The position numbers and the translations under genes are program-made. Source: a virus (taxonomy: Duplodnaviria > Caudoviricetes). Taken from it: 64,000 nt of DNA. How positions within the stretch are numbered: position 1 is the stretch's first letter; each line of letters opens with the position of its first letter. Positions 1 through 64,000 of the stretch are shown here, one piece after another. The stretch lies in IMG/VR virus record IMGVR_UViG_3300011116_001229. One strand, written 5' to 3'. The notes below the pieces were generated by a model. It was not told where the DNA came from, did not search any database, and saw only the letters and a program-made list of their open reading frames with translations.

Positions 1-563
1 CAGCTAATTTTGAAAAATTTCGGTCGCTTTGCGAGAAACTCGGCGAGCGGTCGGAAGCAGCTCTTGCTCTTGTTGACCACCTTGGAGAAAGACTAGCTTT
101 GTGTCCTGCGTCCGGACGCAAAGAATACCATGCAGCTTACCCAGGCGGTCTAGTTGACCATTCTCTTCGGGTCTTGTCTTATTCTATGAAATTGTGTAAG
201 ACTTTTGGCTGGTCTGTCTCAAAAGAATCGTTGATCATCGGTTGTCTTTTTCACGACCTTGGAAAGGTGGGCGACCACGAGCATGACTATTATATCCCGC
301 AGGATTCTGACTGGCACCGTGAGAAGCTCGGAGAGATGTACAAACACAACAAAGACATACTGTATATGACGGTACCCGACCGCGGTGTGTGGCTCTGTCA
401 GCACTTTGGCCTTAAATTGACACAAGATGAGTGGCTGGCAATCAAACTAAATGACGGCCAGTACATACAGGAGAACACACCCTACAAGATGAAAGAACCT
501 CTCCTTGCTGATATTGTTCACCAAGCTGATATTATCGCAACAAAAGAAGAAAAAGATACTTGA
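1..563 (+). CDS. HD-domain phosphohydrolase, 5' partial
   Basis: Frame is open from the window start (ANFEKF...LALCPAS). HD motifs: YHAAYPGGLVDHS, FHDLGK, HQAD. Confidence 0.8.
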   Translation, partial: ANFEKFRSLCEKLGERSEAALALVDHLGERLALCPASGRKEYHAAYPGGLVDHSLRVLSYSMKLCKTFGWSVSKESLIIGCLFHDLGKVGDHEHDYYIPQDSDWHREKLGEMYKHNKDILYMTVPDRGVWLCQHFGLKLTQDEWLAIKLNDGQYIQENTPYKMKEPLLADIVHQADIIATKEEKDT

Positions 564-583
564 TAGACTGATATTTAAGTTGC

Positions 584-886
584 ATGGAAGAGTTACTTCG
601 TGAGTTCTTAGAACTGGCTTTATATGAGCTAAGGGATGCACGTGTGCCCAATCAGCTTCGTAGTAGAAAATCTAAGAAAAAAGACGACGAAGACAAGAAC
701 GAAATGTCGACAGTTGGTGTTAGTCTTGGTGGAGCTGCTGCCCCTGGTGGGCCACTTGGTCCTGGTGGATTTGGCGGTTATACAGCGCCCCTTGGTGCAT
801 CATCAGCTGACATGAAACCCGGCAAACATGCGACACCCGGTAAAAAAGTAAAGAAGCATAAGAAAAAACACGTTCGTATTAAGTGA
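584..886 (+). CDS. Hypothetical Gly/Pro-rich protein with basic tail
   Basis: 100-aa ORF; TATTTA at 572-577 precedes the ATG. Confidence 0.65.
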   Translation: MEELLREFLELALYELRDARVPNQLRSRKSKKKDDEDKNEMSTVGVSLGGAAAPGGPLGPGGFGGYTAPLGASSADMKPGKHATPGKKVKKHKKKHVRIK

Positions 887-1043
887 CAAGATTAAATGGA
901 TCTCTTCTTGCCAACAGCGTGAACAATCGCGTAGCTTCGGTATACAGTGTCACATATCAAAGGAGTTCGACCGTTAAAAGCATGTTGCTTAACAGCGGTC
1001 AACGTTACAATTAACGGAATAGGAAACGGAAAAGGAAAATATT

Positions 1044-1874
1044 ATGGCTATTGATCTAGAAGCAATTAAGAAGCGTGTTGCAGAACTCAGCGGTGTGAAG
1101 AAGACCTCGTCGGTCCAATTGTGGAAGCCTTCGATCGGTGAACACAAAATTCGCTGCCTACCATGGAAGAATGCACCGGATGGTCAACCTTTCGCAGAGA
1201 GGTGGTTCTACTACATCGGTGAGAATGCAGGCATTCTGGCACCCAACCAGTTTGGCAAACCAGACCCAATTAATGATCTCATTAAGAAGTTATACAGCAG
1301 TGGCAAGCCAGATGATCGTCTTCTTGCTAAGAAGTTGGCACCTAAAATGCGATGCTATGCACCTGTTGTCGTCCGCGGCGAAGAGGATAAGGGAGTTCAA
1401 GTCTGGGCATTCGGCAAACTTGTATACCAGAGAATGCTTAGCTTCTTCTTGGATGAAGAAGTTGGTGATATCTTATCGCCGTCAGAAGGATTTGACTTGA
1501 AGGTTTCAATTACAAAGCAACCTGGCAAGCAGTTCAATGACACGACTGTTGACCCAGCTCGTCGTCCTTCAAAGCTACATGAGGACGCAAAGGTGTCTGA
1601 GCAGTGGCTTAACTCAATCCCAAGCCTTGACGATATGTACCGCCTCAAGAATACGCAAGAAATTGAGACAGTTCTTAACAACTGGCTTTCAGGCGGGGCT
1701 CCCGCTGATGTTGAGAAGACCGATGGAACTGCTAGAGGCGTCGCACCAGTTGATGAACTTGACAGCTTGACTGCAGAGCTTAAGTCTTCTGCGCCTGCTG
1801 AAAAGAAGTCAAAGAAAGAGACAGCTAAGAAGCAGTCGCTTGATGAAGCTTTTGCTGACTTAATGAGCGAGTGA
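1044..1874 (+). CDS. Single-stranded DNA-binding protein, T4 gp32-like
   Basis: LWKP..G.H.IR.LP, aromatic-rich OB core, GFDLKV, acidic tail (LDEAFADLMSE); lies upstream of the recA-like gene. Confidence 0.75.
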   Translation: MAIDLEAIKKRVAELSGVKKTSSVQLWKPSIGEHKIRCLPWKNAPDGQPFAERWFYYIGENAGILAPNQFGKPDPINDLIKKLYSSGKPDDRLLAKKLAPKMRCYAPVVVRGEEDKGVQVWAFGKLVYQRMLSFFLDEEVGDILSPSEGFDLKVSITKQPGKQFNDTTVDPARRPSKLHEDAKVSEQWLNSIPSLDDMYRLKNTQEIETVLNNWLSGGAPADVEKTDGTARGVAPVDELDSLTAELKSSAPAEKKSKKETAKKQSLDEAFADLMSE

Positions 1875-1899
1875 CATTAGTTTAATTGTTGATCTCTTG

Positions 1900-1930
1900 A
1901 AAGCGCCGCCAACAGCGGCGCTTTCTTTTT
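1900..1930 (+). terminator. Rho-independent terminator
   Basis: AAAGCGCCGC-caaca-GCGGCGCTTT followed by CTTTTT. Confidence 0.85.
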
Positions 1931-1991
1931 CTGATCCATTAAAACAAATTGAGTAGTCTATGTTAGAATGAGAGGCAACTGAGAGTTACAT

Positions 1992-3179
1992 ATGGTTAAG
2001 AAGACAAAAAGTGAAATAAGCGCTGAAGACAATATTGTTGACTCAATGACTAATGATTTGATCAAAGCTCTTAACAAAGAGTTTGGCCAAAAGATTGCTT
2101 TTAATCTATCAGAAGATGAAGCACCAACCATCGTAAAGCGCTGGATCGATACAGGTTCTATTCAGCTTAACTACGCCGTGAGAAATGCATTCGCTGGCGG
2201 TTATCCAGAGGGACGAATCATTGAGATCAGCGGACCACCTTCCATCGGCAAGTCTCATCTTGCCTACCATGCAGCGCTTGTAGTTCAGTCTCTCGGTGGG
2301 CTTGTGGTTTATATTGACACTGAGAATGCTACAAGCCCCCAGAAGCTCGCTGATATGGGCATCGATGTTCGTAAGCGATTTGTTTATTGTGACTCACACT
2401 GTACAGAAGAGGTATTCTCGATTATTGAGTCAACAATTCTTAAGGCGAAACAGATCATAGACAAGAATGTTCCCATCTTGGTTGTATGGGACTCAGTCGC
2501 AGCAACATCACCAAAGGCAGAACTTGACGGTGAGTACGAAGATAACACAATCGGTCTTCAGGCTCGCGTAATTTCAAAGGGTATGCGTAAGATCACTGGT
2601 GTGATTGGTCAGAATAACGTAACTCTTCTCTGTCTTAATCAGTTAAGAACTGCAATCGGAGTAATGCACGGTGACCCAGACATTACACCAGGTGGAAAAT
2701 CCATCCCTTACCATGCGTCTCTCAGAATTAAGTTAACTAGCGGTACGCAGGTAAAAGACAAGAATGGAAATGTGATTGGTATTCACGTCATCTGCACGAT
2801 CAAGAAGAATAAGGTTGCTCCGCCATTCCGCAAATGTGAGTTCGATATTATCTTTGGCAAGGGTATCGTTGAGGATGAGTACATCTTTGATGAAGTCCGA
2901 AATCACTGCAAGGATGTTGGACCTGTTAAGCGTAAGGGTAAGTCAATTAAGATATCAGGTGAAGGCGCATGGAAAGAACTTTCAGTCCTTGATGACAAGA
3001 CAGGCGAAGTTATTATTGAAAAGAAGTTCTACAAGAATGAGTTTGGTGCATTGCTAAAAGATGACAAATATTCACCATGGATTATGGAGGCAATTGATTC
3101 AGCGCTTACGCTTGTGAGTGGTCCCCCACGCGATGAGTCGGATGTAATTGAAGACGACGAGGAAGATTCCGATGAGTGA
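1992..3179 (+). CDS. recA: RecA/UvsX recombinase
   Basis: GRIIEISGPPSIGKS (Walker A), YIDTE, VVWDSVAA (Walker B), IGLQAR, PGGK, KNKVAPPF. Confidence 0.95.
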   Translation: MVKKTKSEISAEDNIVDSMTNDLIKALNKEFGQKIAFNLSEDEAPTIVKRWIDTGSIQLNYAVRNAFAGGYPEGRIIEISGPPSIGKSHLAYHAALVVQSLGGLVVYIDTENATSPQKLADMGIDVRKRFVYCDSHCTEEVFSIIESTILKAKQIIDKNVPILVVWDSVAATSPKAELDGEYEDNTIGLQARVISKGMRKITGVIGQNNVTLLCLNQLRTAIGVMHGDPDITPGGKSIPYHASLRIKLTSGTQVKDKNGNVIGIHVICTIKKNKVAPPFRKCEFDIIFGKGIVEDEYIFDEVRNHCKDVGPVKRKGKSIKISGEGAWKELSVLDDKTGEVIIEKKFYKNEFGALLKDDKYSPWIMEAIDSALTLVSGPPRDESDVIEDDEEDSDE

Positions 3180-3642
3180 CAAGGGAATGACAAGAAAAGT
3201 TAACCCGATCTGGGTAAGAGCTACCATTGACAAAAACGGATCTTTCCCTAAATACCAGACGGAGTCTTCAATAGGCTGCGATTTGCACGCTGCTGAAGAT
3301 GCTGTTATTAAACCAGGAAAAAGATTGCTTATTGGAACTGGAATCCGTCTAGAGACGCCTAGCGGCATCGGAGCAATCGTATGTTCTAGATCAGGACTTG
3401 CGATCAAGCATGGTGTAGCTGTCCTAAACTCTCCAGGAATAATTGATAGTGACTTTAGGGGAGAAATAAAAGTTATACTACACAACTCCGGTGATGAAGA
3501 TTTTCACGTAAATGCAGGTGATAGAATTGCACAGCTCGTGTTTTTCCCAATTGTGCAAGCTATCTTTCAGCATTCCGAAGAATTAACACAGACAGGACGC
3601 GGCGAGGGCGGATTTGGTAGTACTGGTATTTCTTCGACATGA
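3172..3642 (+). CDS. dut: Trimeric dUTPase
   Basis: GCDL, SRSGLA, GIIDSDFRGE, RIAQLV, RGEGGFGSTG. ATG at 3172 overlaps the recA stop. Confidence 0.95.
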   Translation: MSDKGMTRKVNPIWVRATIDKNGSFPKYQTESSIGCDLHAAEDAVIKPGKRLLIGTGIRLETPSGIGAIVCSRSGLAIKHGVAVLNSPGIIDSDFRGEIKVILHNSGDEDFHVNAGDRIAQLVFFPIVQAIFQHSEELTQTGRGEGGFGSTGISST

Positions 3643-3660
3643 TATTTAGGAGGACAAATT

Positions 3661-3963
3661 ATGAAGTCTAATGAAGTATTAAGTTTTTTGCTTTTCGTAG
3701 CGGGTTATACCCTTGGAAGGGTAGACACAATTATTGGATCTTTTAAAAATAAGAAGCTCGAATCTTTTGTTGATAAAGTCTGCCAAGATGAGAAGAAAGA
3801 TAAAAACAAAAAGAAGCTTTTAATCGATGACAAAAAATATGTGACCAAAGTTTCTACAGAAAAATTTAAGAAAAGTGCTGATCTTGGTGTTCAGTCAGAA
3901 GTTAATGACAGCATTGAAAACGAAACAGCTAAGCTGAGCTCACTGAAAAAAAAGAAAGGCTGA
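3661..3963 (+). CDS. Small protein with N-terminal hydrophobic segment and Lys-rich tail
   Basis: VLSFLLFVAGYTLG; GGAGG Shine-Dalgarno; ends 2 nt before the actin-like gene. Confidence 0.65.
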   Translation: MKSNEVLSFLLFVAGYTLGRVDTIIGSFKNKKLESFVDKVCQDEKKDKNKKKLLIDDKKYVTKVSTEKFKKSADLGVQSEVNDSIENETAKLSSLKKKKG

Positions 3964-3965
3964 TT

Positions 3966-4970
3966 ATGGCTAAAGGTCTAGACGTTGGAACATCTTTTAT
4001 TGTGCTTGCATCTGAGGGTAACAAGGGCAAAGTAGTCTACAAAGACTTTAGAGACGCTTTTTATGTCATTAAGCCCACGACTCCAATCGCCACAAAGATG
4101 ATTGAGAAGGGTCTTTCTGGCAAGATCTTTGTAAAAGATGACGATGGATCTTTTATTATTCTAGGAAAAGACGCGATTGAGAAGGCAGTCGAGAGAAATG
4201 ACTCAGCCAAGCGTCCAATGCACAAGGGTGTGGTTTCTTCTAAAGAGAAAGAAGCTAGAAGAATTTTAACATACATACTTAAAGAAGTTGCAGGACAAGC
4301 AGCTGAACAAGATGAAAAACTTGTCTTCTGCATTCCGGCTCAACCTGTCGATCAAGAGGATGAAGATTTTGACGTTGGTTATCATGAAGACGTCGTTAAG
4401 TCTGTTCTTTCTGATTGCGGCTATGACGCAAAGTCTATTAATGAAGCAGAAGCCCTTTGCTATTCTGAGCTTGCAGATGATGATTACACCGGTGTTGCTC
4501 TGTCGTGGGGCGCAGGGATGGTGAACGTCTGCGTGATGCTCAATGGTGAGCCTGTGCTGAAATTCTCAACAACAAAGTCCGGTGACTGGATTGATCGTAT
4601 GGCAGCAGTTGCCACTGGAGAAACTGACTCTGTCGTACAGGCGGAGAAAGAAAATGGTGATTTCACAGTGGGGCAAGACAATGATAATCAAGTTCTTGCG
4701 GCCGTTGCTTCTTACTACGATAGACTAATTGATTACACTGCAAAACAATTAGTAGATGCGCTAGAGGAAAACAAAGCACTGCCCAAGTTTAAGGATGCAA
4801 TTCCAGTTGTTCTTGCAGGCGGCACGACAAAGGCAAAAGGCTTTGTCGACCACTTTAAGATTAAGCTTGAAGAAAATGGGTTTCCGCTGCCCGTCAAGGA
4901 TGTTCGCCATGCAGCTGATCCTCTTCACGCTGTGGCTAGAGGCTGCTTAATCGCATCCCAGATTCTTTGA
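3966..4970 (+). CDS. Actin-fold ATPase (MreB/ParM/MamK-like)
   Basis: GLDVGT (phosphate-1), INEAEAL (connect-1), SWGAG (phosphate-2 variant), VLAGGT (adenosine), AVARG (connect-2). Confidence 0.8.
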   Translation: MAKGLDVGTSFIVLASEGNKGKVVYKDFRDAFYVIKPTTPIATKMIEKGLSGKIFVKDDDGSFIILGKDAIEKAVERNDSAKRPMHKGVVSSKEKEARRILTYILKEVAGQAAEQDEKLVFCIPAQPVDQEDEDFDVGYHEDVVKSVLSDCGYDAKSINEAEALCYSELADDDYTGVALSWGAGMVNVCVMLNGEPVLKFSTTKSGDWIDRMAAVATGETDSVVQAEKENGDFTVGQDNDNQVLAAVASYYDRLIDYTAKQLVDALEENKALPKFKDAIPVVLAGGTTKAKGFVDHFKIKLEENGFPLPVKDVRHAADPLHAVARGCLIASQIL

Positions 4971-5016
4971 CTTTAGTTAATTGTAAAGATAGATACGAAC
5001 GTGCAAATATAAGCGC

Positions 5017-5988
5017 ATGAGTCTAGTTTTACTAATAGATGGAATGAATCTTTTCGTTCGATCCTGGGCTGCTTTCCCGCAGATGTCAACTCATGGCTAT
5101 CAAGTGGGCGGGTGTGTAGGATTTCTTAAGACGCTGCAGAAACTCGTGAGAGAATTATCACCCTCTTCAGTCTGTGTTGCATGGGAAGGCGGAGGGTCTC
5201 AGAGGCGTCGAAAATTATTCCCAGAATATAAGCTTAATAAACGCCCCGAGAAATTAAATAGATTTTATGGGGACGACATTCCTGACACAGAGAAAAATAA
5301 GAAGCATCAACTTTTATCTCTCCTCAGCATGCTTAAGCAGACACCTGTCTGCCAAGTCTATGTCGACAACTGCGAAGGAGACGACATTATTGCTTTCCTC
5401 TGTAAAGGACCCTTTAGAGAAGATGATAAAATTATCGTGTCTTCTGACAAAGATATGCTGCAGCTCCTCGATGAAAGAACAAGAATATACTCAACTCACA
5501 AGAAGAGAATTGTCACGAGTGAAGATGTTCTAAAAGAATATAAGATTCACGTTAACAATTTTGCGATAGCCAAAGCACTTTGCGGAGACAGTTCAGACAA
5601 CATCCCGGGTGTGAAAGGTCTAGGTTATAAGACTGTTTCTTCTAAGTTTCCTTTCTTGGCAAAGGAAGAGACTATTATTCTTCAAGACCTCTTAAACTAC
5701 TCCGCTAGTCACACATCTGAGAGCGTTATCTATAAGAGGGTGCACTCTGAGTCTCAAGCGGTGCATAGAAATTGGAACTTGGTTCATCTTGATGGTAGTA
5801 TGCTCTCTGCAGATCAAACATCAAAGCTTCAAAATGTAATAGATACATTTGAGCCTAGAGCGAATAGGATTGAGCTCATCAAGACGCTTGTCAAAGAAGG
5901 CATAAATGATTTCGACGTCGATAAATTCTTTTACGATTTATCTTGCGTTAAGGGTCTGAAGAACACGGCAAGGATGCAAAATGACTGA
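5017..5988 (+). CDS. 5'-3' exonuclease/flap endonuclease (T4 RNase H-like)
   Basis: LIDGMN, EGDD, SSDKD, GDSSDNIPGVKGLG (H3TH motif). Confidence 0.92.
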   Translation: MSLVLLIDGMNLFVRSWAAFPQMSTHGYQVGGCVGFLKTLQKLVRELSPSSVCVAWEGGGSQRRRKLFPEYKLNKRPEKLNRFYGDDIPDTEKNKKHQLLSLLSMLKQTPVCQVYVDNCEGDDIIAFLCKGPFREDDKIIVSSDKDMLQLLDERTRIYSTHKKRIVTSEDVLKEYKIHVNNFAIAKALCGDSSDNIPGVKGLGYKTVSSKFPFLAKEETIILQDLLNYSASHTSESVIYKRVHSESQAVHRNWNLVHLDGSMLSADQTSKLQNVIDTFEPRANRIELIKTLVKEGINDFDVDKFFYDLSCVKGLKNTARMQND

Positions 5989-7426
5989 TAGTGAAAATAT
6001 GCTGAAGGCTGGGACTGTAACTTTCGGGCAGTTTGGCAAGTCTTTTCAAGAAAAACTTGTCCAGGCTCTTCTCACTGACACAAAGTGGGCAGAACAAATG
6101 ATGGAAGTAATCGACAATGGTTACTTTGAAGTAAACTATTTAAGATTTTTATCTGATCGATATTTTTCTTATGCAAAGAAATACAAGGTATTTCCTACAT
6201 TGCAGCTACTAATCACTATCATTAGAGATGACTTAAAGACGGGCACCGATACGATTCTACGCGATCAGATCATTGATTATCTTCAGCGTATGAAGGCAAA
6301 TCCAGACGTAGGTGATCTACAATTCGTCAAAGATAAGTCGCTCGATTTCTGTCGCAAGCAAGCTCTGAAGAAGGCTCTTGAAGATGCCGTTGATCAAATT
6401 GCTGCTGAGAAGTACGAGTCTATTGTTGAGTCAATTAAGAAAGCCGTTCTCGTTGGTACAGCACCGGCTCTTGGACATGACTTCTTTGCTGATTACGAGT
6501 CGAGATTCACTCGTCTACAAAGAAACTGCGTTCCAACAGGTCTCGACGAGCTCGATCGTAAAGAGATCCTCAACGGAGGCCTTGGTGCCGGTGAAATCGG
6601 AGTTATTGTCGCGGCAACAGGCGTCGGCAAATCCCACTTCCTTACAATGCTCGGTGCTAACGCTCTAAAGCAAGGCAAGAATGTTTTGCATTACACCTTC
6701 GAGCTTTCTGAAACAGCGGTCGGCGTGCGCTACGATTCAAATCTATGCGATATGGAATCCAACCAGGTCATCGACCGCAAGGACGAAGTTTTGGAAAAGT
6801 ACAAAGACATGAAGCTTGGTCGACTCATCATCAAGGAGTTTCCAACTAATACTGCTTCTATCTACACAGTTCGATCCCACATCGAACGTCTTGATGTCAA
6901 AGGTTTCAGGCCTGATGTAATTGTTATTGACTATGCTGATATTATGCGATCAACTAGACAGTTTGATTCTTTAAGACATGAATTAAAACTCGTTTATGAA
7001 GAGCTTCGTGGTTTTGCTTCAGAAAAAGGCATACCAATCTGGACTGCATCGCAGTCAAATAAAGAAGGATCTAACAGTGAGATCGTCGATCTCAGCAATA
7101 TGTCTGAGGCTTACGGCAAGGCTATGGTTGCTGACGTGGTTCTCTCTATCTCTCGTAAGTCGCATGAGAAAGCCACCGGATGGGGTCGTCTATTTGTTGC
7201 AAAAAATAGAGCAGGTAGAGACGGTTTAGTTTATCCAATTAAGATTGATACTGCACGAAGCAGGTTTGAAGTCGCCGGCCAAGCTGGTTCTCTTGAAGAT
7301 AGCAAGGTTGATGATGATGTTGCGCAGAAGAAGGCGCTTAAAGCAAAGTGGGAAGAACTAAAAAAAGAACTTCCAACGAAGAAAACTAACTTTGAAGCTA
7401 GCAGTTCTCTAGCAATTGTTGTATAG
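5981..7426 (+). CDS. Replicative helicase, DnaB/gp41 family
   Basis: AATGVGKS (Walker A), YTFELSE, VIDYAD, WTASQ, KNRAG. Confidence 0.92.
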   Translation: MTDSENMLKAGTVTFGQFGKSFQEKLVQALLTDTKWAEQMMEVIDNGYFEVNYLRFLSDRYFSYAKKYKVFPTLQLLITIIRDDLKTGTDTILRDQIIDYLQRMKANPDVGDLQFVKDKSLDFCRKQALKKALEDAVDQIAAEKYESIVESIKKAVLVGTAPALGHDFFADYESRFTRLQRNCVPTGLDELDRKEILNGGLGAGEIGVIVAATGVGKSHFLTMLGANALKQGKNVLHYTFELSETAVGVRYDSNLCDMESNQVIDRKDEVLEKYKDMKLGRLIIKEFPTNTASIYTVRSHIERLDVKGFRPDVIVIDYADIMRSTRQFDSLRHELKLVYEELRGFASEKGIPIWTASQSNKEGSNSEIVDLSNMSEAYGKAMVADVVLSISRKSHEKATGWGRLFVAKNRAGRDGLVYPIKIDTARSRFEVAGQAGSLEDSKVDDDVAQKKALKAKWEELKKELPTKKTNFEASSSLAIVV

Positions 7427-7451
7427 TTAGAATCCACGCAAGAGAGAAAAT

Positions 7452-10400
7452 ATGTCGTACACACGTGATGAAGCTTTTAACGCCTCTTTAAAGTATTTCA
7501 ACGGAGATGAATTAGCTGCGAGCGTATTTGTTGATAAATACGCGCTGAGAGACGCGTCAGGGAAATTACACGAACTGACACCGTCAGATATGCACCGTAG
7601 ACTGGCGCGTGAGTTTGCAAGAATTGAAGCCAAGTATCCCAATCCGTTGTCTGAAAAAGAAATCTTTTGTCTTTTGGCTGACGTAGATCACATTGAAGAA
7701 TCAAAGCGCGCATCTATGACATTGGATGAATTGGCTTCTGAATCTCGAGGATTCGGTGCCGTGGTGCCGCAGGGTTCTCCGATGTCGGCCATTGGTAATG
7801 AATTTCAGTATCAGTCGTTATCTAATTGCTTCGTGATTCAGTCGCCTTATGATTCCTACGCTGGTATCCTAAAAGCCGACCAAGAGCAAGCTCAAATCAT
7901 GAAACGTCGAGGAGGTGTTGGCTTTGATGTTTCTACTATTCGTCCAAAAGGATTAATCACAGCAAACGCTGCCCGTACCACAGACGGCATTGGGGTCTTC
8001 ATGGAAAGGTTCTCAAATACCTGCCGCGAAGTTGCCCAAGGTGGCCGCCGCGGAGCGTTAATGCTTACTATCGATGTTCACCACCCAGAGATCCGCACCT
8101 TCATCAACATCAAGCGCGACCTCAAGAAGGTTACTGGTGCCAACATCTCCATTCGTCTCACTGACGAATTCATGCAAGCAGTGAAAGATGGTGAAAAAGC
8201 ACACCTTAGATTCCCTGTTGAGAAGGACGCAAAGCATACAGTTGAAACTTGGGTTGATGCTCGAGAACTTTGGCATGAAATTATTGAAGCAGCTTGGGCT
8301 TCTGCAGAACCAGGACTATTATTCTGGGACACTGTCAAGAAGCGTACACCAACTGAGGCATATGAGGATTATCGTTCAACATCCACGAATCCATGTATTG
8401 TTGGTGATACGCTCATTGCCGTTGCAGACGGAAGAAATGCAGTCAGTATCCGTCAGCTTGCGGAAGAAGGCAAGGACGTTCCGGTGTATTCGACTAACCC
8501 AGAAACTGGTCAAGTTGAAATTAAATTAGGAAGAAAACCGAGACTAACAAAGAATCAAGTCGAGGTCTGGAAGTTGACGCTTGACGATGGAAGCTTCCTT
8601 ATTGCAACACCTGATCATAGGATCATGAAGCGCGACTGCACTTATGTGGAGCTTCAGAACCTAAAGTCTGGTGATTCCATCTTTCCATTCAACTCTTTTA
8701 ATTCAAATGGGTACAGACAAGTTTCCAACACAGGTGTCTTGATGACAGGCGGAGCTCGAAGAAATAGACGACAGTATCGTCTCATCCACGAGTTCCATTT
8801 TGGGCCCGTTGATCCAAAAATTCATGCTATTCATCATATTGATTGTGATTCTCTCAATGACAGCATTGAGAACATGAGGATCATGACCCATAAGGAACAT
8901 CATGATTTACATTCTAAGAACATGCTGGGGGAGAGCAATCCTTACTTCAAGATGTCTGAAGAGTGGAAAACAAACTTTGCAACCCATCCTGGCGAAACAA
9001 ATGGCAGATTCTCGGGCCATACTAACGATCAGCTTCTTGAACATGGCAGGAATCTATTTGAGAAACATGGCAAGCTGACAGGAAAGATCTGGTCGGACCA
9101 TGCCAAGAAACATGGTCTACCTCAATTCCTTGCAAATAAGTTCCGGTTTGAGTCTTGGAATAACTTTGTTAATCAGGTATCTAACAATCACAAGGTCGTC
9201 TCAGTAGAGAAATTCGGCATTGAGGATGTCTACAATATCACGGTTGACGATAATCACAACTACCATGTTATCACTTCACATGAGGATTCCAAGTTCGTGG
9301 TTTCCTCTGGCATCTGTGTCAAGAACTGCGGTGAAATCGTTCTATCACCATACGATTCTTGTAGGTTGCTTCTCGTCAATCTCTACAAGTTCGTCAAGAA
9401 CCCATTCACATCTGCTGCCTCATATGACAACGAGAGACTCAAGGATGTTGCAGTTAAAGCACAGCGTCTCATGGATGATCTCATCGACCTTGAGATTGAA
9501 GCTGTTGATAAGATCATTGCTAAGATTCAGAATGATCCAGAACCAGAAGACGTTAAAAGGTCTGAACTTGACCTCTGGACTAAGATTAAAAAAGCAGCTC
9601 TCGGAGGTCGGAGAACTGGCTTGGGTATCACTGCGCTTGGAGACACATTGGCTGCAATGGGCTTCGTCTACGGTTCAAAGAATTCTATCCAAATGACTGA
9701 ATCGCTCTACAAGGCATTAGCACTTTCTGCCTATCGTTCGACTGTCGCGATGGCTGCAGAGCGTGGTGCATTCCCAGTCTTCTCTCATAAGCTTGAGGAG
9801 AAGCATCCATTCATCCAACAAATCCTTGAAGCAGACCCTGATCTCGCAAAGGATTACAAGAAGCACGGCCGCCGAAACATCGCTCTAACAACTACAGCAC
9901 CGGCTGGTTCTGTGTCTGTCCTAACGCAAACGACGTCTGGTATCGAGCCGGCGTTCATGCTCTTCTACAAACGCCGCAAGAAGGTCAACGGTGATGATCC
10001 AAATGTTCGTGTCGACTTTGTAGATCCACTCGGCGACAAGTGGCAGGAGTACATGGTATACCATCATGCTTTCAAGAAGTGGATGGAGGTCAACGGAAAG
10101 ACCGAAACCGACTTCGCTGAGTCTCCATACCACGGCGGCACCGCAAATGAGATCGATTGGGTTGCCAAGGTCGACCTCCAAGCCGCCGCCCAGAAGTGGA
10201 TCTGTCATTCTATCTCCAACACAACAAACATTCCAAATTCAACTTCAGTTGATGTTGTCAAGGGCATCTACATGAGGGGTTGGGAGACTGGGTGTAAGGG
10301 TGTCACAATCTATCGTGATGGATGCCGAACCGGCGTTCTCGTAGCAGAGACTCCGAAGGAAGAGCAGACAATTGAAGGTCAGCCTGATACCTTAATAGAA

Positions 10401-10955
10401 AATCATGCACCAAAGCGACCCAAGGAATTAACCTGTGATATTCACAGAATTAACGTGAGGTCATCTGGTGACAATGAGAGCTATCTTGTTTTGGTGGGTA
10501 AGCTAGAAGATAAGCCATACGAAATCTTCTGCGGTCTATCGCAGCACGTTGAGGTACCGAAAAAAGCCAAGACAGGTACGATGATCAAGAATGGCAAGAA
10601 GGATGGGGTTGCGACCTACAATCTTCAGATTCCGATTGGTGATGATGATCAGCTATTGTTCAAGGACGTTGTAGAATTATTTTCAAATCCAAATCATGGA
10701 TCCATGACAAGAACTTTATCGTTAGCACTACGACATGGAGTTCCTGTTCAATACGTGGTTGAGCAGCTTCAAAAGGACAAACACAGCGGCCTTCAGTCTT
10801 TCTCTAGAGCTATCTCTCGTGTCTTAAAAACATATATTCCTGATGGAACAAAAGCGCAGTCAGACAAGATCTGCGGTTCTTGCGGTCTTGAAGGAATTGT
10901 CTACAAAGAAGGTTGCGCAACCTGTAACTCTTGCGGTTGGTCAAAATGTGGGTGA
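7452..10955 (+). CDS. nrdJ: Class II (B12-dependent) ribonucleotide reductase containing an intein
   Basis: LSNCFV, RRGGGVG, GGRRGA, TNP|CGE once the intein is removed, TAPAGS, TSGIEP, TIYRDG, C-terminal Cys ribbon. No beta-subunit gene nearby. Confidence 0.9.
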   Translation: MSYTRDEAFNASLKYFNGDELAASVFVDKYALRDASGKLHELTPSDMHRRLAREFARIEAKYPNPLSEKEIFCLLADVDHIEESKRASMTLDELASESRGFGAVVPQGSPMSAIGNEFQYQSLSNCFVIQSPYDSYAGILKADQEQAQIMKRRGGVGFDVSTIRPKGLITANAARTTDGIGVFMERFSNTCREVAQGGRRGALMLTIDVHHPEIRTFINIKRDLKKVTGANISIRLTDEFMQAVKDGEKAHLRFPVEKDAKHTVETWVDARELWHEIIEAAWASAEPGLLFWDTVKKRTPTEAYEDYRSTSTNPCIVGDTLIAVADGRNAVSIRQLAEEGKDVPVYSTNPETGQVEIKLGRKPRLTKNQVEVWKLTLDDGSFLIATPDHRIMKRDCTYVELQNLKSGDSIFPFNSFNSNGYRQVSNTGVLMTGGARRNRRQYRLIHEFHFGPVDPKIHAIHHIDCDSLNDSIENMRIMTHKEHHDLHSKNMLGESNPYFKMSEEWKTNFATHPGETNGRFSGHTNDQLLEHGRNLFEKHGKLTGKIWSDHAKKHGLPQFLANKFRFESWNNFVNQVSNNHKVVSVEKFGIEDVYNITVDDNHNYHVITSHEDSKFVVSSGICVKNCGEIVLSPYDSCRLLLVNLYKFVKNPFTSAASYDNERLKDVAVKAQRLMDDLIDLEIEAVDKIIAKIQNDPEPEDVKRSELDLWTKIKKAALGGRRTGLGITALGDTLAAMGFVYGSKNSIQMTESLYKALALSAYRSTVAMAAERGAFPVFSHKLEEKHPFIQQILEADPDLAKDYKKHGRRNIALTTTAPAGSVSVLTQTTSGIEPAFMLFYKRRKKVNGDDPNVRVDFVDPLGDKWQEYMVYHHAFKKWMEVNGKTETDFAESPYHGGTANEIDWVAKVDLQAAAQKWICHSISNTTNIPNSTSVDVVKGIYMRGWETGCKGVTIYRDGCRTGVLVAETPKEEQTIEGQPDTLIENHAPKRPKELTCDIHRINVRSSGDNESYLVLVGKLEDKPYEIFCGLSQHVEVPKKAKTGTMIKNGKKDGVATYNLQIPIGDDDQLLFKDVVELFSNPNHGSMTRTLSLALRHGVPVQYVVEQLQKDKHSGLQSFSRAISRVLKTYIPDGTKAQSDKICGSCGLEGIVYKEGCATCNSCGWSKCG
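8394..9326 (+). mobile_element. 311-aa intein with HNH homing endonuclease
   Basis: Starts CIVGDT and ends ICVKN before +1 Cys; block B ATPDH; HNH-type IHHID...N.SIENM...H. Removal restores NPCGE. Confidence 0.92.
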
Positions 10956-10978
10956 TTAATTGATTTTTTCACCTACTT

Positions 10979-11332
10979 ATGTTGTCGACTATGAGCAAGC
11001 GTAGAGATAGAGGCAGTGATTTTGAAGAAAGAGTATATGATAGTGTGAAGAAGAGGTTACTAGAAACAAATACAAGGTGGCGCGGTGAGTCGACACGTTC
11101 GTATGCAGAAGGTAATTTGACTTCGATTCCTGAGTTTGTCATCGACGAATTGTCTGAAGAGTTTGTTAATAGTTTGGGAAGAAGAATTATTGCTCAGATA
11201 AATGTACAACCGCTCGAGCCACAGACGCGTAGAAACCTAAAGGCTCAACTCAATGATCTATTAACTTCAATGAAGAAAGATCTTAAAAATACAACAAAGA
11301 GCCACTTAGATCGTTTCTTTCAAGTGTATTGA
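10979..11332 (+). CDS. Hypothetical protein
   Basis: 117-aa ORF between nrdJ and a terminator. Confidence 0.6.
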   Translation: MLSTMSKRRDRGSDFEERVYDSVKKRLLETNTRWRGESTRSYAEGNLTSIPEFVIDELSEEFVNSLGRRIIAQINVQPLEPQTRRNLKAQLNDLLTSMKKDLKNTTKSHLDRFFQVY

Positions 11333-11357
11333 TAACTACAACATATGTAACAATTTG

Positions 11358-11387
11358 AAGGCTGATCTTTTTTGATCAGCCTTTTTT
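11358..11387 (+). terminator. Rho-independent terminator
   Basis: AAGGCTGATC-tttttt-GATCAGCCTT followed by a T run. Confidence 0.85.
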
Positions 11388-11412
11388 GTTCACATTGACT
11401 TGACTTTGTATT

Positions 11413-12081
11413 ATGTGGGCTATGCCTCCGCAACCTAATAAAGTTGAGTTGATTGGTTTTTATGGATCTGATGAAATTCATGCTCTTTCAGCGTGGACTT
11501 CAACTTCAAGAGATCTTACGGAAGAAAAGAGAAGTCGAATTCCTAATCTTTTAAAAATGTTGGCCGAAAATGGACATGAAACTCCTTTTGAAAAATCTTC
11601 GCTACATTTTCTTGTAACGACAGAGATAGCTACACACGCACAACTCCTTAAACATCGTATTGGTGTCTCTATCAACGCTGAGTCTGCTCGTTATAAAGAG
11701 CTCAAGGATGATAAGTACTATGTTCCCGTTGATTGGCCCGCAGCTGAAAAAGAGCTCTACATCGAGCACATGGAATCTTCTCTTCAAAAGTACCATGAGA
11801 CGCTTGAACGCTTAGTTCAAGGAGGAATGTCAAGAAAGCGCGCAAAGGAGTCTGCTAGACTATATCTTCCCTATGGCAATCAGATCACTGCTGACATTAT
11901 GTTTAATTTTCGAAGCTTCGTCCACTTTATTCGCCTACGATATTCAGAACACGCGCAATTAGAGATCAGAGATATTGCAAGTTGCATGTTAAACCTAGTA
12001 GAATCTACTAAAGTCTTTCCGGCAACTTTAGAGGCATTTGGACTCACGGAAAGCGGCGTATTAAGAAGACCATTTTCATGA
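11413..12081 (+). CDS. thyX: Flavin-dependent thymidylate synthase (true start possibly 11422)
   Basis: GHETPFE, KHRIGVSINAESARY (ThyX motif), ARLYLP, HAQLEIR. Confidence 0.92.
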   Translation: MWAMPPQPNKVELIGFYGSDEIHALSAWTSTSRDLTEEKRSRIPNLLKMLAENGHETPFEKSSLHFLVTTEIATHAQLLKHRIGVSINAESARYKELKDDKYYVPVDWPAAEKELYIEHMESSLQKYHETLERLVQGGMSRKRAKESARLYLPYGNQITADIMFNFRSFVHFIRLRYSEHAQLEIRDIASCMLNLVESTKVFPATLEAFGLTESGVLRRPFS

Positions 12082-12665
12082 GTAAAATTATCGTTTTTGA
12101 AGGTGCAGATCGCTGTGGAAAAGCTACACAGAGCGCTATTCTTAAAGATCATATTCAATCTTTGGGGAACACTGCGGCAATTGTAGAAGTACCAATCCGC
12201 TCTGCTATCACATATAGAGCTATTTATTGGATGCTTAAGAATGGACTCGCAAAAAATCTTCCAAAAACATTCCAGGTCATTCAATTCCTCAATAGAAAGT
12301 TTTTTCAGTGGTTTACTCTCCCACGCCTAGAGAAAGTTTATGACTACATTATCTTAGATAGATGGAGTTTATCAACTGTTATTTACGGCGGCGCTGAAGG
12401 TGTTTCGCAGTGTTTTACTGTTGGTCTCTCAAAATTTCTGCGTGATCCTGATCACACTGTTGTCCTAATTGGCAAATCGTTTCCTCACGATGCGGAGGAT
12501 GTATATGAAGCTGATCAAGCTCTTCAAGAAAAAGTCAGAGAAGGTTATGCCCAATGGGTAGTGAATAACTACGACAAGGCTAGTCTTCATGACTGTCGGC
12601 AAGAAAAGCATGTTCTAGCAAAAAAGATACAACTAGTTTTATCATCTAAGAAAATCATCCCTTGA
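12078..12665 (+). CDS. tmk: Thymidylate (dTMP) kinase
   Basis: FEGADRCGKATQ P-loop, LDRW motif; coupled to thyX by an ATGA overlap. Confidence 0.85.
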   Translation: MSKIIVFEGADRCGKATQSAILKDHIQSLGNTAAIVEVPIRSAITYRAIYWMLKNGLAKNLPKTFQVIQFLNRKFFQWFTLPRLEKVYDYIILDRWSLSTVIYGGAEGVSQCFTVGLSKFLRDPDHTVVLIGKSFPHDAEDVYEADQALQEKVREGYAQWVVNNYDKASLHDCRQEKHVLAKKIQLVLSSKKIIP

Positions 12666-12687
12666 GCGATGATATATTTAGAGATAC

Positions 12688-13632
12688 ATGCACTACATCA
12701 CGCCTAAGAAAATAAAGAAGGGATCAAGAGTCGCGATTGTTGCTCCCTCGTCCGCTGTTCACACAGACCGTCTAAGCGTCGGTCTAGATATCATGAGAGA
12801 ACACGGCTTAGTTCCTGTTCTTGGTCCATGCGTCAAGAGGCTTAAGATTGATGGAATGCATGCAGCGCCTCTTGAAGACAGAATTGATGAGCTCAATTGG
12901 GCATTTTCTAGTGATGAGATTTCCGCTGTATTTTGTGCAATAGGTGGAATCGGAAGTTCTGCTGTTTTACCCTATCTTAATTATGATGCCATTTATAATA
13001 GCAGAAAACCTTTACTTGGTAGGTCTGACATCTCAGCATTAAATTGCGGTATTTTAAAGCACGCCGGACTAATCAGCATAAATGGTCAGACTCCGAGTAT
13101 ACGTCTAGATAAAGGTAGCAAGCACCAAATTGGTCAAACTGACTCTTTTGTGAGAACGTTAAAGTTAATGATGTCAAATAGACCTTGGGGCATTTCGCCG
13201 CTTACACACAATGAGTATATACCCCGAACAGTATCTTCAGGTATTGCTGGAGGTCATGCGATCGGTTGTACTGCCGACACAATCTCAAGACTGATAGGCA
13301 CACCACACGAGCCAGACTTTTCAGATGCAATCTTATTTTTAGAAGACATTCATGAAAGCCCCCAGAGCCTTGCAAGAATTTTCTTGCATATGAAGTTGGC
13401 GGGTGTGCTAGATAGAGTTGCAGGTGTGGTCATTGGAGAATTTCAAGACATTAGAGATGCAGATGATCATGATATGGAAGAGGTCGTTAAAGAATATTTC
13501 TCAGACGGCCCACCATGCGTCTTTGGATATTCTTTTTCTCACGGATCTACTGTGTCACCCATTCCAGTTGGTGCCCAGTGCACAATGAATGCAGATACTG
13601 GAGATATTTCTTTCGATTTTTCAATGGGTTGA
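12688..13632 (+). CDS. Peptidase S66 (LD-carboxypeptidase/MccF family)
   Basis: VAPSS, GGIGS, GRSDIS (catalytic Ser), LFLED (Glu), FSHG (His). Confidence 0.88.
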   Translation: MHYITPKKIKKGSRVAIVAPSSAVHTDRLSVGLDIMREHGLVPVLGPCVKRLKIDGMHAAPLEDRIDELNWAFSSDEISAVFCAIGGIGSSAVLPYLNYDAIYNSRKPLLGRSDISALNCGILKHAGLISINGQTPSIRLDKGSKHQIGQTDSFVRTLKLMMSNRPWGISPLTHNEYIPRTVSSGIAGGHAIGCTADTISRLIGTPHEPDFSDAILFLEDIHESPQSLARIFLHMKLAGVLDRVAGVVIGEFQDIRDADDHDMEEVVKEYFSDGPPCVFGYSFSHGSTVSPIPVGAQCTMNADTGDISFDFSMG

Positions 13633-13675
13633 TACAAGACTGATTTAAGCTGTATAAGATAACCACGAGGTACTT

Positions 13676-13939
13676 ATGAGTTATAAAATTTCAGATTCAG
13701 TCGCAATGCGTTTCATTCAAATCTTTCAAGAAGCTGTCTTGATGGGTCTAGATGGAGCTGACTTAATGAGACAAGTAAGATTAGTTGTCGATTCTGAAGA
13801 AGCTGATACATTAACACTTGATCCTGAATATAAGAAATTTGTTCAGGAATCTCACGAAAAGTATTTGGCCGACATTGAAAAGAAACTTTCTACAAATAGT
13901 GATCTCAATATTCAGTTCGAAGATTCAAAAAAAGTTTAG
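13676..13939 (+). CDS. Hypothetical protein
   Basis: 87-aa ORF with GAGG Shine-Dalgarno. Confidence 0.65.
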   Translation: MSYKISDSVAMRFIQIFQEAVLMGLDGADLMRQVRLVVDSEEADTLTLDPEYKKFVQESHEKYLADIEKKLSTNSDLNIQFEDSKKV

Positions 13940-14019
13940 TCGAGGGGTTACCTTACAAAAAGTAATGATTATCTTCTGATCACAAGGCAACAGCCTAATA
14001 ACACAGGAGAAACAATACT

Positions 14020-14397
14020 ATGTTAGCTAAGTACTATTTGGACAGACTTGACTCTCGTAATTTTTTTGATCCCTTTTGCTCCCTTTCTGAACTTGCTTGG
14101 TCAGAGACGCCCGGTAAATCTAAACGAAGAATTAGTTATGACATCACGTCAGATGACAATTCTTTAACTCTCACAGTTGACTTACCAGGTGTAAAAAAAG
14201 AAGATTTGCAAGTCGAAGCCACTGGCCAAACGATTGCTGTAAAAGCAAAAAGGGGAGAAGAAGATTGTTCAACAACCTATAAGATCTCTAAAGAATATGA
14301 CACATCTCAAGTAGATGCGCACCTTGACGATGGTGTTCTTACGCTTAAATTCAATAGAGCAAAGTCAGCAGACGTTAAACGGATTGTTATTAGATAG
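14020..14397 (+). CDS. Small heat-shock protein (Hsp20)
   Basis: VDLPGVKKEDLQV, AHLDDGVLTL; AGGAG Shine-Dalgarno. Confidence 0.9.
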   Translation: MLAKYYLDRLDSRNFFDPFCSLSELAWSETPGKSKRRISYDITSDDNSLTLTVDLPGVKKEDLQVEATGQTIAVKAKRGEEDCSTTYKISKEYDTSQVDAHLDDGVLTLKFNRAKSADVKRIVIR

Positions 14398-14423
14398 CTG
14401 ATAAACTCTGATATTTAGAAATA

Positions 14424-14455
14424 GGGGGGACGCGTCAAAAAGCGTCCCCTTTTTT
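14424..14455 (+). terminator. Rho-independent terminator
   Basis: GGGGACGC-gtcaaaaa-GCGTCCCC followed by TTTTTT. Confidence 0.85.
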
Positions 14456-14509
14456 ATTTTCAATGAATAATTAGTATCATCTGTTTATAGAAACACTATT
14501 AGGACTAAA

Positions 14510-15706
14510 ATGCGTCTAGACAACAAAACTCAAAAATTGCACAGCGTAATCAAATACAAGGCATATACATCTCTCCTTGAGGGAAGAATCACTCAGAAAG
14601 AGTACAATATGCTCTCTGAGATCGGTTTTCTCGACAAGATCAAATCTTTTTTTGGTGGCGGAGTTGATGTCAGCAAGGACCTGGGCAAATTATTTTCTAA
14701 CAAGGTTGCACAGCGTCAATTAACAGCAGCAAAAGATGCAATTACGAAAGCTGTTCAAGATTTAAGAAAAGTTGCAGGTGAAGCTGGCGTTGATGAAGAC
14801 ACAATCAATGAGTTTTTGATGGGCGTCTTTAAGAGTGCTGATATTGATCCTGCCGAGGTAGCATCAGCAGGCAAGGGCGGCGGTGAGGACAAGGGCGGAG
14901 AGAGCGCAGCAGGAGAGGCTCCAAGTGGCACGCCAGTCAGCGCTGCAGCTATTGAAAAGAACCCTGCAGTTATTACAAGGATAGTTGCTGACGTCACTGG
15001 CAAAGATGAAGAGAAAGTCGCAGCTGAGATCGAGAAGAAGAAGCCCGATGTCGCTGCTCTGTCAGCTGTTCTTGGCAACGCAATCGGTAAAAATGTTGGT
15101 GTTGATGGAAAGATCGTTACAGACGTCGTCAAGGCTCTGATTGACAAGGGACATCTTAAGCTTGAGAACGGAAATCGTCTCACTCTCCGCGGATTAATGA
15201 GCTTTATTAATGAAGTAAATGAGTTAAACAATCAGTATGATCTCATGGAAAGATGGCAGAAACTTGCAGGTGTAAGAACTGGTGTAATGTTAGAGGGTCG
15301 AACAGGAGACATTCTAAAAGACATAAAAGCGAAAAAAATAAAGTCTGTAGAAGAGCTTGAAGCAAGAATTAAGCAGGCTACTGCCGATGGTCAAGGTGGT
15401 CAAGTTCTTAAAAGAAAAGATGAGATTATGTCTGCATTTAAAGAAATTAATCCAGACGTCAAGCCTCAAGATGAGAAAAAAATTGATACAGCAATTCAGG
15501 ACGCAGGAAAAGATGCGCCCGCAGGCGGTGATAAGAAAGAAATTTCACCTGAAGATCAAAAGAAAGCTGAAGAAGTCAAGAAAGAGTTTGGACCTGCTTT
15601 CAAGGATGTCCGAGCTGTTATCGATCCCAAGAAGGTCGATGATACAACTTTAGCCAAGGTGATAGGTGCAATTGACGGCTTTAAGTCTGTTTCGATTGCT
15701 GCTTAA
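14510..15706 (+). CDS. Hypothetical protein, possibly virion-associated
   Basis: 398-aa helical-looking ORF with MERWQKLAG segment; TAATTA upstream. Confidence 0.7.
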   Translation: MRLDNKTQKLHSVIKYKAYTSLLEGRITQKEYNMLSEIGFLDKIKSFFGGGVDVSKDLGKLFSNKVAQRQLTAAKDAITKAVQDLRKVAGEAGVDEDTINEFLMGVFKSADIDPAEVASAGKGGGEDKGGESAAGEAPSGTPVSAAAIEKNPAVITRIVADVTGKDEEKVAAEIEKKKPDVAALSAVLGNAIGKNVGVDGKIVTDVVKALIDKGHLKLENGNRLTLRGLMSFINEVNELNNQYDLMERWQKLAGVRTGVMLEGRTGDILKDIKAKKIKSVEELEARIKQATADGQGGQVLKRKDEIMSAFKEINPDVKPQDEKKIDTAIQDAGKDAPAGGDKKEISPEDQKKAEEVKKEFGPAFKDVRAVIDPKKVDDTTLAKVIGAIDGFKSVSIAA

Positions 15707-15728
15707 TATCACACTTACTTGATACTTG

Positions 15729-15765
15729 AAGCGCCTAACAAGTTACAATACTTTTAGGCGCTTTT
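15729..15765 (+). terminator. Inverted repeat: terminator and/or operator
   Basis: AAGCGCCTAA-C-AAGT-[TACAAT]-ACTT-TTAGGCGCTT then TT, immediately before the methyltransferase ATG. Confidence 0.6.
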
Positions 15766-16548
15766 ATGTATTTGCGAAAAGATTTACACAAAGATGGACT
15801 GACTATTTGCGGTGACTGCACTGATCCTGACGTTCTTGCTGAAGTCAAAACTTACCTTGAAAGTCAAGGTCAAGGAAAAGCAGCATTGATCTATGCTGAT
15901 CCACCTTACGGTAATATCTTAGATGAAAAATGGGATAAAACCAAGCTTAATGAAAAGCAATTTGCGTCCTGGATGATCGATTGGTCAAAACAGTGGTGCG
16001 ATGTTCTTGAAGACGGCGGCGCTTTTTATGTGTGGGGCGGTGTAGGTAAAAGAAATTTCCGTCCCTTCTTTCAATACATGCTTGACGCCGAAACTGACTC
16101 ATTCCAGTTAGCCAATCTAATTACGTGGAAAAAGAAGCGTGCATACGGTGTACCCAGAAATTATATCTTCACACGAGAAGAGCTTGCTTATTTCGTTAAA
16201 GGTCGCGCTGATAGACCTCGAAAATTTAACATTCCTTACCTGGATGACAAGCGAGGTTATGCAGGATACAACAAGAAATATCCTGCCAAGAGTGAATTTT
16301 ATCGTAGAACAAACGTGTGGACTGACATTACTGAGATCTTCAAAGGCAAAGTTCACCCTACGGAGAAACCTACAAGACTTGCTCAGATTCCTATCGAAAT
16401 TCACACAGAGCAAGATGAATATGTGATTGACATGTTTGCAGGAAGCGGTTCCACAGCTCATGCTGCAAGACTGCTAGGAAGAAAATTCATTCTTGTAGAA
16501 AAAGATCCAGCGTACTATGATAAAATTATTGACTCTTTAAAAATTTAA
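15766..16548 (+). CDS. N6-adenine/N4-cytosine DNA methyltransferase (beta class)
   Basis: DPPY precedes HPTEKP and VIDMFAGSGST. Confidence 0.92.
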   Translation: MYLRKDLHKDGLTICGDCTDPDVLAEVKTYLESQGQGKAALIYADPPYGNILDEKWDKTKLNEKQFASWMIDWSKQWCDVLEDGGAFYVWGGVGKRNFRPFFQYMLDAETDSFQLANLITWKKKRAYGVPRNYIFTREELAYFVKGRADRPRKFNIPYLDDKRGYAGYNKKYPAKSEFYRRTNVWTDITEIFKGKVHPTEKPTRLAQIPIEIHTEQDEYVIDMFAGSGSTAHAARLLGRKFILVEKDPAYYDKIIDSLKI

Positions 16549-16556
16549 GCAGTCGT

Positions 16557-17120
16557 ATGCGTACAAGAGCTAATTATAGAACGAATGGGCTGTCAATGAA
16601 AATGTCACTCTTGTTGAATGACGATTACACACCCTTAAATTTTGTCTCTCCAATTCGTGCTTTGACGCTTTTATTTAGAGGAAGTGCTGAAGTTGTATCT
16701 GTTGATGGTCCAAGCATGTGGGATATCACATATGCAACTACTAGCAGAGAGTATAAAGCTCCAGCAACTTTGCGTCTGAAAAGAAGAGTCCCAAGAATTG
16801 AGGTACCGCCTCGCTTTCGAAGAAAAGCTCTGTTCAATAGAGATAATTGGCAGTGTCAATATTGTGGCGTTGATCTAGATGATGACACTGTTACAATTGA
16901 TCACATTATTCCAAAGACGCGAGGTGGTCCAAGGTCTTGGAAAAATTGTGTTACAGCGTGTAAAAAATGCAATTTAAAGAAGGGTTCAAAAGCTTTGTCT
17001 GAATCGGGTCTTCGTCTTTTAAAGAGTCCTGCTTCGCCAAAGATTCATCACTTTTGGGACATTCGTAAGAAAAATTTTGAGTGGCATTCTGACTGGGTTC
17101 ATTTCTTAAACAACATGTAG
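16557..17120 (+). CDS. HNH endonuclease (McrA-like); true start may be slightly downstream
   Basis: LLLNDDYTPL, RDNWQCQYCG, TIDHIIP, NCVTACKKCN.KG. Confidence 0.88.
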   Translation: MRTRANYRTNGLSMKMSLLLNDDYTPLNFVSPIRALTLLFRGSAEVVSVDGPSMWDITYATTSREYKAPATLRLKRRVPRIEVPPRFRRKALFNRDNWQCQYCGVDLDDDTVTIDHIIPKTRGGPRSWKNCVTACKKCNLKKGSKALSESGLRLLKSPASPKIHHFWDIRKKNFEWHSDWVHFLNNM

Positions 17121-17133
17121 ATAATTACTTGTT

Positions 17134-17334
17134 GTGAAAGATACGTCAAATAAGCGCTTGAGATTGCTGCTAAGACAACTTGTTAAAGAAGCTGTATTGG
17201 CTGGGTCTCACCCAGACGAATCTTATAAAAATCAAATGATAGACGACCCTGCTTTTAATGAAAAAAGCGTCTATGTATCTGATGATATCAAAGATGCTAT
17301 AAAGAAATGGCTGAAGGCCATGAAGTTAGATTAA
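17134..17334 (+). CDS. Hypothetical protein with shared N-terminal motif
   Basis: GTG start after TAATTA; LRLLLRQLVKEA. Confidence 0.6.
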   Translation: MKDTSNKRLRLLLRQLVKEAVLAGSHPDESYKNQMIDDPAFNEKSVYVSDDIKDAIKKWLKAMKLD

Positions 17335-17385
17335 TTTTTCAACCTTTTGCGCTCGTTGATATTTAGAAACTAGGAGTGTCTTTGA

Positions 17386-18519
17386 ATGCAACTCAAGCTG
17401 AAGAATCTGCAAGGAATCGTCAAAGAGACGATGAAGAGAGAAAAAGCTGCACATCAGTTAATGAAAGAAGCAGTTGAAGTTTTTGGTCCGACTGTTGAAG
17501 TCTCAAGCGATCCGCGCCGAGTTTTCGCAGCGATCAATGATAAATTAACCGTTATGGAAGCGCGCGGCCAAGATCTGCCAGTTGGATCTTTGAGAGTCTC
17601 AGCATTATTGTCAGCTGCTGAAACTAACAAAGAAGCTAGAAAATTAGCAGCAAGATTACTTCCTGAAAAATATGCTGTTAAATTTTTAACTGATAAAGAC
17701 TCGAGCGTTAGATGCGCAGCAGCAAAGAGGTTTTCTTATGATCAGCTTGCTGAAACGCTGAGAAGATATCCATTCGATGATCAGCTCTTGACTATAGCAC
17801 AGCAAAAGCGTCTTTTTGAAGCAGGAATTCCTACACCAAAATCTGACGATGATCAATTTGATATGTACGGTGACGGTCCTATCGCTGAGATTCTCGATGG
17901 ATATGAACCAGAAGATTTAACAGATGGCTGGTACAAGAGGATGGCTGTTAAGATTTTCAACGATTATAGAGGTAGACTAGACGGTAACTGGAAACACCTA
18001 GCTGTTTCAAGGCTCTGCTCGAGCATATACGCAACGTCTGGCGTCAAAGTCGATTACATGAAACTCACAGAAGAACTCGAAGCAGTGTGTGAGAACTATG
18101 GCTTCCTCAAGGAGGGCTTTGCCTTTGAAGAGACTAAAGAAAGACTTATCTTTGAAGCAGACGAAGCAGAAACTAATGTTATGCCCGTCCTCGATGAGAG
18201 CTTCTTTGCTGATCCTATTAAGGAATTGCTTCGAGAAGGATCTTCAAAAACAAGCTATGTTGACTCTGCAAACAAGCTGTTTAACATTACACATGACTTA
18301 ATAGAAGAATCACTGTACACGGGTGATGTGCAATTAGTTGAAGCTCCTCAATATGGACGACTTCCCGGTGGTTATAATTGGAACTCGTCTGCTGAGAAAG
18401 CTCTTGATAGATACGTAAGTAATTGGAATGAAAGAGCAGACGCGAGAGGCTCTAATTGTAGAATTGCTTGGAATTACGGCTTTAACACAAAAATTAACTT
18501 TTCAGTGGTGGACAAATGA
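17386..18519 (+). CDS. Hypothetical protein with shared N-terminal motif
   Basis: 377 aa; MQLKLKNLQGIVKE; TATTTA and AGGAG upstream. Confidence 0.7.
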   Translation: MQLKLKNLQGIVKETMKREKAAHQLMKEAVEVFGPTVEVSSDPRRVFAAINDKLTVMEARGQDLPVGSLRVSALLSAAETNKEARKLAARLLPEKYAVKFLTDKDSSVRCAAAKRFSYDQLAETLRRYPFDDQLLTIAQQKRLFEAGIPTPKSDDDQFDMYGDGPIAEILDGYEPEDLTDGWYKRMAVKIFNDYRGRLDGNWKHLAVSRLCSSIYATSGVKVDYMKLTEELEAVCENYGFLKEGFAFEETKERLIFEADEAETNVMPVLDESFFADPIKELLREGSSKTSYVDSANKLFNITHDLIEESLYTGDVQLVEAPQYGRLPGGYNWNSSAEKALDRYVSNWNERADARGSNCRIAWNYGFNTKINFSVVDK

Positions 18520-19088
18520 ATCTAAAATCTTCTGGAGTAGTTCCTGTAAAGGCTGCAGTTACTGTAGTTGCTGTTGAGCCTAACATTAATATCTTGACAG
18601 ATAATATGATTGCTGAGTGGGGACACGTCCCATATGCAGGCTTGTCAGTCGTCTTATCGCATCTTAAGTATTTGTATGAATTGCATCAGTATCATCACTG
18701 GACTGCAATGGGTGACCCTTTCTACGGAGATCATTTGCTCTTTCAGCGTTTATATGATGGCGTCTCAAAAGAGATTGACATGATTGCTGAGAAAGCTATT
18801 GGTCTAGGCTGCACGACAAATGTTGACCTTCACCTAGTTCATTCTCAAGTTCTAAAATTGATCTCTGGCACTGATTCCGCGACTATGATTCCTCAATCTT
18901 CTGACCTTGCAAGAAAATCTTTGATGGCGGAGACGAATTTCTTAAAAGTGATTGAGCACATTATCTCGCACCTTCAAGAGTGCGGTCTTCTCACCTCAGG
19001 ACTTTCAAATATGCTTGAAGGAATTGCTGACTCTCATGAAGGGCATGTTTATTTGTTAAAGCAGAGAGTCTCTAATCCCCTAGTTTAA
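18516..19088 (+). CDS. Dps/ferritin-like protein
   Basis: HHW...G..FYGDHLLF..LY......D.IAEK, the Dps ferroxidase pattern. Confidence 0.8.
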   Translation: MNLKSSGVVPVKAAVTVVAVEPNINILTDNMIAEWGHVPYAGLSVVLSHLKYLYELHQYHHWTAMGDPFYGDHLLFQRLYDGVSKEIDMIAEKAIGLGCTTNVDLHLVHSQVLKLISGTDSATMIPQSSDLARKSLMAETNFLKVIEHIISHLQECGLLTSGLSNMLEGIADSHEGHVYLLKQRVSNPLV

Positions 19089-19096
19089 GGAACATT

Positions 19097-19789
19097 ATGA
19101 AACTTACAACCTCACAGCTTCGTCAAATTATCAAAGAAGAACTTAATGATATTAATAGCGTCACAAACGATTCTCAGCGTTTCTTGCACGGCTATGAAGA
19201 GAATCATCCTCACGATGACGAAGGTTATATGCTGAAGTCTAATCTGTATTCTATGAAACAGATGGCGGAAGAAGTCTGTGAAATTGTTCAGTCGGATGAT
19301 CAGCTTCCAGGTTGGGTACAAGAACTTTTAGCCGTATCTCATGAGAATCTCTCACACGTGCATCGGTACCTTACAGGCGATGAAGCACTGAGAAAATATT
19401 CTCAGCAGCCACAAATGAAAGAATCTAAACTGAACGAGAGTCATAATCGTATCACTAAAGAAGAGATGGATGCTTGGATGAGAGGTGACTGGGGTTTTGT
19501 TTCAGAAGGGGGCACTATGAAGACCTATGATAACAATACCGACTGGGTGAACGCTGTCTATTCTGATGATCGTACCATTGGACAATTGCTTAATGCTCAT
19601 GATGACATGTCAAAAACCCCCATTCGAGGTTACGACGTGTCCGTATCAAGTTCTGCATTTCAAGATCTTTTACCTTATGAAGATTTGAAGATCAATAATT
19701 TACAAGATCCAAAAATTAATGAAAGAGTCAAAGAACTTGTTTCTGATTTGATAAGCTTGGCTGCTGCTATAGACGAAGACATGATGTGA
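19097..19789 (+). CDS. Hypothetical protein with shared N-terminal motif
   Basis: MKLTTSQLRQIIKEEL. Confidence 0.7.
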   Translation: MKLTTSQLRQIIKEELNDINSVTNDSQRFLHGYEENHPHDDEGYMLKSNLYSMKQMAEEVCEIVQSDDQLPGWVQELLAVSHENLSHVHRYLTGDEALRKYSQQPQMKESKLNESHNRITKEEMDAWMRGDWGFVSEGGTMKTYDNNTDWVNAVYSDDRTIGQLLNAHDDMSKTPIRGYDVSVSSSAFQDLLPYEDLKINNLQDPKINERVKELVSDLISLAAAIDEDMM

Positions 19790-19797
19790 ATATCTCT

Positions 19798-19826
19798 TTG
19801 TAAATTCAATCATAAGATGTTATGAT
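19798..19826 (+). promoter_or_regulatory. Sigma70-type promoter with extended -10
   Basis: TTGTAA-N17-TATGAT with TG at 19818-19819; next ATG 7 nt downstream. Confidence 0.6.
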
Positions 19827-19833
19827 TGAATAC

Positions 19834-20925
19834 ATGCAAAAAACTCTTTGCTTTGATGATGTACTGTTAATTCCTCAATATTCTGAGATTGAGTCAAGAA
19901 AAAATGTTGATCTAACAGTCTCAGGATTTGATGAAAATGCTGCAAAATTAACATGTGCTTTTCAGGCATTGAGATGCCCTATTGTGGGATCTCCTATGGA
20001 CACTGTAATGAGCCCAGACGCTGCTGCTGTGCTGGATCGAGTGGGAGGTTTTGGTATTTTACACCGTTATTGTACAATAACTGAAGCTGTAAAAACGTTC
20101 TTAGACACAATGGAAAAGACGGTCTATGAGGATAATCCTATGCCCAATATTATGTCTGCAGTTGGTGCAACTGGCGATTATCTAGAAAGATCACATGCAC
20201 TTTATGAAGCAGGTTGCCGAGCCTTTTGCATTGATGTTGCTCACGGACATCATGCTTCTGTTAAAACAGCTATCTCTGAAATGCGTCTAAAATTTGGAGA
20301 TGATATCCACATCATGTCTGGAAATGTTGCCACGCTTGAAGCGTTCAATGATCTTGCAGATTGGGGGTCAAACTCGATTCGTGTTGGAGTCGGCGGTGGA
20401 TCCATGTGTTCTACTCGTATTCGAACTGGACATGGAATTCCAACTTTGCAATCTGTGTTAGATTGTGGGAAATCAGATAGAGACGTATTGTTAATTGCTG
20501 ACGGAGGTATTAGAAATAGCGGCGACTTTGTAAAATCACTTGCTGCAGGCGCGGATATGGTGATGCTAGGTTCACTTCTTGCAGGTCACAAAGAATGCCC
20601 AGGCGACGTGATAGATGACAAAGGTTTCATATACCAGAATCTGCCATCGGGCTCTATTAAATTATTTAAAAAATTTAGAGGAATGGCCTCGCGTGAAGCA
20701 CAGCTCAAATGGAGAGGACGTGTTTCTGTCGTTGAGGGAGAGTCAACAGCTGTACCTTACAAGGGACTAATGATGAATACCATCGCTGATCTGCTTGAAG
20801 GAGTTAGGTCAGGCCTGTCTTATTCAGGTGCTAGAACAATTAGAGAGCTACGAAGTAAAGCGAGGTTTGTTTCTGTGACATCGCAGGGAGTACGAGAAAA
20901 TGTACCCCATGGTAAATTGGCTTAA
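19834..20925 (+). CDS. IMP dehydrogenase/GMP reductase family, no CBS domains (ORF track start 19822)
   Basis: FDDVLL, SPMDTV, IDVAHGH, GNVAT, GVGGGSMCSTR (catalytic Cys), IADGGI, FRGMAS, EG, GVRSGLSY. Confidence 0.9.
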   Translation: MQKTLCFDDVLLIPQYSEIESRKNVDLTVSGFDENAAKLTCAFQALRCPIVGSPMDTVMSPDAAAVLDRVGGFGILHRYCTITEAVKTFLDTMEKTVYEDNPMPNIMSAVGATGDYLERSHALYEAGCRAFCIDVAHGHHASVKTAISEMRLKFGDDIHIMSGNVATLEAFNDLADWGSNSIRVGVGGGSMCSTRIRTGHGIPTLQSVLDCGKSDRDVLLIADGGIRNSGDFVKSLAAGADMVMLGSLLAGHKECPGDVIDDKGFIYQNLPSGSIKLFKKFRGMASREAQLKWRGRVSVVEGESTAVPYKGLMMNTIADLLEGVRSGLSYSGARTIRELRSKARFVSVTSQGVRENVPHGKLA

Positions 20926-20946
20926 TTTAAAGATCAATTATTTAAG

Positions 20947-21579
20947 TCATTCTTTTTCACTTGGCCATTTCCCATAAGCCTTGTGTGTCATCCATGCAGC
21001 CGCCGCCGCTGGGTCATCAGCCCAACTTGAAACTTTCTTCATTTTTTGCTTAAATGATTTTGTGCCTCGAAGAATTTTTCGAGCAGTTTTAGCTGATGGT
21101 CCTTTCTTTGACTCACTCATGTTGCAGCCACACGAACCATCAACAGGCATCATGCCGCAGTCTGGGCAAACTTCATCGTTCTGTTCACACCCGCACTTGC
21201 CATCAATTACCATCATGCCACATTCTGGGCACGCTGATTCATCTTCTGCGTTAGCACCTAGCGCATCACCCAGATCAATTTTAATCGTTACTGGATCAAG
21301 CTTGACTGGGTCAACGATAGAAAGCTTAATGGGCTCTTCTTCATATTCCTCACATCCGCAAGATCCGTCCATTATCTGCATTCCACAGTCAGGACAAATT
21401 TCTCCATCATCTTGTTTGTCGCTGTGATCGCAGCCACAAGAATTATCTATGTGCATCATACCGCAGTCCTGACAAACTTCTGATGAGATTTCATTTCGTA
21501 CACCAGCTGGGGCGTCTCCTGCATAAGATCCAATAGGTTCACCAAAAGCCTCTTCTAAAATCTTTTCATATTTGTCCAT
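20947..21579 (-). CDS. Cys-rich repeat protein (4 x CxxCGM...CGC)
   Basis: Four CxxC-x8-CGC units with acidic spacers; TATTTA upstream on the - strand. Confidence 0.75.
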   Translation of the reverse strand: MDKYEKILEEAFGEPIGSYAGDAPAGVRNEISSEVCQDCGMMHIDNSCGCDHSDKQDDGEICPDCGMQIMDGSCGCEEYEEEPIKLSIVDPVKLDPVTIKIDLGDALGANAEDESACPECGMMVIDGKCGCEQNDEVCPDCGMMPVDGSCGCNMSESKKGPSAKTARKILRGTKSFKQKMKKVSSWADDPAAAAAWMTHKAYGKWPSEKE

Positions 21580-21602
21580 AAAACCTAAATATTACGGTCC
21601 CT

Positions 21603-22016
21603 TTGTACTTTACTTCCAATGATTCTAAAATACGATTAAGGAAAAGACACATGGATAAACTTGACGAGATGTATAACCAGCAGCGAGACTTCAATTATCT
21701 CTTGAGAGATGAAAGAGGTTATCCTGACTTTCCGCTCGATCTAAAAGAAAAGAAGAATCAACAGATTCTTAAGGGGCTTGCGCATGAGTGCATGCATGAA
21801 CTCTTCGAGGCTAATCATCTACTAAAGAATAGCAAGAATCATCGAGTTACCGAAGTAAAAGAATTTGACAGAGAGTCTTACAAAGAAGAACTTGTTGATG
21901 CGCTACATTACTTCTTTGGAATTGTAATCTATAGCGGCATTTCTGCAGAAGAGCTACATGAAGCTTTCATGAAGAAGGGTGCTGTTAACGTGCAACGAGT
22001 GAAGACCGGTTATTGA
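21603..22016 (+). CDS. All-alpha NTP pyrophosphatase (dimeric dUTPase/MazG-like)
   Basis: ECMHELFEA and KEELVDALHY acidic motifs. Confidence 0.75.
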   Translation: MYFTSNDSKIRLRKRHMDKLDEMYNQQRDFNYLLRDERGYPDFPLDLKEKKNQQILKGLAHECMHELFEANHLLKNSKNHRVTEVKEFDRESYKEELVDALHYFFGIVIYSGISAEELHEAFMKKGAVNVQRVKTGY

Positions 22017-22960
22017 CTATGACAAAGTGGGACGACTTGCATAATGCTCTAAAAGCTCAGAAATCCTTTTCCGATTATTTTTATGACACTAATCAACTAA
22101 CAAATGAGCAGAAAATTGAAGAACTAAAGACTTTGAGCTTAGCGTTACACTCTGAGATTTCAGAGATGTGCAATGCTGTCAATTACAAAGAGCATCGCAG
22201 AGAATCTCGCGAAACAGACTTGCAGAAGATTCTGTACAAGTCTGCTGATGCTTATCGTTATATTCTTGCTATAGCAAACCTATGGGGAATAACTGCAGAT
22301 AAATTAACATCTGCCTTAGAACAAAAGGACCACTATCTGCACTATAGACATCAACTTCGTGACAAGAGATGGTGCGGAGAACCGATTGTGCTCTTTGATA
22401 TTGACGACGTACTTGCTGAGTTCAGATATGAGTTCTGCAGATTTGTTACAGATCAGACTGGAATCTTCATGGATCCTAACAGCTCAGAGTACTATAACAC
22501 TGTTAAGTTCAAAGAACACGGTCTTAACAGCGAGTATTTCTTTAAAAAATTTATTGACGATCATGGATTTTTGAGATTGGACTTGAACAAGCGTTACTAC
22601 GATTTGTTGACGCGTCTAAAAGCTCGAGGACACTGGGTGCAAATAGTCACTGCACGAGATGCAAGCAATCTCACGTGTTTCTATGACACTTACGCATGGC
22701 TGCATCTCAACAACATTCCAGCAGATGATGTAGTTTTCACGCCCGAGAAATTTGCCTGGTTGGCAGGCCAAGATTTCTATAAGACAGCTCGATTATTTGC
22801 TGTTGATGATTCAGCAAAGCATGCATCTGAATACGCTAAGCATGGCGTGACTTGCGTTGTTCCAAAAAAATCTTACAATGTTGAAGTAAAAAATGTCAAG
22901 GGTGTCATCTACATCGAAGACAGCGACGATATTTTTGCTAAAATTAACACTATCCTTTAG
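22013..22960 (+). CDS. MazG-like NTP pyrophosphatase fused to HAD 5'-nucleotidase
   Basis: N-terminal ALHSEISE...ADAYRYI; C-terminal FDIDDVL (HAD motif I), IVTAR, K, VDDS. Confidence 0.75.
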   Translation: MTMTKWDDLHNALKAQKSFSDYFYDTNQLTNEQKIEELKTLSLALHSEISEMCNAVNYKEHRRESRETDLQKILYKSADAYRYILAIANLWGITADKLTSALEQKDHYLHYRHQLRDKRWCGEPIVLFDIDDVLAEFRYEFCRFVTDQTGIFMDPNSSEYYNTVKFKEHGLNSEYFFKKFIDDHGFLRLDLNKRYYDLLTRLKARGHWVQIVTARDASNLTCFYDTYAWLHLNNIPADDVVFTPEKFAWLAGQDFYKTARLFAVDDSAKHASEYAKHGVTCVVPKKSYNVEVKNVKGVIYIEDSDDIFAKINTIL

Positions 22961-23030
22961 CGCGAGAACGTGTTATACTTTACAGACTGCTCGACTAATA
23001 ATTGCAGCTTGACTCAAACTTGGAGAAATT

Positions 23031-24011
23031 ATGCCCATTAATAAAGACCTACAGCCGATTGAACTACCCATGGAATTAAAGTTCGGACGACCTGTTCGCA
23101 CCAAGTTCCATAATAATATTGATGCACTAAAGATTGAGCTCGTCGACCATCCTGCGCGTCAACAAGCATGGAACGTCGCTTGGCATTATGTTAAGGCAAC
23201 TTGGGCAGATAGACCTGACATCTCGCCTGAGTCTGTATCGCATCGAGAACTTTCTAAAAACCTGGAAGATGTTTTCGGAGGCCGCACTCTGCCAGCGCCC
23301 ATGGAATGTCTTGGCTTCACATTTAGATTAAGTGGTATGTCTTTTCAAGAGGTGACTCATATTATCAGACATCGTGCAGGAACTTTTGCTGCACAATGCA
23401 CAGGCGATCGTGACCTCCGAGATGATGATGCAGTAATTCCAGAACCCGTAGAGAATTCACCTGAGTTCTTAGCGCGCTGGAAGAAGATTGTGGAAGATTC
23501 CAAGCAACTCTATGCTGATATGACTGATTCAAAGGTTGTGTCCATGATGGACGCACGTTTGATTCTACCAAAGTGCATGACGTCTTTCTACTACATGCGA
23601 CTTCCTCTCAAGGAGCTAATTGGCTTCATCTATCAACGTCAGGATAGGCAGATTCAGACGTCAGCTGATAATATTCTGGCAGCACGCATGGCAGTTGAGG
23701 TGGCTAAGGTCATTCCTGAGTTCACTACGCTAGTTGATTTCAACAAGCCTGACATGCACTACATCAAGACCTTCCGCGTGAAGGAAGGTGATAAGTTCGT
23801 GTCTCGCGGAACGAACCTCTATTGGCCGGAACCCAAGAACGACAAGTTTGAGTTCCACCCAGATGACACTATCTACCAGGCTCGCCGTGAAGAGCTCAAC
23901 GGCACGCATGGTGATGGCCCACAGCGAAAGTTTGTAGCTGCCTGGGATTCTGCAGTGTCCGAGTTTGAGAGTATTAAAAAGCAACACAATGATTGGAAGG
24001 AAGGTAAATAA
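23031..24011 (+). CDS. Divergent ThyX-family flavoprotein
   Basis: FTFRLSG, HIIRHR, DARLILP; the motif after RHR departs from canonical ThyX. Confidence 0.75.
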   Translation: MPINKDLQPIELPMELKFGRPVRTKFHNNIDALKIELVDHPARQQAWNVAWHYVKATWADRPDISPESVSHRELSKNLEDVFGGRTLPAPMECLGFTFRLSGMSFQEVTHIIRHRAGTFAAQCTGDRDLRDDDAVIPEPVENSPEFLARWKKIVEDSKQLYADMTDSKVVSMMDARLILPKCMTSFYYMRLPLKELIGFIYQRQDRQIQTSADNILAARMAVEVAKVIPEFTTLVDFNKPDMHYIKTFRVKEGDKFVSRGTNLYWPEPKNDKFEFHPDDTIYQARREELNGTHGDGPQRKFVAAWDSAVSEFESIKKQHNDWKEGK

Positions 24012-24053
24012 AGTAATTAAGTACTTTTGTACCTGACGGAGATAAGTATAGCC

Positions 24054-24233
24054 ATGAAACAATCGAAGATCTCGGTCGATGAAGAGACCCATAAATTGCT
24101 GAAGATATACTGTGCTCAGCACGGTCTGATTATGAGTCAGTTCACCGCCGAGATCATTCGAGAGAGGATTGGCAATGAAAGAGAAGATCTGCGCACAATG
24201 CGAAAAGAAATTTGTGCCAAAGAATCCATTTAG
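24054..24233 (+). CDS. Small ribbon-helix-helix-like protein
   Basis: SKISVDEETHKLLKIYC..HGLIMSQF. Confidence 0.5.
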   Translation: MKQSKISVDEETHKLLKIYCAQHGLIMSQFTAEIIRERIGNEREDLRTMRKEICAKESI

Positions 24234-25068
24234 TAATAAGTCTGGTTTCTTCTTTTGCTCGAAAGAGTGCACTTATCTTGCTCAGAAGAAGGGCGGTGTC
24301 ACATATGAGCTCCGTCGAAAGAGGTCACTAGAGAAGCACGGCACCGACTTTCCAATGTCTTGCCCTGAGATAAAGAATAAGCGCAGCAACAACAACATAA
24401 AAAAGTACGGTGTTGCCAGCACGTTTGAACTTGATTCAGTCAAAGAGAAGTCAAAAAAGACTTCACGTGAGAAATATGGGGTTGATGTTTACTCACAAAC
24501 AACAGAATTCAAGTCCAAGATCGAAGAGACAAATCTAAAGAGATTCGGACATAAGTCTCCGATAGAAAATCCCAACATTCTAGAACGACGACGGCAGACA
24601 ATGATCGACAGATGGGGAGGTCCATCAACTTTCGAATCACCTGTTCTACGAGCTCGCGCTGAAGATACCTGTATTGAAAAGTTCGGAGTTCATAATATTG
24701 TCTTATCGCCGACGTTTATCTCTTCTTCCATGGATAAGAAACTGCTCAAATCACATGGAAAAACTTGGCAGCAGTACATCGATGACCTACCTGAATTTCA
24801 GGATTATCGAAGAAAAGTCGATCACTTTACACGCATGCAGCCGATCGAACAGCTAGCCAATCATGATAAACGTGGTGAATATCATCTCGATCACAAGTTT
24901 TCAGTCGCTGAAGGGTTTAGACAAGGTCTACCACCCGAGGTGATAGGTCACATTGTGAATCTGGAATTCATACCGGCTGCAGAAAATCTTCGAAAACAGT
25001 CAAGTTGTTCAATTGACAAAGACGCATTACTATCAGAATACTCAACTAGAAAGGTAAATCAAAGATGA
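24175..25068 (+). mobile_element. Free-standing homing-endonuclease-like gene (Zn finger, KYGV-type repeats, C-terminal HNH-like domain)
   Basis: CAQC/CSKEC; about six (E/K)K(Y/F/H)G repeats; YHLDHKFS...NL....ENLRK. Confidence 0.7.
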
Positions 25069-25520
25069 ATCGAAAAAAGATGTATCTCGCAAGCGGATGG
25101 TTCAACCCTACACAGGAAGCAGAGCTCACGAGGCTCGAGCAGATTATGGAAGCACGTAAGGACTGGATCGATATGGCTTCACCACGTAGGATCTTCATCT
25201 GTCCACCTAATGCATCTCGTGAAGTACAAGATGCAACCTATCAGGGTAATCTTAAACACATCCGCGAGGCTGACTTCCTCGTTGTGAACACCCGCGACAA
25301 GGATCTCGGTACGATCATGGAATGTGGTTATGCTACAGCCTTTGACAAGCATATCATCTACTTCTGTGCAGGACTTCCCCCCGGAGCAAAATTTAATCTT
25401 ATGCTTTCAAGATCGGGTGCATTCGTGGCTACTTCGTTCGAACAACTCGAAGACTACCTCGATCGGTGCAAGTCTGCAGGCGAGATGCTTTACGAACCGT
25501 ACGACAAGGAAATTGAGTGA
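25065..25520 (+). CDS. Nucleoside 2-deoxyribosyltransferase / dNMP N-glycosidase family
   Basis: MYLASGWF, ADFLVV, DLGTIMECGYA (catalytic Glu motif). Confidence 0.85.
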   Translation: MNRKKMYLASGWFNPTQEAELTRLEQIMEARKDWIDMASPRRIFICPPNASREVQDATYQGNLKHIREADFLVVNTRDKDLGTIMECGYATAFDKHIIYFCAGLPPGAKFNLMLSRSGAFVATSFEQLEDYLDRCKSAGEMLYEPYDKEIE

Positions 25521-25534
25521 CTTAAAGTGAAAAT

Positions 25535-25567
25535 GAAGAGAGGCGCTATAAAATTGGCGTCTCCTTC
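25535..25567. terminator. Hairpin, possible terminator
   Basis: GAGGCGC-tataaaattg-GCGTCTC with flanking GAAG/CTTC; no clear U tract. Confidence 0.4.
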
Positions 25568-25580
25568 ATAATTAAGTGTT

Positions 25581-26342
25581 ATGTTAATCAAGCTTTCACA
25601 ACTTCGTAAAATTATTAGAGAAGAGCTTTCACGTACTTTGAGTGAAGACGCATCTGATTTAAGCGCAGCAGAACCAAGCGAAATGGTAAAAAATCTAGCT
25701 GGGAAAACAGGATTGGGTCCTTTCTCTTACGGCCCTATCTCTTTAAGAAATTTAATGGCAAAAGTTGAATCAACAGGAGATATATCGCTGTTAGATAACT
25801 GGGACAAAGTAGTTGCTGCAGCGTATGAAACAGAGAAAGAAATAAAGCGAATAAGAAACACTCCTACTTATGAGATCACTGATGCGCAGGGAAATAAACA
25901 AGTTCGACCCAGATCTCCTGGTTCAATTTTAAATACTGAGAGTAGAAAAGCAGCTGAAGATGCAGCAGCTGAACAGGGCCTCGAAGGAGAAGTTGCCGGT
26001 CGAGATTATGCAGCATATGTTTCAACACTTGTCGATAGCATGAAGAACTTTAAACAGGTTCCGCCTATAAGAGCTGATATCCTCGCTGCTCTTGAATTTC
26101 GCAAACAAAAGAAAGAAGCTCACGAGAATAGAGAGGCTTCACCCGAAGATATAAAGAAGCTTAGAAATCTTTTAGCATCCCACGATTGGTACTACGAGAG
26201 AGCTGAAGGTCTTCAGCCGTCTTATACTAAGGGTGCTGCTCAAGCCGAAGAGATTAAGCTCCTTGTCAATAAAATGGGCAAAACAGGTAGAGATATGTAC
26301 AACGCTGCCGCAGCAAAAGCATTCCCAAAGGGTGCGACTTGA
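25581..26342 (+). CDS. Hypothetical protein with shared N-terminal motif
   Basis: MLIKLSQLRKIIREEL; TAATTA at 25569. Confidence 0.7.
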   Translation: MLIKLSQLRKIIREELSRTLSEDASDLSAAEPSEMVKNLAGKTGLGPFSYGPISLRNLMAKVESTGDISLLDNWDKVVAAAYETEKEIKRIRNTPTYEITDAQGNKQVRPRSPGSILNTESRKAAEDAAAEQGLEGEVAGRDYAAYVSTLVDSMKNFKQVPPIRADILAALEFRKQKKEAHENREASPEDIKKLRNLLASHDWYYERAEGLQPSYTKGAAQAEEIKLLVNKMGKTGRDMYNAAAAKAFPKGAT

Positions 26343-26405
26343 TCTAAGCGAGATGATTAAAATCTTCTTTGCAGTTATATTTAAAGACATCATTTGGAGA
26401 AAAAC

Positions 26406-26684
26406 ATGAAATTGACATCATCACAGCTTCGCAAGATCATCTCAGAAGAGGTCTCAAAGGTTGTCACCGAGCAAGGATTAACACCAGGCAGACTTGCGCT
26501 AGGATCACTTGCAGATATTTCTGAAATAGAAAAAGCAAAAGCTGCTTTAGACTCTTTTCGTATGCACATAGAGAAGAATGCTATCGCCGAGGGGCATGAC
26601 AGTGAAGAAGCAGAAGACTTCGCGCGCGACGGATTGGGCGAGATGTTTCAAGAATTCATGCAAAGCATTGGATACAGGATGTGA
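26406..26684 (+). CDS. Hypothetical protein with shared N-terminal motif
   Basis: MKLTSSQLRKIISEEV; GGAG Shine-Dalgarno favours 26406 over 26394. Confidence 0.7.
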   Translation: MKLTSSQLRKIISEEVSKVVTEQGLTPGRLALGSLADISEIEKAKAALDSFRMHIEKNAIAEGHDSEEAEDFARDGLGEMFQEFMQSIGYRM

Positions 26685-26724
26685 TTTTTAGTTTGTAATT
26701 CGTTCTTAAAATCTCGAGATGTAT

Positions 26725-26756
26725 AAAAAGCGACCTTGTATTTGGTCGCTTTTTTT
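26725..26756 (+). terminator. Rho-independent terminator
   Basis: AAAAAGCGACC-ttgtattt-GGTCGCTTTTTTT. Confidence 0.85.
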
Positions 26757-26764
26757 GTTATAAT
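26736..26764 (+). promoter_or_regulatory. Sigma70-type promoter overlapping the terminator
   Basis: TTGTAT-N17-TATAAT with TG extension; the -35 box lies in the terminator loop. Confidence 0.75.
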
Positions 26765-26783
26765 GGTCTGCATCGGAGGAAAC

Positions 26784-27776
26784 ATGCGTTTTTACATCAC
26801 AGGTGGTGCAGGTTTTATTGCTAGACATTTGAAGAAGAATCTGATTGTTAGAGGGCATTCGATTCTCTCGGACGCCGATCTGATCGGTGATGGCATGCTT
26901 ACCTTGCCCAAGACGGGTGAAGTCTGTGTGCATCGCAATTCAGAAGACGCTTGGACAAGAGCTTTTGAAAAATACGGCGTTGATGTTGTTGTGCACAATG
27001 CAGCTGTGGTGGGAACAGACGTGGTTGCTCTCAATCCCGCAGAAGCGACTCTGAGCAACGTGCACGGTTCTTACAATATTGTTAGAGCAGCTAACGCAAC
27101 TGGTGCCGGCGTGTGCTACATGGGTACCACCGTGATTTATGACACGCCTTCCTACCAGAACCAGCAAATTTTTGAAGATTCTGTCAGAAAACCACTTACG
27201 TACTACGGCGTACAGAAGCTTGCAGGTGAACAGATCATCACCAGCATGGCAAAACGCTGGTCTGTGGTGCGTCCTCTCTTCGCTTTTGGTGACGAGGGTG
27301 ACATGAATTCACTCATCGCCAAGAGTATCTATGCATCCTTGCAGAACAAAGATTCTGTTGACATCTTCTTAGACCCCGCGAAGATCAAGGATTATCTCCA
27401 CGTGTCCGATTACTGTGAAGCCGTGTCGATGATCTGTGAGAGCAAGGATGGTTGGGGTACTGATTTTAACGTCGCAGCTGAGACACCTCACACCGCCGCA
27501 GAGATCATGAATCTTGTTTCTCGTGTTGTCGGGAAAAACGTAGAAAAAATCGTCCGCTGGTATCCAAAGACTGATTATCTCGGAAACCACAGACTGTCAT
27601 CTGCCAAGGTCAGAAAGCAAATTGGCTGGTCTCCGAAGCTTGACTTGGAGGGCGGCGTCAAGGCGACTTACGATTGGATTTCTTCAAATTCATCTAAGAA
27701 CTATAACCCTCTGAAGTATCTCGATGAAGCTAAGTCGAAAGGTACAGATCTACTGCAACATTTCCCTAAAGTTTGA
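26784..27776 (+). CDS. NAD-dependent NDP-sugar epimerase/dehydratase (extended SDR)
   Basis: ITGGAGFIA, HNAA, YGVQK (YxxxK), KDYLHVSD; GGAGG Shine-Dalgarno. Confidence 0.88.
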   Translation: MRFYITGGAGFIARHLKKNLIVRGHSILSDADLIGDGMLTLPKTGEVCVHRNSEDAWTRAFEKYGVDVVVHNAAVVGTDVVALNPAEATLSNVHGSYNIVRAANATGAGVCYMGTTVIYDTPSYQNQQIFEDSVRKPLTYYGVQKLAGEQIITSMAKRWSVVRPLFAFGDEGDMNSLIAKSIYASLQNKDSVDIFLDPAKIKDYLHVSDYCEAVSMICESKDGWGTDFNVAAETPHTAAEIMNLVSRVVGKNVEKIVRWYPKTDYLGNHRLSSAKVRKQIGWSPKLDLEGGVKATYDWISSNSSKNYNPLKYLDEAKSKGTDLLQHFPKV

Positions 27777-27878
27777 CGTGTAAATAACTAGTATGTGTGT
27801 GATGTTCTCCATATTTATAATGAGTCTCGAGAAAAGATACGGCCTTGTGCCGTAACTATTTGACCACCGGAGGAAACA

Positions 27879-28772
27879 ATGGAGAGTAAATGTGAAGTTT
27901 GCGGAATTAGCATAGAATCAAAACCAAGACTACGTACTTGTTCAAAAAAATGCGGTTACGTGTTGAGAAGTCGTACTAGAAATATAAAACATGAGCCTGT
28001 TGAAAAGATATGTCTCGACTGCGAGTGTAATTTTCAAGATACTTCAAAAAAGAAGTTAGTCGTTAGATGCAAACCATGCATAAACAATTCCATGGTTGCT
28101 ACACGTTACGCAAGAGGAAGCTATGAGCGCTCAGAAGAGCAGAACGAGAAATTGTCTATTACGCTTAAGACAAAGTACGAATCAGGATGGAACCCTAACA
28201 CTGAAGAGCATCGAGAAAAATTATCCGAGGGAATGAAGGCTCGCTGGCAAGATGGTTCAATGAGAAAGAAGTCGGTTGCAACAACGCTTGAAAAGTATGG
28301 AGTTGAGCACTGGGCGCAGTCTGAAGAAGGAAAGACAGTGCTATCACAGAGGTCAAGAGGCAGAAAATTTTCTGATGAAACTCGTAAAAATATGAGTCAA
28401 GGCGCTGCAAGGCGCATTAGAGAGAATAATAATCATTATGAACGAGGTAATGGAGGTTTTAGAGAAGACCTCGGACACTATGTACGGAGTAACTGGGAAG
28501 CTAATTTTGCTAGAATATTAAAAATTCAAGGAAAGTCTTACGAATACGAACCTAAGACATTTCAAATTGCTGAGGATAAAACGTATACACCCGATTTTCT
28601 TGTCGATGGTATTTTCTACGAAGTTAAAGGCTATTGGACCGAAAAATCGAAACTTAAATTAGAATCATTTGTAAAAATATATCCCGAAATAGAATTGCAA
28701 ATCATCGACGGCACAAAGTACAATGAGCTTAGAGAAGCTTACCAAGATCTAATTCACTGGGAAGGCAAATAA
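27879..28772 (+). mobile_element. Homing-endonuclease-like gene (Zn fingers, NUMOD3-like segment, T7 endonuclease I-like PD-(D/E)XK domain)
   Basis: CEVCG/CSKKC, CLDC/CKPC, KYGV, GRKFSDETR, RSNWE...YEYEP...YTPDF...EVKGYW. Confidence 0.75.
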
Positions 28773-28775
28773 TAA

Positions 28776-31700
28776 ATGAACAGCACAAAGGAGAAGAGCT
28801 ACTTGAAGCTTGAGTCCGTGCGACCTCCTACTCGGTTTGTGGGGTTTCACGCGCACTCAGGCTTCTCGTAAAGTTACGACATTTGACGGTTTGGGTTACC
28901 CTGCAGATCACATTGCCTTTGTCACCTCTGAGTCACAAGGCATGGATGCCTGGGCACTGACAGATCACGGCAATGGCAACGGACTTGCACACGCACATTC
29001 TGCTGCCAAGAAGATTCAGAAGAAAGGTGTGAAGTATCGACAGCTCTACGGCGTGGAGTTCTACTTCGTTCCTTCACTTTCGCAGTGGCGTATCGATTAC
29101 GAGGCCCACAAGCAATCAGTCAAGGACGCGAAGTCTGCAGCTGAGGCTGAGAAGAAAGCAAAGATTCGAACTGACATCGACGCTGACGAGGCAGCAGAGG
29201 AAGAGGAGGCCGGTGGCCACGTCGTGGAGGATGAGGCAGAGACGAAGGCCGACGACTACAAGGAGAAGCCTGACTGGCAGCGTCGTTACCACCTCGTGGC
29301 AGTGGCGCAGTCAGCTGAGGGGCTCGCGAACATCAACCGTCTCGTCAAGGCATCATTTAAAGACGGATTCTACCGTTATCCACGCATCGACTTCGACCTC
29401 CTCAGAAAGTGGGGCAAAGGGATCGTGTGGTCGAGCGCCTGCCTCGGCGGAACAATGGCGGGTACAATTCTACGAGGCGTAGCACATAATAGAACTTCTG
29501 AGCAAATTATTGCTGATCTTGAAGTTCTCACAGGTCAGTTCGTCGAAGCAGTCGGCCAAGAGAACTTCTTCCTCGAACTGCAATTCAATAAGCTCGAGAA
29601 ACAACACACCGTAAACAAGTACCTCATCGACCTGTCTCGAAAGACCGGTGTGAAGCTGCTGGCCACATGCGACTCTCACTATCCAGATCCCTCCAAGTGG
29701 CAGGCCCGTGAGCTCTACAAGAAGCTGGGCTGGATGGGCACGAAGCTAGACGAGCAAGCACTACCGAAGTTCGAGGACCTGAAGTGCGAGCTGTATCCCA
29801 AGAACGCTACCCAGATGTGGGACGAGTTCAAGAAGTCCTACGAACAGTACGACTTCTACAAGGGTTCCGAGGAGGAAGTTCGTGACGCGATCGAGCGGAC
29901 TCACGACGTCGCTTGGCAGCATTGCGAGGACACTTGGGTCGATGTGAAACCAAAGCTGCCCAAGGTCGACACACCAGAAAAAACAGCATTCCAGCAGCTC
30001 ACTGAGCTTGTTAAAGAAGGTCTTACCCGCGAAGGTCTTGCTGATAAGCCTGAGTATGTCGATCGAGCTAAATATGAGCTCGGAGACATCAAATATCTGA
30101 ATTGTGCTTCTTACTTCATTACGATGTATAAAGTGTTCAATCTTGCGAAGGAGAAGACGCTCTTTGGAAGCGGCCGCGGGAGTGGTGCGGGATCGCTCGT
30201 CAACTTCCTGTTAGGCATCACGCAGATCGATCCGATACCATACGGTTTGCTTTGGAGCAGATTTTTAGGACGACACCGAGTGAGCTTTCCGGATATCGAT
30301 ACAGACGCAGGTGACAGGGATGTCCTTATCGATGCGGCACGAACTCTGTTCGGCGATGACGCCGTGATCCCGGTGTCCAACTTCAACACCCTGAAGCTCA
30401 AGTCCCTCGTCAAGGACATCGCCAAGATCTACGGCGTGCCCTTCGAGGAGGTGAACGAGATGACCGGCCCTCTCCAGGACGAGGTGATGCCGCTGGCTCG
30501 AGACGAGGACCAGGAGAAGTCGGTCTTCGTGCTGAAGCATGAGGACTGCATGAAGTACTCGCCGAAGTACACGGCCTTCATGGAGAAGTATCCTGACGTT
30601 GCTGCACACGTCGAGACACTGTTCATGCAGAACAGGTCCATCGGAAGGCATGCAGGAGGCGTACTCTTAGCAGATCCTGAAGATCTTGCTGCAAACATGC
30701 CTATCATTGGCGTCAGAGGCGAGCTGCAGACACCGTGGACAGAGGGTATGAACTTCCGCAATCTGGAGGATAACGGCTTCTTGAAGTTTGACTTCCTAGG
30801 TCTCACGCTTCTCAAAGATGTCGAGAACTGCATTAGACGCATTCTCATCAAGAATGGCAATCTTGATCCTACCTTCCTGGACATTAGAGGCTTCTTCGAC
30901 AAGCATCTAAACTGTCGATACGTGAAGCAGGACGATCCTGCTGTGTGGAAGCATGTCTACCAGGACGGCTCGTTTGTGTCAGTCTTCCAGATGACTGCAG
31001 AGGGTGCTCGGAAGTTCTGCAAGGCAGTTAAACCGACGAAGATCGAAGACCTCACAGCTATTACAGCGATCTACCGCCCTGGGCCTCTCAAAGCAAACGT
31101 GCACAACCTCTTTGTCGAAGCTAGAAAGCTTGACAAGATCAATTACCCACACCCAATCATCGAGCAAGTCCTTGGACCTACGAAAAATTTCGTTGTGTAT
31201 CAGGAACAATTTATGTTGTTAGCAGAAAAACTAGGTGGCTTTACACCTGGTGAAGCTGATCAGCTGCGCAAGACGCTAGTTAAGAAGTCGCTTGACACGC
31301 TGGACAAAAAGTCATCAGAGAAGGAGCTTGCTAAGCAGAAGTTTATTGAGGGTGCTCAGCGACTTCACGGAGTTCCTCCAGAAGTGACCGAGCCTCTTTG
31401 GCAAACAATTGACAACATGAGCGTCTATTGTTTCAATAAATCCCACAGTTTAGCATATGCTATCGATTCCTACTATGCAGCATGGCTTCATACACACTAC
31501 GAGAAAGAGTGGCTGGCAACTGCACTTCAATCAGCTTCCAGCAACCCAAAAGAACTTGCGAAGACGATCTCCGAGATCAAGGCGTTAGGCTTCAAGTTCT
31601 CGAAGCACGACATCAACTACTCGGGCAAGGAGTGGCAGTTCTCTGAGGAGGCCGATGCTTTCGTGCCGCCTCTCGGTTCAGTGAAGGGAATTGGATCTGC

Positions 31701-32409
31701 AGCAGTTGAAGAGATCATGGCGAACAGGCCCTACAAGGATCTAGCTACTATGCTCTATGACGACGCAGGTGAGTGGCGACACAGCAAGGTGAACAAGACA
31801 GCTCTGTCAGCTCTTTGCAAGATTGATGCGCTTTCTTCTTTGGAAGATTTTAATCTAGGTAGAGTTAATAATCATAAGCAACTTCTAATGGCTTTGACAG
31901 ATGACAAGAATTACGAGATGCTTCGACGTGGTCTCTACGGCCTGACTGCATCGCAGCTGAAGAAGAAAGCTAAGGCCGGCGAAAAGATCGAAGCTTTCTT
32001 GGATCTAATGCTTACATCGCTAACAAATGTCGAAGATTGGTCTCGAGAAGAAAAGATTGAGATGTGTCAAGATTTAACACAATCTGTGGACACTGACCTG
32101 CTGTTTCCTCCCGCAGTCATGGAAAAGATTGCAGAAAAAAATGTTCCAAAACTTCATGATGTACCAGCAGGGGCTGAGGGAATAGGATGGTTCTGCGTTG
32201 CTGAAATTCAAATGAAGAAAACTAAGAATGGTAAAGTTTTCTATCGAATTAAAGCAACAGACGATGAACATCGAACAGCTTGGGTTAGAGCATGGGGAAC
32301 TCCAAAGGAAGAAATTCGTCCATACACACTTTGGGTTGCTCAAGTTCAAAATGATCCAAACTGGGGATTCTCAACGTCTGTGTATAAGATGCGTGAACTA
32401 GTTGGGTGA
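28776..32409 (+). CDS. dnaE: DNA polymerase III alpha (DnaE), interrupted: segment 28776-28868, 10-nt gap 28869-28878, segment 28879-32409
   Basis: First segment encodes FVGFHAHSGFS then TAA. The +1 frame resumes TFDG and continues TDHGN, GRGSGAGS, FPDIDTD, HAGG, KFDFLGL, YRPGP, YQEQ, FNKSH, KGIG and an OB domain. Confidence 0.93.
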
Positions 32410-32416
32410 GACTACA

Positions 32417-33328
32417 ATGAAGACACAACTTCCTATCAGGTATATAATCGTCGAAGGACCGGACCTTGCAGGTAAATCTACGTTTATTCAGCAACTGCAT
32501 AAGGTGACAGGTTTTAAATACAATATTCAGGATAGATCATGTCTTTCTATGTTGTGCTACGCGAGACAGTATAGTCGGGATATTGATCTACAGCGTCAAT
32601 TCTTGCATGAAGAGTTGTCTGATCTTAATAACTTTTTTATTGTGCTCCTACCATCAGAAGAAGTTTTGCTAGATCGACTTGCGTATAGAGGCGATGAGTT
32701 TCAGAATTCATCATCCGTTGTGACTCTTAGAAATCTATTTGTTGAAGAGACTGAAAGTGTTGAGCACAAACCGAATGTTCTCGTGATTAGAAATATTGCT
32801 TCAGCAGAACAGCTAGCTGAGTATGTCAGTCAGCGTTTGCGCTCATATGAAAGTCCTACAATTGAAAAAGCTGGTGCGATGACTTCACGCTGGATTACAA
32901 GTGATCAACATCCTGAAATGCAACTAAAGCTTAAGCTGCACATCAATCCAGCACATGATGATGCTGAAATACTCAAACATCCGCATGAAGGTGAATATTA
33001 TTCTGGAATATTGGAAAGATGTTGCTCAATTATTCAAGATGAATTGGATGGAAAGAATCCGTACAACAAACCACAAGATCTCACGTCAAGACGGTTCTTC
33101 TATTCAAGTGATTCTTGCATCTCATCTATTCACTTTTTGCCAAGAGACGGCAGTTTAAAAGTTCTTTGCACGCTCCGCAGTACTGACGTTAACAAGAATG
33201 GATCGATTGACACGAGATTTTTAGCTCACTTGTCAGCTTTCGTTGCTAGGAAATTTAAATGGCCAACATCTAACATTGCGCTTTTCATCAACTTTAATAG
33301 TGCACATGTAAGAAAAGATTTAGAGTGA
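32417..33328 (+). CDS. NMP kinase fused to a truncated thymidylate-synthase-fold domain
   Basis: EGPDLAGKST and QDRS in the kinase part; SCISSIHF...LRSTDV..N..D...NSAHV in the TS-like part. Confidence 0.7.
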   Translation: MKTQLPIRYIIVEGPDLAGKSTFIQQLHKVTGFKYNIQDRSCLSMLCYARQYSRDIDLQRQFLHEELSDLNNFFIVLLPSEEVLLDRLAYRGDEFQNSSSVVTLRNLFVEETESVEHKPNVLVIRNIASAEQLAEYVSQRLRSYESPTIEKAGAMTSRWITSDQHPEMQLKLKLHINPAHDDAEILKHPHEGEYYSGILERCCSIIQDELDGKNPYNKPQDLTSRRFFYSSDSCISSIHFLPRDGSLKVLCTLRSTDVNKNGSIDTRFLAHLSAFVARKFKWPTSNIALFINFNSAHVRKDLE

Positions 33329-33344
33329 CATTATAATTGCTGAC

Positions 33345-34340
33345 ATGATTAAGATACTGATAACTGGCGCTGCAGGTTTGCTGGGAAATAATCTATCACG
33401 ACATTTTATTAGCAAGGGATTCAGGGTTGTCGGAGTAGATGACTTTAGCGGTGGATTTAAAGATTTAGTGCATGGAAATGTGCATCTGTATGAATGTAAT
33501 CTGACGGACGATAAAAAAGTTTCTCAGATCTTTATGACAGAAAAACCCGACTATGTGTTTCACTTTGCAGCATATGCAGCTGTTGGTTTGAGTCCATTTA
33601 TACGCAGGCACAACTATATGAATAATGTTGTTGCTTCTGCAAATGTTATTAATGCGTGTGTCAATTATGGAGTTCAAAAGCTAATATTTGCAAGCTCAAT
33701 GGACGTATACGGCACGCAAGATCCACCGTTTGTTGAGTCCCAGCGACCTATGCCAGAAGATCCGTATGGCATTGCAAAATTTACAATAGAGCAGGACATA
33801 CATGCTGCAGGTCGCCTTTTTGGCCTGAGATACAGCATCGTAAGGCCCCACAATGTCTTTGGTGTCTACCAGAATATTTGGGACAAATATAGGAATGTAA
33901 TAGGCATCTGGATTAGGCAGAGTTTATCTGGACAACCCCTGACAATCTATGGTGAAGGCAAGCAGATGCGCTCTTTCTCCGACATTGAATTTTACATGGA
34001 GCCTTTTGAGAAACTATTGGAGCTAGGTGATGGTGAGATTTACAATATTGGTGCTGATAGCTACGTCTCTATTTCCGAAGCTGCAAGTAGATTTCAGTCT
34101 GTTGCAAAGCATAATGGTCTTGACACTTCGGTTATTCACCTCGAACCTCGAGATGAAGTAATTTTTGCTTATTGCGATCATTCAAAAGCCAAGAGTCAGC
34201 TAGGTTTTAAAGACGGCACACATTTTGAAAATCTAGTTAACAAAATGATTATATGGGCGAAAAGTCAACCACAAAGACCTGTTAAGTTAATGGATTATGA
34301 AATAGAAAAGGGAATGTACTCTTATTGGAAGAAGAGTTAA
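33345..34340 (+). CDS. NAD-dependent NDP-sugar epimerase/dehydratase
   Basis: ITGAAGLLG, HFAA, YGIAK, RPHNVFG, RSFSDI. Confidence 0.9.
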   Translation: MIKILITGAAGLLGNNLSRHFISKGFRVVGVDDFSGGFKDLVHGNVHLYECNLTDDKKVSQIFMTEKPDYVFHFAAYAAVGLSPFIRRHNYMNNVVASANVINACVNYGVQKLIFASSMDVYGTQDPPFVESQRPMPEDPYGIAKFTIEQDIHAAGRLFGLRYSIVRPHNVFGVYQNIWDKYRNVIGIWIRQSLSGQPLTIYGEGKQMRSFSDIEFYMEPFEKLLELGDGEIYNIGADSYVSISEAASRFQSVAKHNGLDTSVIHLEPRDEVIFAYCDHSKAKSQLGFKDGTHFENLVNKMIIWAKSQPQRPVKLMDYEIEKGMYSYWKKS

Positions 34341-34366
34341 TATGACTGCGTACAAGGAGAGCAGAA

Positions 34367-35320
34367 ATGATTAAGGCGCTTATTACTGGGGGAGCTGGTT
34401 TTATTGGAAGCAATTTATGTAATACACTACATAAAATGGGATGGGATATTGACATTGTTGACAATATGTCTAATGGTCATGTTGAATTTTTGCATGTTGA
34501 TCTTCGATCAGAAAAACTTTGGGTTGAAGATTTTGCTGCTTATGAAGTTCTTGAAAAGATTGGTAGCAAAGAATATGATTACGTCTTTCATTTGGCTGCA
34601 AATCCAAGAGTAACTTACTCTATTGAAAATCCTGTTGAAACACATGAAACTAACGTTTTGAAAACGTTAATGCTGCTAGACGCATGTAAAGGCAATATTA
34701 AGCGCTTAGTTTTTGCTGCATCTTCATCTACTTATGGAAATGCCGATGTACTCCCAACGACCGAGGATTTGCCAGACAGCCCAAAATCACCGTATGCTTT
34801 GCAGAAAGCAATCGTTGAAAAATACTTAAAACTTTATAGCGAGCTCTACGGTTTAGATTCTGCCTGTCTTAGGTTCTTTAATGTTTTTGGACCGAACCAG
34901 CTTGGTGATTCCCCCTACTCTACGGCAATTTGTGCATGGTTGACAGCAATTAAAAGAGATAAATCAATGAGATCAGACGGCGATGGATCTCAATCACGCG
35001 ACATGTGTTACGTTGATAATGTTGTTGATTGCTTGATTAAAGCTGCAATTGCTGAGAAAAATTTAAACGCTGAAGTTTTAAACGTTGGTGTTGGTGAAAG
35101 CGTTTCTAACGCCGAGATTCTTAAATATCTTAAAAAGAAGTATCCACAAGCAGTCTCACATGACGCTCCGTGGAGACCAGGCGATGTCATGCATACTAAG
35201 TCTGATATCTCAAAGGCAAAGAGGCTTATCGGATATGAACCAAAAGTTGATGTCTGGCAGGGCTTAGACAAAACTATCGTATGGTTTGAGGAAAACTGGT
35301 CCTGGCTTAAGAATATGTGA
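34367..35320 (+). CDS. NAD-dependent NDP-sugar epimerase/dehydratase
   Basis: ITGGAGFIG, HLAA, SSSTYG, YALQK, RFFNVFGP, RDMCYV. Confidence 0.92.
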   Translation: MIKALITGGAGFIGSNLCNTLHKMGWDIDIVDNMSNGHVEFLHVDLRSEKLWVEDFAAYEVLEKIGSKEYDYVFHLAANPRVTYSIENPVETHETNVLKTLMLLDACKGNIKRLVFAASSSTYGNADVLPTTEDLPDSPKSPYALQKAIVEKYLKLYSELYGLDSACLRFFNVFGPNQLGDSPYSTAICAWLTAIKRDKSMRSDGDGSQSRDMCYVDNVVDCLIKAAIAEKNLNAEVLNVGVGESVSNAEILKYLKKKYPQAVSHDAPWRPGDVMHTKSDISKAKRLIGYEPKVDVWQGLDKTIVWFEENWSWLKNM

Positions 35321-35329
35321 GGATTGATC

Positions 35330-35899
35330 ATGACTATTGTACCTGAGTTTATTGTTTACACCGGCCCGATGTTTTCTTCAAAAACATCAAGTCTTCTATC
35401 TTCACTTGAAAGATACAAATATCAGCACAAGAGAATTGTGCTCTATAAGCCTGAAATTGACGACAGATATAGCATTTCCGAAGTTGTCACACATGGCGGT
35501 CTTAAGATGCCTGCGTTTTGTGTTAAGACGGGCGCTGATATAATTGAGCACTTAGCAACTCTTAATGAAAATCCACACGTAATCGCAGTAGATGAGGCAT
35601 TCATGATTGCGGGTGTTGCAGATACACTTATTTGGCTGTATAGAAATGGTTACACTGTTGTTGTATCATCTTTGGACTTGTCAGCTGCAGGCACTGTTTT
35701 TCATGAGATTGAAAAGATGATGATCTGGGCGACTAGAGTTGAAAAATGCACCGCTGTTTGTACTGTCTGCGGTAGAGATGCTCATTACACTCATAAAAAG
35801 CAGACTGGGGGAGAAGAGATTGAAGTTGGTGGATCGGAACTTTACGAGCCAAGATGTTTCTTACACCATCTGCATATTGATAAGAGGCTAACGGACTGA
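35330..35899 (+). CDS. tdk: Thymidine kinase
   Basis: GPMFSSKT, VDEAF, C-terminal CTVC...YEPRC..H lasso/zinc site. Confidence 0.9.
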   Translation: MTIVPEFIVYTGPMFSSKTSSLLSSLERYKYQHKRIVLYKPEIDDRYSISEVVTHGGLKMPAFCVKTGADIIEHLATLNENPHVIAVDEAFMIAGVADTLIWLYRNGYTVVVSSLDLSAAGTVFHEIEKMMIWATRVEKCTAVCTVCGRDAHYTHKKQTGGEEIEVGGSELYEPRCFLHHLHIDKRLTD

Positions 35900-35900
35900 C

Positions 35901-36326
35901 ATGGACAGACCCGCATGGCCTGAAACGTGGATGAAGATTGCTTGGAATATCTCAGACAGATCTTATGATCCTCGACTAAAAGTTGGCGCTATAATTGTTT
36001 CAGACGATAATACTCGATTGCTTTCACTAGGCTATAACGGAAATTATCGAGGCGGTCCAAATGAGCCTGAGAGTGATGTGCCCGGACAAAGCGGAATGAT
36101 TCACGCAGAAGTAAATGCATTAATTAAATGTGATTATAATTTCAATAGAAAAAAGATCATGTACCTAACACATTCGCCGTGTGTATCATGCGCCAAGCTT
36201 ATTGTAAATGCCGACATTGCCAGTGTAATTTATGACGTGGAGTACAGGGATCTTTTGGGCTTGCAGATACTTACAAATTCAGGCATTCATGTAAATAGAC
36301 TGGGTGACTTGATAATTAGATCTTGA
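35901..36326 (+). CDS. dCMP deaminase
   Basis: VGA, GYNG, HAEVNAL, SPCVSCAK. Confidence 0.92.
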   Translation: MDRPAWPETWMKIAWNISDRSYDPRLKVGAIIVSDDNTRLLSLGYNGNYRGGPNEPESDVPGQSGMIHAEVNALIKCDYNFNRKKIMYLTHSPCVSCAKLIVNADIASVIYDVEYRDLLGLQILTNSGIHVNRLGDLIIRS

Positions 36327-36337
36327 GAATCTGTGCA

Positions 36338-36631
36338 ATGAAGAAAAAAGATAATGACTTTATCAGACTCATGCGTGAAGAGTGGAATGCAAAAATGTCC
36401 GCGCTTCAAGAAGAAGTTGAGCTTATGTTTAATACCAAGGTCGATAATGATAAAAAGACTGTCATTAGCCCCGGCTTAAAGATAAGAAGCAAAGATGAGC
36501 AAATTCTTTATAAAGTAGCCGCCGTGAGCATTAGAGGAGTCGATTTAAGACCACCAGATGCACCTGAAGATGGCTCTAAAGACTTCTTTGTTGACAAGGA
36601 CACCCTGGAGAAAAACTATGAGCTCGATTAA
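36338..36631 (+). CDS. Hypothetical protein
   Basis: ORF preceded by TAATTA at 36313. Confidence 0.6.
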   Translation: MKKKDNDFIRLMREEWNAKMSALQEEVELMFNTKVDNDKKTVISPGLKIRSKDEQILYKVAAVSIRGVDLRPPDAPEDGSKDFFVDKDTLEKNYELD

Positions 36632-37349
36632 GAAAAGCGATGAAATTCTTGGCATTGATGTCAATAGCATTATAAAAAATACTTTTAAAGAACAGTCAAA
36701 GACTTCTTCTGGCGGTCTAAAACAGGCGCTTGATGAAGCTTTTGTGCATGAGCCAAAACAGTTTAAGCAAGTTACTGAATTCTTGTCTGAGAAGGCAAAA
36801 TCTGCACATATTGAACTCTATAAGGGCTACATTGAGTCTTTTAATAAGGTGTCAGCAAAACTAGATTCAGTCAATAGATCTGAAGCAAATTCTAGACACG
36901 CCGATTACAGATCATTAAAACTTGACGAAGCGTATAACTTGAATGGTACATGGCTACACGAACTTCACTTTGCTAATGGTTTTGATCCACATTCAGAAAT
37001 AGTAATGGATTCAATGTCTTATCTTCGACTGCAGAGAGACTTTGGAACTTTTGAAGATTGGCAGAGAGATTTCATTGCCGCCGGCATGAGCGCAGGTAAT
37101 GGCTGGGTTGTTACAGGTTTTAATATGTTCTTAAAGAAGTATGTTAATACAATTGTTAGCCATCACAGTGGCGATATTCAAATGGGTCTCTATCCAGTAA
37201 TTGTGGTTGACATGTGGGAACATGCTTATTTTAGAGACTATCTTACAGACAAGAAGTCTTATTTGATTGCACAGATGAAAGAGCTGAATTGGACAGTCAT
37301 TGAGGAGCGCTTCAAGAAGGCTGAAGCCATAGCTCAGGTGTTAAAATGA
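36618..37349 (+). CDS. Fe/Mn superoxide dismutase family
   Basis: AHIELY, LHELHF, FGTFEDW..DF, DMWEHAY. Confidence 0.88.
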   Translation: MSSIKKSDEILGIDVNSIIKNTFKEQSKTSSGGLKQALDEAFVHEPKQFKQVTEFLSEKAKSAHIELYKGYIESFNKVSAKLDSVNRSEANSRHADYRSLKLDEAYNLNGTWLHELHFANGFDPHSEIVMDSMSYLRLQRDFGTFEDWQRDFIAAGMSAGNGWVVTGFNMFLKKYVNTIVSHHSGDIQMGLYPVIVVDMWEHAYFRDYLTDKKSYLIAQMKELNWTVIEERFKKAEAIAQVLK

Positions 37350-37879
37350 AAAATTCTATGTTTAGACATCTTGTAGCTTCGCTCTTATCAGAAGCAGACA
37401 AAAACGACAAGAAAGTAGAGATAGAGGATTCTCTCGATGCTCAAGTCGATAAATTCTTAATTTCATATGAGAAAGACTCAAAAGCTGTCAAGAAAGAATC
37501 ATTTGACTTTAGGCAGTCAATGAGAGATATGCTTATTGAAGCAGAAGAAGGCGAAGAAGAAAAATCAGACGATGATAACAAAGATGAACCAGCAGAGAAA
37601 TTACCTGCTGAAGATCTTGACATGGAGGCTTTCGTCAATAACGTAATGCGGCTTGTTGAGAACTATGATAGCTTGCTTGAGGTGAGAGATACAATTCTTA
37701 AAAGAGCGCTAAATTTTATAGCTAAAAATTACAAAAAAGATGCACAGACTTCTTTTGAAGATACAATGCTCGAACTGTATGGTGTAAAAATTGGTAGTTC
37801 CAAGCAAGATGTTGATGATGAATATTTCCCATCACCAAAAGCAGGTGCTGCCGGCCCGAGCGCTGGGGGTGGTGGTTGA
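37346..37879 (+). CDS. Hypothetical acidic protein
   Basis: 177 aa, overlap-coupled to the upstream gene; LLSEA and LIEA motifs. Confidence 0.65.
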   Translation: MKNSMFRHLVASLLSEADKNDKKVEIEDSLDAQVDKFLISYEKDSKAVKKESFDFRQSMRDMLIEAEEGEEEKSDDDNKDEPAEKLPAEDLDMEAFVNNVMRLVENYDSLLEVRDTILKRALNFIAKNYKKDAQTSFEDTMLELYGVKIGSSKQDVDDEYFPSPKAGAAGPSAGGGG

Positions 37880-38196
37880 GACACGATATTTTTCAGGACA
37901 GAAAAAGTATTCACATAAAGCTGTCCAAAGAATCACATGCTGCTTTGCGTGAAAAACTTTTTAAGTTTGGCCTGACTATGCAAGATGTGTTTGAAGAATT
38001 AGCTGTTTTAGTTTTGTCAGATAATTCTCGTGCCGATAGACTGATACAAAGCATCATAAGGAAGAAAATAAAAGAACAGTTAGATGGTCCAAAGAAAAAT
38101 GTGAGTCATCGACGATCTATGAATGAATTTGATGCAGAAACACTGTATAATTTAATTGAAGAAGGACAAGAATTTGATGACGACAGACAAGCATGA
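37876..38196 (+). CDS. Ribbon-helix-helix-like DNA-binding protein
   Basis: KSIHIKLSKESHAALREK...GLTMQDVF. Confidence 0.5.
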   Translation: MRHDIFQDRKSIHIKLSKESHAALREKLFKFGLTMQDVFEELAVLVLSDNSRADRLIQSIIRKKIKEQLDGPKKNVSHRRSMNEFDAETLYNLIEEGQEFDDDRQA

Positions 38197-38551
38197 TAAT
38201 GACTCTATTGTGAGTCAACTAGTCAGCTGGTTAAATAAACATGCTGAATCAAGGCAGTCTGATCCTGAATCAGAAGAATCTCAGAAATCTTTTGATGATG
38301 TCACATTAGAACAGTCTGTTTCAATTCTTTCACAGACACTCACAAAGTGTATTGGTGAAATCTCTAAAGTAGCACTTTCTTTATCTTCAACAATTAAAGC
38401 TGTCAATGAACATTCGACTATGATTGAAGAGCTATATACAATACAGACGTCTATCTTAAAGCTTCTCAAGACAGGAGCAGTAACTGCACCTACCTCGCAC
38501 GAGTCTAACAGTCACGACAAGAATAAGAAAAAAACAGAGAAACCTAATTAG
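38177..38551 (+). CDS. Hypothetical protein
   Basis: ORF in the coupled gene run. Confidence 0.6.
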   Translation: MTTDKHDNDSIVSQLVSWLNKHAESRQSDPESEESQKSFDDVTLEQSVSILSQTLTKCIGEISKVALSLSSTIKAVNEHSTMIEELYTIQTSILKLLKTGAVTAPTSHESNSHDKNKKKTEKPN

Positions 38552-38557
38552 TTTTCT

Positions 38558-38974
38558 ATGAGCTTATTTTTAATAAAACTCTGGGAATTCACCAAGAAGA
38601 ATTGGCAAGCACTTATCGTTTTAGCTGCAGCAGTAATAATTGTTTGGCAGGTACGCAGTTTTTTTATTAGTCGTGAAAATAATCTTCTTAAACAGATGGA
38701 AGACATGAAGAGAATTCATGATGAAGAAATTAATTCTGTAAAGAAAGCACATGAAGAAGAGCGTCAGCGACACGACAAAAACGTGAAGAAGCTAGAAGAA
38801 GATTTAAAAACTTCACAAGACAAATACGATCAGACAATTCTAGAACTCGAAAATAAGAAAAAGATAAATGTTGTCAAGATTGTGAAAAAATACGGCAAGG
38901 ATCCTGCTGAGTTGGCCAAAAAAGTTCAGTCTATCACAGGTTTTGAGATCGTCATGCCGGAGGTAAAAAAATGA
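38558..38974 (+). CDS. Membrane-anchored coiled-coil protein (i-spanin-like architecture)
   Basis: N-terminal ALIVLAAAVIIVW followed by a charged heptad region. Confidence 0.55.
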   Translation: MSLFLIKLWEFTKKNWQALIVLAAAVIIVWQVRSFFISRENNLLKQMEDMKRIHDEEINSVKKAHEEERQRHDKNVKKLEEDLKTSQDKYDQTILELENKKKINVVKIVKKYGKDPAELAKKVQSITGFEIVMPEVKK

Positions 38975-39471
38975 ATTTTAAAAGAGCCATTTCTTTAGGA
39001 ACATGTTTGTCTCTAATTTTTTCAACAACAGAGCTGCATGCACAGTCACCTTCACCCGAGCCCGACCCACAAGAAACAATTTCTAAAATTTCCCCCATGC
39101 GCCAGGGCGACGTCGCGCCATTCACTGGCGTTTTATTTTCACCAAAGGCAACTGCAACTATTATCACTGAGTTTGAGACATTTGACGAGAGAATGAAACT
39201 TGAAGTTGACAAGGCAGTAAGAGACACTATTGCAAAAAAACAATTTGAGATCAATGAAGTTAGTTCAAAATGCACCACAGATAAAACTGTTCTTCAAGCC
39301 GACATAACTGCTAAGTCAAAACAGATAACAAAGCTGTCAGAGGATCTACAAGTTGCGCAAAATGCTGCAGCAAATGCTCCAAGTAGACTAGTTTGGACAG
39401 GAATAGGCGTCGCAGTAGGGGCCGCAACTGCCATTCTTATCACTTTTGCCGTCAACCAGGCTTCTAAATAA
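38971..39471 (+). CDS. Exported coiled-coil protein with C-terminal transmembrane helix
   Basis: Signal-like N-terminus; C-terminal LVWTGIGVAVGAATAILITFAV. Confidence 0.55.
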   Translation: MNFKRAISLGTCLSLIFSTTELHAQSPSPEPDPQETISKISPMRQGDVAPFTGVLFSPKATATIITEFETFDERMKLEVDKAVRDTIAKKQFEINEVSSKCTTDKTVLQADITAKSKQITKLSEDLQVAQNAAANAPSRLVWTGIGVAVGAATAILITFAVNQASK

Positions 39472-39508
39472 AGATTTGCAGCCTATTTAGTGTGCGGAGT
39501 TCTGACAC

Positions 39509-39784
39509 ATGAGCGAAGAAGCACAAATAAAACAAAAACCAAAAAAAGAAGTTTCTAAACTGTGGATCATTGGCACCGATGGTAAGGCTTCAGTAAGTGC
39601 AACATTTGCAACAATTGCGTTTCTAGCTACGACTGCTGCTTACGTTGCTTCAATTGTTGAAGCATATGGTGAATTAAAGTTTAGACCATTTGATGTCGCA
39701 GCTTGCGGTGCTTACATGGTTCCAATCTTATCACTTTACTTTGGCCGTCGCTGGACAGAGAAATCTTCAAAGAAAGAAGACTGA
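39509..39784 (+). CDS. Small two-TM membrane protein (holin-like)
   Basis: Two hydrophobic helices with charged termini. Confidence 0.5.
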   Translation: MSEEAQIKQKPKKEVSKLWIIGTDGKASVSATFATIAFLATTAAYVASIVEAYGELKFRPFDVAACGAYMVPILSLYFGRRWTEKSSKKED

Positions 39785-39785
39785 A

Positions 39786-41243
39786 ATGCAAGCGATGCGA
39801 AAGTCAGGTGCCTCTGTTAGAGATAGCAGATTTGATCATCCTCCTTATGTGCCTGAGGACGATAAACCCATCGACGCTTCGGATGTGGTTGACCCATCAG
39901 CTCTGGCTGTAGATCCGAATAATGAAAATTTTATTCCATCTAATAAAGATGAGCTAAAATTAGCTGTGCAAACAATGCTATCCGATATAGATAATTTAGA
40001 AATACCAAGAACATATCAGATAATCAAAAAATCAATTGATAAGATGCGCGAGGAGCAAGAAATGAAAAAATTGAGTGCCGTTGATGAGTCAATAATTCGC
40101 CGTGTAATTAGAAGCTTTTTAAATGAAGCTCCCGCAATCTCAGCCCCGCAGTCAACATCAATCGACAAATATGCAACCGACCCCGAGATAGTTGATCTTG
40201 TTTTAAGCTTTAAGCCAAGTGAAAAAGATGAAGGCGAAGAGTCTAAGAAAAAGAAACTAGTCAATTTGCAAAAACAAGTCGAACGTAAGCTTAAGTCAAA
40301 AGGTATCAAAGCAGATGTAGAAATGATGGCAGCGCAAGTAATGGATAAAATTTTAGATCCTCGAAATGCTGCCGCTAGAGACCAGTATCTTAAGTCTTAT
40401 GAAGTGACAAAGCTTGACCCTGGCGCCTCTGCTTCATATGGTCCCGGAGATCCTAAGTGGGAATCAGAAGTTAAGAGTCTTAGAAGCACACTTCAAGGAA
40501 TGTCATTTGATAAGGAAGTTGACAAGGGCATTAGTTCAGCAGCGCTTAGAATCGTTAAGAATCACGCTGATAATCCTGTCAATCTAGTCAAGAAGACTGC
40601 TCGCTGGCTTAAAGACAATGTTTCTGGTGACATTGGAGCAAACCTTTCGCTAGTTATTCAAACAGTAATTGATCTTGGCGATGACTCTGGTGATGAAGAC
40701 GTCAAAAAAACTGGCATGAGCATGCTAGACGTGATCAAATCCCAGCCGAAACTTGTGCCTAGTGAAAAGAAAGCAAAGACGGGGGATGAGTCTCGTGATG
40801 CGATTGCATCAGCTGTTGGTGTCAAATATGGCACAAACGTTCGCGGTATAGAAGAAGAAGCACTTCAAAAATTTAAAGAACGAATCTCACCAGACTCAAC
40901 TGTAACTGACGCTGAGCTAAAAGCTAGCGTTGAAATTGCAGTCATGTATGCGTTAAAAGACTTCTTAAACGCAATTCCCGAGTCTGATCTTTATTCCAAG
41001 GAAGATATTGCACTTCTTAAATCTCACCCAGATATAGCAACTGAACTTCCAATATTTAGAGTCTTCTTAAATGGTTATCTTGATAATCTTGATGTTGATG
41101 AATTTGTTGACAATCCAGATAATACTAGCATAAAAAATGCCGCATTGAGAAACGGTCTCAGGGCACTTAAGGGTGAACTTAAGAAAGTCTTTAAAGACGA
41201 ACCAGCTGAGCTAGCTCCGGAGCTGACAGACAAATACATCTAA
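39786..41243 (+). CDS. Large hypothetical protein (ORF track start 39690)
   Basis: Long ORF with internal IIRRVIRSFLNEA copy of the shared motif. Confidence 0.7.
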   Translation: MQAMRKSGASVRDSRFDHPPYVPEDDKPIDASDVVDPSALAVDPNNENFIPSNKDELKLAVQTMLSDIDNLEIPRTYQIIKKSIDKMREEQEMKKLSAVDESIIRRVIRSFLNEAPAISAPQSTSIDKYATDPEIVDLVLSFKPSEKDEGEESKKKKLVNLQKQVERKLKSKGIKADVEMMAAQVMDKILDPRNAAARDQYLKSYEVTKLDPGASASYGPGDPKWESEVKSLRSTLQGMSFDKEVDKGISSAALRIVKNHADNPVNLVKKTARWLKDNVSGDIGANLSLVIQTVIDLGDDSGDEDVKKTGMSMLDVIKSQPKLVPSEKKAKTGDESRDAIASAVGVKYGTNVRGIEEEALQKFKERISPDSTVTDAELKASVEIAVMYALKDFLNAIPESDLYSKEDIALLKSHPDIATELPIFRVFLNGYLDNLDVDEFVDNPDNTSIKNAALRNGLRALKGELKKVFKDEPAELAPELTDKYI

Positions 41244-41252
41244 TGGTGAAGT

Positions 41253-42011
41253 ATGACCCGAGATAGACAAATAGTAGCAGCTGTACAGTACGAACCAAGG
41301 CTCTTGGACGTGCATTTTAATCTTTTGCAAGGCCAGCAACTTGCATTTGAAGCTGCAGCAAAGGGTGCAGCTGTAGTTGTTCTGCCGGAACTTTGTTTAA
41401 GCGGCTACGTTCTGAGAGATAAACAGGAAGCAGCTAGTTGTGCGCAAACATCAAATGGCTATCAAACTGAAGCCTTCATACCAATTGCTAAAAAATACAA
41501 TACACACATTGTGTTTGGATTTGTTGAGCTAAAGGAAGGCAAACTTTATAATTCTGCAGCCGTAGTTGGTCCGCAAGGTTTAGTCGCAACATGTCAGAAG
41601 CACAATCTGTGGGGAAGTGACTATCTATGGGCAGAGTCGGCCGACAACTTGTTACCAGTTGTCACTACCAGCGTTGGTCGTCTAGGCGTTTTAATATGTC
41701 GTGATGCAATGAACAACGACAGAGACACATATAAATTCTTTAAAGAGAATCACAAGTATTACAGAAAAGGTTCTGTTGATACAATAGCGCTATTGACTAA
41801 CTGGGGCGCTGATTTTGGCTATCCTGATTCAACTTGGGTAGAATTAACTGAAGAGACTGGTGCTAACGTTATTGTGTCAAACAGAGTCGGTAAAGAGCGT
41901 GATATGAAATACAAGGGCGGGTCTTGCATTGTCGATAGAGAAAGAAAAGTTTGGACTCACGGATCCTCATTTAATGAGTCCGCCGTCGTCGGGGGTTATG
42001 TCATTCTATGA
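41253..42011 (+). CDS. Carbon-nitrogen hydrolase (nitrilase superfamily)
   Basis: LPELC (Glu), LYNSA, QKHNL (Lys), LICRD (Cys). Confidence 0.88.
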   Translation: MTRDRQIVAAVQYEPRLLDVHFNLLQGQQLAFEAAAKGAAVVVLPELCLSGYVLRDKQEAASCAQTSNGYQTEAFIPIAKKYNTHIVFGFVELKEGKLYNSAAVVGPQGLVATCQKHNLWGSDYLWAESADNLLPVVTTSVGRLGVLICRDAMNNDRDTYKFFKENHKYYRKGSVDTIALLTNWGADFGYPDSTWVELTEETGANVIVSNRVGKERDMKYKGGSCIVDRERKVWTHGSSFNESAVVGGYVIL

Positions 42012-42379
42012 TTCGATCTCTTGCTGATTTGCATGAATCTTTTATCAATAAAGCTCGCGAGCCTATGATCAAAGGATCCCTTCCGGTGCAACCAAAAGAA
42101 GATTTTCTTCCGATTGTTGCCATGAATACCTGGAAGAAGTCGCAAGAATTTTACGTAAAAAAATTTGAATTTAGAACACAGAAACACCGAAACGATTTTA
42201 TTAAAATTCTTCTTGAGTATGAAGACGAAGTTGAACATAATGCTAAGATGGTCGTGAACGAGGGATTAGTCGTTCTAATGCTTCAAACTAAAGATGTGGA
42301 AAAAGTCACAGAGTTAGACAAAGAGTATGCCAAATACGCAGATGCAGTGTATAAAGATGTAGTACTTTTACCAGCGTGA
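42008..42379 (+). CDS. Pterin-4a-carbinolamine dehydratase-like protein
   Basis: W......KKFEF......F......EH.A......V....T.D...VTELD...A..D pattern. Confidence 0.55.
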   Translation: MIRSLADLHESFINKAREPMIKGSLPVQPKEDFLPIVAMNTWKKSQEFYVKKFEFRTQKHRNDFIKILLEYEDEVEHNAKMVVNEGLVVLMLQTKDVEKVTELDKEYAKYADAVYKDVVLLPA

Positions 42380-42795
42380 CTATGATAGACCAAGACACAG
42401 CGCGATTATTAGTGAGTGAAGCTCTAAAAGACAGACTTGCAATTAAGGAGTCGGGAGAAGTAACTTTAGAACAGGGCAGTCCGTTAAACCTGGAATTAAT
42501 CCTATCTGCAGACGATCAAGATAAATTTTCATTTAGCGGTCCACTTATCGATCTTGAGATTAAATCACAAGTAGAAAAATTTTTGCAGTTTAAATCAAGT
42601 GTTCAAGATGCGTATGAACTACTAAATTTATTAAACGGTCACACGTGCAAATGCTTTGAGTATAGCATTGTTTACCTTGGTAAGGCGGTAAAGTTTACTG
42701 GGCCTTACGATGCAACTATTAGAAAAATAACAAATTTTGATTACTCAAAAAATCAGTGCACTGTCAGCATTGAACTAATTAAAACTGATCAATAA
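42376..42795 (+). CDS. Hypothetical protein
   Basis: GTG start overlapping the previous stop. Confidence 0.6.
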   Translation: MTMIDQDTARLLVSEALKDRLAIKESGEVTLEQGSPLNLELILSADDQDKFSFSGPLIDLEIKSQVEKFLQFKSSVQDAYELLNLLNGHTCKCFEYSIVYLGKAVKFTGPYDATIRKITNFDYSKNQCTVSIELIKTDQ

Positions 42796-42816
42796 TTACA
42801 ACAGAGGAAAAGTTTA

Positions 42817-43389
42817 ATGCAGCCTTCTAACACAAAGCGGTCCTTGACTGAAATTTTAGACAACATAATAAATCAAAGCTTGCGTTCAGCAAAAAAGAAA
42901 TCTAAAAATCTTTTTGAAGCAGACGAGGCTGATCCTTTTGATGATGACGCCGCAGAAGGCAAACAAGACAAAGACACAAGCATCGTTGATGATAAAAAAG
43001 AGGAAGAAAAGCTCAAGAGGGGCGACATCACAGTTGACGATGTTATTGAAAAGTTAAATGCTATCAGATCAGGCAAGTCTTACAAAGATGAAGAAATTTT
43101 AACAAAGCTTTCTGAATATATTGATGAACTTAAGGATGCAGAGAAAACTGCGTTATTAGCATTCTTGAAAGCGCTCGCTCAAATTGTAACAGGTGAAATT
43201 GCTACCAAAGATGTTTTAAAGCCCTCTGAAAAGCCCGTCGACGTAAAGATGGAAAAGGAACCCGCCGTCAAAAAGCGAACTATTAAGCCGATGGTGATCA
43301 AAAAACCTGAGATGGAAGATGAGAAGGAAAAGACCCCTGCCGAAGACACTAAAGGTCCGGTTCCAATCGTAGCTAAAAAGAAAGGTTGA
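42817..43389 (+). CDS. Hypothetical acidic protein
   Basis: TAATTA at 42793; NLFEA motif. Confidence 0.65.
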   Translation: MQPSNTKRSLTEILDNIINQSLRSAKKKSKNLFEADEADPFDDDAAEGKQDKDTSIVDDKKEEEKLKRGDITVDDVIEKLNAIRSGKSYKDEEILTKLSEYIDELKDAEKTALLAFLKALAQIVTGEIATKDVLKPSEKPVDVKMEKEPAVKKRTIKPMVIKKPEMEDEKEKTPAEDTKGPVPIVAKKKG

Positions 43390-43392
43390 GTC

Positions 43393-43581
43393 ATGATGCA
43401 AGTCGCAGATACAGTTGATATTGTTCTTAGTTCAGGTGACATAGCATCTATAGAGATGTCATCAGAGCTCTTAAAAAGAATTAGACAAGCATATAACCTT
43501 GATGAAAGCCAACGGCCCACTGCGTCTCAGGTTAAATTCTTCTTAGCAAAATCAATGCAAAATGCTCTGGAGATGGAGTGA
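43393..43581 (+). CDS. Hypothetical protein
   Basis: Short coupled ORF. Confidence 0.5.
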   Translation: MMQVADTVDIVLSSGDIASIEMSSELLKRIRQAYNLDESQRPTASQVKFFLAKSMQNALEME

Positions 43582-43865
43582 TGCACTTTAGCGTCATTAA
43601 ACAGTACATTAGACTTATACTGACAGAAAGCAAGCTTAGAGAAGCAGAAATTTCTGGAGACAGAAAAGTTCCCTGGGGATGTCAAGATCACATTGACGAT
43701 CTTGAAAACCGTGTTTTAGATGCAGAATATTGGCGCAATAAACATCCAAGAGGATCTGTAAAAAGATACCACTGGGGGACAGTTTTGCGTCAGCTCAAAG
43801 AAGAGCTAAAATCTGCGAAGAGGACTGCACAACAAAGACAGTTGCACGAAAAAGACGAGGAATAA
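43578..43865 (+). CDS. Hypothetical protein with shared N-terminal motif
   Basis: VIKQYIRLILTES. Confidence 0.6.
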   Translation: MMHFSVIKQYIRLILTESKLREAEISGDRKVPWGCQDHIDDLENRVLDAEYWRNKHPRGSVKRYHWGTVLRQLKEELKSAKRTAQQRQLHEKDEE

Positions 43866-43866
43866 A

Positions 43867-45057
43867 ATGGGTGGCGCAGCTGGGCATCTTCAGCACTTGT
43901 ACGAAGATAGAGATCTCACTTTTAAAGATCTTAAAAAGATTTTAAGTGACGCCTCACAGGGTAACCTCGAGGAGGTGACAGAGAAGTTCGATGGCATGAA
44001 CATAATGTTCAGCTGGGAATATTCTACGAATGCTCTTCGCGTCGCACGATCTGATGGCGATATAAAGCGCGGCGGGATGAATGCAAAGCAGCTATCAGAA
44101 AAATTTAAGGGCCGAGGTCAACTCTCCGAAGCATTTAACAATGCTTACAAGGTCTTGCGAGGAACTCTTAGCACATTGTCACAGCATGACAAAAAAAGCA
44201 TCTTCGGCACCAATAAAAACAGATGGTATTCGGTTGAAGTAATTTACGCGGAAAATCCAAACGTAATTAATTACGATTGTAATGCGCTGACATTTCATAG
44301 CTGGCCCGTTAAGTCGCTGAATTCGAACAGGGTTGTCGTAGTTGAAGCCCCAGAGGCTGCTGACACTTTGATTAAAAATGTTGATAAGATGCAGAAATCT
44401 CTTGTGCAGTCAACATGGAAAGTCTCAGGCCCGTTTATCTTGAAATTAAAGCGGTTGTCTGATGGTACCAGCTTAAAAGAGGCTGTGAACACTGTCAATG
44501 CAGCAATGATGAGAGCGGGCGTTTCTGACAGAAATACCTTAGGCGACTATTTGCGTTCACTTCTCGAAGAAAGTGTTCTTGATCTCATGCTCACTCCAAA
44601 GGTTTCGGAGATGGTAGTCTCTCGATGCATGGAAGACTCTTTTGCACCTTCTCTGATTGATATTAAAAAACTAGTTGAAAAAAATGAATATGTTGCAATT
44701 AGACAATTTGTAGAGAATTGTCCGAGCCTATTCAGAGAATATCTGCAACCCATCAAGCATGCCATTAACGTACTGGCTACTGAAATGCTAGAGGGGCTGA
44801 AGTCGTCGTTAATCTCCAATGGAGAGCAAGAAATTTCTAGGATTAGGCAGACTGTTAGCTCAAAAATTAGTGAAATTACAGCTTTGGGAGACAAGAAAAC
44901 TTCTCATCTTCTTGAAGAGCATCTACGCAGTTTAGGATCAATTGACAGAATTGTAACTCCTGTCGAAGGTGTCGTGTTCGTCTACAAAGGACGCACTTAT
45001 AAATTTACAGGTTCTTTTAGCGCAGTTAATCAAATTCTTGGACTGACTCGTTATTAG
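43867..45057 (+). CDS. Conserved jumbo/T4-like phage protein with ligase-type KxDG motif
   Basis: GHLQHLYE, VTEKFDG, C-terminal EGVVF..KG..YKFTG.F. Confidence 0.6.
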   Translation: MGGAAGHLQHLYEDRDLTFKDLKKILSDASQGNLEEVTEKFDGMNIMFSWEYSTNALRVARSDGDIKRGGMNAKQLSEKFKGRGQLSEAFNNAYKVLRGTLSTLSQHDKKSIFGTNKNRWYSVEVIYAENPNVINYDCNALTFHSWPVKSLNSNRVVVVEAPEAADTLIKNVDKMQKSLVQSTWKVSGPFILKLKRLSDGTSLKEAVNTVNAAMMRAGVSDRNTLGDYLRSLLEESVLDLMLTPKVSEMVVSRCMEDSFAPSLIDIKKLVEKNEYVAIRQFVENCPSLFREYLQPIKHAINVLATEMLEGLKSSLISNGEQEISRIRQTVSSKISEITALGDKKTSHLLEEHLRSLGSIDRIVTPVEGVVFVYKGRTYKFTGSFSAVNQILGLTRY

Positions 45058-45060
45058 TAT

Positions 45061-45651
45061 CTAGCTTGCTAAAATATTTCTAATGAATGTTCTTAACAAG
45101 GATTCATTTTTCTTTTTAAGAAGCATACTAGCTATCTCTTTGCTGTGCTTCCTCACATTGGGAGGTAACATTTCAGCAAAGCTTTTAAGATCCCCTGCTT
45201 CAAGATATGATCTCATTGCGGTGCCGCTGATATCAGGCGTCTCGAACCCGCGAGCCACGCCCCGAGTATTAATCTGGCCTGCAGCCGCTAGTGTCGGCGC
45301 GTACTGCATGAGAGACTTTTCATTAAATCGCTGAATGTCTTCACTGTCTGAATAGATAGTGAAATTATCTTCTGATTTTTCAGACTCGGCTTTCTCCAAT
45401 TCCTTCCAGACAGCTGCAACAGGTACACCAACGTCTATCATCTGCACTTTGCTTGGCAAGCTTGGTCTGACAAATTTATCAATTACTTTCTGCATGTCAG
45501 CACCATAAAGTGGAAGTTCACCCTTTCGTGTTCTATCCGCTGTTGAACTAAAAACATAGACTAGATCATTTTCATCAGCTGCAATTCTGATGAGTGCATC
45601 GTGTCCTGCGTGGTAGGGCTTGAAGCTTCCTGGAACGAGACCAATTTTCAT
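45061..45651 (-). CDS. HIGH-motif nucleotidyltransferase (cytidylyltransferase/NMNAT-like)
   Basis: GSFKPYHAGH and ISGTAMR. Confidence 0.8.
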   Translation of the reverse strand: MKIGLVPGSFKPYHAGHDALIRIAADENDLVYVFSSTADRTRKGELPLYGADMQKVIDKFVRPSLPSKVQMIDVGVPVAAVWKELEKAESEKSEDNFTIYSDSEDIQRFNEKSLMQYAPTLAAAGQINTRGVARGFETPDISGTAMRSYLEAGDLKSFAEMLPPNVRKHSKEIASMLLKKKNESLLRTFIRNILAS

Positions 45652-45690
45652 ATGCCTATATTTATCTCATGGAGAGAGTAAGATAAATTC

Positions 45691-46092
45691 ATGAGTGGCG
45701 TAATTTCCTGCGGTGCTGTTGTGTACAGGTTAAATCCTGCACCACAAATTTTACTCATCAAGCAAAGCAGATATGACGATCTCTGGGGTATTCCAAAAGG
45801 TCATATGGAACCTGGTGAAACTTTTATAGAAACGGCATGTAGAGAAGTTAGAGAAGAGACTGGCGTGAAGATACAAGTTGTGAGTCGTCTTCCTCATGTC
45901 GTCTTAAAAAAGAAAAAATTTAAGAAAACAGTCATTCCATACCTTGCTGTGCAAATTTGTAACTCAAAGCCCCGCTGCGATGATGAGAACAGTGAAGTTC
46001 ATGATGTGAGATGGTTCAATATCAATTGTCTACCACCGATCTATAATTATCAGCAACCCGTCATTGAAGCCGCCTTACTATTCATCTCATAG
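45691..46092 (+). CDS. NUDIX hydrolase
   Basis: PKGHMEPGETFIETACREVREETG, a complete Nudix box. Confidence 0.93.
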   Translation: MSGVISCGAVVYRLNPAPQILLIKQSRYDDLWGIPKGHMEPGETFIETACREVREETGVKIQVVSRLPHVVLKKKKFKKTVIPYLAVQICNSKPRCDDENSEVHDVRWFNINCLPPIYNYQQPVIEAALLFIS

Positions 46093-46112
46093 TTATATTT
46101 ACGTAAGATAAA

Positions 46113-47282
46113 ATGAATTCCCGACAAGAACGCCTTCTAAAAGAATATATTCGTCAGTCATTATCCGAAAAAAGCAAAAGCCTGAATGAGGACTCGGGAT
46201 TTGATGCCGGCTTAGGATTAGGCGGCGCAGATTGGGCTGGGTATGCAAAACTAGGCGTTGGACCATTCATGGACCCTATGTTTTATACGGGTGGTAGAGA
46301 CCCGAATCCCTTGCTTAAAGCTTTCGTGGAACCCTTTGCCGACGTTTTTAAGACTGCTGTAGCGGGAGCTAAAAAAGTCACAACAGACGTCGCCACACTG
46401 ATGAGAGTCGTATTTGAAGGTGCAATCTCTGCAATAATTCCAGGTATATCCGCTGATTATCAAGCCATATTTGATCGACGAGATGAAAAGATGGCTAAAC
46501 TAGAGTCTGAATACGCTGATGTGTTTGAGAGAACGGACGCTGCGCTGAAGGACGACGCAAAACTCCTAGCTTTTATGGCAAATCCAGCCGTGTTCTTGGC
46601 GGGCTCTGCTGCGCTAAAAGCTCCTGCTGCCACTAAAGAACTCTTGTCTGTTGCAACAGGTGGTGCCACAGACACTGCTTTTGAGAGCGCAAAGTCAGCA
46701 TGGGAAAAAATAGAACGAGCATTGTTGTCGGGTGACATTACAGCGAAAAAAGCTGCTGCTCGTAAAGAGAGCGTCTACGAAGATTTGATTGCATCTATCG
46801 GCGGCGGCGGAAGATCGTCAAAGAGAGAATCAATCAATAGATCGTCTGTATTTCGTATTAATGAAGAAAAAGAGTCTGACAGCTTTAAAGATTTTCTTAA
46901 AGATGTTCTTAAAAATGACAGTGTTAGACAAGCAATTTCTCAAAAGATCAAAAGCAACGATCGAATGAAAGATCTGCATAAAAAACTTGCAAGCATAGAA
47001 ACTGATACTCTCAAAGAGGCAGAGCAATCTGCACAGAAGTTTATCAATCAGGTTAGTAGCTTCGAGGGTGTAAAAAATCTTGCTTCTAAAAATCCTAAAA
47101 TCAAACAACAGATTGAAAATCTGAACGATCCAAAGGCACAAAAAATGCTAGTTGACAATGTCGAAAAAGCGACCAAGACTGTGTTTATTTCTACATTGTC
47201 TACGAGGCTTAAAATGCTTCCAAAGGGTTCTGAAGAACGCAAGCAATATGAACAGGCGCTTGCTAAAGTTACAAAACTCTGA
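46113..47282 (+). CDS. Hypothetical protein with shared N-terminal motif
   Basis: RLLKEYIRQSLSE; TATTTA at 46096. Confidence 0.7.
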   Translation: MNSRQERLLKEYIRQSLSEKSKSLNEDSGFDAGLGLGGADWAGYAKLGVGPFMDPMFYTGGRDPNPLLKAFVEPFADVFKTAVAGAKKVTTDVATLMRVVFEGAISAIIPGISADYQAIFDRRDEKMAKLESEYADVFERTDAALKDDAKLLAFMANPAVFLAGSAALKAPAATKELLSVATGGATDTAFESAKSAWEKIERALLSGDITAKKAAARKESVYEDLIASIGGGGRSSKRESINRSSVFRINEEKESDSFKDFLKDVLKNDSVRQAISQKIKSNDRMKDLHKKLASIETDTLKEAEQSAQKFINQVSSFEGVKNLASKNPKIKQQIENLNDPKAQKMLVDNVEKATKTVFISTLSTRLKMLPKGSEERKQYEQALAKVTKL

Positions 47283-47316
47283 ACAAAATTCTTCTTCTTG
47301 TGTATGATATTCAATC

Positions 47317-47607
47317 ATGCCAAAGAAGCAACCGAAAAATTATAATATTGCAATTATGCAGCCTGATGAGATTGGTGCTCTGCGCACTCTTGTCAAAGAG
47401 TTTGTAACCAAAATTAATGCTGTTGATAATGAGATTGAACTTCTCAAGGGCGATAGAAAAGAAATCATCGAAGAATATACCGACAAGCTTGATATGAAGA
47501 CACTTCAAGCGGCATTGAAGGTTACAAAAATTCAGAATGAAGTTGCGCATAGAGACACTTTTGATATGTTCCTTGAAGCATTAAATGAAGGGAATGAGCA
47601 ATCTTGA
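47317..47607 (+). CDS. dsDNA-binding protein (T4 DsbA/GapR-like)
   Basis: Coiled helix ending DRKEII.E....LD.KTL...LK pattern. Confidence 0.55.
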   Translation: MPKKQPKNYNIAIMQPDEIGALRTLVKEFVTKINAVDNEIELLKGDRKEIIEEYTDKLDMKTLQAALKVTKIQNEVAHRDTFDMFLEALNEGNEQS

Positions 47608-47996
47608 AGTCTAAGAAAAAAGTCAAGGAAGAAGAAAAGATCAAGAAGATCAAACTTTTTGAACTAAAGCTTTCTAAAATTGAACTTATTCACTTAAGGG
47701 ACATGCTCAGTATTCTATTCCCCTCTGCAGAGGAGAAAACAATAAGTCAGGCACTTGCAGCTTCTGAACATCGAACATTTGAAGAAGTTTCTTTATGGAA
47801 GAAGATTGCTTCTTTGTGTGTAGATGCTGAAGTGCCTATTGACGATGAAGCGCCCGATTATGCCGTAGTTCCAACTGGGCATGCTCCAATGGGAGTTTTT
47901 ATGCTTGGTCAGGATGATGAGGAGCAAGCTAAGCTATCTTTTCTAAAAGAGCAGACAGAAAATTCTGAAACAAGCAAAGACATTGATGAGGAATAA
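47604..47996 (+). CDS. Hypothetical protein
   Basis: TTG start overlapping the previous stop. Confidence 0.6.
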   Translation: MKSKKKVKEEEKIKKIKLFELKLSKIELIHLRDMLSILFPSAEEKTISQALAASEHRTFEEVSLWKKIASLCVDAEVPIDDEAPDYAVVPTGHAPMGVFMLGQDDEEQAKLSFLKEQTENSETSKDIDEE

Positions 47997-48444
47997 TATG
48001 TACGAGATTGGTCAAGTTTTATTTGTTGTTCTTGCGAGCAAGCAGCAGATATTTCCCATGCAAGTGGTTGAAACTGTCACAAAGAAGACTTTAGAAGGTG
48101 AAGAAGTCAAATATTGTCTTCAGGCAGGATCAGACAAGTCTACAAAAATTATGCTTGATCAATTAGAAGGTGAAGTCTTTATTTCTGCAGAAGAAGCTAG
48201 AAGCACGCTTGTAGAGAGAGCAACTTCTCAAATTAATGCTCTTGTTGCTGCCGCAGAGAAAAAAGCAAGAGTCTGGTATTCGACAGAAACTGAACAAAAC
48301 AAGATTGATACACGATCATTTATGAAGCAGACTGAAGAACTAAAAGTTTCTTATTTAGACGAAGATGACCAAGAAGAAAGCATGGTCGTTTTACCTGATG
48401 GGCAAGTAGCAAAAATTAAAATGCCAGTTGATAAAGCTGTCTAA
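47983..48444 (+). CDS. Hypothetical protein
   Basis: 153-aa coupled ORF. Confidence 0.65.
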   Translation: MMRNNMYEIGQVLFVVLASKQQIFPMQVVETVTKKTLEGEEVKYCLQAGSDKSTKIMLDQLEGEVFISAEEARSTLVERATSQINALVAAAEKKARVWYSTETEQNKIDTRSFMKQTEELKVSYLDEDDQEESMVVLPDGQVAKIKMPVDKAV

Positions 48445-48461
48445 AAAGATAGTTATCAACT

Positions 48462-48980
48462 ATGAAGATAACAATTAATGCCTTGAAGACTCTTGTCAGA
48501 GAGTCGCTAGATACCACGAGGATCATAAAAGAAAGACCATGGGCTGTTGAACATGAATTTTCTTTAGGCTCAGGAAAAGCTGAGGACTCTGAGGGTGTTG
48601 CACCCGATGGTTTTGCGATTGTTCTCAAGGGCGAATCGGGTAAAACAGTACGTGTTATTGTTGACACTTACTGGAATCCGCAATCAGGCGACAAATCAGG
48701 AAATTCTTTGAAGATTGAAATAGACGGTCAGCAACCTGCTGCTGCAGAGACTTACGTCCCGGTCAGATTTGACACAGGCACCAAACAAAAAATAATCATT
48801 TCAAACTCTCCTCTTTCTGGACTGCTTACAGTAGCACACGCTGCTGACCTCAAGGCTGTGCCTATTGTATTATTAGCGGTAAAAAATCCATTTGATATTG
48901 ACGAAGATATTGAATTTGATACAAAGAATTTAGGCAATGGTGAATTCAAAGCCGATGTTGTGAGATTTTCATCAATCTAG
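48462..48980 (+). CDS. Legume-lectin/ConA-like domain behind the shared N-terminal motif
   Basis: PDGFAIVL and VIVDTYWN resemble the L-lectin ADG.AF and VEFDT.N motifs. Confidence 0.55.
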   Translation: MKITINALKTLVRESLDTTRIIKERPWAVEHEFSLGSGKAEDSEGVAPDGFAIVLKGESGKTVRVIVDTYWNPQSGDKSGNSLKIEIDGQQPAAAETYVPVRFDTGTKQKIIISNSPLSGLLTVAHAADLKAVPIVLLAVKNPFDIDEDIEFDTKNLGNGEFKADVVRFSSI

Positions 48981-48985
48981 AACAT

Positions 48986-49015
48986 TTGCAAAATTGCGCC
49001 CAGATGTGGTAAAGT
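48986..49015 (+). promoter_or_regulatory. Sigma70-type promoter with extended -10
   Basis: TTGCAA-N18-TAAAGT with TG at 49007-49008; ATG 7 nt downstream. Confidence 0.6.
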
Positions 49016-49022
49016 TTATTAC

Positions 49023-49607
49023 ATGGGAATAGGAAAAATTGACCTCTGCGAAGCTAAGTTAATCGCAGAAAAAGTTCTCAGTCACATCGCACCTTCAATG
49101 AGTCGGGTTGAAGTAGCTGGATCTATTCGCCGTCGAAAAGCAATCGTTGGCGATATTGAAATTTGTGGCATCCCAGGAGACAGAGAAAAACTCATTAAAT
49201 TGCTGGGTGATGTTGGTCAACACATTAAACCCGGTGTACCTGGAGTGGTTCCATGGGAACCGAAGACCACTGCCAAGTATCTTCGAGTACGCCTTCAAGA
49301 AGACATGAATCTTGATGTGTTCTTGGCAACTCCTCAGAACTGGGGTGGTCTGTACATGATGCGGACCGGCAGCGGCGCAAGTCCTGATGGAAACACTTTT
49401 CATGGCTTCATTCCTGGTATCTTTGGACGATGGAAGAAGATGTCCGGCGGCGGCCGCATGACCGACTGCATGCCTACTATGCCGTCCGGGGAACAACTTT
49501 GGGTCCCTGAAGAGCAGGACTTCTTTGATCTTTTGGAGATGAATTTTGTCCCTCCTGAGCAGCGCATCACAAAAGGCGCCATTAAGAAACATGTCAAGGT
49601 GGCTTAA
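49023..49607 (+). CDS. Minimal family X DNA polymerase
   Basis: VAGSIRR....GDIEI, LDVF, RTGS; no 8-kDa or PHP domain. Confidence 0.8.
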   Translation: MGIGKIDLCEAKLIAEKVLSHIAPSMSRVEVAGSIRRRKAIVGDIEICGIPGDREKLIKLLGDVGQHIKPGVPGVVPWEPKTTAKYLRVRLQEDMNLDVFLATPQNWGGLYMMRTGSGASPDGNTFHGFIPGIFGRWKKMSGGGRMTDCMPTMPSGEQLWVPEEQDFFDLLEMNFVPPEQRITKGAIKKHVKVA

Positions 49608-49634
49608 AATTAGAGTCACAGCATAATTGTAGCT

Positions 49635-49904
49635 GTGGTCATAGAGAACTTAACAGTGGGTGCGCTAGTCATACCTAGAGTACCCACGCAACTATTTTCA
49701 AGTCTTTTCAAGAACTCTGCCGACGGTGCTGTGTTCGCCCCAGATCCGAGCGTATTTGTGTGGGAGCCGCCCGAGATGGCTGTAGTCGTCGAGGTATTTG
49801 AGATGCCGTTCGACAGAAAAAAGCTTTACAGAGTCTTATTGAATCGAGGCGGAGTAGGCTGGGTGTGGGACGATAAACTTCTCTCTGTCTACAAGGAAAG
49901 CTAG
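49635..49904 (+). CDS. Small beta-barrel-like hypothetical protein
   Basis: GTG start; YRVLL..GG.GWV, similar to 51333-51605. Confidence 0.5.
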   Translation: MVIENLTVGALVIPRVPTQLFSSLFKNSADGAVFAPDPSVFVWEPPEMAVVVEVFEMPFDRKKLYRVLLNRGGVGWVWDDKLLSVYKES

Positions 49905-49905
49905 C

Positions 49906-50487
49906 GTGAAGGTCCGAAATAGTAGCAGAAAGATCAAAAGCCTTGAGTATTCGATAGCACATCTGAAGCTTGAACTTGAAGAATTATCTGAAGAGATGCA
50001 AAATTATGTCGCAGACTTCACAAAAAGTCTGTACGAAACTGCTGACTTCAATGAAGAACATAACAAATTAGCAGACACATCTGAGAACGTAAATGAATTT
50101 GTGCAACTATCAGATATGCCTGTTCTACCAGATGACCTTAGAAAACTGTGGAAAAAAATAGCATTAATTACACACCCAGATAAAACTGGAAATAATCCAA
50201 GACTCACGAGATTATATAGAAGGGCATCTGATGCCGTAAAGACATCTTCTGCACAAGAATTAGTGCAGATTGCAGTTGAACTTGGTATAGAATCACCGAC
50301 TATCAACAGGGAAATCACACTAGCTGCGTTAATAGAATTGCAGGCGAATCTTTCTACAAAGCTTTTGTCTCTTCAAAATTCAACTTTGATAAAGTGGGGT
50401 AGATCGCAAAACGAAGAAGAGAAAAAGTTCATCATGGATTTTTACATCTCTTCAAAGGGATATAAGAACCGCGGTTGCAACAGTTAG
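49906..50487 (+). CDS. J-domain-like protein
   Basis: LRKLWKKIALITHPDK (helix-HPD) followed by L..LY..A..A. Confidence 0.65.
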   Translation: MKVRNSSRKIKSLEYSIAHLKLELEELSEEMQNYVADFTKSLYETADFNEEHNKLADTSENVNEFVQLSDMPVLPDDLRKLWKKIALITHPDKTGNNPRLTRLYRRASDAVKTSSAQELVQIAVELGIESPTINREITLAALIELQANLSTKLLSLQNSTLIKWGRSQNEEEKKFIMDFYISSKGYKNRGCNS

Positions 50488-50504
50488 CGAACACGTGATA
50501 GAGT
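50475..50504 (+). promoter_or_regulatory. Sigma70-type promoter with extended -10
   Basis: TTGCAA-N18-TAGAGT with TG at 50496-50497; ATG 6 nt downstream. Confidence 0.6.
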
Positions 50505-50510
50505 ATAAAC

Positions 50511-51344
50511 ATGACGATTCTTTGTATCGACTTCATGAATCAGTGTCACCGAGCTCGTAGCGGTTTTAAGCTAGGCCCAGCTCCTGTGGTCTTCAACTTC
50601 TTTCGACAGTTTAAAGCTCTCGTTGAGGAGTTCAAGCCGAATCGGGTCTATGTTGTTCTCGAAGGTCGACCTGTAAAGAGGCACGAAGCTCTTGCAGAGT
50701 ACAAGGCAAATCGAGTCATCTCAGAAGATGATCCTCGACGTGAAGAACTCTTGAAATTCTTTGCTCAAAAAGACGTTATTGTAGATCTTCTCACCAAGCA
50801 TTTTCCTGTATCGGTCGTGAGGCATCCCACGTCTGAGTGCGATGATACCATCGCGAATCTCGTGCGCAGATCCTCTACAGCGATCCCGTGGGTGATCGCA
50901 TCCTCAGACACAGACTTCATCCAGCTCTTACAAGAGCGAGACAACTTGAGACTCTACAATCCTGTTCGAAAGGAATTTGTGGAAGCTCCTGACTATCCAT
51001 ACGTGACATGGAAAGCTCTTCGAGGTGACGCAACTGACAACATACCAGGAATTCCAGGCGTAGGTGATAAAACTGCAGAAAAGTTGGCGTCAGATCCGGA
51101 CCTTCTTTCAGCATTTCTTAATAAGCCGGAAATAGCGCCAATATTTGAAAGAAACTACGAGCTCATTAGTTTTATGGAATGGTCTGATGAAGACAGGAGC
51201 TTGATGACGTCATCGACTCCCGCTAAAGACTGGCAAACGGTCAAGTCAGTCTTTGAGAATTATGGATTTAGTTCCATTGTGAAAGATGAATCATGGTCTA
51301 AATTTGTAAAAACGTTCGATGTGCTCTGGGGTTTAGGTGAGTGA
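50511..51344 (+). CDS. Second 5'-3' exonuclease/flap endonuclease
   Basis: IDFMN, YKANR, ECDD, SSDTD, GDATDNIPGIPGVGDKTA. Confidence 0.9.
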   Translation: MTILCIDFMNQCHRARSGFKLGPAPVVFNFFRQFKALVEEFKPNRVYVVLEGRPVKRHEALAEYKANRVISEDDPRREELLKFFAQKDVIVDLLTKHFPVSVVRHPTSECDDTIANLVRRSSTAIPWVIASSDTDFIQLLQERDNLRLYNPVRKEFVEAPDYPYVTWKALRGDATDNIPGIPGVGDKTAEKLASDPDLLSAFLNKPEIAPIFERNYELISFMEWSDEDRSLMTSSTPAKDWQTVKSVFENYGFSSIVKDESWSKFVKTFDVLWGLGE

Positions 51345-51605
51345 AAGGGGCTGCAACCAGCCTGCTCCAATCCAGCCAGACTGACCAGAAGACGAAAGAA
51401 CTCTGTAGGCACCTTGTGACCATTCTTCGGACGTAGCTTTCCCAAAATCAAAAGTCATTTCTCTATACTCTAAAATTAGTAGTAATTCTTCAGGTTGGGC
51501 GCTACCTTGAGGTTCGTCAAGGCTGCATTCAAGTGATGACCACAATATCAATTGGTCAGCATCAATATTACTAATCGCGAGTTGGCCCGGTCTCAACAAT
51601 AGCAT
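51333..51605 (-). CDS. Small beta-barrel-like hypothetical protein
   Basis: YRVLSSSGQSGWI, similar to 49635-49904. Confidence 0.55.
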   Translation of the reverse strand: MLLLRPGQLAISNIDADQLILWSSLECSLDEPQGSAQPEELLLILEYREMTFDFGKATSEEWSQGAYRVLSSSGQSGWIGAGWLQPLSLT

Positions 51606-51676
51606 AGCATTTTTTCTTCATTGTATGCGCTTTTCCTAAATTGTTCATGTAGAATATTTAGAAAGAAAGAGGAATT

Positions 51677-52222
51677 ATGTTGACTAGCAACGAATATGAA
51701 TTATTAGTACTCGAAGTAAAGAAAGAATTCCCAGATTTTTTAATCTTGCCAAAAGACAAATCTGCGCTCATGAAGTTCATCGATGTTTCATTAATGATGA
51801 TTACATTTGGGCAAATGAAGAACTTCATGACAGGATTTATTACCACAATTGGCAACAAAGTGTACGTTCCTGATTCTTGGGATAAACATACATTTTCTAG
51901 CAAAGCAGAAATTATTCGTCACGAACGCATCCATATGCGTCAGTCCCGCAAATACGGGCGTCTTCTCTTTTCTTTTCTCTACCTCGCATGTCCGTTTCCT
52001 GTCGGCATTGCATACTTTCGCAAGAAGTTTGAACAGGAAGCATATGAAGAAAGCCTTAGAGCTCTATATGAGTACCACGGTGAAAAAATCTTTACAGCTA
52101 GCTTAAAGCAAGGAATTCTTTCTCACTTCACTTCGGCTCAATATTTCTGGATGTGGCCTTGGAGAAAAGACCTTGAAAAGTGGTACGACTCAGCAGTAGA
52201 AAAAGTCAAGTCAAAGACCTAA
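51677..52222 (+). CDS. HExxH zincin-like metallopeptidase
   Basis: IIRHERIH followed by FEQEA; TATTTA and GAGG upstream. Confidence 0.65.
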   Translation: MLTSNEYELLVLEVKKEFPDFLILPKDKSALMKFIDVSLMMITFGQMKNFMTGFITTIGNKVYVPDSWDKHTFSSKAEIIRHERIHMRQSRKYGRLLFSFLYLACPFPVGIAYFRKKFEQEAYEESLRALYEYHGEKIFTASLKQGILSHFTSAQYFWMWPWRKDLEKWYDSAVEKVKSKT

Positions 52223-52456
52223 TCTATCTTTCACGAGACACTTAGGGCAAGGTATTCTACCCCATTGAATGTTGTCTGAACTCATCATTCGATGGTATGG
52301 ATCCCCAATTAGTTTTAGCCACATCTTCAAAGCAGCAGGAGTCAATTGCGAAAGATCAGATAATCTACCCCAGAGCACAGAAAAAAATGCAACACAGCAT
52401 GCTGGATAACCTTCTCTCTTGCCACTTAATATGTCATACCTGATTCTTCTCAGCAT
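52211..52456 (-). CDS. Small Cys-containing hypothetical protein
   Basis: GYPACC...F and PCPKC; ATG at 52456. Confidence 0.5.
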   Translation of the reverse strand: MLRRIRYDILSGKREGYPACCVAFFSVLWGRLSDLSQLTPAALKMWLKLIGDPYHRMMSSDNIQWGRIPCPKCLVKDRLGL

Positions 52457-52481
52457 GATCTGAATACTTATATGAAGTTTT

Positions 52482-52829
52482 ATGATGTATAAAATTTCAG
52501 AAGGCTTTGCACAAAAAATGCTTAGAGAAGGCTGGTTTGACAAGCTGGCTTCTTTCTTTAAAAAGGGAAGATCCTCTTCCTCTGCCTCAAAAAAAATAGC
52601 TGATGCCTGGATTGCTGAAAAAGAAATTGATATTGGCGAAGACTTGTCAGATGAGACAAGAGAACAAATTTATCAATTTGTTGAAAGCAGATATGAAAGA
52701 GCGCTTAAAGTTTATGAGGACAGCGATAACCCTGTTAGAAAAGCTGTTTTTGCTATTGTAAGATTGCTTGACAAGAAGATAGGACCAATTGTTGACAGAT
52801 CTTATAGCAATCAAATTGATCAATACTGA
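52482..52829 (+). CDS. Hypothetical protein
   Basis: TACTTA at 52465; MLREG motif. Confidence 0.6.
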   Translation: MMYKISEGFAQKMLREGWFDKLASFFKKGRSSSSASKKIADAWIAEKEIDIGEDLSDETREQIYQFVESRYERALKVYEDSDNPVRKAVFAIVRLLDKKIGPIVDRSYSNQIDQY

Positions 52830-52868
52830 GTCTTATTTGCGTGTTACAATGTTCTCTCAAGAGGCATT

Positions 52869-53924
52869 GTGAAAAGATATCCCGGTTTTCTTAAAGATCT
52901 ACAACAACAGTTAGAAGGCTTGCCGCAAGAAACGCTTTCAAGAGTTTCTAGGCATGGTGGTCTAGATCTTCATGATCTAATTTCATTGCTGCTTGAACCG
53001 CAAGACTTTACTGTTGATTGTCCTGACGTTCTTTCGCAAGATGAAATATTCCATTATGCAGAGATAAAATCCTCAGAGACAGGTAGAAAACTAATTCTTG
53101 ATGACGAGGTTGCTTTTTGCATTTTAGCAGGCGGCGCAGGCACAAGAATTGGTGGTCCTAAATGCTTGCTGAGCATCGGTGATGGTGAAACTCTTCTGTC
53201 AAGAAAAATTAGACAGGCTGGTGTTTTAAAAAATATCTGGGTGATAGTAAGCCCAGACCTAAAATCACACGTACGTGAGCACTTGACTGAAAGAGGTCTA
53301 TTTTCAGATAATATAAAAATTATTGAGCAGTTTGAATCTGTTCGACTCACTCCAAGCAATCAATTGTTTTTAATGAACAATCAGGCAAGTTTATACCCAT
53401 GCGGACACGGGGATGTCGTTCCTGCCTTAATACAGAGTGAAGTTCTACAAAAATTCAATGAGAACGGCGGTAAACACGTTTACGTAGCAAATGTTGATAA
53501 TTTTTCTGCAAGCATCGATCCTGATATATTGGGTCTTCATCATGAAAACAAAGTGCCAGTTACCTGTGAAGTTGTTGCACGAAATTCAAATGATAGCGGA
53601 GGCTTTTTGTGCAAGCACATGGGCATCTCACAGATTGTAGAAGGATTTAGAATGTCTTCTGTCACTGATCAAACAAAGTTTACCCATATAAACACAAACA
53701 CGATGATTTTTCAGGCAAACCTTGACTTCAATGCTATTGCTTGGTCGTGGCACAGAGTCAAGAAAAATTATAATGGTAATCTAGTCATTCAGTATGAAAG
53801 ATTGCTTCAGCAGCTAACAGCTCATTTTAAGACTCAATTTGTAGAAGTTGAGAGAGAAAGAAGATTTGCGCCGATAAAGAGCGCGTCAGATCTTGATACT
53901 ATAAAGAAAAATGATTCCCCCTAG
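52869..53924 (+). CDS. UDP-sugar pyrophosphorylase (UDPGP/UAP family)
   Basis: LAGGAGTR.G.PK, PCGHGDV, NVDN, NTNT, RFAPIK. Confidence 0.85.
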   Translation: MKRYPGFLKDLQQQLEGLPQETLSRVSRHGGLDLHDLISLLLEPQDFTVDCPDVLSQDEIFHYAEIKSSETGRKLILDDEVAFCILAGGAGTRIGGPKCLLSIGDGETLLSRKIRQAGVLKNIWVIVSPDLKSHVREHLTERGLFSDNIKIIEQFESVRLTPSNQLFLMNNQASLYPCGHGDVVPALIQSEVLQKFNENGGKHVYVANVDNFSASIDPDILGLHHENKVPVTCEVVARNSNDSGGFLCKHMGISQIVEGFRMSSVTDQTKFTHINTNTMIFQANLDFNAIAWSWHRVKKNYNGNLVIQYERLLQQLTAHFKTQFVEVERERRFAPIKSASDLDTIKKNDSP

Positions 53925-54327
53925 GTCGCCTTATTGTCTTATACAAGAAGATCTGTGGCCTGACAAGTGGAAGATGCTTGTGTCTTGTGTTCTTCTTAAT
54001 AGAACAGCGAGAAAGCAAGTTGAAAGAATTTTACCTCAGCTTTTTGCATTGTGGCCGTCAGCAATTGACATGGCTCAGTGTGACCCTGCGCTGTTAGCCT
54101 CTGTTATATCTCCTTTGGGCTTTAAGAATAGACGGGCTGTTACACTCATCAATTTATCAAAGAATTTTCTAATGACAAATTGGAATCACGCTAGTGAATT
54201 ACCCGGCATTGGACAATACGGTTCAGCGGTTTGGGACATATTCGTACTTAATAAAATACCAGATCAACCACCAAACGATCATGCTTTGGTTTGGTATTAT
54301 AACTGGAGATTACAGAATGACCATTAA
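53911..54327 (+). CDS. MBD4-like HhH-GPD mismatch DNA glycosylase
   Basis: WKMLVSCVLLNRT, PLGF...R, LPGIGQYG, P.DH.L..Y. Confidence 0.85.
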   Translation: MIPPRSPYCLIQEDLWPDKWKMLVSCVLLNRTARKQVERILPQLFALWPSAIDMAQCDPALLASVISPLGFKNRRAVTLINLSKNFLMTNWNHASELPGIGQYGSAVWDIFVLNKIPDQPPNDHALVWYYNWRLQNDH

Positions 54328-54622
54328 AAGAAAAGAAGTAGTTAAAGAAAAGAAAGAGAAAGCGCCAAGAAAGCCGCGCCCAAGGAAAGTCGACGCTCAA
54401 ATTCTACAAGACGCCATAGTTGAAGGCAAGTGGACTGTAGCTGTTGGCCAAGACTTTCTTGTGTCTAAGAAAGTTAGCGGAAGGCAGACGCAGTCAATTT
54501 GTACTTTTAAAGAAATGCTCAATGAAAAAACAGTAAATGCTTGGGACAAGTCTCTTGAGCGATGGTTTGCTTTTAATATTGACGATCTAGAAAAGTTTGG
54601 AATTGTCGTAAAGAAGTTCTGA
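54317..54622 (+). CDS. Hypothetical basic protein
   Basis: ATG at 54317 overlaps the upstream gene end and follows GGAG. Confidence 0.6.
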   Translation: MTIKRKEVVKEKKEKAPRKPRPRKVDAQILQDAIVEGKWTVAVGQDFLVSKKVSGRQTQSICTFKEMLNEKTVNAWDKSLERWFAFNIDDLEKFGIVVKKF

Positions 54623-54639
54623 TGTGCCTTATTTAGAAT

Positions 54640-54747
54640 ATGAACTTTCGTGGTATCATAGTATCCATTTTGTTGCTGACGCCATGGACCTTTGTGATAC
54701 CGGGTGCTATCTACGCATATAGATACCTTAAAAACAGAAATAAATAA
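54640..54747 (+). CDS. 35-aa hydrophobic micro-protein (absent from the ORF track)
   Basis: MNFRGIIVSILLLTPWTFVIPGAIYAYRYLKNRNK; TATTTA at 54630; terminator directly after. Confidence 0.55.
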   Translation: MNFRGIIVSILLLTPWTFVIPGAIYAYRYLKNRNK

Positions 54748-54777
54748 AGGCCGATGTTTTCCACCGGCCTTATTTAT
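54741..54777. terminator. Bidirectional terminator between convergent genes
   Basis: AGGCCG-atgttttccac-CGGCCT core with AAATAA and TATTTAT flanks. Confidence 0.75.
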
Positions 54778-54783
54778 CCTGAT

Positions 54784-55596
54784 TTATTTAGAAGAGTTTT
54801 CTTGAGGTTGTTGTTCTAACAACCTTCGTTTTTCTTCACGATTTTTAGCTTGAGTCTTGCGTCTTTTTTCAATCGTTTCTTGAGAAGGAGAAGGTCTGGG
54901 CTTTCCCTTTTGGGATTCTGACATTCTTTTTTTCGTTTCTTCTGAACGTTTTCTTCCTTTACTAACGGCAGATAACTTTTGCCTCGTTTCTTCTGAAACT
55001 GGCTTTTTATTCTCTGCTATCTTTTTCTTTTGTTCTTCCGTAAGCTTCCACTTTCTTCTGGCTTCAGAAAGCTTTCTTCGATGTTCTTCTGATTTAGGAC
55101 CGGTATTTTTCCCCTTCATAGACTCAGACATTTTGCGAAGTGTTTCTTCAGAATGAGGTGGAGGTTTTTTGCCTTTGTTGACTTCCCGAAGCTTTTGTTT
55201 ATGTTCTTCAGAAAGATGTTTGCCACGGAATGAAGAACCTCGTATATAACGTTGTTCATCTGAAAGATTTGAATTTGCTTCTTTTATCTTTTGTATTGTT
55301 TCAGTTGAAAACTCAAAATGATCGCCGCCAGACGTTAGGTTATAACCTCGTTTAAAAGAATCGAATCTTTCTATCCATACACGTTCTCGTTCATTTGTAA
55401 CTTCATCTTCACACTCTTCTATTATTTCGAATGTAAAGTTTTCTTTACCGTATTTTCTAATAGCAGCGTGAAATTTATATCCTGTTCCTTTTAACGCTTC
55501 ACAAAGATGACCCCTTACTCTTTTGTTAAAATCTTTTGTTTGTCCTACATAACATTTACCATCTAACAAATTTTTTGCCAAATAAATAAACCGCAT
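54784..55596 (-). mobile_element. GIY-YIG homing endonuclease with NUMOD3 repeats
   Basis: FIY...N...K.YVGQT, R...H, E; repeated (H/V)SEET/H..K.S units. Confidence 0.88.
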
Positions 55597-55680
55597 ACAA
55601 TTAAGTATACGGCTTATTTAAAGTTAGCAACTAGTAATATAAGGTAAATTATTGCAAAGTGTCTAAATAGTTGAAATCAT

Positions 55681-57615
55681 TCACGAATCTCTCCAGAGGT
55701 TATTTGTGGCAAAAACGAGGACCTCCTCGGCGGATTCTGGAGAATATGAGTAATCACGGATCATGGTTTCAACCATGTCACTGTACTTCTTCTGCTGTTC
55801 ATCATTCCTCGTCTTAGACTTGGTGATGATTCTTGCCATTGTTCTAACTGAAGATATCAAGAATGACTCGATTGCATTCTTGAGCGGCTCGTAAGTCTTG
55901 TAAGAAACCTTTTCACCTCGTCTCATCTTGGCAAACATGTAAGCTGTGACATCGGATCGGAAGCCGTCCTTTGCTGAACCTGTGACGCCGATCTGCTCTT
56001 CAATAGACACCATGAATTGCTCATCAGGCTTGCGCTCTTCTTTGGTGATCCTATCCTTGAGCTTTGATCTCGTTGTGTAAGCCTCAGCATTATCGAGGTA
56101 AGAGTCAAAGAGAGACTGTGCTTGTTCCTCATATGCTGAGATGAAAGCCTTGGCAATCTCGGTCTCTAGGATTTTGAGGTACTCTTCTCGAATTGTTTTC
56201 TGAAGAAGCTCTAGGCACTTTGACTTGAATTGCTCATCGACAATTTGCTCTTTCACCATCTTGGTCAAAGAATCCATGATAGAGATTGGTGTGATCATGT
56301 TCTTGTCGGATGCTGTAAGAGCATTGTCAAGAGCCTTCGTGATGAACCGCGTAGAGATGCCATCAAGACCTTCGTGCTTCGCTTCCTCCCTAAGGTCCTT
56401 GATGTCGACCTTGCGAACCCTTCCCTTTTCGAGGACGTCTTCACCGTTGTAGATCTTCATCTTGGTGAGGAGGTCACACTTGGCAGAATCCTTGAGACGG
56501 CTCATGACTGAGAACATTGAAGCAATCTTTAGGGTGTGCGGAGCGATATGTGACTCGAAGTCCGACTTGCCCAACATCTTCTCGTAGATCTTTACTTCTT
56601 GATTTAGCTCAAGGCAGTAAGGAACGGAGATCTTCACGATGCGGTCCATGATGGCTTCGTTGGTGTGCTCAGACTTAAATCTGTTCCATTCAGCCTCGTT
56701 GCAGTGTGCTAGGATAACACCGTCGAAGTGAAGCATGTCGGACTTACCAGGAGATGGGACTCGCTTTTCCTGCGTTGCTGTGATGATGGTGTGGAGGAAC
56801 TCAATCTCGTTCTTGAAGACCTCGACGAGTTCAACGATACCACGATTACCCACGTTGAATGCACCGTTAAGAGAAAGAGCTCTTGGATCATCTTCTGCGT
56901 ACTTATCAAGTTTCGAGATGTCGACGGAGCCGATGAGAACGGAAACGTCTTGCGAGTTAGCATCCATTGGAGGAACAGAGGCTACGCCACGTCTGCCGCG
57001 CTGTGAGAAGGTAACTTCTTCAACCTCGAAGTCCTCGTACTTGCCAGCGTAATCGTTGAGAAGCTTGTGACGAGCGACAGGAGAAATGTCACCGTCAATT
57101 TTCACGTTGATAGCCGCTTCGATTGATGGGCGGAGCGAACGTGGGATGAGTTGTAGAGGTTCACCGCGGTGAGGATCGCCTTTGAGGGTGTAGTACTTCT
57201 TTCCTTCGAGAGCCTTTTTGATGTGCTCTGTTAGCGCAGACTTACCTGCGCCGACTGGACCCATGAGCAAGAGGACCTGACGAGATTCTTCACCCTTGTG
57301 AGCCGCGGAAGACAAGAAGCTCATGACCTTCTCGATGACTGTCTCCATTCCGAAGAACTCCCCCTCGAAGTACTTGTGAATCTTGATGTTCTCGCCGTCG
57401 AAAATCTTATTTTTTCTTGGATCAGAATCTGGCAGGACATAAGAACCATGTTCAGAAATTGCGTCGAAAAGTCTCTTGTGAGCAGACTTGACAACAGCTG
57501 GATCTTTCTCAACCATCTCGATGTAGTCCATCAAATTACCTGAGAATTTCTTGGTCTTGCTTGATTCTTCTCTTGCTGATTTAATCTGTTGTAGAAGTTG
57601 TTTCTTGATGCTCAT
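55681..57615 (-). CDS. prkA: PrkA/YeaG AAA+ protein
   Basis: EFFGME, GPVGAGKS, NRGIVELVE, HCNEAEW, VPYCL. Confidence 0.93.
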   Translation of the reverse strand: MSIKKQLLQQIKSAREESSKTKKFSGNLMDYIEMVEKDPAVVKSAHKRLFDAISEHGSYVLPDSDPRKNKIFDGENIKIHKYFEGEFFGMETVIEKVMSFLSSAAHKGEESRQVLLLMGPVGAGKSALTEHIKKALEGKKYYTLKGDPHRGEPLQLIPRSLRPSIEAAINVKIDGDISPVARHKLLNDYAGKYEDFEVEEVTFSQRGRRGVASVPPMDANSQDVSVLIGSVDISKLDKYAEDDPRALSLNGAFNVGNRGIVELVEVFKNEIEFLHTIITATQEKRVPSPGKSDMLHFDGVILAHCNEAEWNRFKSEHTNEAIMDRIVKISVPYCLELNQEVKIYEKMLGKSDFESHIAPHTLKIASMFSVMSRLKDSAKCDLLTKMKIYNGEDVLEKGRVRKVDIKDLREEAKHEGLDGISTRFITKALDNALTASDKNMITPISIMDSLTKMVKEQIVDEQFKSKCLELLQKTIREEYLKILETEIAKAFISAYEEQAQSLFDSYLDNAEAYTTRSKLKDRITKEERKPDEQFMVSIEEQIGVTGSAKDGFRSDVTAYMFAKMRRGEKVSYKTYEPLKNAIESFLISSVRTMARIITKSKTRNDEQQKKYSDMVETMIRDYSYSPESAEEVLVFATNNLWRDS

Positions 57616-57647
57616 AGTATTTATTGTACTTATTGTTAGGTGTTTGA

Positions 57648-58958
57648 TTAATCAATTTCCCAAGGTTCTTCTTCTACAATAGTGTAGAATTTGACCGGTT
57701 TGCCCCAGAGGTGTTTGACGTGTTCAACCACCTCGTCAGCATGTTTTAATTCAAGATCACGTCCGTCATGCTCATGCCTTATCACTAACAGTCCGTCTTT
57801 CTTTAACTCATCAACATAAACGACGGGTATTGAACCCCCCGCTACATTTGCGATGAGGTCTTCTTTCACTTCCTTCCAGCCTTTTTCATCTGAAACGTCA
57901 TCAACTGTGACACCTGATTTTTTCTTAGATGAATAGCTAAAAAGATTTAGATCAACGCAATCCTCTTCGGTTAGATACTGTCGTAAGAACGAAACATCGT
58001 AACAGACTTCGCGAGCCAAGAAGCACTCGTCAATTCCGTGTCGTTCTTTAATTTTTTGGAAAAGATGGAATCCAAGGTGGTAGGGATTAATGGAACCAAT
58101 ATGTGGGCGCACAACAGCGTTATGCATCTTGATGATGGGGATGTGAAGTTCTCCAGGAAGATCTAGTTCGTGACAGAGCGTATAGTGCCAGTACGAAGCC
58201 CAGCCCTCGTTCATGATCTTTGTCTGGATCTGTGGCCAAAAATATTGACCTTCTTCGCGACACACATGAATGATATCACGCTTCCATTCAGGAATGTCAG
58301 CATTGTCTTCTATGAATCCTAATAAGTCGTAGTCGGGTTCAAGTGGGTATGTGTCTAGATTGAAATCTTTGTATTTGCTTTCGTCTTTGTTGCTGTTGAT
58401 TTCCTCAATATACTCAGCTTTAATTTCATCGTGTGATCTTCTGATTTGCCCGTATTTTGTCGTCTGAAATTGCAGGGCCTGACAGGCATCTAGTGTTCTC
58501 TCGACTTTTTCAATTCCAATGTGCTGATCTTCTACGTACTTTTGGATTCTCTTCTTTGCAGAACGTAAACGCTGGATCACGGATTCGGGACGCGTGTTCT
58601 TGAACATCCTGTTGTTCTTGAAGAAATCAGAGTGTCCGACGCAGTGCGCCATGATGAGAATCTGAAGATATAACGGATTCTCTCTCATAAGATACGCCAA
58701 CGACGGATTGCTATTGATGATAAGCTCGTAGGGCAATCCTTCGGCACCGAGGTTGTAGCGATTCATTGTCTGTTCGAAAGACTTGCCGAAAGACCAGTGG
58801 GAATACATGGACGGCATGCCGTGATGTACCATTGCGCCGATCATCTCATGATAATCAACGACTTCGTAATCTAAGTCAAACCAGTCGAGATTATGATTTT
58901 TAGCTAACTCAATGATTCGTTCGTCCCAAGTCTTAAGATCTTCAAGCTTATAATCCAT
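57648..58958 (-). CDS. spoVR: SpoVR/YcgB family protein
   Basis: HWSFGK, YELIINSNP, AHCVGHSDFFKNN, TKIMNEGWASYWH, NPYHLG. ATG overlaps the yeaH stop (TAATG). Confidence 0.93.
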   Translation of the reverse strand: MDYKLEDLKTWDERIIELAKNHNLDWFDLDYEVVDYHEMIGAMVHHGMPSMYSHWSFGKSFEQTMNRYNLGAEGLPYELIINSNPSLAYLMRENPLYLQILIMAHCVGHSDFFKNNRMFKNTRPESVIQRLRSAKKRIQKYVEDQHIGIEKVERTLDACQALQFQTTKYGQIRRSHDEIKAEYIEEINSNKDESKYKDFNLDTYPLEPDYDLLGFIEDNADIPEWKRDIIHVCREEGQYFWPQIQTKIMNEGWASYWHYTLCHELDLPGELHIPIIKMHNAVVRPHIGSINPYHLGFHLFQKIKERHGIDECFLAREVCYDVSFLRQYLTEEDCVDLNLFSYSSKKKSGVTVDDVSDEKGWKEVKEDLIANVAGGSIPVVYVDELKKDGLLVIRHEHDGRDLELKHADEVVEHVKHLWGKPVKFYTIVEEEPWEID

Positions 58959-60118
58959 TATTGTGCCTCCACTGTGCCATTCATCAGATTCAAGAAGCTC
59001 GGCCAAACGTCCTCTTTCTTTTGAATTCTCACTTGCTTTAATTTATTGCCTTGAAGGGGCTTAAGAAGTGAGTATATCTTGTCAGGTGCTGTCGACCAAT
59101 TAGCATCCGGTTCTATTTCGCAGTAGCCGTACAGTTGAATCGACGTGAGAAGCTTTCTTGCTTCATTTAGAAAATTCTCATTATCGTCAGAGAAGTTGTC
59201 TCCATCTGAACACTGGAAAAGGTAAACGTTCCACGAGTTGGGATGGAATCTCTTGCTCATGATGTCGGAGGCAAGCTTGAGCGCAGACGAGGCTCTAGTC
59301 CCGCCAGTTGATGCTTTTTCGAAGAAGTCTTTTTCTTCAACTTCTTGTGCTTCTGTGTCGTGAGAAATAAAGACGATCTCTATCGTCTCGTACTTGAGCC
59401 TGAGGAACTGATACAGGAGAAAGAAGAAAGATCTCGCTAAAAACTTCTTATCCTGTGACATGGACCCCGACACATCCATGACAAAGAAGATGACTGCATT
59501 CGTGCACGGCTTCTTTGTAATCTTATAATGTCTGTACTTCAGATCGTCTTCGTGAAAGGGAAAACTGTCATCTTCAGAATTTTCATGATCAAAGCCTGCT
59601 GCCTTCATCCTTTTGATCCTAGCAATTGCAGATTTTTTGCGATCAAGTCGAGGTATGATACCCTCAGTTCTATAGCCTTTTCTCTTCAACTTTTCTGTGT
59701 CAATATTGCTTAATTGACGCTTCTGCAATTCAGGAAGTTGCAGTTCTGAGAAGAGGTATTCAGCGAGTTCTTCATGTGTAATCTCTACGTCGTAGTATTC
59801 TTCACCTTTGTCACCGCTTGCTTTGTTTGGTTGACCCTGTCCTTCGGGCGGAGGATCACCAATCTTCTGACCTCTCTTGACGTCTTTTCCTGGTGCTGAT
59901 CCTACTTGTTTACCGTTGCTGCCGTAAACAAATCTGTACTCTTTTATTCCTCTGACTGGAATGCGGTACTTTTGCTTACCATCCTTGCCGATGATGCTTT
60001 CATCGGCAACAATGTGGTGAATTCCCTCGCGTATCGCCTTTTCGATCTTCTGCTTGTGTCGGCGCCGATCTGATGCAGTTCGATCTGCGACAGTTTTGTG
60101 TTCTCGAAAAATACTCAT
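58958..60118 (-). CDS. yeaH: YeaH/YhbH (DUF444) vWA-domain protein
   Basis: DRRRH, EYRF.YG, VMDVSGS (MIDAS), HDTEA, GGT, SDGDN. Confidence 0.92.
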   Translation of the reverse strand: MSIFREHKTVADRTASDRRRHKQKIEKAIREGIHHIVADESIIGKDGKQKYRIPVRGIKEYRFVYGSNGKQVGSAPGKDVKRGQKIGDPPPEGQGQPNKASGDKGEEYYDVEITHEELAEYLFSELQLPELQKRQLSNIDTEKLKRKGYRTEGIIPRLDRKKSAIARIKRMKAAGFDHENSEDDSFPFHEDDLKYRHYKITKKPCTNAVIFFVMDVSGSMSQDKKFLARSFFFLLYQFLRLKYETIEIVFISHDTEAQEVEEKDFFEKASTGGTRASSALKLASDIMSKRFHPNSWNVYLFQCSDGDNFSDDNENFLNEARKLLTSIQLYGYCEIEPDANWSTAPDKIYSLLKPLQGNKLKQVRIQKKEDVWPSFLNLMNGTVEAQ

Positions 60119-60194
60119 GAGTTAGTGTTCTGATTATAAGTAATCGTCTAAACTTTGATTATCTTTTGTTTTTTGAAAGTCAACAATTACTAGG

Positions 60195-60224
60195 TTGCAA
60201 ATATCAGACTGAATGTGTTACAGT
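60195..60224 (+). promoter_or_regulatory. Sigma70-type promoter with extended -10
   Basis: TTGCAA-N18-TACAGT with TG at 60216-60217. Confidence 0.6.
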
Positions 60225-60254
60225 TAGATTATTAATAGAAAGGCGGGTATTCCA

Positions 60255-61100
60255 ATCCCAGAAGGTCCAGAGCTTAAACATTCACGTGATAGACTTAGAG
60301 AGGTCTTGCTTGATAAAAAAATCACAAGATTGATGACCGCTGAAACGGGTCGCTACAAAACAAAGCAACCCGATGGCATGTCAGAAATCATTGAAGATTT
60401 GCCTCTCAAGGTCACTTCAATTGACACAAAGGGCAAGTTCATGTGGTGGACTTTGTCAGGAAAAAATAAATTTTGGTACATGTGGTGTACATACGGCATG
60501 TCAGGTCAGTGGTCGCGTGCAGCAGGCAAACACGTTGGTTTCATTGTAGAATTCAATGATTCAGGTGCACTAATCACCAGAGATCAGCAGAAGATGTTCT
60601 TTAATGACACTAGACGGTTCGGTACAATTAAATTCGTCTGCAATCAAGATCAACATGATAAGAAGTTGAACTCACTAGGCCCAGATGTACTGGAAGACCC
60701 ACCAGTTGACCCAGAATTATTCGCAAAAAGAATTCTACATAAACCTAATCGCACAATAGCAGAAGCTCTCATGGACCAATCTTGTGTCTCTGGCGTAGGA
60801 AATTATCTCCGTTCGGAAATTTTGTATGATTGTAAAGTTGATCCCTGGCGGTGTGTAACTGATATTACTAGCGAAGAATTCGTGAAGCTGTGTGAGGCAA
60901 CAATAAGAATCGCAAAGAAATCCTACAAATCACAGGGAGCGACCATCAAAACGTATCGAAATATTGATGGATCTGAAGGGACCACGCAATTTAATTTTAA
61001 GGCATACGGTCGCAGGCTGTGCCCGTCAGGTCACGTGATTGCTCGGAAGAAAGATAGAAATGGAAGGATGATGCATTGGTGTACTTTGTGTCAAAAGTAA
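60255..61100 (+). CDS. Fpg/Nei DNA glycosylase with apparent ATC start codon
   Basis: ATC-PEGPE, KGK, YGMSG, D.RRFG, LGPD, MDQ...SGVGNY...E, C-terminal zinc finger. Confidence 0.88.
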
Positions 61101-61134
61101 GTTACATGAAGCCTGGACTCCTATATTTAGGAGT

Positions 61135-61911
61135 ATGATCATATACTCATGCTTTAATACAAACACGGGCAAACACTACATCGGGCAAACCAAGTTCACT
61201 GTATTCGAGAGGTTCCGCGGGCATCTCAAAGATGCCAGAATGCAAAAATCGTATAGAAAAGGAAGTAAGTTTCACTCAGCATTAAGAAAGTACGGGAAAG
61301 ACGCGTTCATTATTACTGTTCTCACCACATGTAATACCCAAGAGGAAACAGATTTGGCTGAGCAGTACTGGATATCGTACTTCAACTCAACGGATGATGA
61401 TTTCGGATACAACACTGCGATTGGTGGATTAACACACTTTGGCCCCAAGAATCATTCCGAGGAAACTAAGGCAAAGATGAGGGCAACAAAACTCGGCAAG
61501 AAATTTACAGAAGAGCACAAACGAAGAATAAGTGAATCCAACAAGGGAAAGCACAATCACTCAAAAGAAAATCATCCGCTTTGGGGTAAAAAACACTCTG
61601 AAGAAACTAAGCAAAAGATTGCTGATGCAAACAGAATAAAAAGCTCAGGTGAAAACAATGCACGATGGGGAGCAATAGTTTCTGATGAAACTCGAAGAAA
61701 AATATCCGAGGCAAACAAAGGGATGTTCTTGGGATCTAAATCTCCCTCTGCGAAATTAAATGAAGATAAAGTTGTAGAAATTCTCATGTACTCTTTATCT
61801 CATTCAGAAAAAGATACATGCGATACCTTTTCGAAAAAATTTGATGTATCACAGCAACTCATAAAAAGTGTGGTAAGAAGAAAATCGTGGAAACATGTTG
61901 AAATTAAATAG
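61135..61911 (+). mobile_element. GIY-YIG homing endonuclease with NUMOD3 repeats
   Basis: IIY...N...KHYIGQT, RF.GH, E, YN; HSEETK and GENN repeats; C-terminal helix-turn-helix-like segment. Confidence 0.88.
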
Positions 61912-61913
61912 TG

Positions 61914-61997
61914 ACGGACGGTTTTTGTCACAAGACGACGAGAGAAGAAACAGAAGACCGACGTACATCCTGGTGGTGTGAAACTTGTCAAAATTAA
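61914..61997 (+). pseudogene. Orphan 27-codon duplicate of the Fpg/Nei C-terminus
   Basis: TDGFCHKTTREETEDRRTSWWCETCQN* aligns without gaps to [27 protein letters not shown]. Confidence 0.75.
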
Positions 61998-62047
61998 ACT
62001 AACTTGTCAATTTATGCTATATTTAAATTTGATGACTCAAGGTCGTT

Positions 62048-62323
62048 ATGAAGACTGACATGGCAACAAGAAGTAGCTCAGCTGGCTGGAAGATCGGTGA
62101 AAGATCTACAGAATTTCAGCTACACAAGTCTCAGCTTCCTGCGTCTAATGTCAAAAAGGTCTTGGACTACACCGAACACAGGCTGAGAATTTTTCTCCAA
62201 AGAATCTTAGACCCTCAGCAAAAACAAACACTCAATGAAGTCATTAAAAAATATTGCAAGGGCGAGGTTGCAGTTGCTTGGAAAGCTGGAAAACCTGTCT
62301 GGATTAATGTGACGAAAGATTGA
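62048..62323 (+). CDS. Hypothetical protein
   Basis: 91-aa ORF; TATTTA at 62020. Confidence 0.6.
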   Translation: MKTDMATRSSSAGWKIGERSTEFQLHKSQLPASNVKKVLDYTEHRLRIFLQRILDPQQKQTLNEVIKKYCKGEVAVAWKAGKPVWINVTKD

Positions 62324-62366
62324 CGTAATTTATACAGTTTGATCATTTGACTTAAAATTCAAAGCT

Positions 62367-64000
62367 ATGTACGTCAATAATGATCAACCGAAAACAACTA
62401 AAGTTGTATTTTCATCCGAAGCGCGCAAGTCACTTTTTCAAGGAATGCAAACAGTTGCTCGTGCAGTTGGAAGCACTTTAGGACCGCGCGGTAAGACTGT
62501 TCTTATACAACAAAGCTCAAATTCTCAACCAATTATTACAAAAGACGGAGTTACAGTTAGCAAGTCTATAAATCTAAAGACTCCGATTGAGAGAATGGGA
62601 GCCCAGCTCATAAGAGAAGCAGCGTCACAGACTAATGAAATTGCAGGTGACGGCACTACAACCGCAACCGTTCTCACTTTCTCCATGGTGAAATCCGGAC
62701 TTAAATTGTTGGAGGCGGGCTATGACGCTAAAGCACTTTGTTCGGGCATCACCAGCGCATCAGAAGCTGTTTCTTGTTTGTTAAAAGAAAGTGCAAAGCA
62801 ATTGACAACCGTCGAAGAGATTGCTCAGATCGGAACAATCAGCGCAAACGGCGACAAATCAATAGGTCATCTCATTGCTGACGCAATGACAAAAGTGGGC
62901 CATGATGGGATCATAACAGTTGAAGAGGCTAAGAGTATGCAAACTCAGCTTGACGTAGTTGAAGGCATGCAAATTGACAGAGGATATCTCAGTCCATATT
63001 TTGTTACCAACAATGAGAAAATGCACGCTGCTTATTCTGATGCTAAAGTTCTATTAGTTGATCAAAAACTTAATAGCATGAGAGAAATGCTGCCACTTCT
63101 TGAAAAAGTTTTGCAATCAAAAGTTCCTTTATTAGTAATTGCTGACGAAGTTGAGGGTGAAGCTTTGCAGGGCTTAGTTGTTAACAGAATTAATGCACAT
63201 TTACCTGTTGTTGCGATTAAAGCACCTGGTTATGGCAAAAGCAGGGAAGAATTCATGCGAGACATCGCGGTAATGACTGGTGCGAAAATTGTGTCGCCTT
63301 CAACTGGTCTATCCATGAGCAAGACAACTATGTCCGACTTGGGATCTCTCAAGAGTCTGCTTGTTGATGCAAAATCTACTACTATGGTTGGCACAGGCGC
63401 AACAAAACAGTCTATTAATGCGCACGTTGAAGAACTTAAAATTCAATTGAGAGACATCACGCTTACACAGGAAGAAGCTGAAAGACTCAGACTTCGAGTA
63501 GCTAGATTATCTTCCGGTGTGGCTATTATCAAAGTAGGTGGAGCAACTGAGCTTGAGATCATTGAGACTAAGTACAGAATTGAAGATGCATTAAATGCAA
63601 CCCGCGCTGCCGTTGATGAAGGAATCGTTCCAGGCGGAGGGATGGCGCTGTTTGAAATTTGGAGAAAACTCTCCAGTGACAAAGATTCTGGTTGGGCTCA
63701 ATTTGGCACGGGTGGATCAATTGTTGCTGATGCTTGCTTAGCTCCCATTCAAAAGATTTCTGAAAATGCCGAGAAGAGTTACGAAGTTATTATTAGCGAT
63801 CTTATGCGTCAGAAAAAAGAAGACAATTGTCCAGAGATTGGATACAACGCAGCATCTGAAGAGTACGTCAATATGATTGAAACAGGAATAATCGATCCTG
63901 TTAAAGTAACAAGAACGGCTCTCAGAAATGCCGCCTCAGTTGCGTGTACATTTCTCTCTCTTGATGCAGTAATTGTCGAAGAAGATGATGAACAAGAATA
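62367..64000 (+). CDS. groEL: Chaperonin GroEL; runs to the window edge, last bases TA may begin the stop codon
   Basis: TLGPRG, ITKDGVTV, AGDGTTTAT, EGMQIDRGY.SPYF, KAPGYG, PGGG, IIDPVKV. Not in the ORF track because the stop is outside the window. Confidence 0.95.
   Translation, partial: MYVNNDQPKTTKVVFSSEARKSLFQGMQTVARAVGSTLGPRGKTVLIQQSSNSQPIITKDGVTVSKSINLKTPIERMGAQLIREAASQTNEIAGDGTTTATVLTFSMVKSGLKLLEAGYDAKALCSGITSASEAVSCLLKESAKQLTTVEEIAQIGTISANGDKSIGHLIADAMTKVGHDGIITVEEAKSMQTQLDVVEGMQIDRGYLSPYFVTNNEKMHAAYSDAKVLLVDQKLNSMREMLPLLEKVLQSKVPLLVIADEVEGEALQGLVVNRINAHLPVVAIKAPGYGKSREEFMRDIAVMTGAKIVSPSTGLSMSKTTMSDLGSLKSLLVDAKSTTMVGTGATKQSINAHVEELKIQLRDITLTQEEAERLRLRVARLSSGVAIIKVGGATELEIIETKYRIEDALNATRAAVDEGIVPGGGMALFEIWRKLSSDKDSGWAQFGTGGSIVADACLAPIQKISENAEKSYEVIISDLMRQKKEDNCPEIGYNAASEEYVNMIETGIIDPVKVTRTALRNAASVACTFLSLDAVIVEEDDEQE

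What the first reader, a model, noticed from the sequence alone, without database searches (positions are those of the whole stretch)
21603..36326. Putative DNA base hypermodification pathway wrapped around dnaE
Seen: two all-alpha NTP pyrophosphatases (one fused to a HAD nucleotidase), a divergent ThyX paralog, a dNMP N-glycosidase/deoxyribosyltransferase, three NDP-sugar SDR enzymes, an NMP kinase-TS-fold fusion, thymidine kinase and dCMP deaminase flank the polymerase. Canonical thyX, tmk and dut already exist at 3-12 kb, so these paralogs are surplus for dTTP supply. No glycosyltransferase is recognisable in the window. Known: phages that replace a base pair a TS-family modifier, a dedicated kinase and enzymes that destroy the canonical nucleotide. 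Inference: a modified, possibly sugar-bearing pyrimidine is made at the nucleotide level.
Basis: partly seen in the sequence, partly recalled or inferred. Interest (0 to 1): 0.75.

Follow-up and report, generated by a model that had tools for sequence, protein, structure and literature searches.

The report
Conserved phage pyrimidine-modification module around dnaE
An uncultured giant freshwater phage carries, around its DNA polymerase gene, a gene set shared with unrelated phages that most likely makes a chemically altered cytosine (or other pyrimidine) for its DNA, using two enzyme types that nobody has yet characterised.

Summary
The cluster is also broken up by two homing endonucleases and two non-conserved ORFs.

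The order MazG, MazG-like/NT5C nucleotidase, Cys-bearing ThyX paralog (ThyXp), NDT, SDR, dnaE, kinase-miniThyA fusion, SDR, TK, dCMP deaminase recurs in about 80 marine and freshwater viral contigs.

The fusion is a P-loop nucleotide kinase joined to a minimal ThyA fold. That fold keeps the catalytic Cys, Arg-Ser and His, and has the cytosine-type Asp at ThyA position N177. Its nearest structures are the phage HY126 dCMP hydroxylase and the T4 dCMP hydroxymethylase.

ThyXp, the mini-TS, a kinase, an NDT and a 5'-nucleotidase also occur together in two unrelated settings:
- the cultured Geobacillus phage GR1;
- a PolB-encoding phage contig.

This marks them as a functional module. The best reading is pre-replicative C5 modification of dCMP, of the T4/RB69 kind, with the canonical pool drained.

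- ThyXp's chemistry is unknown.
- The sugar link (three SDRs plus a UDP-sugar pyrophosphorylase) is not shown.
- No glycosyltransferase was recognised in the window.

Earlier follow-ups in this scan described the same module on other genomes. This is a new variant of a known kind, and it can be tested in phage GR1.

The parts
21603..22016 (+). MazG1: all-alpha (MazG / dimeric-dUTPase type) NTP pyrophosphatase. Candidate enzyme for clearing a canonical dNTP. Likely true start is ATG 21651.
   Evidence: Pfam dUTPase_2 27.3 bits. PHROG 12184 1.3e-13. Metal-binding EExFE...EExxD motifs are conserved in 59 relatives. Present in 73 of 82 loci.
22013..22960 (+). Degenerate MazG-like N-terminal domain fused to an NT5C-type HAD 5'(3')-deoxyribonucleotidase (dNMP to deoxynucleoside).
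   Evidence: Pfam NT5C 24.6 bits and dUTPase_2 E 0.0034. HAD motifs D.DDV / T.RP / DD.KH are conserved, while the N-terminal domain is poorly conserved. Present in 68 loci.
23031..24011 (+). ThyXp: ThyX-fold flavoenzyme paralog with a rewired active site and a conserved C-terminal extension of about 90 aa.
   Evidence: Thy1 59 bits. AF2 pLDDT 81, with Foldseek hits to PolB 4p5b and T. maritima ThyX at TM about 0.7. C123 aligns with Tm S88 and C93 with Tm H53; R90/Y91 are lost; R147/R174 are kept. Identity across 80 loci is 55-86%.
24169..25068 (+). DUF7487 homing endonuclease inserted between ThyXp and NDT. Not part of the pathway.
   Evidence: Pfam DUF7487 84 bits; PHROG homing endonuclease. 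Absent at this spot in most relatives: ThyXp and NDT are directly adjacent in 58 of 76 loci.
25065..25520 (+). Nucleoside 2-deoxyribosyltransferase (NDT) of a phage-specific subfamily.
   Evidence: Pfam 54 bits. Best solved match is 6evs NDT. Y7/GWF, the catalytic Glu (IMECGYA) and NLM are kept; the Asp72 equivalent is Asn. Present in 76 loci. 37% identical to the GR1 NDT.
25581..26684 (+). Two ORFs (253 and 96 aa) of unknown function. Not conserved in relatives; probably cargo of the neighbouring mobile endonucleases.
   Evidence: No Pfam or PHROG hit. Absent from nearly all related loci.
26736..27776 (+). SDR1: extended-SDR NDP-sugar epimerase/dehydratase at a conserved position between NDT and dnaE.
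   Evidence: Pfam Epimerase 99 bits. Best solved match is T. maritima UDP-hexose 4-epimerase 4zrm, 2.4e-19. GGAGFI and YGVQK motifs are intact. The SDR family occurs in 71 loci.
27879..28772 (+). Free-standing endonuclease (DUF7487 plus endonuclease I-like). A mobile element, not part of the pathway.
   Evidence: Pfam Phage_endo_I 29.0 bits; PHROG endonuclease. Rare in relatives.
28776..32409 (+). dnaE (Pol III alpha type replicative polymerase). Its first roughly 31 codons are in another frame, separated by a 10-nt stop-containing insert at 28869-28878.
   Evidence: Pfam PHP, DNA_pol3_alpha, finger and HHH_6. Frame break seen directly.
32402..33328 (+). P-loop nucleotide kinase (residues about 8-153) fused to a minimal ThyA-fold domain (about 155-308) with a cytosine-type Asp. 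Candidate dCMP C5-modifying enzyme plus kinase. Likely start is ATG 32417.
   Evidence: AF2 pLDDT 93, pTM 0.89. Kinase half: VIA Z 14.4 to YorR 2axp, also TMKs and dNKs. TS half: Foldseek 9iqu (HY126 dCMP hydroxylase) 3e-6, 9iqc, T4 dCH 1b5d; VIA 9iqc Z 10.3. Profile against PDB: T4 dCH 9e-4. Invariant E, Y, RR, C, RS, D, H.
33345..34340 (+). SDR2: GalE-like NDP-sugar epimerase/dehydratase. Present only in close relatives.
   Evidence: Pfam Epimerase 166 bits. NCBIfam galE 136 bits, below cut-off. More than 60% identity only in L002 and L005.
34367..35320 (+). SDR3: TviC/GalE-like UDP-sugar 4-epimerase type. Its ortholog follows the kinase-miniTS gene in most relatives.
   Evidence: Pfam Epimerase 171 bits. 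NCBIfam TviC 168 and galE 159 bits, both below cut-off. 42-58% identity downstream of the fusion gene in about 12 loci.
35324..35899 (+). Thymidine kinase (type II).
   Evidence: Pfam TK 131 bits. Conserved downstream in relatives.
35901..36326 (+). dCMP deaminase (ComEB type).
   Evidence: Pfam dCMP_cyt_deam_1 69 bits. NCBIfam ComEB 62 bits.
11413..12665 (+). Canonical thyX (11413-12081) and tmk (12078-12665): the ordinary dTTP route, outside the finding.
   Evidence: Pfam Thy1 129 bits and Thymidylate_kin 34 bits. A canonical ThyX coexists with ThyXp in 4 of 4 large relatives.
52869..53924 (+). UDPGP-family UDP-sugar pyrophosphorylase. A possible source of UDP-sugars for the SDRs.
   Evidence: Pfam UDPGP 124 bits. 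Found only in the closest relative G001 among four.

Best explanation
The region is a pre-replicative pyrimidine-nucleotide modification module built around the replicative polymerase gene.

Most likely path (all steps are inferred from homology, none is shown):
1. A MazG-type pyrophosphatase turns a canonical dNTP, probably dCTP, into the monophosphate.
2. The minimal ThyA-fold domain attacks C6 of dCMP with Cys239 and reads the cytosine with Asp270. It installs a C5 substituent of the hydroxymethyl or hydroxy type.
3. The fused P-loop kinase phosphorylates the product at once, so that host NDP kinase and DnaE can put it into DNA.
4. The Cys-bearing ThyX paralog is a fixed companion. Either it supplies the flavin or one-carbon half of this chemistry, since the mini domain lacks ThyA's folate-binding ends, or it makes a second modified pyrimidine.
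5. The NT5C-type nucleotidase, NDT, TK and dCMP deaminase drain or recycle the canonical or deaminated pyrimidine pool at the nucleoside level.
6. The SDR enzymes, with the UDP-sugar pyrophosphorylase, may make a sugar donor for glycosylation of the new base on DNA. This is the weakest link.
For: (1) Fusion protein.
- It is a confident two-domain model.
- The kinase half matches YorR, TMKs and dNKs (Z 11-14).
- For the second half the top Foldseek hits are the HY126 dCMP hydroxylase 9iqu/9iqc and T4 dCMP hydroxymethylase. A profile of the family also hits T4 dCH (E 9e-4).
- The alignment places C239 on ThyA C146, R259/S260 on R166/S167, D270 on N177 and H302 on H207. All are invariant in 18 family members.
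- Asp at N177 is the established dCMP marker (PMC13326640).

(2) Kinase precedent. In that paper the modifying TS homologs need a cognate dNMP kinase before the base enters DNA. Here the kinase is fused.

(3) Module conservation within the lineage.
- Family counts: MazG1 in 73 of 82 loci, nucleotidase 68, ThyXp 82, NDT 76, SDR 71.
- ThyXp is more conserved than dnaE in the same loci.
- The fusion is present in 4 of 4 large relatives.

(4) Recurrence in unrelated phages.
- Cultured Geobacillus phage GR1 has ThyXp immediately followed by a stand-alone mini-TS. It also has a separate P-loop kinase, an NDT, an HD protein, a glycosyltransferase and dnaE, but no canonical ThyX or ThyA.
- Contig L100 reads TMK-like, NDT, HD(YfbR-like), ThyXp, mini-TS, UDG-PolB.
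- L105 shows the HD, ThyXp, mini-TS part of this order.
- The nucleotidase role is filled by non-homologous enzymes (HAD here, HD there).

(5) Other mini-TS genes sit next to sugar-activation genes (L102, L103) or short ThyA homologs with a kinase (L106-L108).

(6) ThyXp is not redundant with ThyX: both occur in 4 of 4 large relatives.

(7) Precedent for the NDT role: a preprint reports one purified phage NDT with a preference for dA as donor and proposes that it helps deplete dA in phages with diaminopurine genomes (bioRxiv 10.1101/2025.10.22.683976).

(8) No palindrome avoidance in the window. This is weak, and merely compatible with protected DNA.
Against: - No enzyme activity or modified base has been shown anywhere for this module.
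- The mini-TS domain is not detected by Pfam Thymidylat_synt. By my reading of the alignment it lacks ThyA's N-terminal and C-terminal folate-binding parts, so it could be a binding or regulatory domain.
- MazG1's nearest cultured relatives are merely annotated dUTPase or MazG. Its dCTP specificity is a guess.
- The window's enzyme has Asp, not Asn, at the ThyA-169 position, so the published 5-hydroxy-dCMP signature is not met. The family is mixed: 12 D, 4 N, 2 E.
- The neighbourhood is rich in ordinary pool-balancing genes: RNR, dut, thyX, tmk, GMP reductase, TK and dCMP deaminase, plus PurA/PurB in a relative.
- No glycosyltransferase and no cytosine-DNA-specific nuclease was recognised in 64 kb.
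- SDR genes are absent from the module in GR1 and L100.
- The phage also carries an N6/N4 DNA methylase.
Confidence: 0.55

Rival explanations
1. Ordinary dNTP pool rebalancing and salvage. The genes recycle host nucleotides into canonical dNTPs that suit a 40% G+C phage in nutrient-poor water. The routes would be dCMP deaminase, ThyX and TK toward dTTP, and GMP reductase toward A. NDT and the nucleotidase would shuffle deoxyribose between bases. No modified base would be made.
For: RNR, dut, thyX, tmk, GMP reductase, TK and dCMP deaminase lie in the same block. Relative L079 adds PurA and PurB next to GMP reductase inside the module. NDT and NT5C are classical salvage enzymes. MazG1's relatives are annotated dUTPase.
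Against: A ThyA-fold domain with the cytosine-type Asp has no role in canonical metabolism. ThyXp is kept beside a normal ThyX in 4 of 4 large relatives and has lost the ThyX signature residues. The five-gene core travels together between unrelated phages with different polymerases.
Confidence: 0.2
2. The SDR enzymes and the UDP-sugar pyrophosphorylase do not belong to the nucleotide pathway. They feed virion or host-surface glycosylation, for example the 30-kb glycan block noted elsewhere in this genome. They sit here only because gene order is inherited.
For: No glycosyltransferase was recognised in the window. The module in GR1 and L100 has no SDR. Relatives L005 and L084 lack SDR1. UDPGP is shared only with the closest relative.
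Against: SDR1 keeps its place between NDT and dnaE in most of the 80 loci, including the most divergent one, L082. An SDR3-like gene directly follows the kinase-miniTS gene in about 12 loci. Other mini-TS genes are linked to sugar-activation genes. GR1 has a glycosyltransferase in its module.
Confidence: 0.5
3. The modified base is a thymine or uracil derivative, for example of the 5-hydroxymethyl-dU type, made by ThyXp from dUMP. The nucleotidase would then remove dTMP or dUMP. The mini-TS domain would be secondary.
For: ThyXp keeps the Arg residues that align with T. maritima ThyX R147 and R174. NT5C-family nucleotidases are known for dUMP/dTMP preference (general knowledge). TK accepts 5-substituted dU (general knowledge). 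GR1 also carries amidoligase and gamma-glutamylcyclotransferase genes nearby.
Against: The phage keeps a complete canonical dTTP route: thyX, tmk, TK and dCMP deaminase. The only residue here with an established specificity rule is the cytosine-type Asp of the mini-TS.
Confidence: 0.15
4. The module's product is not a DNA precursor. It is either a small nucleoside or nucleotide used against the host or its defences, or a repair of pools attacked by dCTP-deaminase or dNTPase defence systems.
For: NDT- and TS-family pairs make free modified bases in nucleoside-antibiotic pathways such as MilA/MilB (general knowledge; MilA is mentioned). There is no direct evidence that the product enters DNA.
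Against: The module is consistently placed against the replicative polymerase in three polymerase contexts (DnaE, GR1 PHP polymerase, PolB). The kinase is fused, which points toward triphosphate formation.
Confidence: 0.07
5. The cluster serves a 2,6-diaminopurine (dZ) genome. MazG1 would act as MazZ, and the nucleotidase and NDT would remove dA.
For: A preprint links NDT, YfbR-like HD and UDG-polymerase domains to dZ contigs in aquatic viromes. The complete relative G002 has a 346-aa PurA/PurZ-sized gene.
Against: No adenylosuccinate-synthetase homolog was found among the window ORFs scanned with Pfam. None was found in GR1, which is complete, or in G001, G003 and G004, which are partial. ThyX- and ThyA-fold enzymes act on pyrimidine C5.
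Confidence: 0.05

Closest known systems
T4-type 5-hydroxymethyl-dC pathway (gp56 dCTPase, gp42 dCMP hydroxymethylase, gp1 dNMP kinase, cd dCMP deaminase, tk, DNA glucosyltransferases)
   Same: The logic is the same: an all-alpha NTP pyrophosphatase, a ThyA-fold enzyme with Asp at the N177 position, a nucleotide kinase, a dCMP deaminase and a TK beside replication genes. A profile of the mini-TS family hits T4 dCH (E 9e-4).
   Different: The ThyA fold is cut down to about 150 aa and fused to the kinase. The Pfam ThyA model fails. A ThyX paralog, an NDT and a 5'-nucleotidase are fixed extra parts. No DNA glycosyltransferase was recognised. The polymerase is DnaE, not gp43.
Flavin-dependent 5-hydroxy-dCMP synthases (HY126 AfhB, RB69 gp48, DLP3 gp80) and arabinosyl-5hoC pathways (PMC13326640)
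   Same: The nearest solved structures to the mini-TS half are 9iqu and 9iqc. Both are short TS homologs without the folate-closing C-terminus. Both need a cognate kinase. In both cases sugar-nucleotide genes lie nearby.
   Different: The published D169N signature is absent in this window (Asp262). It is present in 4 of 18 relatives and in GR1. The domain is about 70-80 aa shorter at the N-terminus. The sugar genes here are SDR epimerase/dehydratases and a UDPGP, not the isomerase, kinase, phosphatase and pyrophosphorylase set.
Flavin-dependent thymidylate synthase ThyX (T. maritima TM0449) and the UMP/dUMP methylase PolB
   Same: The fold is the same (Foldseek E about 1e-9, TM about 0.7). The RHR motif and the Arg residues aligning with Tm R147 and R174 are kept.
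   Different: Tm S88 becomes an invariant Cys. Tm H53 becomes Cys. R90 and Y91 are lost. A conserved C-terminal extension of about 90 aa is added. The protein scores far below the ThyX equivalog cut-off. It coexists with a normal ThyX.
Phage NDTs associated with modified (dZ) genomes (bioRxiv 10.1101/2025.10.22.683976)
   Same: A phage NDT sits beside a dNTP- or dNMP-hydrolysing enzyme and the polymerase. The proposed role is depletion of the canonical nucleoside.
   Different: There the link is to purine replacement with PurZ and DatZ. Here the partners are pyrimidine C5 enzymes, and no PurZ was found among the window ORFs scanned with Pfam.

Membership tests
ThyX / flavin-dependent thymidylate synthase (EC 2.1.1.148), for 23031-24011 | Thy1 domain and ThyX fold | tested here: met
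   Pfam Thy1 59.3 bits against a cut-off of 24.8. Foldseek to ThyX and PolB structures, E about 1e-9, TM by target about 0.7.
ThyX / flavin-dependent thymidylate synthase (EC 2.1.1.148), for 23031-24011 | ThyX signature RHRxxSxxxxSxRY and an equivalog-level score | tested here: not met
   The motif reads RHRAGTFAAQCTGDR. Cys stands at the second Ser (Tm S88), and Arg-Tyr is replaced by Gly-Asp. TIGR02170 scores 32.8 bits against a cut-off of 87.9.
ThyX / flavin-dependent thymidylate synthase (EC 2.1.1.148), for 23031-24011 | Sole or needed source of dTMP | tested here: inconclusive
   A canonical ThyX coexists with it in the window and in 4 of 4 large relatives. GR1, however, has only the paralog.
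ThyA superfamily (thymidylate synthase / dCMP hydroxymethylase), for residues 155-308 of 32402-33328 | Catalytic constellation: Cys nucleophile, Arg-Arg, Arg-Ser, and His at the ThyA 207 position | tested here: met
   C239, R230/R231, R259/S260 and H302 are invariant in 18 sequences. They align to T4 dCH and HY126 AfhB.
ThyA superfamily (thymidylate synthase / dCMP hydroxymethylase), for residues 155-308 of 32402-33328 | Full ThyA fold detected by the family model, including the folate-binding N- and C-terminal parts | tested here: not met
   No PF00303 hit in the window protein or in relatives. The domain is about 150 aa against 217-264 aa for known members. Structural matches cover only part of the targets (TM by target 0.27-0.48; VIA 145 residues aligned, Z 10.3).
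ThyA superfamily (thymidylate synthase / dCMP hydroxymethylase), for residues 155-308 of 32402-33328 | Cytosine specificity: Asp at the E. coli ThyA N177 position | tested here: met
   D270 is invariant. It lies 11 residues after R259 and aligns with T4 dCH D179. The rule is taken from PMC13326640.
Flavin-dependent 5-hydroxy-dCMP synthase (AfhB / RB69 gp48 type) | Asn at the ThyA D169 position (the D169N signature) | tested here: not met
   The window reads RSTD (Asp262). Among 18 family members there are 12 Asp, 4 Asn and 2 Glu. GR1 reads RSSN.
Flavin-dependent 5-hydroxy-dCMP synthase (AfhB / RB69 gp48 type) | Bound flavin and O2-dependent hydroxylation | not testable with these tools
   This needs purified protein and 18O2 labelling, as in PMC13326640.
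T4-type cytosine replacement system | dCTP-specific pyrophosphatase | tested here: inconclusive
   MazG1 is an all-alpha NTP pyrophosphatase with intact metal motifs. Nothing indicates its substrate, and its relatives are annotated dUTPase or MazG.
T4-type cytosine replacement system | DNA glycosyltransferase acting on the modified base | tested here: inconclusive
   None was recognised by Pfam or PHROG in the window ORFs scanned, or by Atlas look-alikes for two large unknown ORFs. The rest of the genome could not be searched.
Nucleoside 2-deoxyribosyltransferase (PF05014), for 25065-25520 | Family domain with the catalytic Glu and nucleoside-type N-terminal motif | tested here: met
   Pfam 54.3 bits. 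The aligned motifs YLASGWF, IMECGYA and FNLML match 6evs and 1f8x. They are conserved in 62 relatives.
NT5C 5'(3')-deoxyribonucleotidase (HAD), for residues about 120-300 of 22013-22960 | HAD motifs I-IV and the family model | tested here: inconclusive
   Pfam NT5C 24.6 bits against a cut-off of 24.8. Motifs DIDDV, T.RP and DD.KH are conserved. PHROG also hits PNK- and GmhB-like phosphatases.
Extended SDR NDP-sugar epimerase/dehydratase, for the three SDR genes | Rossmann GxxGxxG, catalytic YxxxK, and the family model | tested here: met
   Pfam Epimerase scores are 99, 166 and 171 bits. The SDR1 alignment to 4zrm shows GGAGFI and YGVQK. No NCBIfam equivalog cut-off is reached, so the substrate is unknown.
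2,6-diaminopurine (dZ) pathway | PurZ (an adenylosuccinate-synthetase homolog) | tested here: not met
   No PF00709 hit in any scanned window ORF. Among relatives only G002 has one. The rest of this phage's genome is not available.

The most novel reading that the evidence does not exclude
The Cys-bearing ThyX paralog and the minimal ThyA-fold domain form a new kind of pyrimidine C5-modifying system. The mini domain would hold and activate dCMP. The flavoenzyme would deliver the one-carbon or oxygen unit. The result would be a DNA base not yet described, possibly sugar-tailored by the SDR enzymes, in an abundant and globally distributed lineage of giant marine and freshwater phages and in phage GR1.
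Probability: 0.3. Interest if true: 0.85.

Novelty: new variant of a known kind. Interest (0 to 1): 0.7.

Why it matters
Pre-replicative base replacement is a major phage counter-defence, and it is a source of enzymes for making modified DNA. In this module the two central enzymes are of types I found in no paper:
- a ThyX fold with Cys at two active-site positions;
- a ThyA fold reduced to its nucleotide-binding core and fused to a kinase.

The module is common in nature. More than 1,100 ThyXp clusters at 90% identity were found, and 391 mini-TS clusters at 50% identity. They come from lakes, rivers, estuaries and the sea.

If it does make a new base, many abundant aquatic phages have DNA that standard methods misread. 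Their host range, their resistance to restriction and CRISPR, and their metagenomic recovery would then need re-reading. A cultured carrier, Geobacillus phage GR1, makes the question directly testable.

Tried and rejected
- Complex prediction of ThyXp with the mini-TS domain gave no verdict. It is reported here only and counts neither for nor against binding.
- No whole genome is held for the window. Genes outside the 64 kb, such as a glycosyltransferase or PurZ, could not be searched.
- The window has no DNA-level relative among cultured phages. The kinase fusion and its mini-TS half have no tblastn match among cultured phages. GR1's mini-TS and ThyXp match only GR1 itself.
- Single-sequence searches of solved structures found nothing for ThyXp, for the HAD fusion or, usefully, for MazG1.
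- The 193-aa ORF between ThyXp and NDT in relative L003 gave only an insignificant FNR-like match (E 0.27). The 'dedicated flavin reductase' lead therefore stays open.
- Variable inserts inside the module in relatives held no glycosyltransferase.
- Atlas look-alikes for two large unknown ORFs gave a DUF6267/RNA-ligase-like protein and nothing usable.
- Sequencing runs: the phage is held by DNA runs of 7 studies, but only as contigs. Base-level signs of modification could not be read, and read laying was not used. No RNA holder was listed.
- Literature searches found no paper on Cys-bearing ThyX paralogs, on kinase-ThyA fusions or on phage GR1's DNA.
- Palindrome statistics show no avoidance, but this is too weak to carry weight.

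Full report
**What is there.**
- The window is a piece of an uncultured giant phage. No whole genome is held for it, and it has no DNA-level relative among 50,697 cultured phage records.
- DNA runs from lake, river and estuary samples of seven studies hold the stretch.
- All genes of the finding lie on the + strand. In order they are:
  - MazG-type pyrophosphatase (21603-22016);
  - MazG-like/NT5C HAD nucleotidase (22013-22960);
  - a long ThyX paralog, here called ThyXp (23031-24011);
  - a DUF7487 homing endonuclease (24169-25068);
  - an NDT (25065-25520);
  - two ORFans (25581-26684);
  - SDR1 (26736-27776);
  - a second endonuclease (27879-28772);
  - dnaE (to 32409);
  - a kinase fusion (32402-33328);
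  - SDR2 and SDR3 (33345-35320);
  - TK (35324-35899);
  - dCMP deaminase (35901-36326).
- The canonical dut, class I/II-type RNR, thyX, tmk and a GMP reductase lie upstream.
It omitted the mobile endonucleases, the ORFans and a UDP-sugar pyrophosphorylase at 52869-53924.

**Conservation.**
- A search of IMG/VR with ThyXp returned 113 related stretches. The best 80 are 55-86% identical, from marine and freshwater samples.
- I clustered the ORFs of 82 loci. ThyXp occurs in all 82, NDT in 76, MazG1 in 73, the SDR family in 71 and the HAD fusion in 68. The order is fixed: MazG1, HAD fusion, ThyXp, NDT, SDR, dnaE, kinase fusion, SDR, TK.
- ThyXp and NDT are directly adjacent in 58 of 76 loci.
- ThyXp is more conserved than dnaE in the same loci.
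- Four large relatives of 200-284 kb, one of them rated complete, each carry a canonical ThyX, a ThyXp and the kinase fusion, even where these lie far apart. None has a ThyA.
- ThyXp has more than 1,100 clusters at 90% identity in public metagenomes. All are named ThyX only by automatic annotation.

**The kinase fusion.**
- AlphaFold2 on an 18-sequence alignment gives a confident two-domain model (pLDDT 93, pTM 0.89).
- Residues 8-153 match the SPbeta YorR protein (Z 14.4), thymidylate kinases and deoxynucleoside kinases (Z 10-12).
- For the rest, Foldseek's best solved structures are:
  - the phage HY126 dCMP hydroxylase AfhB (9iqu, E 3e-6);
  - its flavin complex (9iqc);
  - T4 dCMP hydroxymethylase, MilA and ordinary ThyA.
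- VIA-align gives 9iqc Z 10.3 over 145 residues.
- A profile of the C-terminal domain alone hits T4 dCMP hydroxymethylase (E 9e-4) and 9iqu (E 0.05) by sequence.
- Those alignments place Cys239 on the ThyA nucleophile C146, Arg259-Ser260 on R166-S167, Asp262 on D169, Asp270 on N177 and His302 on H207. Arg230-Arg231 sit in an SRRF motif like ThyA's R126-R127.
- Of these, only the D169 position varies among the 18 sequences.
- Lee et al. (PMC13326640) state that Asp at N177 selects dCMP. They also state that Asn at D169 marks the flavin-dependent 5-hydroxy-dCMP synthases, and that these enzymes need a cognate dNMP kinase for the base to reach DNA.
- Here the Asp270 rule is met. The D169N rule is not met in this window, but it is met in 4 of 18 relatives and in phage GR1. 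The kinase is fused.
- The domain has only about 150 residues. By my reading of the alignment it lacks ThyA's N-terminal part and its folate-closing C-terminus. Pfam's ThyA model does not see it.
- It is thus a reduced member of the ThyA superfamily. Its catalytic core is intact and its cofactor site is missing or different.
- A profile search of 1.8 billion representatives found 391 relatives. Most are about 300 aa, that is, fused; some are stand-alone.

**ThyXp.**
- The AF2 model (pLDDT 81) has the ThyX fold. PolB, a UMP/dUMP methylase, and T. maritima ThyX are the best matches.
- In the profile alignment to T. maritima ThyX, the RHR motif and the Arg residues aligning with R147 and R174 are kept.
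- The invariant Cys123 falls on S88. The top hit is in fact the S88C mutant structure. The nearly invariant Cys93 falls on H53, and R90-Y91 are replaced by Gly-Asp.
- A C-terminal extension of about 90 residues with invariant GTNLY.P..D.F..D..Y is added.
- It scores far below the ThyX equivalog cut-off.
- This is a neofunctionalised ThyX. I could not deduce its substrate or product.

**The module travels between unrelated phages.**
- The only cultured phage with a ThyXp is Geobacillus phage GR1 (44.6% identity).
- In GR1 the ThyXp gene is followed, with touching stop and start, by a 151-aa 'hypothetical protein'. This is a stand-alone mini-TS with Cys, RSSN, Asp and His.
- A separate 145-aa P-loop protein in GR1 matches the kinase half.
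- The same GR1 region holds an NDT, an HD protein, a glycosyltransferase, a nitroreductase, a PHP/DnaE polymerase, a small dUTP diphosphatase and a TK.
- GR1 has no canonical ThyX or ThyA.
- A metagenomic contig, L100, with a UDG-PolB polymerase reads TMK-like, NDT, HD (YfbR-like), ThyXp, mini-TS, polymerase. Its ThyXp and NDT belong to the same subfamilies. L105 shows the HD, ThyXp, mini-TS part.
- Other stand-alone mini-TS genes occur in two further settings:
  - directly after short ThyA homologs of 214-242 aa with a P-loop kinase (L106, L107, L108);
  - beside a HAD-kinase, an aldolase-II-type enzyme and an NTP-transferase, a sugar-activation set (L102, L103).
- Thus the mini-TS always comes with a kinase-like gene, and in most cases with a second C5-pyrimidine enzyme. 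The nucleotidase role is filled by non-homologous proteins, HAD here and HD elsewhere. This is what one expects of a functional module rather than inherited gene order.

**Accessory parts.**
- MazG1 has intact metal-binding motifs, but nothing reveals its substrate.
- The N-terminal MazG-like part of the HAD fusion is poorly conserved and may be inactive. The HAD part has NT5C-like motifs.
- The NDT resembles true nucleoside transferases.
- A recent preprint reports that one purified phage NDT prefers dA as donor, and proposes that it helps deplete dA in diaminopurine phages. This is a precedent for a pool-draining role.
- No adenylosuccinate-synthetase homolog was found among the window ORFs scanned with Pfam, or in GR1, so the diaminopurine reading is unlikely.
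- SDR1 is a normal-looking NDP-sugar epimerase/dehydratase. SDR3 is TviC/GalE-like.
- The SDRs are positionally conserved within this lineage. They are absent from the module in GR1 and L100.
- The UDP-sugar pyrophosphorylase is shared only with the closest relative.
- No glycosyltransferase was recognised in the window or in the variable inserts of relatives.
- The sugar link is therefore open, at roughly even odds.

**Verdict.**
A nucleotide-level pyrimidine modification is the best explanation (about 0.55). It is most likely a C5-substituted dC made and phosphorylated by the fusion, with ThyXp as an obligatory but unexplained partner.
- Attachment of a sugar at the nucleotide level is not supported.
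- The main rival is plain pool rebalancing. The many ordinary nucleotide genes nearby favour it, including PurA/PurB in a relative. It does not explain a cytosine-type ThyA core or a rewired second ThyX.
- The closest known systems are the T4 hydroxymethyl-dC pathway and the RB69/HY126 5-hydroxy-dC pathway.
- This module differs from them in three ways: the reduced, kinase-fused ThyA fold; the ThyX paralog; and the fixed nucleotidase and NDT.
- I found no paper describing these enzymes.
- Earlier follow-up reports of this scan reached a similar reading for the same module on other genomes. I treated those only as leads and tested the sequence claims here.

Noticed in passing
window 28776-28890: The start of dnaE is split. 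The frame from ATG 28776 reads ...FVGFHAHSGFS and stops at TAA 28869. TFDGLGYP resumes in the +1 frame 10 nt later. The insert TAAAGTTACG lies inside the inverted repeat TCGTAA-AG-TTACGA. Removing it would restore the PHP motif HxHSxFSxxDG.
   Followed up: partly
window 7452-10955: The ribonucleotide reductase large subunit carries an intein with an HNH endonuclease and a C-terminal TSCPD domain.
   Followed up: no
window 3966-4970: A Volactin-family actin homolog (Pfam 232 bits) lies among the replication genes (gp32-like SSB, RecA, DnaB, 5'-3' exonuclease).
   Followed up: no
window 55681-60118 (minus strand): A PrkA / SpoVR / DUF444 (YeaG-YcgB-YeaH type) stress-response triad is carried by the phage. 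GIY-YIG homing endonucleases flank it at 54784-55596 and 61135-61911.
   Followed up: no
window 60306-61100; relatives such as L040:7083-7892: An Fpg/Nei-type DNA glycosylase. In 46 related loci this gene sits just upstream of MazG1. Some relatives also have an HhH-GPD fragment there.
   Followed up: partly
L100:3683-9364; L105:66-1836: An unrelated phage contig has TMK-like, NDT, HD(YfbR-like), ThyXp and stand-alone mini-TS genes, followed by a UDG-PolB fusion polymerase. This is the same module with a different polymerase family.
   Followed up: yes
L106:970-2811; L107:2715-4457; L108:3832-12558: Stand-alone mini-TS genes follow short ThyA-family genes (214-242 aa) and a P-loop kinase. L108 also has dCMP deaminase, a dUTPase_2 protein, dnaE and a long Thy1 gene.
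   Followed up: partly
L102:3666-9641; L103:1499-7474: A mini-TS gene lies beside a HAD-PRK kinase, an aldolase_II-type enzyme and a 516-aa NTP-transferase. This sugar-activation set recalls the arabinosyl-5hoC clusters.
   Followed up: no
L079:7183-10704; G002:C1:212797-213723: Relative L079 carries adenylosuccinate lyase, adenylosuccinate synthetase and GMP reductase inside the module. The complete relative G002 has a 346-aa PurA/PurZ-sized homolog.
   Followed up: partly
L104 (Streptococcus phage vB_SagM-GXN1, PQ819873) 8001-10347: An unannotated NDT of this subfamily (37% identity) is followed by an HD protein and a 411-aa 'thymidylate synthetase'. That protein has no BLAST likeness to ThyXp or the mini-TS.
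   Followed up: partly
window 43867-45651: A DUF6267/RNA-ligase-like protein (396 aa) lies next to a cytidylyltransferase/NMNAT-like gene on the opposite strand. The Atlas shows the two domains fused in other phages.
   Followed up: no
window 1-64000: No avoidance of 4- or 6-bp palindromes. The mean z of 6-mer palindromes is 0.04, none falls below -2.1, and GATC has an observed/expected ratio of 1.01.
   Followed up: yes

Follow-up and report, generated by a model that had tools for sequence, protein, structure and literature searches.

A putative homing-endonuclease cassette with a 10-nt insert in a phage dnaE gene, and the ribosome hop that it may require

The interrupted polymerase gene and its upstream nuclease

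The window analysed here, a 64,000-nt stretch of phage DNA (IMG/VR record IMGVR_UViG_3300011116_001229), contains a dnaE gene that is interrupted inside its PHP motif, 31 codons from its start, and a free-standing endonuclease gene lies directly in front of it. How might such a polymerase gene be read, and do the interruption and the nuclease belong together? The 5' segment of dnaE (28776..28868, plus strand, frame 0) encodes ...RFVGFHAHSGFS and starts at ATG 28776 or TTG 28803. The ATG opens MNSTKEKSYLKLESVRPPTRFVGFHAHSGFS, which ends at TAA 28869-28871. The alternative TTG start has a Shine-Dalgarno (SD) sequence, AAGGAG (28788-28793), 9 nt ahead of it, and interrupted relatives keep a AAAGGAGG-like SD, conserved in its nucleotides, within their N-terminal extension. 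The last codon of the segment, TCG (Ser; 28866..28868, plus strand), is the presumed take-off codon, as the inserts of relatives start right after a TCN Ser codon, or after an ACT Thr codon in locus L130. It is followed by the 10-nt insert TAAAGTTACG (28869..28878, plus strand), made up of TAA, AGTT and ACG, the last being the presumed landing triplet (28876-28878). The main segment of dnaE (28879..32409, plus strand) then continues in the +1 frame from TFDGLGYP... to its stop; this frame reads (K V T) T F D G L G Y P A D H, is open to 32409, and spans 1199 aa when counted from its first possible start.

The main segment matches the Pfam families PHP, DNA_pol3_alpha, finger and HHH_6 (E 5.5e-49 to 3.9e-10), and by these domain matches the polymerase is DnaE, the alpha subunit of a family C DNA polymerase. 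It is 51-78% identical to the DnaE proteins of 80 phage loci. The phage is a freshwater one. In a collection of cultured phages we found no close DNA relative of the window, and all DnaE matches there were at 30% identity or less. Of cultured mycobacteriophages, which we only sampled, Konstantine has an intact dnaE, and the L130 junction gave no match in a DNA search. Deleting TAAAGTTACG in silico restores HAHSGFS-TFDG, a spacing that is kept in 51 of 52 distinct uninterrupted relatives. Contigs from three different studies cover the insert with 0 differences and 0 gaps; since these studies are independent, the insert is real and not an assembly error. The window allele, insert included, is likewise unchanged in lake and river samples from several studies dating from 2018 to 2025.

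The nuclease gene (27879..28772, plus strand; 297 aa) ends in TAA at 28770-28772, directly followed by a second TAA at 28773-28775. The dnaE ATG starts 3 nt past the end of this gene and the insert starts 97 nt past it. Two CxxC...CxxxC pairs, both invariant in six homologs, form the zinc fingers (27891-28079, plus strand), and these are followed by NUMOD3-like repeats (about 28131-28400, plus strand) and a C-terminal domain at about 28476-28727 (plus strand). The nuclease scored 29.0 bits for Phage_endo_I (Pfam PF05367), for which the cut-off is 29.1, and its family profile matched T7 endonuclease I structures in the PDB with an E of 1.7e-7. The catalytic residues E207, D239, E248 and K250, which are invariant in the homologs, align in this profile match with E20, D55, E65 and K67 of T7 endonuclease I. 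There was also a match to PHROG 945, annotated "endonuclease" (E 2.4e-13), and no HNH match was found in the protein. Judged from these comparisons, the domain is a PD-(D/E)XK nuclease of the T7-endonuclease-I type. T7 endonuclease I itself (gp3; PDB 1m0d, 1fzr, 2pfj), with which the match is at the profile level, is a 149-aa structure-specific Holliday-junction resolvase without a DNA-binding extension, whereas in our protein the Endo I domain makes up only the C-terminal third, with two zinc fingers and NUMOD3-like repeats added, and in genomes it behaves as a homing endonuclease would. In the cultured-phage collection, no match to the nuclease domain exceeded 36%.

An earlier, sequence-only reading of this DNA had described a free-standing nuclease gene ending at 28772, 3 nt before the dnaE ATG, and a 10-nt insert in a highly conserved stretch of dnaE, and both descriptions are borne out. 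Of the domains that it named, the zinc fingers and the T7 endonuclease I-like domain stand. The NUMOD3-like repeats do so only by BLAST, through the resemblance of residues 85-174 to the NUMOD3 repeats of the window's own GIY-YIG endonuclease (E 5e-7), while NUMOD3 (PF07460) stays below the Pfam threshold (13.5 against 20.4 bits).

Upstream of the nuclease, a promoter-like motif, ACGTGTAAATAA (27776..27787, plus strand), occurs once in the window, directly after an epimerase stop codon and 103 nt 5' of the nuclease ATG. Relatives carry ACGTGTAAA(T)-N15-TATAAT about 100 nt 5' of an uninterrupted dnaE. The window has a TATAAT at 27816-27821; this lies about 31 nt from ACGTGTAAATAA, so that promoter function there is inferred only. 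Between the motif and the ribosome-binding site of the nuclease there is a 6-bp hairpin, TACGGCcttgtGCCGTA (27838..27854, plus strand), which scored as a terminator-like site on the minus strand and is replaced by a longer palindrome in locus L089. Any regulatory role of this hairpin is an inference.

Decoding across the insert

We think it probable, if well short of settled, that the window carries a cassette consisting of a homing endonuclease, an immunity insert and a ribosome hop, of which the cleavage, the immunity and the hop are all inferred. The nuclease, in which a zinc-finger and NUMOD3-like DNA-binding part is joined to the PD-(D/E)XK domain, and which is encoded between the putative dnaE promoter region and the dnaE start, would most likely cut insert-free dnaE at or near the codons of PHP motif I where HxHS-xFS meets T. 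An insert of 10 nt at that place would break the target and render the home allele immune, with the protein unchanged. A ribosome with peptidyl-tRNA-Ser on UCG (28866-68) would meet UAA in its A site, slide about 10 nt, re-pair imperfectly on ACG (28876-78) and resume at ACA 28879, and the junction peptide expected from such a hop is ...HSGFSTFDGLGYPADH... (GFSTFDG). The hop has no biochemical, proteomic or RNA evidence behind it; no run recorded as RNA contains the stretch, and the one with an RNA-Seq label, itself probably DNA, extends over no more than 28403-28682.

Indirect evidence comes from the gaps of relatives. We found about 25 junction types, with gaps of 5, 8, 9, 10, 11, 12, 38 or 40 nt that hit only two codons, and used 23 tabulated types for comparisons of decoding. 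In all 23 a stop codon (TAA, TAG or TGA) directly follows the last shared codon, and because relatives use all three stops we rejected reassignment of a stop codon. Seventeen of the 23 types end in a codon that can be read by the same Ser or Thr tRNA (for example TCC..TCC, TCG..TCG, TCC..TCT and ACT..ACT). In the remainder the landing triplet, ACG, ACC or TTG, is not fully compatible; the window, with TCG and ACG matched at two of three positions, shares its imperfect landing with the 5-nt class (ACG), L137 (ACC) and the TTG class. Where interrupted alleles have a TCN/TCN pair, sister intact alleles have AGT. No junction type has lost the HxH or the residues that follow it in the 5' segment, and their codons vary synonymously. 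The production of a single polypeptide without extra residues is an inference with indirect support from the spacing kept in 51 of 52 intact alleles and from the 13 of 23 types that no single +1 or -1 shift can read.

The cassette could also hold while the window insert is decoded by a +1 frameshift at UCG-UAA-A (GFS-KVT-TFDG), relatives being read through a -1 shift or readthrough. The window gap is the one +1-class type with an open downstream frame, so such a shift would also yield a full-length protein, with K, V and T added. Stop codons in the A site are classic stimulators of +1 shifts, as in prfB. A single shift is open to 10 of the 23 types. We nonetheless regard frameshifting as unlikely, because it requires three different mechanisms within one family, adds residues to a motif whose spacing is fixed in 51 of 52 intact alleles, and fails for the closed types, among them L072, the other 10-nt type, which has TAA in its +1 frame; moreover, re-pairing of tRNA-Ser on CGU is impossible. 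For the window itself, a +1 shift is not excluded.

No stimulatory signal was identified. RNA structure in the short gaps is neither significant nor conserved, and RNAalifold gave no consensus pairs across 21 short-gap alleles. Strong hairpins occur only in the 38- and 40-nt gaps, where 11-bp stems leave 8-10 nt unpaired, matching the short class. A palindromic hairpin in the window gap, UCGUA/UACGA (-3.4 kcal/mol), was not counted as a signal (p 0.13 against gap shuffles). We also rejected a hop that starts on the preceding Phe codon and ends on the Phe of TFDG, because it would cost the protein three conserved residues and cannot work in alleles that have Ala or Met at these places.

Alternatively, dnaE could be truly split, with termination at TAA 28869 and the large part made by re-initiation or from an internal start, whether or not the short N-terminal peptide acts in trans. 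Homing endonucleases do split genes whose parts reassemble, as in T4 gp39/gp60 and Aeh1 NrdA, and the gap of L088 contains an in-frame ATG. We give this account little chance. Neither the window nor most other types have a start codon or SD near the gap, and a start codon with an SD after the gap is no more frequent in interrupted alleles (1 of 36) than in intact ones (2 of 59). The HxH metal ligands, conserved in every allele, would be missing from the large part, and the first strand of the PHP barrel would have to come from a free peptide of 22-31 aa.

Association of nuclease and insert, and mobility of the cassette

If the insert protects dnaE from the nuclease, the two should be found together. 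The sequence-only reading had proposed this comparison across related genomes, and it came out strongly positive. Our dnaE-first sample consisted of 80 dnaE loci picked by DnaE similarity alone, regardless of any nuclease. A nuclease or its remnant was present upstream in 6 of 8 distinct interrupted alleles and in none of 52 distinct intact alleles (Fisher estimate on the counts 6, 2; 0, 52: p about 6e-7). Four of the interrupted alleles have a full nuclease (L012, L013/17, L032 and L072), two have a decayed one (L045 and L023/24), and two have none (L028 and L055). In a nuclease-first sample, about 80% of the loci with a readable junction were interrupted. Among dnaE relatives the nuclease gene always lies immediately 5' of dnaE, and it can be present or absent between almost identical DnaE backgrounds. 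The pairing of nuclease and interrupted dnaE is repeated in about fifty related phages, which is why we infer that the insert probably shields dnaE from the nuclease and that ribosomes hop over it.

The same reading would have been refuted by relatives that carry the nuclease beside an uninterrupted dnaE of the same sequence. We looked for such relatives and found none. The loci that do combine a nuclease with an uninterrupted dnaE (L104/L107, L114, L121, L128, L131, L135, L145 and L140) all belong to one divergent clade of DnaE and nuclease and have different nucleotides at the insert site. Their existence means that the insert is not obligatory for coexistence. Nor are nuclease and insert a fixed unit, since the window's own nuclease clade holds four different inserts, each member having its own. 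The cassette probably belongs to an undescribed family that targets the start of phage dnaE; this targeting, though inferred, is the best explanation of these patterns. Immunity through the insert is likewise an inference, which rests on the association and on the cassette boundaries described below, without biochemical data.

These boundaries come from comparisons among close relatives. Interrupted alleles have a sporadic, polyphyletic distribution over the DnaE tree that forces at least 12 gains or losses, and nearly identical pairs differ in the presence of the cassette (L012/L014, L072/L011 and L096/L030). Between L017 and L022, homology is lost at the Phe codon and regained 3 nt later; in L017 the breakpoints enclose a stop codon, the nuclease, a promoter copy, an SD, a second dnaE 5' end and the gap, and the original dnaE 5' end (LSIELITPPNRFVGLHAHSTF and a stop) persists upstream as a remnant. 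Many relatives have such composite cassettes, which we term type II: nuclease, gap and a replacement dnaE 5' end are inserted as a unit at exactly the interrupted codon, with a second copy of the promoter motif after the nuclease. The position of these insertion junctions suggests a break at that codon; site-specific cleavage of the nuclease-free allele, followed by gene conversion, is an inference. The window itself represents type I: its nuclease gene is intergenic, dnaE is not divided, and a search 5' of the nuclease for a leftover dnaE start like that of type II relatives gave none.

Could the nuclease and the insert be adjacent by coincidence, the insert being a regulatory recoding site that sets the level of DnaE and the nuclease having its target elsewhere? 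The cut site has not been mapped, several nuclease-bearing alleles lack an insert, and L028 and L055 are interrupted without a nuclease. We consider this very unlikely all the same, as the association is exclusive in the unbiased dnaE-first sample and type II cassettes stop exactly at the gap. A decaying cassette is expected to lose the nuclease and keep the gap, a course also seen for MobA, and L045 and L023/24 still contain nuclease remnants. Finally, although a stop codon and a frame change so early in dnaE might suggest a decaying pseudogene or an assembly artefact, this is already contradicted by the identical sequence in contigs of three independent studies, by the 1175 codons downstream, which stay open and conserved both in the window and in no fewer than 12 independent interrupted lineages, and by the restriction of inserts to two codons, always starting with a stop.

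Parallels with known elements and implications

The closest parallel is T4 mobA/gene 60, in which an HNH homing endonuclease is combined with a 50-nt translational bypass (Manning and Atkins, bioRxiv 10.1101/2022.08.31.505936; Bonocora 2011, cited there). In both systems a selfish nuclease gene adjoins an essential replication gene, and the insert, presumably untranslated in dnaE, has a stop right after the take-off codon and lies in a conserved motif. In both, the element can bring along a duplicate of the coding sequence that it displaces (homR in T4, the additional dnaE 5' end of type II relatives), and it is sporadic among close relatives, where the nuclease decays or vanishes and the gap remains. 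The differences are as marked. The window nuclease is of the Endo-I type and not homologous to the HNH protein MobA, the presumed target is PHP motif I of dnaE and not the Toprim domain of topoisomerase II (large-subunit gene), and the short gaps measure 5-12 nt (10 nt of unrelated sequence in the window). T4-style conserved stem-loops, an internal SD and a long nascent-peptide signal were not detected for the short gaps. The dnaE family has many unrelated insert sequences, whereas mobA/gene 60 is one homologous cassette; the window landing triplet, unlike that of gene 60, matches at two of three positions only; and the window nuclease, unlike the mobA element, is intergenic and leaves dnaE in one piece. 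The best reading is that the dnaE cassette is an independent counterpart of mobA/gene 60 and not its homolog. The proposal of an independent and much smaller cassette, made from the sequence alone, is supported by the co-occurrence of nuclease and insert and by the type II cassettes; cleavage, immunity and hop remain inferences.

Two other systems share some of these features. In the terminase gene of Streptomyces phage Hau3, gaps of 7-10 nt are read by bypassing, as established by mass spectrometry, and short bypass gaps also occur in prophages related to Hau3, only three such genes being known (PMC10732093). As in dnaE, a very short non-coding block lies inside a conserved junction of an essential phage gene, and the comparative argument is the same one of an invariant junction; the Hau3 blocks are bypassed, not frameshifted. 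Bypass in Hau3 is triggered by a rare UUA codon, with a regulatory role proposed, and involves no homing endonuclease, whereas the dnaE gaps begin with a stop and exist in dozens of variants. Free-standing nuclease genes, with control elements that they bring along, are also known as invaders of conserved replication genes in aquatic phages, among them dnaE (Dassa 2009, PMC2677866; T4 Seg and Mob genes). L086/87 and L045, in which free-standing nuclease genes invade dnaE, show the arrangement of these fractured-gene loci. In fractured-gene loci, however, the protein is restored by split inteins or subunit assembly and the nucleases are mostly Vsr-like (EDxHD), HNH or GIY-YIG, whereas the dnaE micro-insert is, we propose, read by recoding and the nuclease fold is different.

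Nucleases related to that of the window also lie upstream of a sigma-factor-like gene with a conserved single-base insert, in 12 distinct loci. As a tentative generalization, which we would not yet bet on, nucleases of this Endo-I-type family may routinely plant 1 to 40 nt in the most conserved codons of a neighbouring essential gene to protect their home alleles, outside dnaE too, and ordinary bacterial ribosomes may be generally capable of a short-range, stop-triggered hop that needs no dedicated RNA structure.

For annotation, the implication is that a phage dnaE listed as frameshifted or truncated may in fact be an intact gene. To our knowledge, the combination of a homing endonuclease and translational bypass has so far been known from a single group of homologs, namely T4 mobA/gene 60 and related elements in topoisomerase genes. 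The dnaE variants differ in length, frame, stop codon and the presence of a hairpin, and if our reading is true they would provide a natural mutant series for the minimal signals of ribosome hops over 5-12 nt. With dozens of natural variants in a family unrelated to mobA/gene 60, the recoded immunity insert would also turn out to be a repeatable evolutionary solution and not a one-off.

The interrupted dnaE gene and its nuclease neighbor

The free-standing nuclease gene (27879-28772, + strand), which by ORF reading encodes 297 aa, terminates at a TAA; next to it stand another TAA and, immediately after, the dnaE ATG at 28776. From this ATG, the 5' frame of dnaE (+ strand) encodes MNSTKEKSYLKLESVRPPTRFVGFHAHSGFS and stops at a TAA (28869-28871). 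The main segment lies in the +1 frame, begins K V T T F D G L G Y P A D H, and is open to 32409 (+ strand); a domain search placed the PHP, polymerase-core, finger, and HhH domains of DnaE all within it. We found that removal of the 10-base insert TAAAGTTACG (28869-28878, + strand) yields HAHSGFS-TFDG, which matches PHP motif I of 51 of 52 distinct uninterrupted relatives in both sequence and spacing. The features described in the sequence-only reading were all found where that reading had placed them. An alternative dnaE start, a TTG at 28803 (+ strand), lies 9 nt downstream of AAGGAG. Because a AAAGGAGG-like element is conserved at the nucleotide level in relatives, the true DnaE N-terminus may be this shorter one.

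An assembly error as the origin of the insert is excluded by contigs from three different studies (a lake, a river, and one unlabelled metagenome), which span it with 0 differences and 0 gaps. In run X4, one sample that contains the window's phage, another contig ends loosely at window position 28906; before this point it reads ...AGC ACC TTC GAC GGA CTC GGC TAT CCA GCC, an uninterrupted S-T-F-D-G junction. This contig is a co-occurring relative and a potential recipient allele.

In six nuclease homologs, two CxxC...CxxxC pairs are invariant; the proteins also have in common three helical repeats and, toward the C-terminus, the block RSxWEANFAR...YEYEP...YTPDF...YE.KG. When compared with structures, the family profile matched T7 endonuclease I (E 1.7e-7), with all four catalytic residues (Glu, Asp, Glu, Lys) in register. 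The nuclease falls 0.1 bit short of the cut-off for Pfam Phage_endo_I, and PHROGs labels the domain as endonuclease or resolvase. The domains first proposed, zinc fingers and a T7 endonuclease I-like domain, hold overall; NUMOD3 remains only a likeness, as the middle repeats score below Pfam's cut-off for this domain. Their similarity is to the five NUMOD3 repeats of another free-standing homing endonuclease gene in the window (54784-55596, - strand; GIY-YIG domain and NUMOD3 repeats, Pfam E 2.5e-11 and 2.5e-15).

Co-occurrence of the nuclease and the insert

The sequence-only reading inferred that nuclease and insert may form a mobile cassette in which the insert disrupts the nuclease's recognition site. 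We examined co-occurrence in two samples: 80 viral contigs fetched by similarity to the DnaE part alone, and 80 metagenome contigs fetched by nuclease similarity. Most of the DnaE-fetched contigs have an unbroken HxHSxFSTFDG, and 11 loci, representing 8 distinct sequences, are interrupted at this motif. Within this sample, every nuclease upstream of dnaE belonged to an interrupted locus, and 0 of 52 distinct uninterrupted alleles had one. The nuclease is full length in L012, L013/17, L032, and L072, survives only as a C-terminal remnant in L045 and L023/24, and is absent upstream of the interrupted dnaE in L028 and L055. In the nuclease-first sample, the downstream gene is dnaE wherever the junction is readable, and about four in five readable junctions are interrupted. 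The exceptions, in which a nuclease lies beside an uninterrupted dnaE (L104/107, L114, L121, L128, L131, L135, L145, L140), belong to a divergent DnaE clade with its own nuclease clade and differ in nucleotides at the site. They are therefore not the refuting case of a nuclease beside an uninterrupted dnaE of the same sequence; they do show that the insert is not the sole route to coexistence of nuclease and gene. Altogether, the comparative test, which the sequence-only reading had proposed, supports the cassette interpretation, with the cut site, immunity, and hopping only inferred.

The window's closest DnaE relative, L055 (87% identity over 326 columns), lacks the nuclease and has, at the other serine, a hairpin gap of 38 nt; next come L089 (nuclease, 5-nt gap) and L039 (intact, without nuclease). 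Because the four members of the window's nuclease clade carry four differing inserts (10, 11, 5, and 40 nt), we infer that inserts are replaced or re-invented quickly, and that the nuclease-insert link would be functional rather than a frozen unit.

Shorter nuclease relatives with the same ...WEGK ending lie directly upstream of a sigma-factor-like gene (L148-L167). At a conserved junction in 12 distinct loci, this gene has exactly one extra base (NNN C GGN, zero-frame codon CGG; e.g. L149:3150-3290 and L148:3270-3400); in L085:3429-4409 it is uninterrupted. From sequence alone, this resembles a conserved site of +1 recoding, with a member of the same nuclease family next to a different target gene.

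Insert types and possible decoding of the gap

We distinguished about 25 junction types, with gaps of 5, 8, 9, 10, 11, and 12 nt, plus 38 and 40 nt. Only two positions are used, following either Ser in xFS|T or Ser/Thr in HxHS|G, and every type opens with TAA, TAG, or TGA immediately 3' of the Ser/Thr codon. The terminal codon of most inserts could be read by the tRNA of the presumed take-off codon, the last before the gap: TCC TAATGAAG TCC (L088), TCG TGACCTAAA TCG (L023), TCC TAGGTA TCT (L013), TCG TAATAATA TCA (L032), ACT TA ACT (L130), and TCG TAG-hairpin-TCG (L055). In six types, the window's included, the presumed landing codon matches at two of three positions (ACG, ACC, or TTG). Because the serine codon of sister uninterrupted alleles is often AGT or AGC, whereas the take-off serine codon of interrupted alleles is always TCN, the matched pair looks like part of the insert design rather than a leftover. 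The 5' segment keeps HxH and neighboring residues in all types, with synonymous variation.

The 38- and 40-nt gaps fold as 11-bp GC-rich hairpins (p 0.003 and 0.02 against gap shuffles), leaving 8-10 bases unpaired, the size of the short-gap class. Structure tests on short-gap alleles revealed no significant hairpin and no shared structure. A start codon with SD after the gap is not gained (1 of 36 interrupted versus 2 of 59 intact alleles).

For the window alone, a +1 shift giving GFS-KVT-TFDG is possible. Across the family, however, a single +1 or -1 shift could not decode 13 of the 23 tabulated types (11 are in frame with the stop, and in 2 the target frame meets another stop); if frameshifting and readthrough were the explanation, three mechanisms would be required, and 2-13 residues would be added to an invariant motif. 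A hop of peptidyl-tRNA-Ser over the gap, triggered by the stop in the A site, would by itself account for every frame and length; this hopping is inferred and has not been shown at the bench.

Two further alleles were observed. Beside a partial nuclease, dnaE of L133:1559-1700 has one extra T before the Phe codon (ACC T TTC TCG) and no stop; this is either an insert-series member of 1 nt or, given the contig's low coverage, a sequencing error. L099:1058-1230, with an 8-nt gap, has V-C-G-G in place of V-Y-D-G after the gap, losing the conserved Asp, and may be a decaying copy.

Cassette architectures and known systems

A tree of 78 distinct DnaE sequences calls for 12 or more changes in the interrupted state, each of them forced by well-supported branches, and near-identical DnaEs differ in cassette (L012/L014, L072/L011, L096/L030). 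In type I loci (including the window, L072, L081, L088, and L089), the nuclease sits between a promoter-like motif, ACGTGTAAA(T), and the dnaE start, with the micro-insert about 95 nt downstream. This motif occurs once in the 64-kb window (27776-27821 including TATAAT, + strand). Across the phage group, ACGTGTAAA(T)-N15-TATAAT lies repeatedly about 100 nt before dnaE (L014:1539, L038:3869, L050:3873, L054:3868, and others) and is a candidate conserved dnaE promoter; in the window, about 15 nt more separate the motif from TATAAT than in relatives. Type II loci (including L012, L013/17, L032, L096, L099, L103, L106, L110, L111, L115-L120, L122, and L123) begin with the host's own promoter and first ~20 codons (e.g. 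LSIELITPPNRFVGLHAHSTF), terminated by a stop; downstream lie, in order, the nuclease, another copy of the promoter, an SD, a second 5' end of dnaE, and the gap. Beyond the gap, the sequence again matches its uninterrupted sister, at most 3 nt from the break point (L017 versus L022). As judged from these alignments, type II loci contain a self-contained element whose insertion point is the interrupted codon. This is the strongest pointer so far to a DNA break at that position; the cut site has not been shown at the bench.

Full-text literature searches found no report of bypass or a coding gap in dnaE. These dnaE genes are broken at a more downstream site as well, where a free-standing nuclease separates the halves of split inteins (Vsr-like in L045:4846-5860; a relative of the Endo-I-type nuclease in L086:2500-3430 and L087), the arrangement of Dassa 2009 (PMC2677866). 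Bypassing of 7-10 nt has been shown experimentally in the Hau3 terminase gene (PMC10732093), which differs in having a rare-codon trigger and no nuclease. The MobA element carries a homologous replacement segment (homR) and then a bypass cassette, and its nuclease decays while the gap stays (bioRxiv 10.1101/2022.08.31.505936). The second dnaE 5' end and gap of type II relatives parallel this layout, and nuclease decay with gap retention also occurs in the present family. Membership in the T4 mobA/gene 60 system fails on all testable defining features: nuclease fold, target gene, and cassette sequence and length. What the two have in common is the logic, here inferred, by which a selfish nuclease would render its home allele uncuttable through an insert that the ribosome skips.

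Follow-up and report, generated by a model that had tools for sequence, protein, structure and literature searches.

A stop-containing gap in the polymerase gene dnaE of an uncultured lake phage, linked to an endonuclease gene and a candidate site of translational bypassing

Introduction

In gene 60 of phage T4 a stretch of 50 nt is bypassed in translation and belongs to a mobA homing-endonuclease cassette (Huang, 1988; Bonocora, 2011; both as summarized in PMC5009743). Gene 60 cassettes combine paired or wobble-paired take-off and landing codons, a stop codon after the take-off codon, a stem-loop and a homing endonuclease (bioRxiv 10.1101/2022.08.31.505936). Bypassing has so far been regarded as all but confined to T4 gene 60 and the topoisomerase homologues of that gene; in the words of Manning and Atkins it is 'an isolated phenomenon' (bioRxiv 10.1101/2022.08.31.505936), and counterparts 'perhaps involving shorter distances' have long been presumed (Atkins et al., 2016; PMC5009743). 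According to that review no natural in-frame 'stop-hop' is known; it summarizes stop-hops engineered in E. coli (Weiss et al., 1987) and the mitochondrial 'byp' elements of Magnusiomyces capitatus, which are 27-55 nt long and scattered over many mitochondrial genes (Lang, 2014).

Here we describe the dnaE gene of an uncultured lake phage, contained in a stretch of 64,000 nt (the window), which is broken by a real 10-nt gap with a stop codon. Gaps of 5-56 nt follow two serine codons of dnaE in aquatic jumbo-type phages and, on balance, appear to form a natural series of bypass sites, the immunity inserts of a T7-endonuclease-I-like homing endonuclease. We found no publication on the dnaE gap. 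A megablast search of the region against cultured phages gave no match, and tblastn with DnaE found only distant relatives among them, at no more than about 34%; no cultured model emerged.

Results

A stop-containing gap interrupts the PHP motif of dnaE

The ATG at 28776 opens a frame of 31 codons on the plus strand (dnaE ORF1, 28776-28868; MNSTKEKSYLKLESVRPPTRFVGFHAHSGFS), which reads ...RFVGFHAHSGFS, closes with the codons GGC TTC TCG (TCG at 28866-28868) and runs into TAA at 28869-28871. The sequence AAGGAG (28788-28793) and a TTG codon (28803) lie in the upstream part of this frame. The +1 frame, open from 28807 and with a TTG at 28810, ends at 32409 and encodes DnaE with the Pfam domains PHP, DNA_pol3_alpha, finger and HHH_6. 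Removal of the 10 nt at 28869-28878 on the plus strand (TAAAGTTACG, with CG on each side) restores HAHSGFSTFDG, spaced as in P0004, P0069 and other intact relatives and as in 126 of 160 fetched dnaE loci. dnaE ORF2 (28879-32409, plus strand) resumes at ACA, the Thr codon of TFDGLGYP..., and runs to its stop codon as an intact frame of 1,177 codons. In the window, and likewise in all 22 gap forms described below, two ORFs and a non-coding gap encode one colinear conserved protein. The first-pass annotation of this DNA had described a stop-containing 10-nt gap within the dnaE PHP motif, and every element it named was found at its coordinates. The window DnaE is on record from Met-45, i.e. in a form shortened by gene callers; since these polymerases are shortened in this way, phage replication genes are mis-annotated.

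The same annotation had raised the possibility of an assembly artefact. Logan contigs from three studies besides the probable source cross 28866-28879 with no differences and no gaps (X2 record 5, X3 record 10 and X13 record 2), and because the gap is unchanged in the contigs of three independent studies it is no assembly error. Run X20, flagged as possible RNA but probably DNA, had no coverage of the site. The relative L161, whose N-terminal DnaE peptide is the same as that of ORF1, keeps the gap of the window at 78% protein identity.

Gaps of the same layout recur in related dnaE genes

The question of whether the insert recurs in the dnaE of relatives was answered in the affirmative: among 166 related dnaE loci (the metagenome part being 80 of 382 matches) we found 22 distinct gap-bearing segments, at 33 loci and in the window, which share one motif and one layout of take-off Ser, stop and landing Ser. 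The gaps are 5, 9, 10, 11, 12, 38, 39, 40 or 56 nt long, all follow Ser-4 or Ser-7 of the motif H.HS..S..DG, and their removal always restores the motif. The proposed take-off codon (28866-28868 in the window) is TCG or TCC in all 22 distinct carriers. A stop codon opens the gap in 21 of the 22 forms (TAG in 11, TAA in 5 and TGA in 5), and its identity differs among close relatives, being TAA in the window and TGA in L161. Since many gap lengths are not multiples of three and all three stops occur, no general reassignment or readthrough of a stop codon can account for the gaps, and stop-codon reassignment was ruled out. No tRNA genes were found in the window, which thus encodes no suppressor or special tRNA-Ser.

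At the far end, the gaps close with a UCN codon in 18 of 22 forms and with ACG in four, namely the window (proposed landing codon 28876-28878, plus strand), L161, the close relative L084, whose gap is 5 nt, and, independently, L102. From take-off to landing codon, the combinations observed are G>G, C>C, C>U, G>U, G>A and UCG>ACG. By wobble rules the tRNA of the take-off codon would suffice for landing in 18 of 18 UCN cases; the four ACG codons match the take-off codon in two of three bases, the mismatch with UCG in the window falling at the first position. The AGY codons for Ser account for 51% of codon 7 in 93 insert-free genes and for none of the 22 carriers at either site. Gap presence is scattered on the DnaE tree, where at least 15 state changes are needed.

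Beyond these loci, other long ORFs of the window were scanned for 5' extensions that lack a start codon, and no second convincing bypass candidate emerged. In IMG/VR, 46 stretches fitted a pattern for gaps of the window type (TCGTRR..ACGAC..); as dnaE was the context of none of them, all are chance matches. As to the host, a scan of genome contigs matched nothing but one 1.1-kb fragment of a Planctomycetia MAG, and this does not suffice to assign a host.

Both flanks of the gap are constrained

Across 20 distinct carriers the dnaE segment upstream of the gap has a pN/pS of 0.25, and its RFVGxHxHS stretch one of 0.14. For the first 14 codons downstream of the gap pN/pS is 0.17 in carriers and 0.16 in non-carriers; pS is about 0.8 in these comparisons. 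Judged by these ratios, purifying selection acts on both flanks, indicating that both are translated.

The gap is linked to an upstream endonuclease gene

Comparison by blastn of the window with the insert-free relative L169 showed 91% identity up to 27784 and a return of similarity at 28879, directly after the gap. The intervening segment (27785-28878, plus strand) comprises a spacer, an endonuclease gene, a cassette-borne 5' segment of dnaE and the gap. The site is filled in the window and empty in the close relatives L169, L167 and L168; in the first two only about 45 nt separate the epimerase gene from dnaE. The N-terminal DnaE peptide that precedes the first His is longer in carriers (median 22 residues) than in non-carriers (15; Mann-Whitney p = 1e-9) and is cassette-specific, an observation that bears indirectly on a possible stimulatory nascent-peptide signal.

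The free-standing endonuclease gene (27879-28772, plus strand) encodes 297 aa, with a Cys-rich N-terminal part (DUF7487) and a T7-endonuclease-I-like nuclease domain. This gene, directly upstream of dnaE, was absent from the first-pass annotation and travels with the gap. Residues 202-276 match Pfam Phage_endo_I at 29.0 bits, against a cutoff of 29.1 bits; PHROG 945 and 29037 annotate the protein as 'endonuclease', and phmmer aligns it with PDB 1M0D at an E-value of 1e-6. Seven full-length copies share the motifs WEANFAR, YTPDF and E.KG without variation, and the E, D and E.K of these motifs, respectively, which we take to be the catalytic residues of the predicted enzyme, align with the active-site region of T7 endonuclease I. 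In cultured phages tblastn found only distant matches to the protein, the nuclease domain occurring in haloviruses, Agrobacterium phage OLIVR4 and Bacillus phage G.

The nuclease gene and the gap are linked. Of 32 carriers, 25 have the endonuclease gene or a C-terminal remnant of it immediately before dnaE; the same is true of 3 of 127 non-carriers, and the association has a Fisher p of 1e-19 computed over rows that share ancestry and are not phylogenetically independent. Some carriers hold only remnants of the endonuclease and 7 of 32 have no nuclease remnant; divergence is greater in the adjacent gene segment than on the opposite flank.

Hairpins are strong in long gaps

The inverted repeat TCGTA-AAGT-TACGA (28866-28879, plus strand; arms 28866-28870 and 28875-28879) spans the take-off, stop and landing codons of the window. 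A hairpin here had been proposed at the outset; the repeat exists and is the minimum-energy fold, at -4.2 kcal/mol, but 93 of 200 shuffled sequences reach this energy (z = 0.01) and the 5-bp hairpin by itself does not exceed chance. L161 keeps the TCGTA/TACGA pairing with one G-U pair. Folding of 12 short-gap sites gave z-scores of -0.8 to +1.0, and short-gap hairpins therefore have no statistical support. In the long gaps (38-56 nt) fold z-scores range from -5 to -9.6, and an 11-bp hairpin is present with 98.8% pairing; five of its pairs are changed on both sides, and none of 500 shuffles attains its covariation score.

A probable cassette with a proposed ribosome hop, and its alternatives

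Taken together, these observations are probably best explained by a homing-endonuclease cassette with a gap over which peptidyl-tRNA-Ser hops, analogous, not homologous, to T4 mobA/gene 60. The segment 27785-28878 would be a selfish DNA cassette that entered the beginning of the replicative polymerase gene, bringing a homing-type endonuclease gene, its own copy of the first 31 dnaE codons and, at its right edge, the gap. The 10-nt gap sits within the highly conserved PHP-motif sequence, the likely target of the endonuclease in naive genomes; by interrupting it, the gap may render the carrier immune to cutting. A ribosome would translate ORF1 up to the Ser codon UCG (28866-28868), with UAA in the A site; the peptidyl-tRNA-Ser would then unpair, shift 10 nt downstream and re-pair with ACG (28876-28878), and decoding would restart at ACA (28879), giving ...HAHSGFS-TFDG... 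and the polymerase as one chain. Homing activity, a cleavage target in the cassette-free allele near the insertion point and the hop are inferences from the sequences compared; for the target, the one clue is where in the conserved motif the gap sits. Hops that are short and unassisted work poorly in E. coli constructs, which, for a presumably essential gene, speaks against this explanation; so do the first-position mismatch of the landing codon and the chance-level hairpin in the window, and the seven carriers with no nuclease remnant. A hop from UCG to the near-cognate ACG yielding full-length polymerase, already suggested by the first-pass annotation, is favoured by the comparative evidence of 22 forms, a retained stop and constrained flanks.

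The alternative that survives best, although we consider it unlikely, is that nothing joins the two parts: in such a fractured gene the 31-residue ORF1 peptide and an ORF2 product begun at TTG 28810 or at Met-45 (28942) would act separately or in non-covalent association. T4 gene 39/60 is an example of a gene split by a homing-endonuclease insertion (PMC5009743), and in the window, as in many relatives, gene callers place the N-terminus at MDAWALT. Against a start at Met-45, the 14 codons between it and the gap are as constrained in carriers as in non-carriers by the pN/pS values given above, from which it follows that translation starts upstream of Met-45. A start at TTG 28810 would give a +1-frame peptide (LSPCDLLL...) that is no conserved DnaE sequence, in-frame carriers have no ATG, GTG or TTG between the stop and the resume codon, and ORF1, with just 31 residues, holds the HxH metal ligands.

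A +1 frameshift in the window lineage is less probable still. Here slow decoding of the stop at UCG-UAA-A would allow a Lys-tRNA to read AAA in the +1 frame, producing GFS-KVT-TFDG. A stop codon in the A site is a classic stimulator of +1 frameshifting, open reading in the +1 frame begins at 28807, one extra residue is accommodated in the PHP-motif loop of the relative L079, and the ACG landing codon demanded by a hop is only near-cognate. Such a product would nevertheless carry three extra residues (KVT) in a motif of invariant length, UCG cannot re-pair in the +1 frame (CGU), and the 5-nt gap of L084 would need a different shift (-1 or +2). Neither +1 nor -1 shifts could rescue the in-frame 9- and 12-nt gaps with stops or the gaps of 38-56 nt, whereas a hop alone restores the invariant motif spacing in all 22 forms. 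No Shine-Dalgarno-like sequence was seen in the bases just upstream of the site; without it and without UCG-to-CGU re-pairing, and with the spacing altered, the site does not have the make-up of a prfB-like programmed +1 frameshift.

We give a similarly small chance to removal of the gap from the mRNA before translation, by a micro-intron or other RNA processing, for which the strong hairpins of the long gaps could serve as processing sites. Gaps of 5-12 nt are far smaller than any known self-splicing intron, and splicing predicts neither a stop as the first gap codon nor tRNA-compatible Ser edges at which AGY is avoided. An Rfam search of 27700-29300 returned nothing at E <= 1 and, the gap being 10 nt, it was not assigned to self-splicing or any other known introns. 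Finally, that dnaE is a dead pseudogene or the gap a sequencing artefact, as a frame-breaking stop inside an essential gene might suggest, is highly improbable given identical sequence in three independent assemblies, an intact ORF2 of 1,177 codons, purifying selection on both flanks and persistence of the gap, with TAA replaced by TGA, at the protein divergence of L161.

Discussion

If the preferred reading of a cassette with a ribosome hop is correct, bypassing would be a recurrent, convergent answer to homing-endonuclease attack and not a T4 curiosity, and the dnaE family would add an independent origin in another gene and with another nuclease family. The sites would also be the first natural short stop-hops, and the first hops to a near-cognate landing codon. 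As they form a graded natural series of gap lengths, stops, landing codons and hairpins, the rules of take-off, sliding and landing become directly testable.

T4 gene 60 and dnaE are both replication genes, essential or, for dnaE, presumably so, with a gap some dozens of codons from the start and a free-standing endonuclease gene just upstream. In both, a stop directly follows the take-off codon, and take-off and landing codons are matched or wobble-matched, for dnaE in 18 of the 22 forms. The stem-loop of gene 60 includes the take-off codon, as does that of the long dnaE gaps, and in both systems the endonuclease decays while the gap stays ('hit and run'). Insertions recur in both, within about one codon of a single site in gene 60 and at two sites 9 nt apart in dnaE. 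The host gene here is dnaE, at its PHP motif, instead of a topoisomerase gene; the endonuclease is of the T7-endonuclease-I-like PD-(D/E)XK type and not an HNH enzyme like MobA; the take-off codon specifies Ser instead of Gly or Asp; the gaps measure 5-56 nt instead of about 50; and the landing codon of the window, only near-cognate, falls outside the codon-match rule of gene 60 cassettes. There is no detectable sequence homology to gene 60, and the dnaE bypass is proposed from sequence. With an endonuclease whose matches are to Phage_endo_I and 1M0D instead of HNH, and with dnaE as the interrupted gene, the system is an analogue and not a member of the gene 60/MobA family.

The dnaE gaps of 9-12 nt have the layout of the synthetic E. 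coli stop-hops (Weiss et al., 1987), which, as the review describes them (PMC5009743), are engineered and of low efficiency, in contrast to natural, conserved sites in a presumably essential gene. The byps of M. capitatus resemble the dnaE gaps as short non-coding inserts in protein genes that are presumed mobile and bypassed with matched codons; in the review's summary of Lang (2014) they have no linked endonuclease gene, and the window shows a gap in dnaE alone. As in the free-standing seg and mob homing endonucleases and 'fractured genes' of T-even phages (PMC2677866), a nuclease gene stands beside its conserved, here putative, target, close relatives differ in whether they have it, and divergence is higher in the adjacent gene segment than on the other side. 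Unlike in those systems, the apparent immunity of the dnaE carriers would come from an insertion that needs recoding, and not from silent substitutions, an intron or an intein.

A stop-containing gap in the PHP motif of dnaE

The reading frame from ATG 28776 of the window encodes MNSTKEKSYLKLESVRPPTRFVGFHAHSGFS, with TCG (28866-28868) as its final codon followed by TAA at 28869-28871; the +1 frame then runs to 32409 and specifies a polymerase of the DnaE type, in which PHP, pol III alpha, finger and HHH domains are recognised. The first-pass annotation had described a 10-nt, stop-containing gap in the PHP motif. Its sequence is confirmed, and deletion of 28869-28878 gives HAHSGFSTFDG, identical in intact relatives such as P0004 (FHGHSGFSTFDG) and P0069 (FHAHSGFSTFDG). 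The recorded window protein begins at Met-45 (MDAWALT...), indicating that gene callers truncate DnaE. The proposed hairpin, TCGTA-AAGT-TACGA, is present and is the minimum-energy fold, but equally good folds arise in 93 of 200 shuffles. An assembly artefact is ruled out by contigs of three studies besides the probable source, which cross the gap with no differences and no gaps; as this check used contigs and not raw reads, it would leave room for rare gap-free molecules. One further contig (record 12 of sequencing run X3) joins the window sequence at 28906 and reads unbroken upstream (...STFDGLGYPA), indicating that a gap-free relative or recombinant co-occurs in that lake sample.

Recurrence of the gap was assessed in 166 related dnaE loci taken from IMG/VR, JGI/ENA metagenomes and Logan assemblies, by measuring how far apart the first His codon and the Asp codon of H.HS..S..DG lie. 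The canonical spacing of 27 nt was found in 126 of the fetched loci, and one differs by a simple, stop-free indel of 3 nt. A further 33 loci and the window contain additional bases (5, 9, 10, 11, 12, 38, 39, 40 or 56 nt), whose removal restores the motif in every form. Alignment of relatives, proposed in the first-pass annotation, thus finds the gap recurring at this motif in 22 distinct sequence forms of 5-56 nt. All gaps follow one of the two Ser codons of the motif: gaps of 38-56 nt lie after the Ser of H.HS (site 1), and gaps of 5-12 nt lie 9 nt downstream, after the Ser of xFS (site 2, the window's site). No sequence has both. The nearest parallels to the window are L161 (78% protein identity), with the identical 10 nt except TGA for TAA, and L084 (82%), with a 5-nt version, TCG-TA-ACG.

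Codons and RNA structure at the gap

A stop codon opens 21 of the 22 gap forms (TAG in 11, TAA in five, TGA in five). The sole exception, the 56-nt gap of L162 (1367-1434), starts directly with a perfect 18-bp stem (-43 kcal/mol) that runs from the take-off codon itself, and its first stop is in the loop. The use of all three stops, together with five frame-shifting gap lengths, refutes stop-codon reassignment, suppression or simple readthrough as a family-wide answer. The proposed take-off codon, the last before the gap, is TCG or TCC in all forms. For the proposed landing codon, the last of the gap, 18 forms have TCG, TCC, TCT or TCA, and the other four (window, L161, L084 and L102) have ACG, where only two of three bases match the take-off codon. 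TCC is paired with TCC or TCT only, and TCG with TCG, TCA, TCT or ACG; by wobble rules, one tRNA-Ser can read all the UCN landings seen with their take-off codons. Among 93 distinct insert-free genes, 51% use AGC or AGT for Ser-7, and AGY never occurs at a carrier take-off or landing codon.

The 38-40-nt gaps share an 11-bp hairpin with 98.8% of cells paired and five pairs changed on both sides; its covariation score was matched by none of 500 shuffles, and control structures slid by 1-3 columns had just 43-51% of cells paired. Fold z-scores reach -5.3 (L055), -8.9 (L102) and -9.6 (L162), and in the outer part of the long-gap folds the take-off codon pairs with bases of the landing region. By the same measure, the hairpins predicted for short gaps, the window's included, are no different from shuffled sequence.

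An endonuclease gene upstream of dnaE

Directly upstream of dnaE, with its stop 4 nt before the ATG, lies an ORF of 297 aa (27879-28772). Its C-terminal part resembles T7 endonuclease I (Pfam Phage_endo_I, 29.0 bits, just below the 29.1 cutoff); the ORF matches PDB 1M0D (E 1e-6) and is labeled 'endonuclease' by PHROG 945 and 29037. The N-terminal part is Cys-rich and of the DUF7487 family, with repeats resembling NUMOD3 DNA-binding modules by eye, without Pfam confirmation. Seven full-length copies, from which an HMM was built, share the motifs WEANFAR, YTPDF and E.KG without variation. With this model the gene or a C-terminal remnant was found upstream of dnaE in 25 of the 32 carriers with upstream sequence, versus 3 of 127 non-carriers (L075, L076 and, weakly, L009; Fisher p = 1e-19, on phylogenetically non-independent rows). 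Remnants span 26-143 residues, one of them frameshifted, and end in ...WEGK-stop just ahead of the dnaE start; site-1 carriers have remnants or nothing upstream in all cases.

Decayed copies (L081-L083, L088, L102, L107, L116 and L163) always retain the last 26-47 codons, to the WEGK-stop. The codons TGG GAA GG of this end form a Shine-Dalgarno-like GGAAGG some 10 nt ahead of the dnaE ATG; this may account for the retention of the end piece. In L075 (316-1092) and L076 (1528-2304) a nuclease-domain ORF (E 1e-8) directly precedes a gap-free dnaE whose motif is HSHTNFS, so that immunity there might rest on substitutions, or this nuclease might be directed at another target. Three insert-free relatives have an ORF of about 310 aa, bearing a related nuclease domain, inside dnaE and within a ~1.4-kb insertion (L056 4154-5083, L069 3210-4142, L080 4070-5008); it may encode an endonuclease carried by an intron or belonging to a fractured gene.

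Close insert-free relatives (L169, with 85% DnaE identity, and L167/L168) display the empty site, about 45 nt separating the epimerase gene from dnaE. Similarity of the window to L169 is 91% as far as 27784, breaks off there and resumes at 28879, right behind the gap, which delimits a cassette of 27785-28878 that brings along a separate version of dnaE codons 1-31. In keeping with such a cassette, the peptides encoded from the dnaE start to the take-off codon are alike across distant DnaE clades, and residues before the first His number a median of 22 in carriers versus 15 in non-carriers (p = 1e-9). KEMRDV(R/T/S)PP occurs in every site-1 carrier having a remnant, and KEKSYLKLES or ERRYLEKVEL in site-2 carriers. 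Identity to L169 is 88-94% in the epimerase gene on the left; on the right (28879-30520) it is 66-78% for ~1.2 kb, then 97-99% (island 30071-30520). The lower identity right of the gap fits co-conversion with the putative cassette, although phage mosaicism could yield the same pattern. The states no gap, site 1 and site 2 require at least 15 changes on a FastTree phylogeny of 119 unique DnaE sequences; a gap occurs in 14 of the 16 members of the window's freshwater clade, and the window itself, with its gap at site 2, branches among sequences with site-1 gaps.

The window abounds in selfish elements. A second DUF7487-family ORF (24175-25065, +; 297 aa, 84 bits) lies between a thyX-like gene (23019-24011) and a nucleoside 2-deoxyribosyltransferase gene (25065-25517), which are adjacent in insert-free L167. 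Amino acid identity to L167 is 91% for Thy1 and only 65% for the downstream transferase. The arrangement resembles another free-standing insertion sharing the N-terminal domain, the downstream gene again being more divergent; no gap was seen in that gene. The ribonucleotide reductase large subunit (7452-10952, +) contains an intein that bears an HNH endonuclease domain, and a GIY-YIG and NUMOD3 homing-type endonuclease gene lies at 54787-55596 (-). The sole match among 185,579 species genomes, a 1.1-kb dnaE fragment (L216, RGVT01000512.1; 82% aa) in a Planctomycetia MAG, probably comes from a phage contig that was binned in error, and hints at a host only weakly at best.

Discussion

The bypass suggested in the first-pass annotation gains support from the comparative evidence and is extended by the link to an endonuclease. 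We consider it probable, from the sequences compared, that the gap belongs to a homing-type endonuclease cassette whose right end is a short insert within the presumed target of the enzyme, where conservation of the dnaE 5' end is highest, and that ribosomal bypass makes the insert tolerable. With a stop in the A site, peptidyl-tRNA-Ser would leave UCG or UCC and re-pair 5-56 nt further downstream, at the next codon compatible with it, which would set the resumed frame. In the window the hop would cover 10 nt, from UCG to ACG, with a first-position mismatch. The ACG landing (window, L161, L084 and, independently, L102) each time forms the complement of UCGUA; we speculate that pairing of the take-off and landing regions may offset the mismatch.

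Substitution patterns indicate that the flanks on either side of the gap are translated. For the 14-codon stretch up to and including H.HS, compared among 20 distinct carriers, pS is 0.79 and pN 0.20 (ratio 0.25), and pN/pS over RFVGxHxHS is 0.14; for the 14 post-gap codons (xFDGLGYPxxHIxF), upstream of the gene-caller Met-45, carriers have 0.17 against 0.16 for non-carriers. These values do not agree with a translation start at Met-45 or a dead remnant before the gap. A fractured gene making two proteins is unlikely, as it conflicts with the constraint on codons from the gap to Met-45 and with the absence of start codons in that stretch; in in-frame carriers no ATG, GTG or TTG separates the stop from the codon at which decoding would resume, making re-initiation unlikely. 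We give still less credence to a +1 shift at UCG-UAA-A with three extra residues, which cannot be extended to L084, in-frame gaps or long gaps, and equally little to removal of the gap at the RNA level, which predicts neither a stop nor tRNA-compatible edges; the gap region has no Rfam match. A pseudogene or artefact is excluded for practical purposes by the independent contigs and the purifying pN/pS of both flanks.

A full-text literature search found no description of bypassing in dnaE. Gene-60-type cassettes are described in topoisomerase genes only (Manning & Atkins, 2022), and according to a 2016 review natural stop-hops are not known. The proposed cassettes and hops follow a logic established for T4 mobA/gene 60 and, as a family, resemble it in the paired or wobble take-off and landing codons of 18 forms, the stop after take-off, the stem-loop of the long gaps, the recurrent insertion at one site and the loss of the endonuclease while the gap is kept. 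Host gene, nuclease fold, take-off residue and gap lengths are all different; the dnaE gap cassette is thus an analogue of the T4 system, not a homologue.
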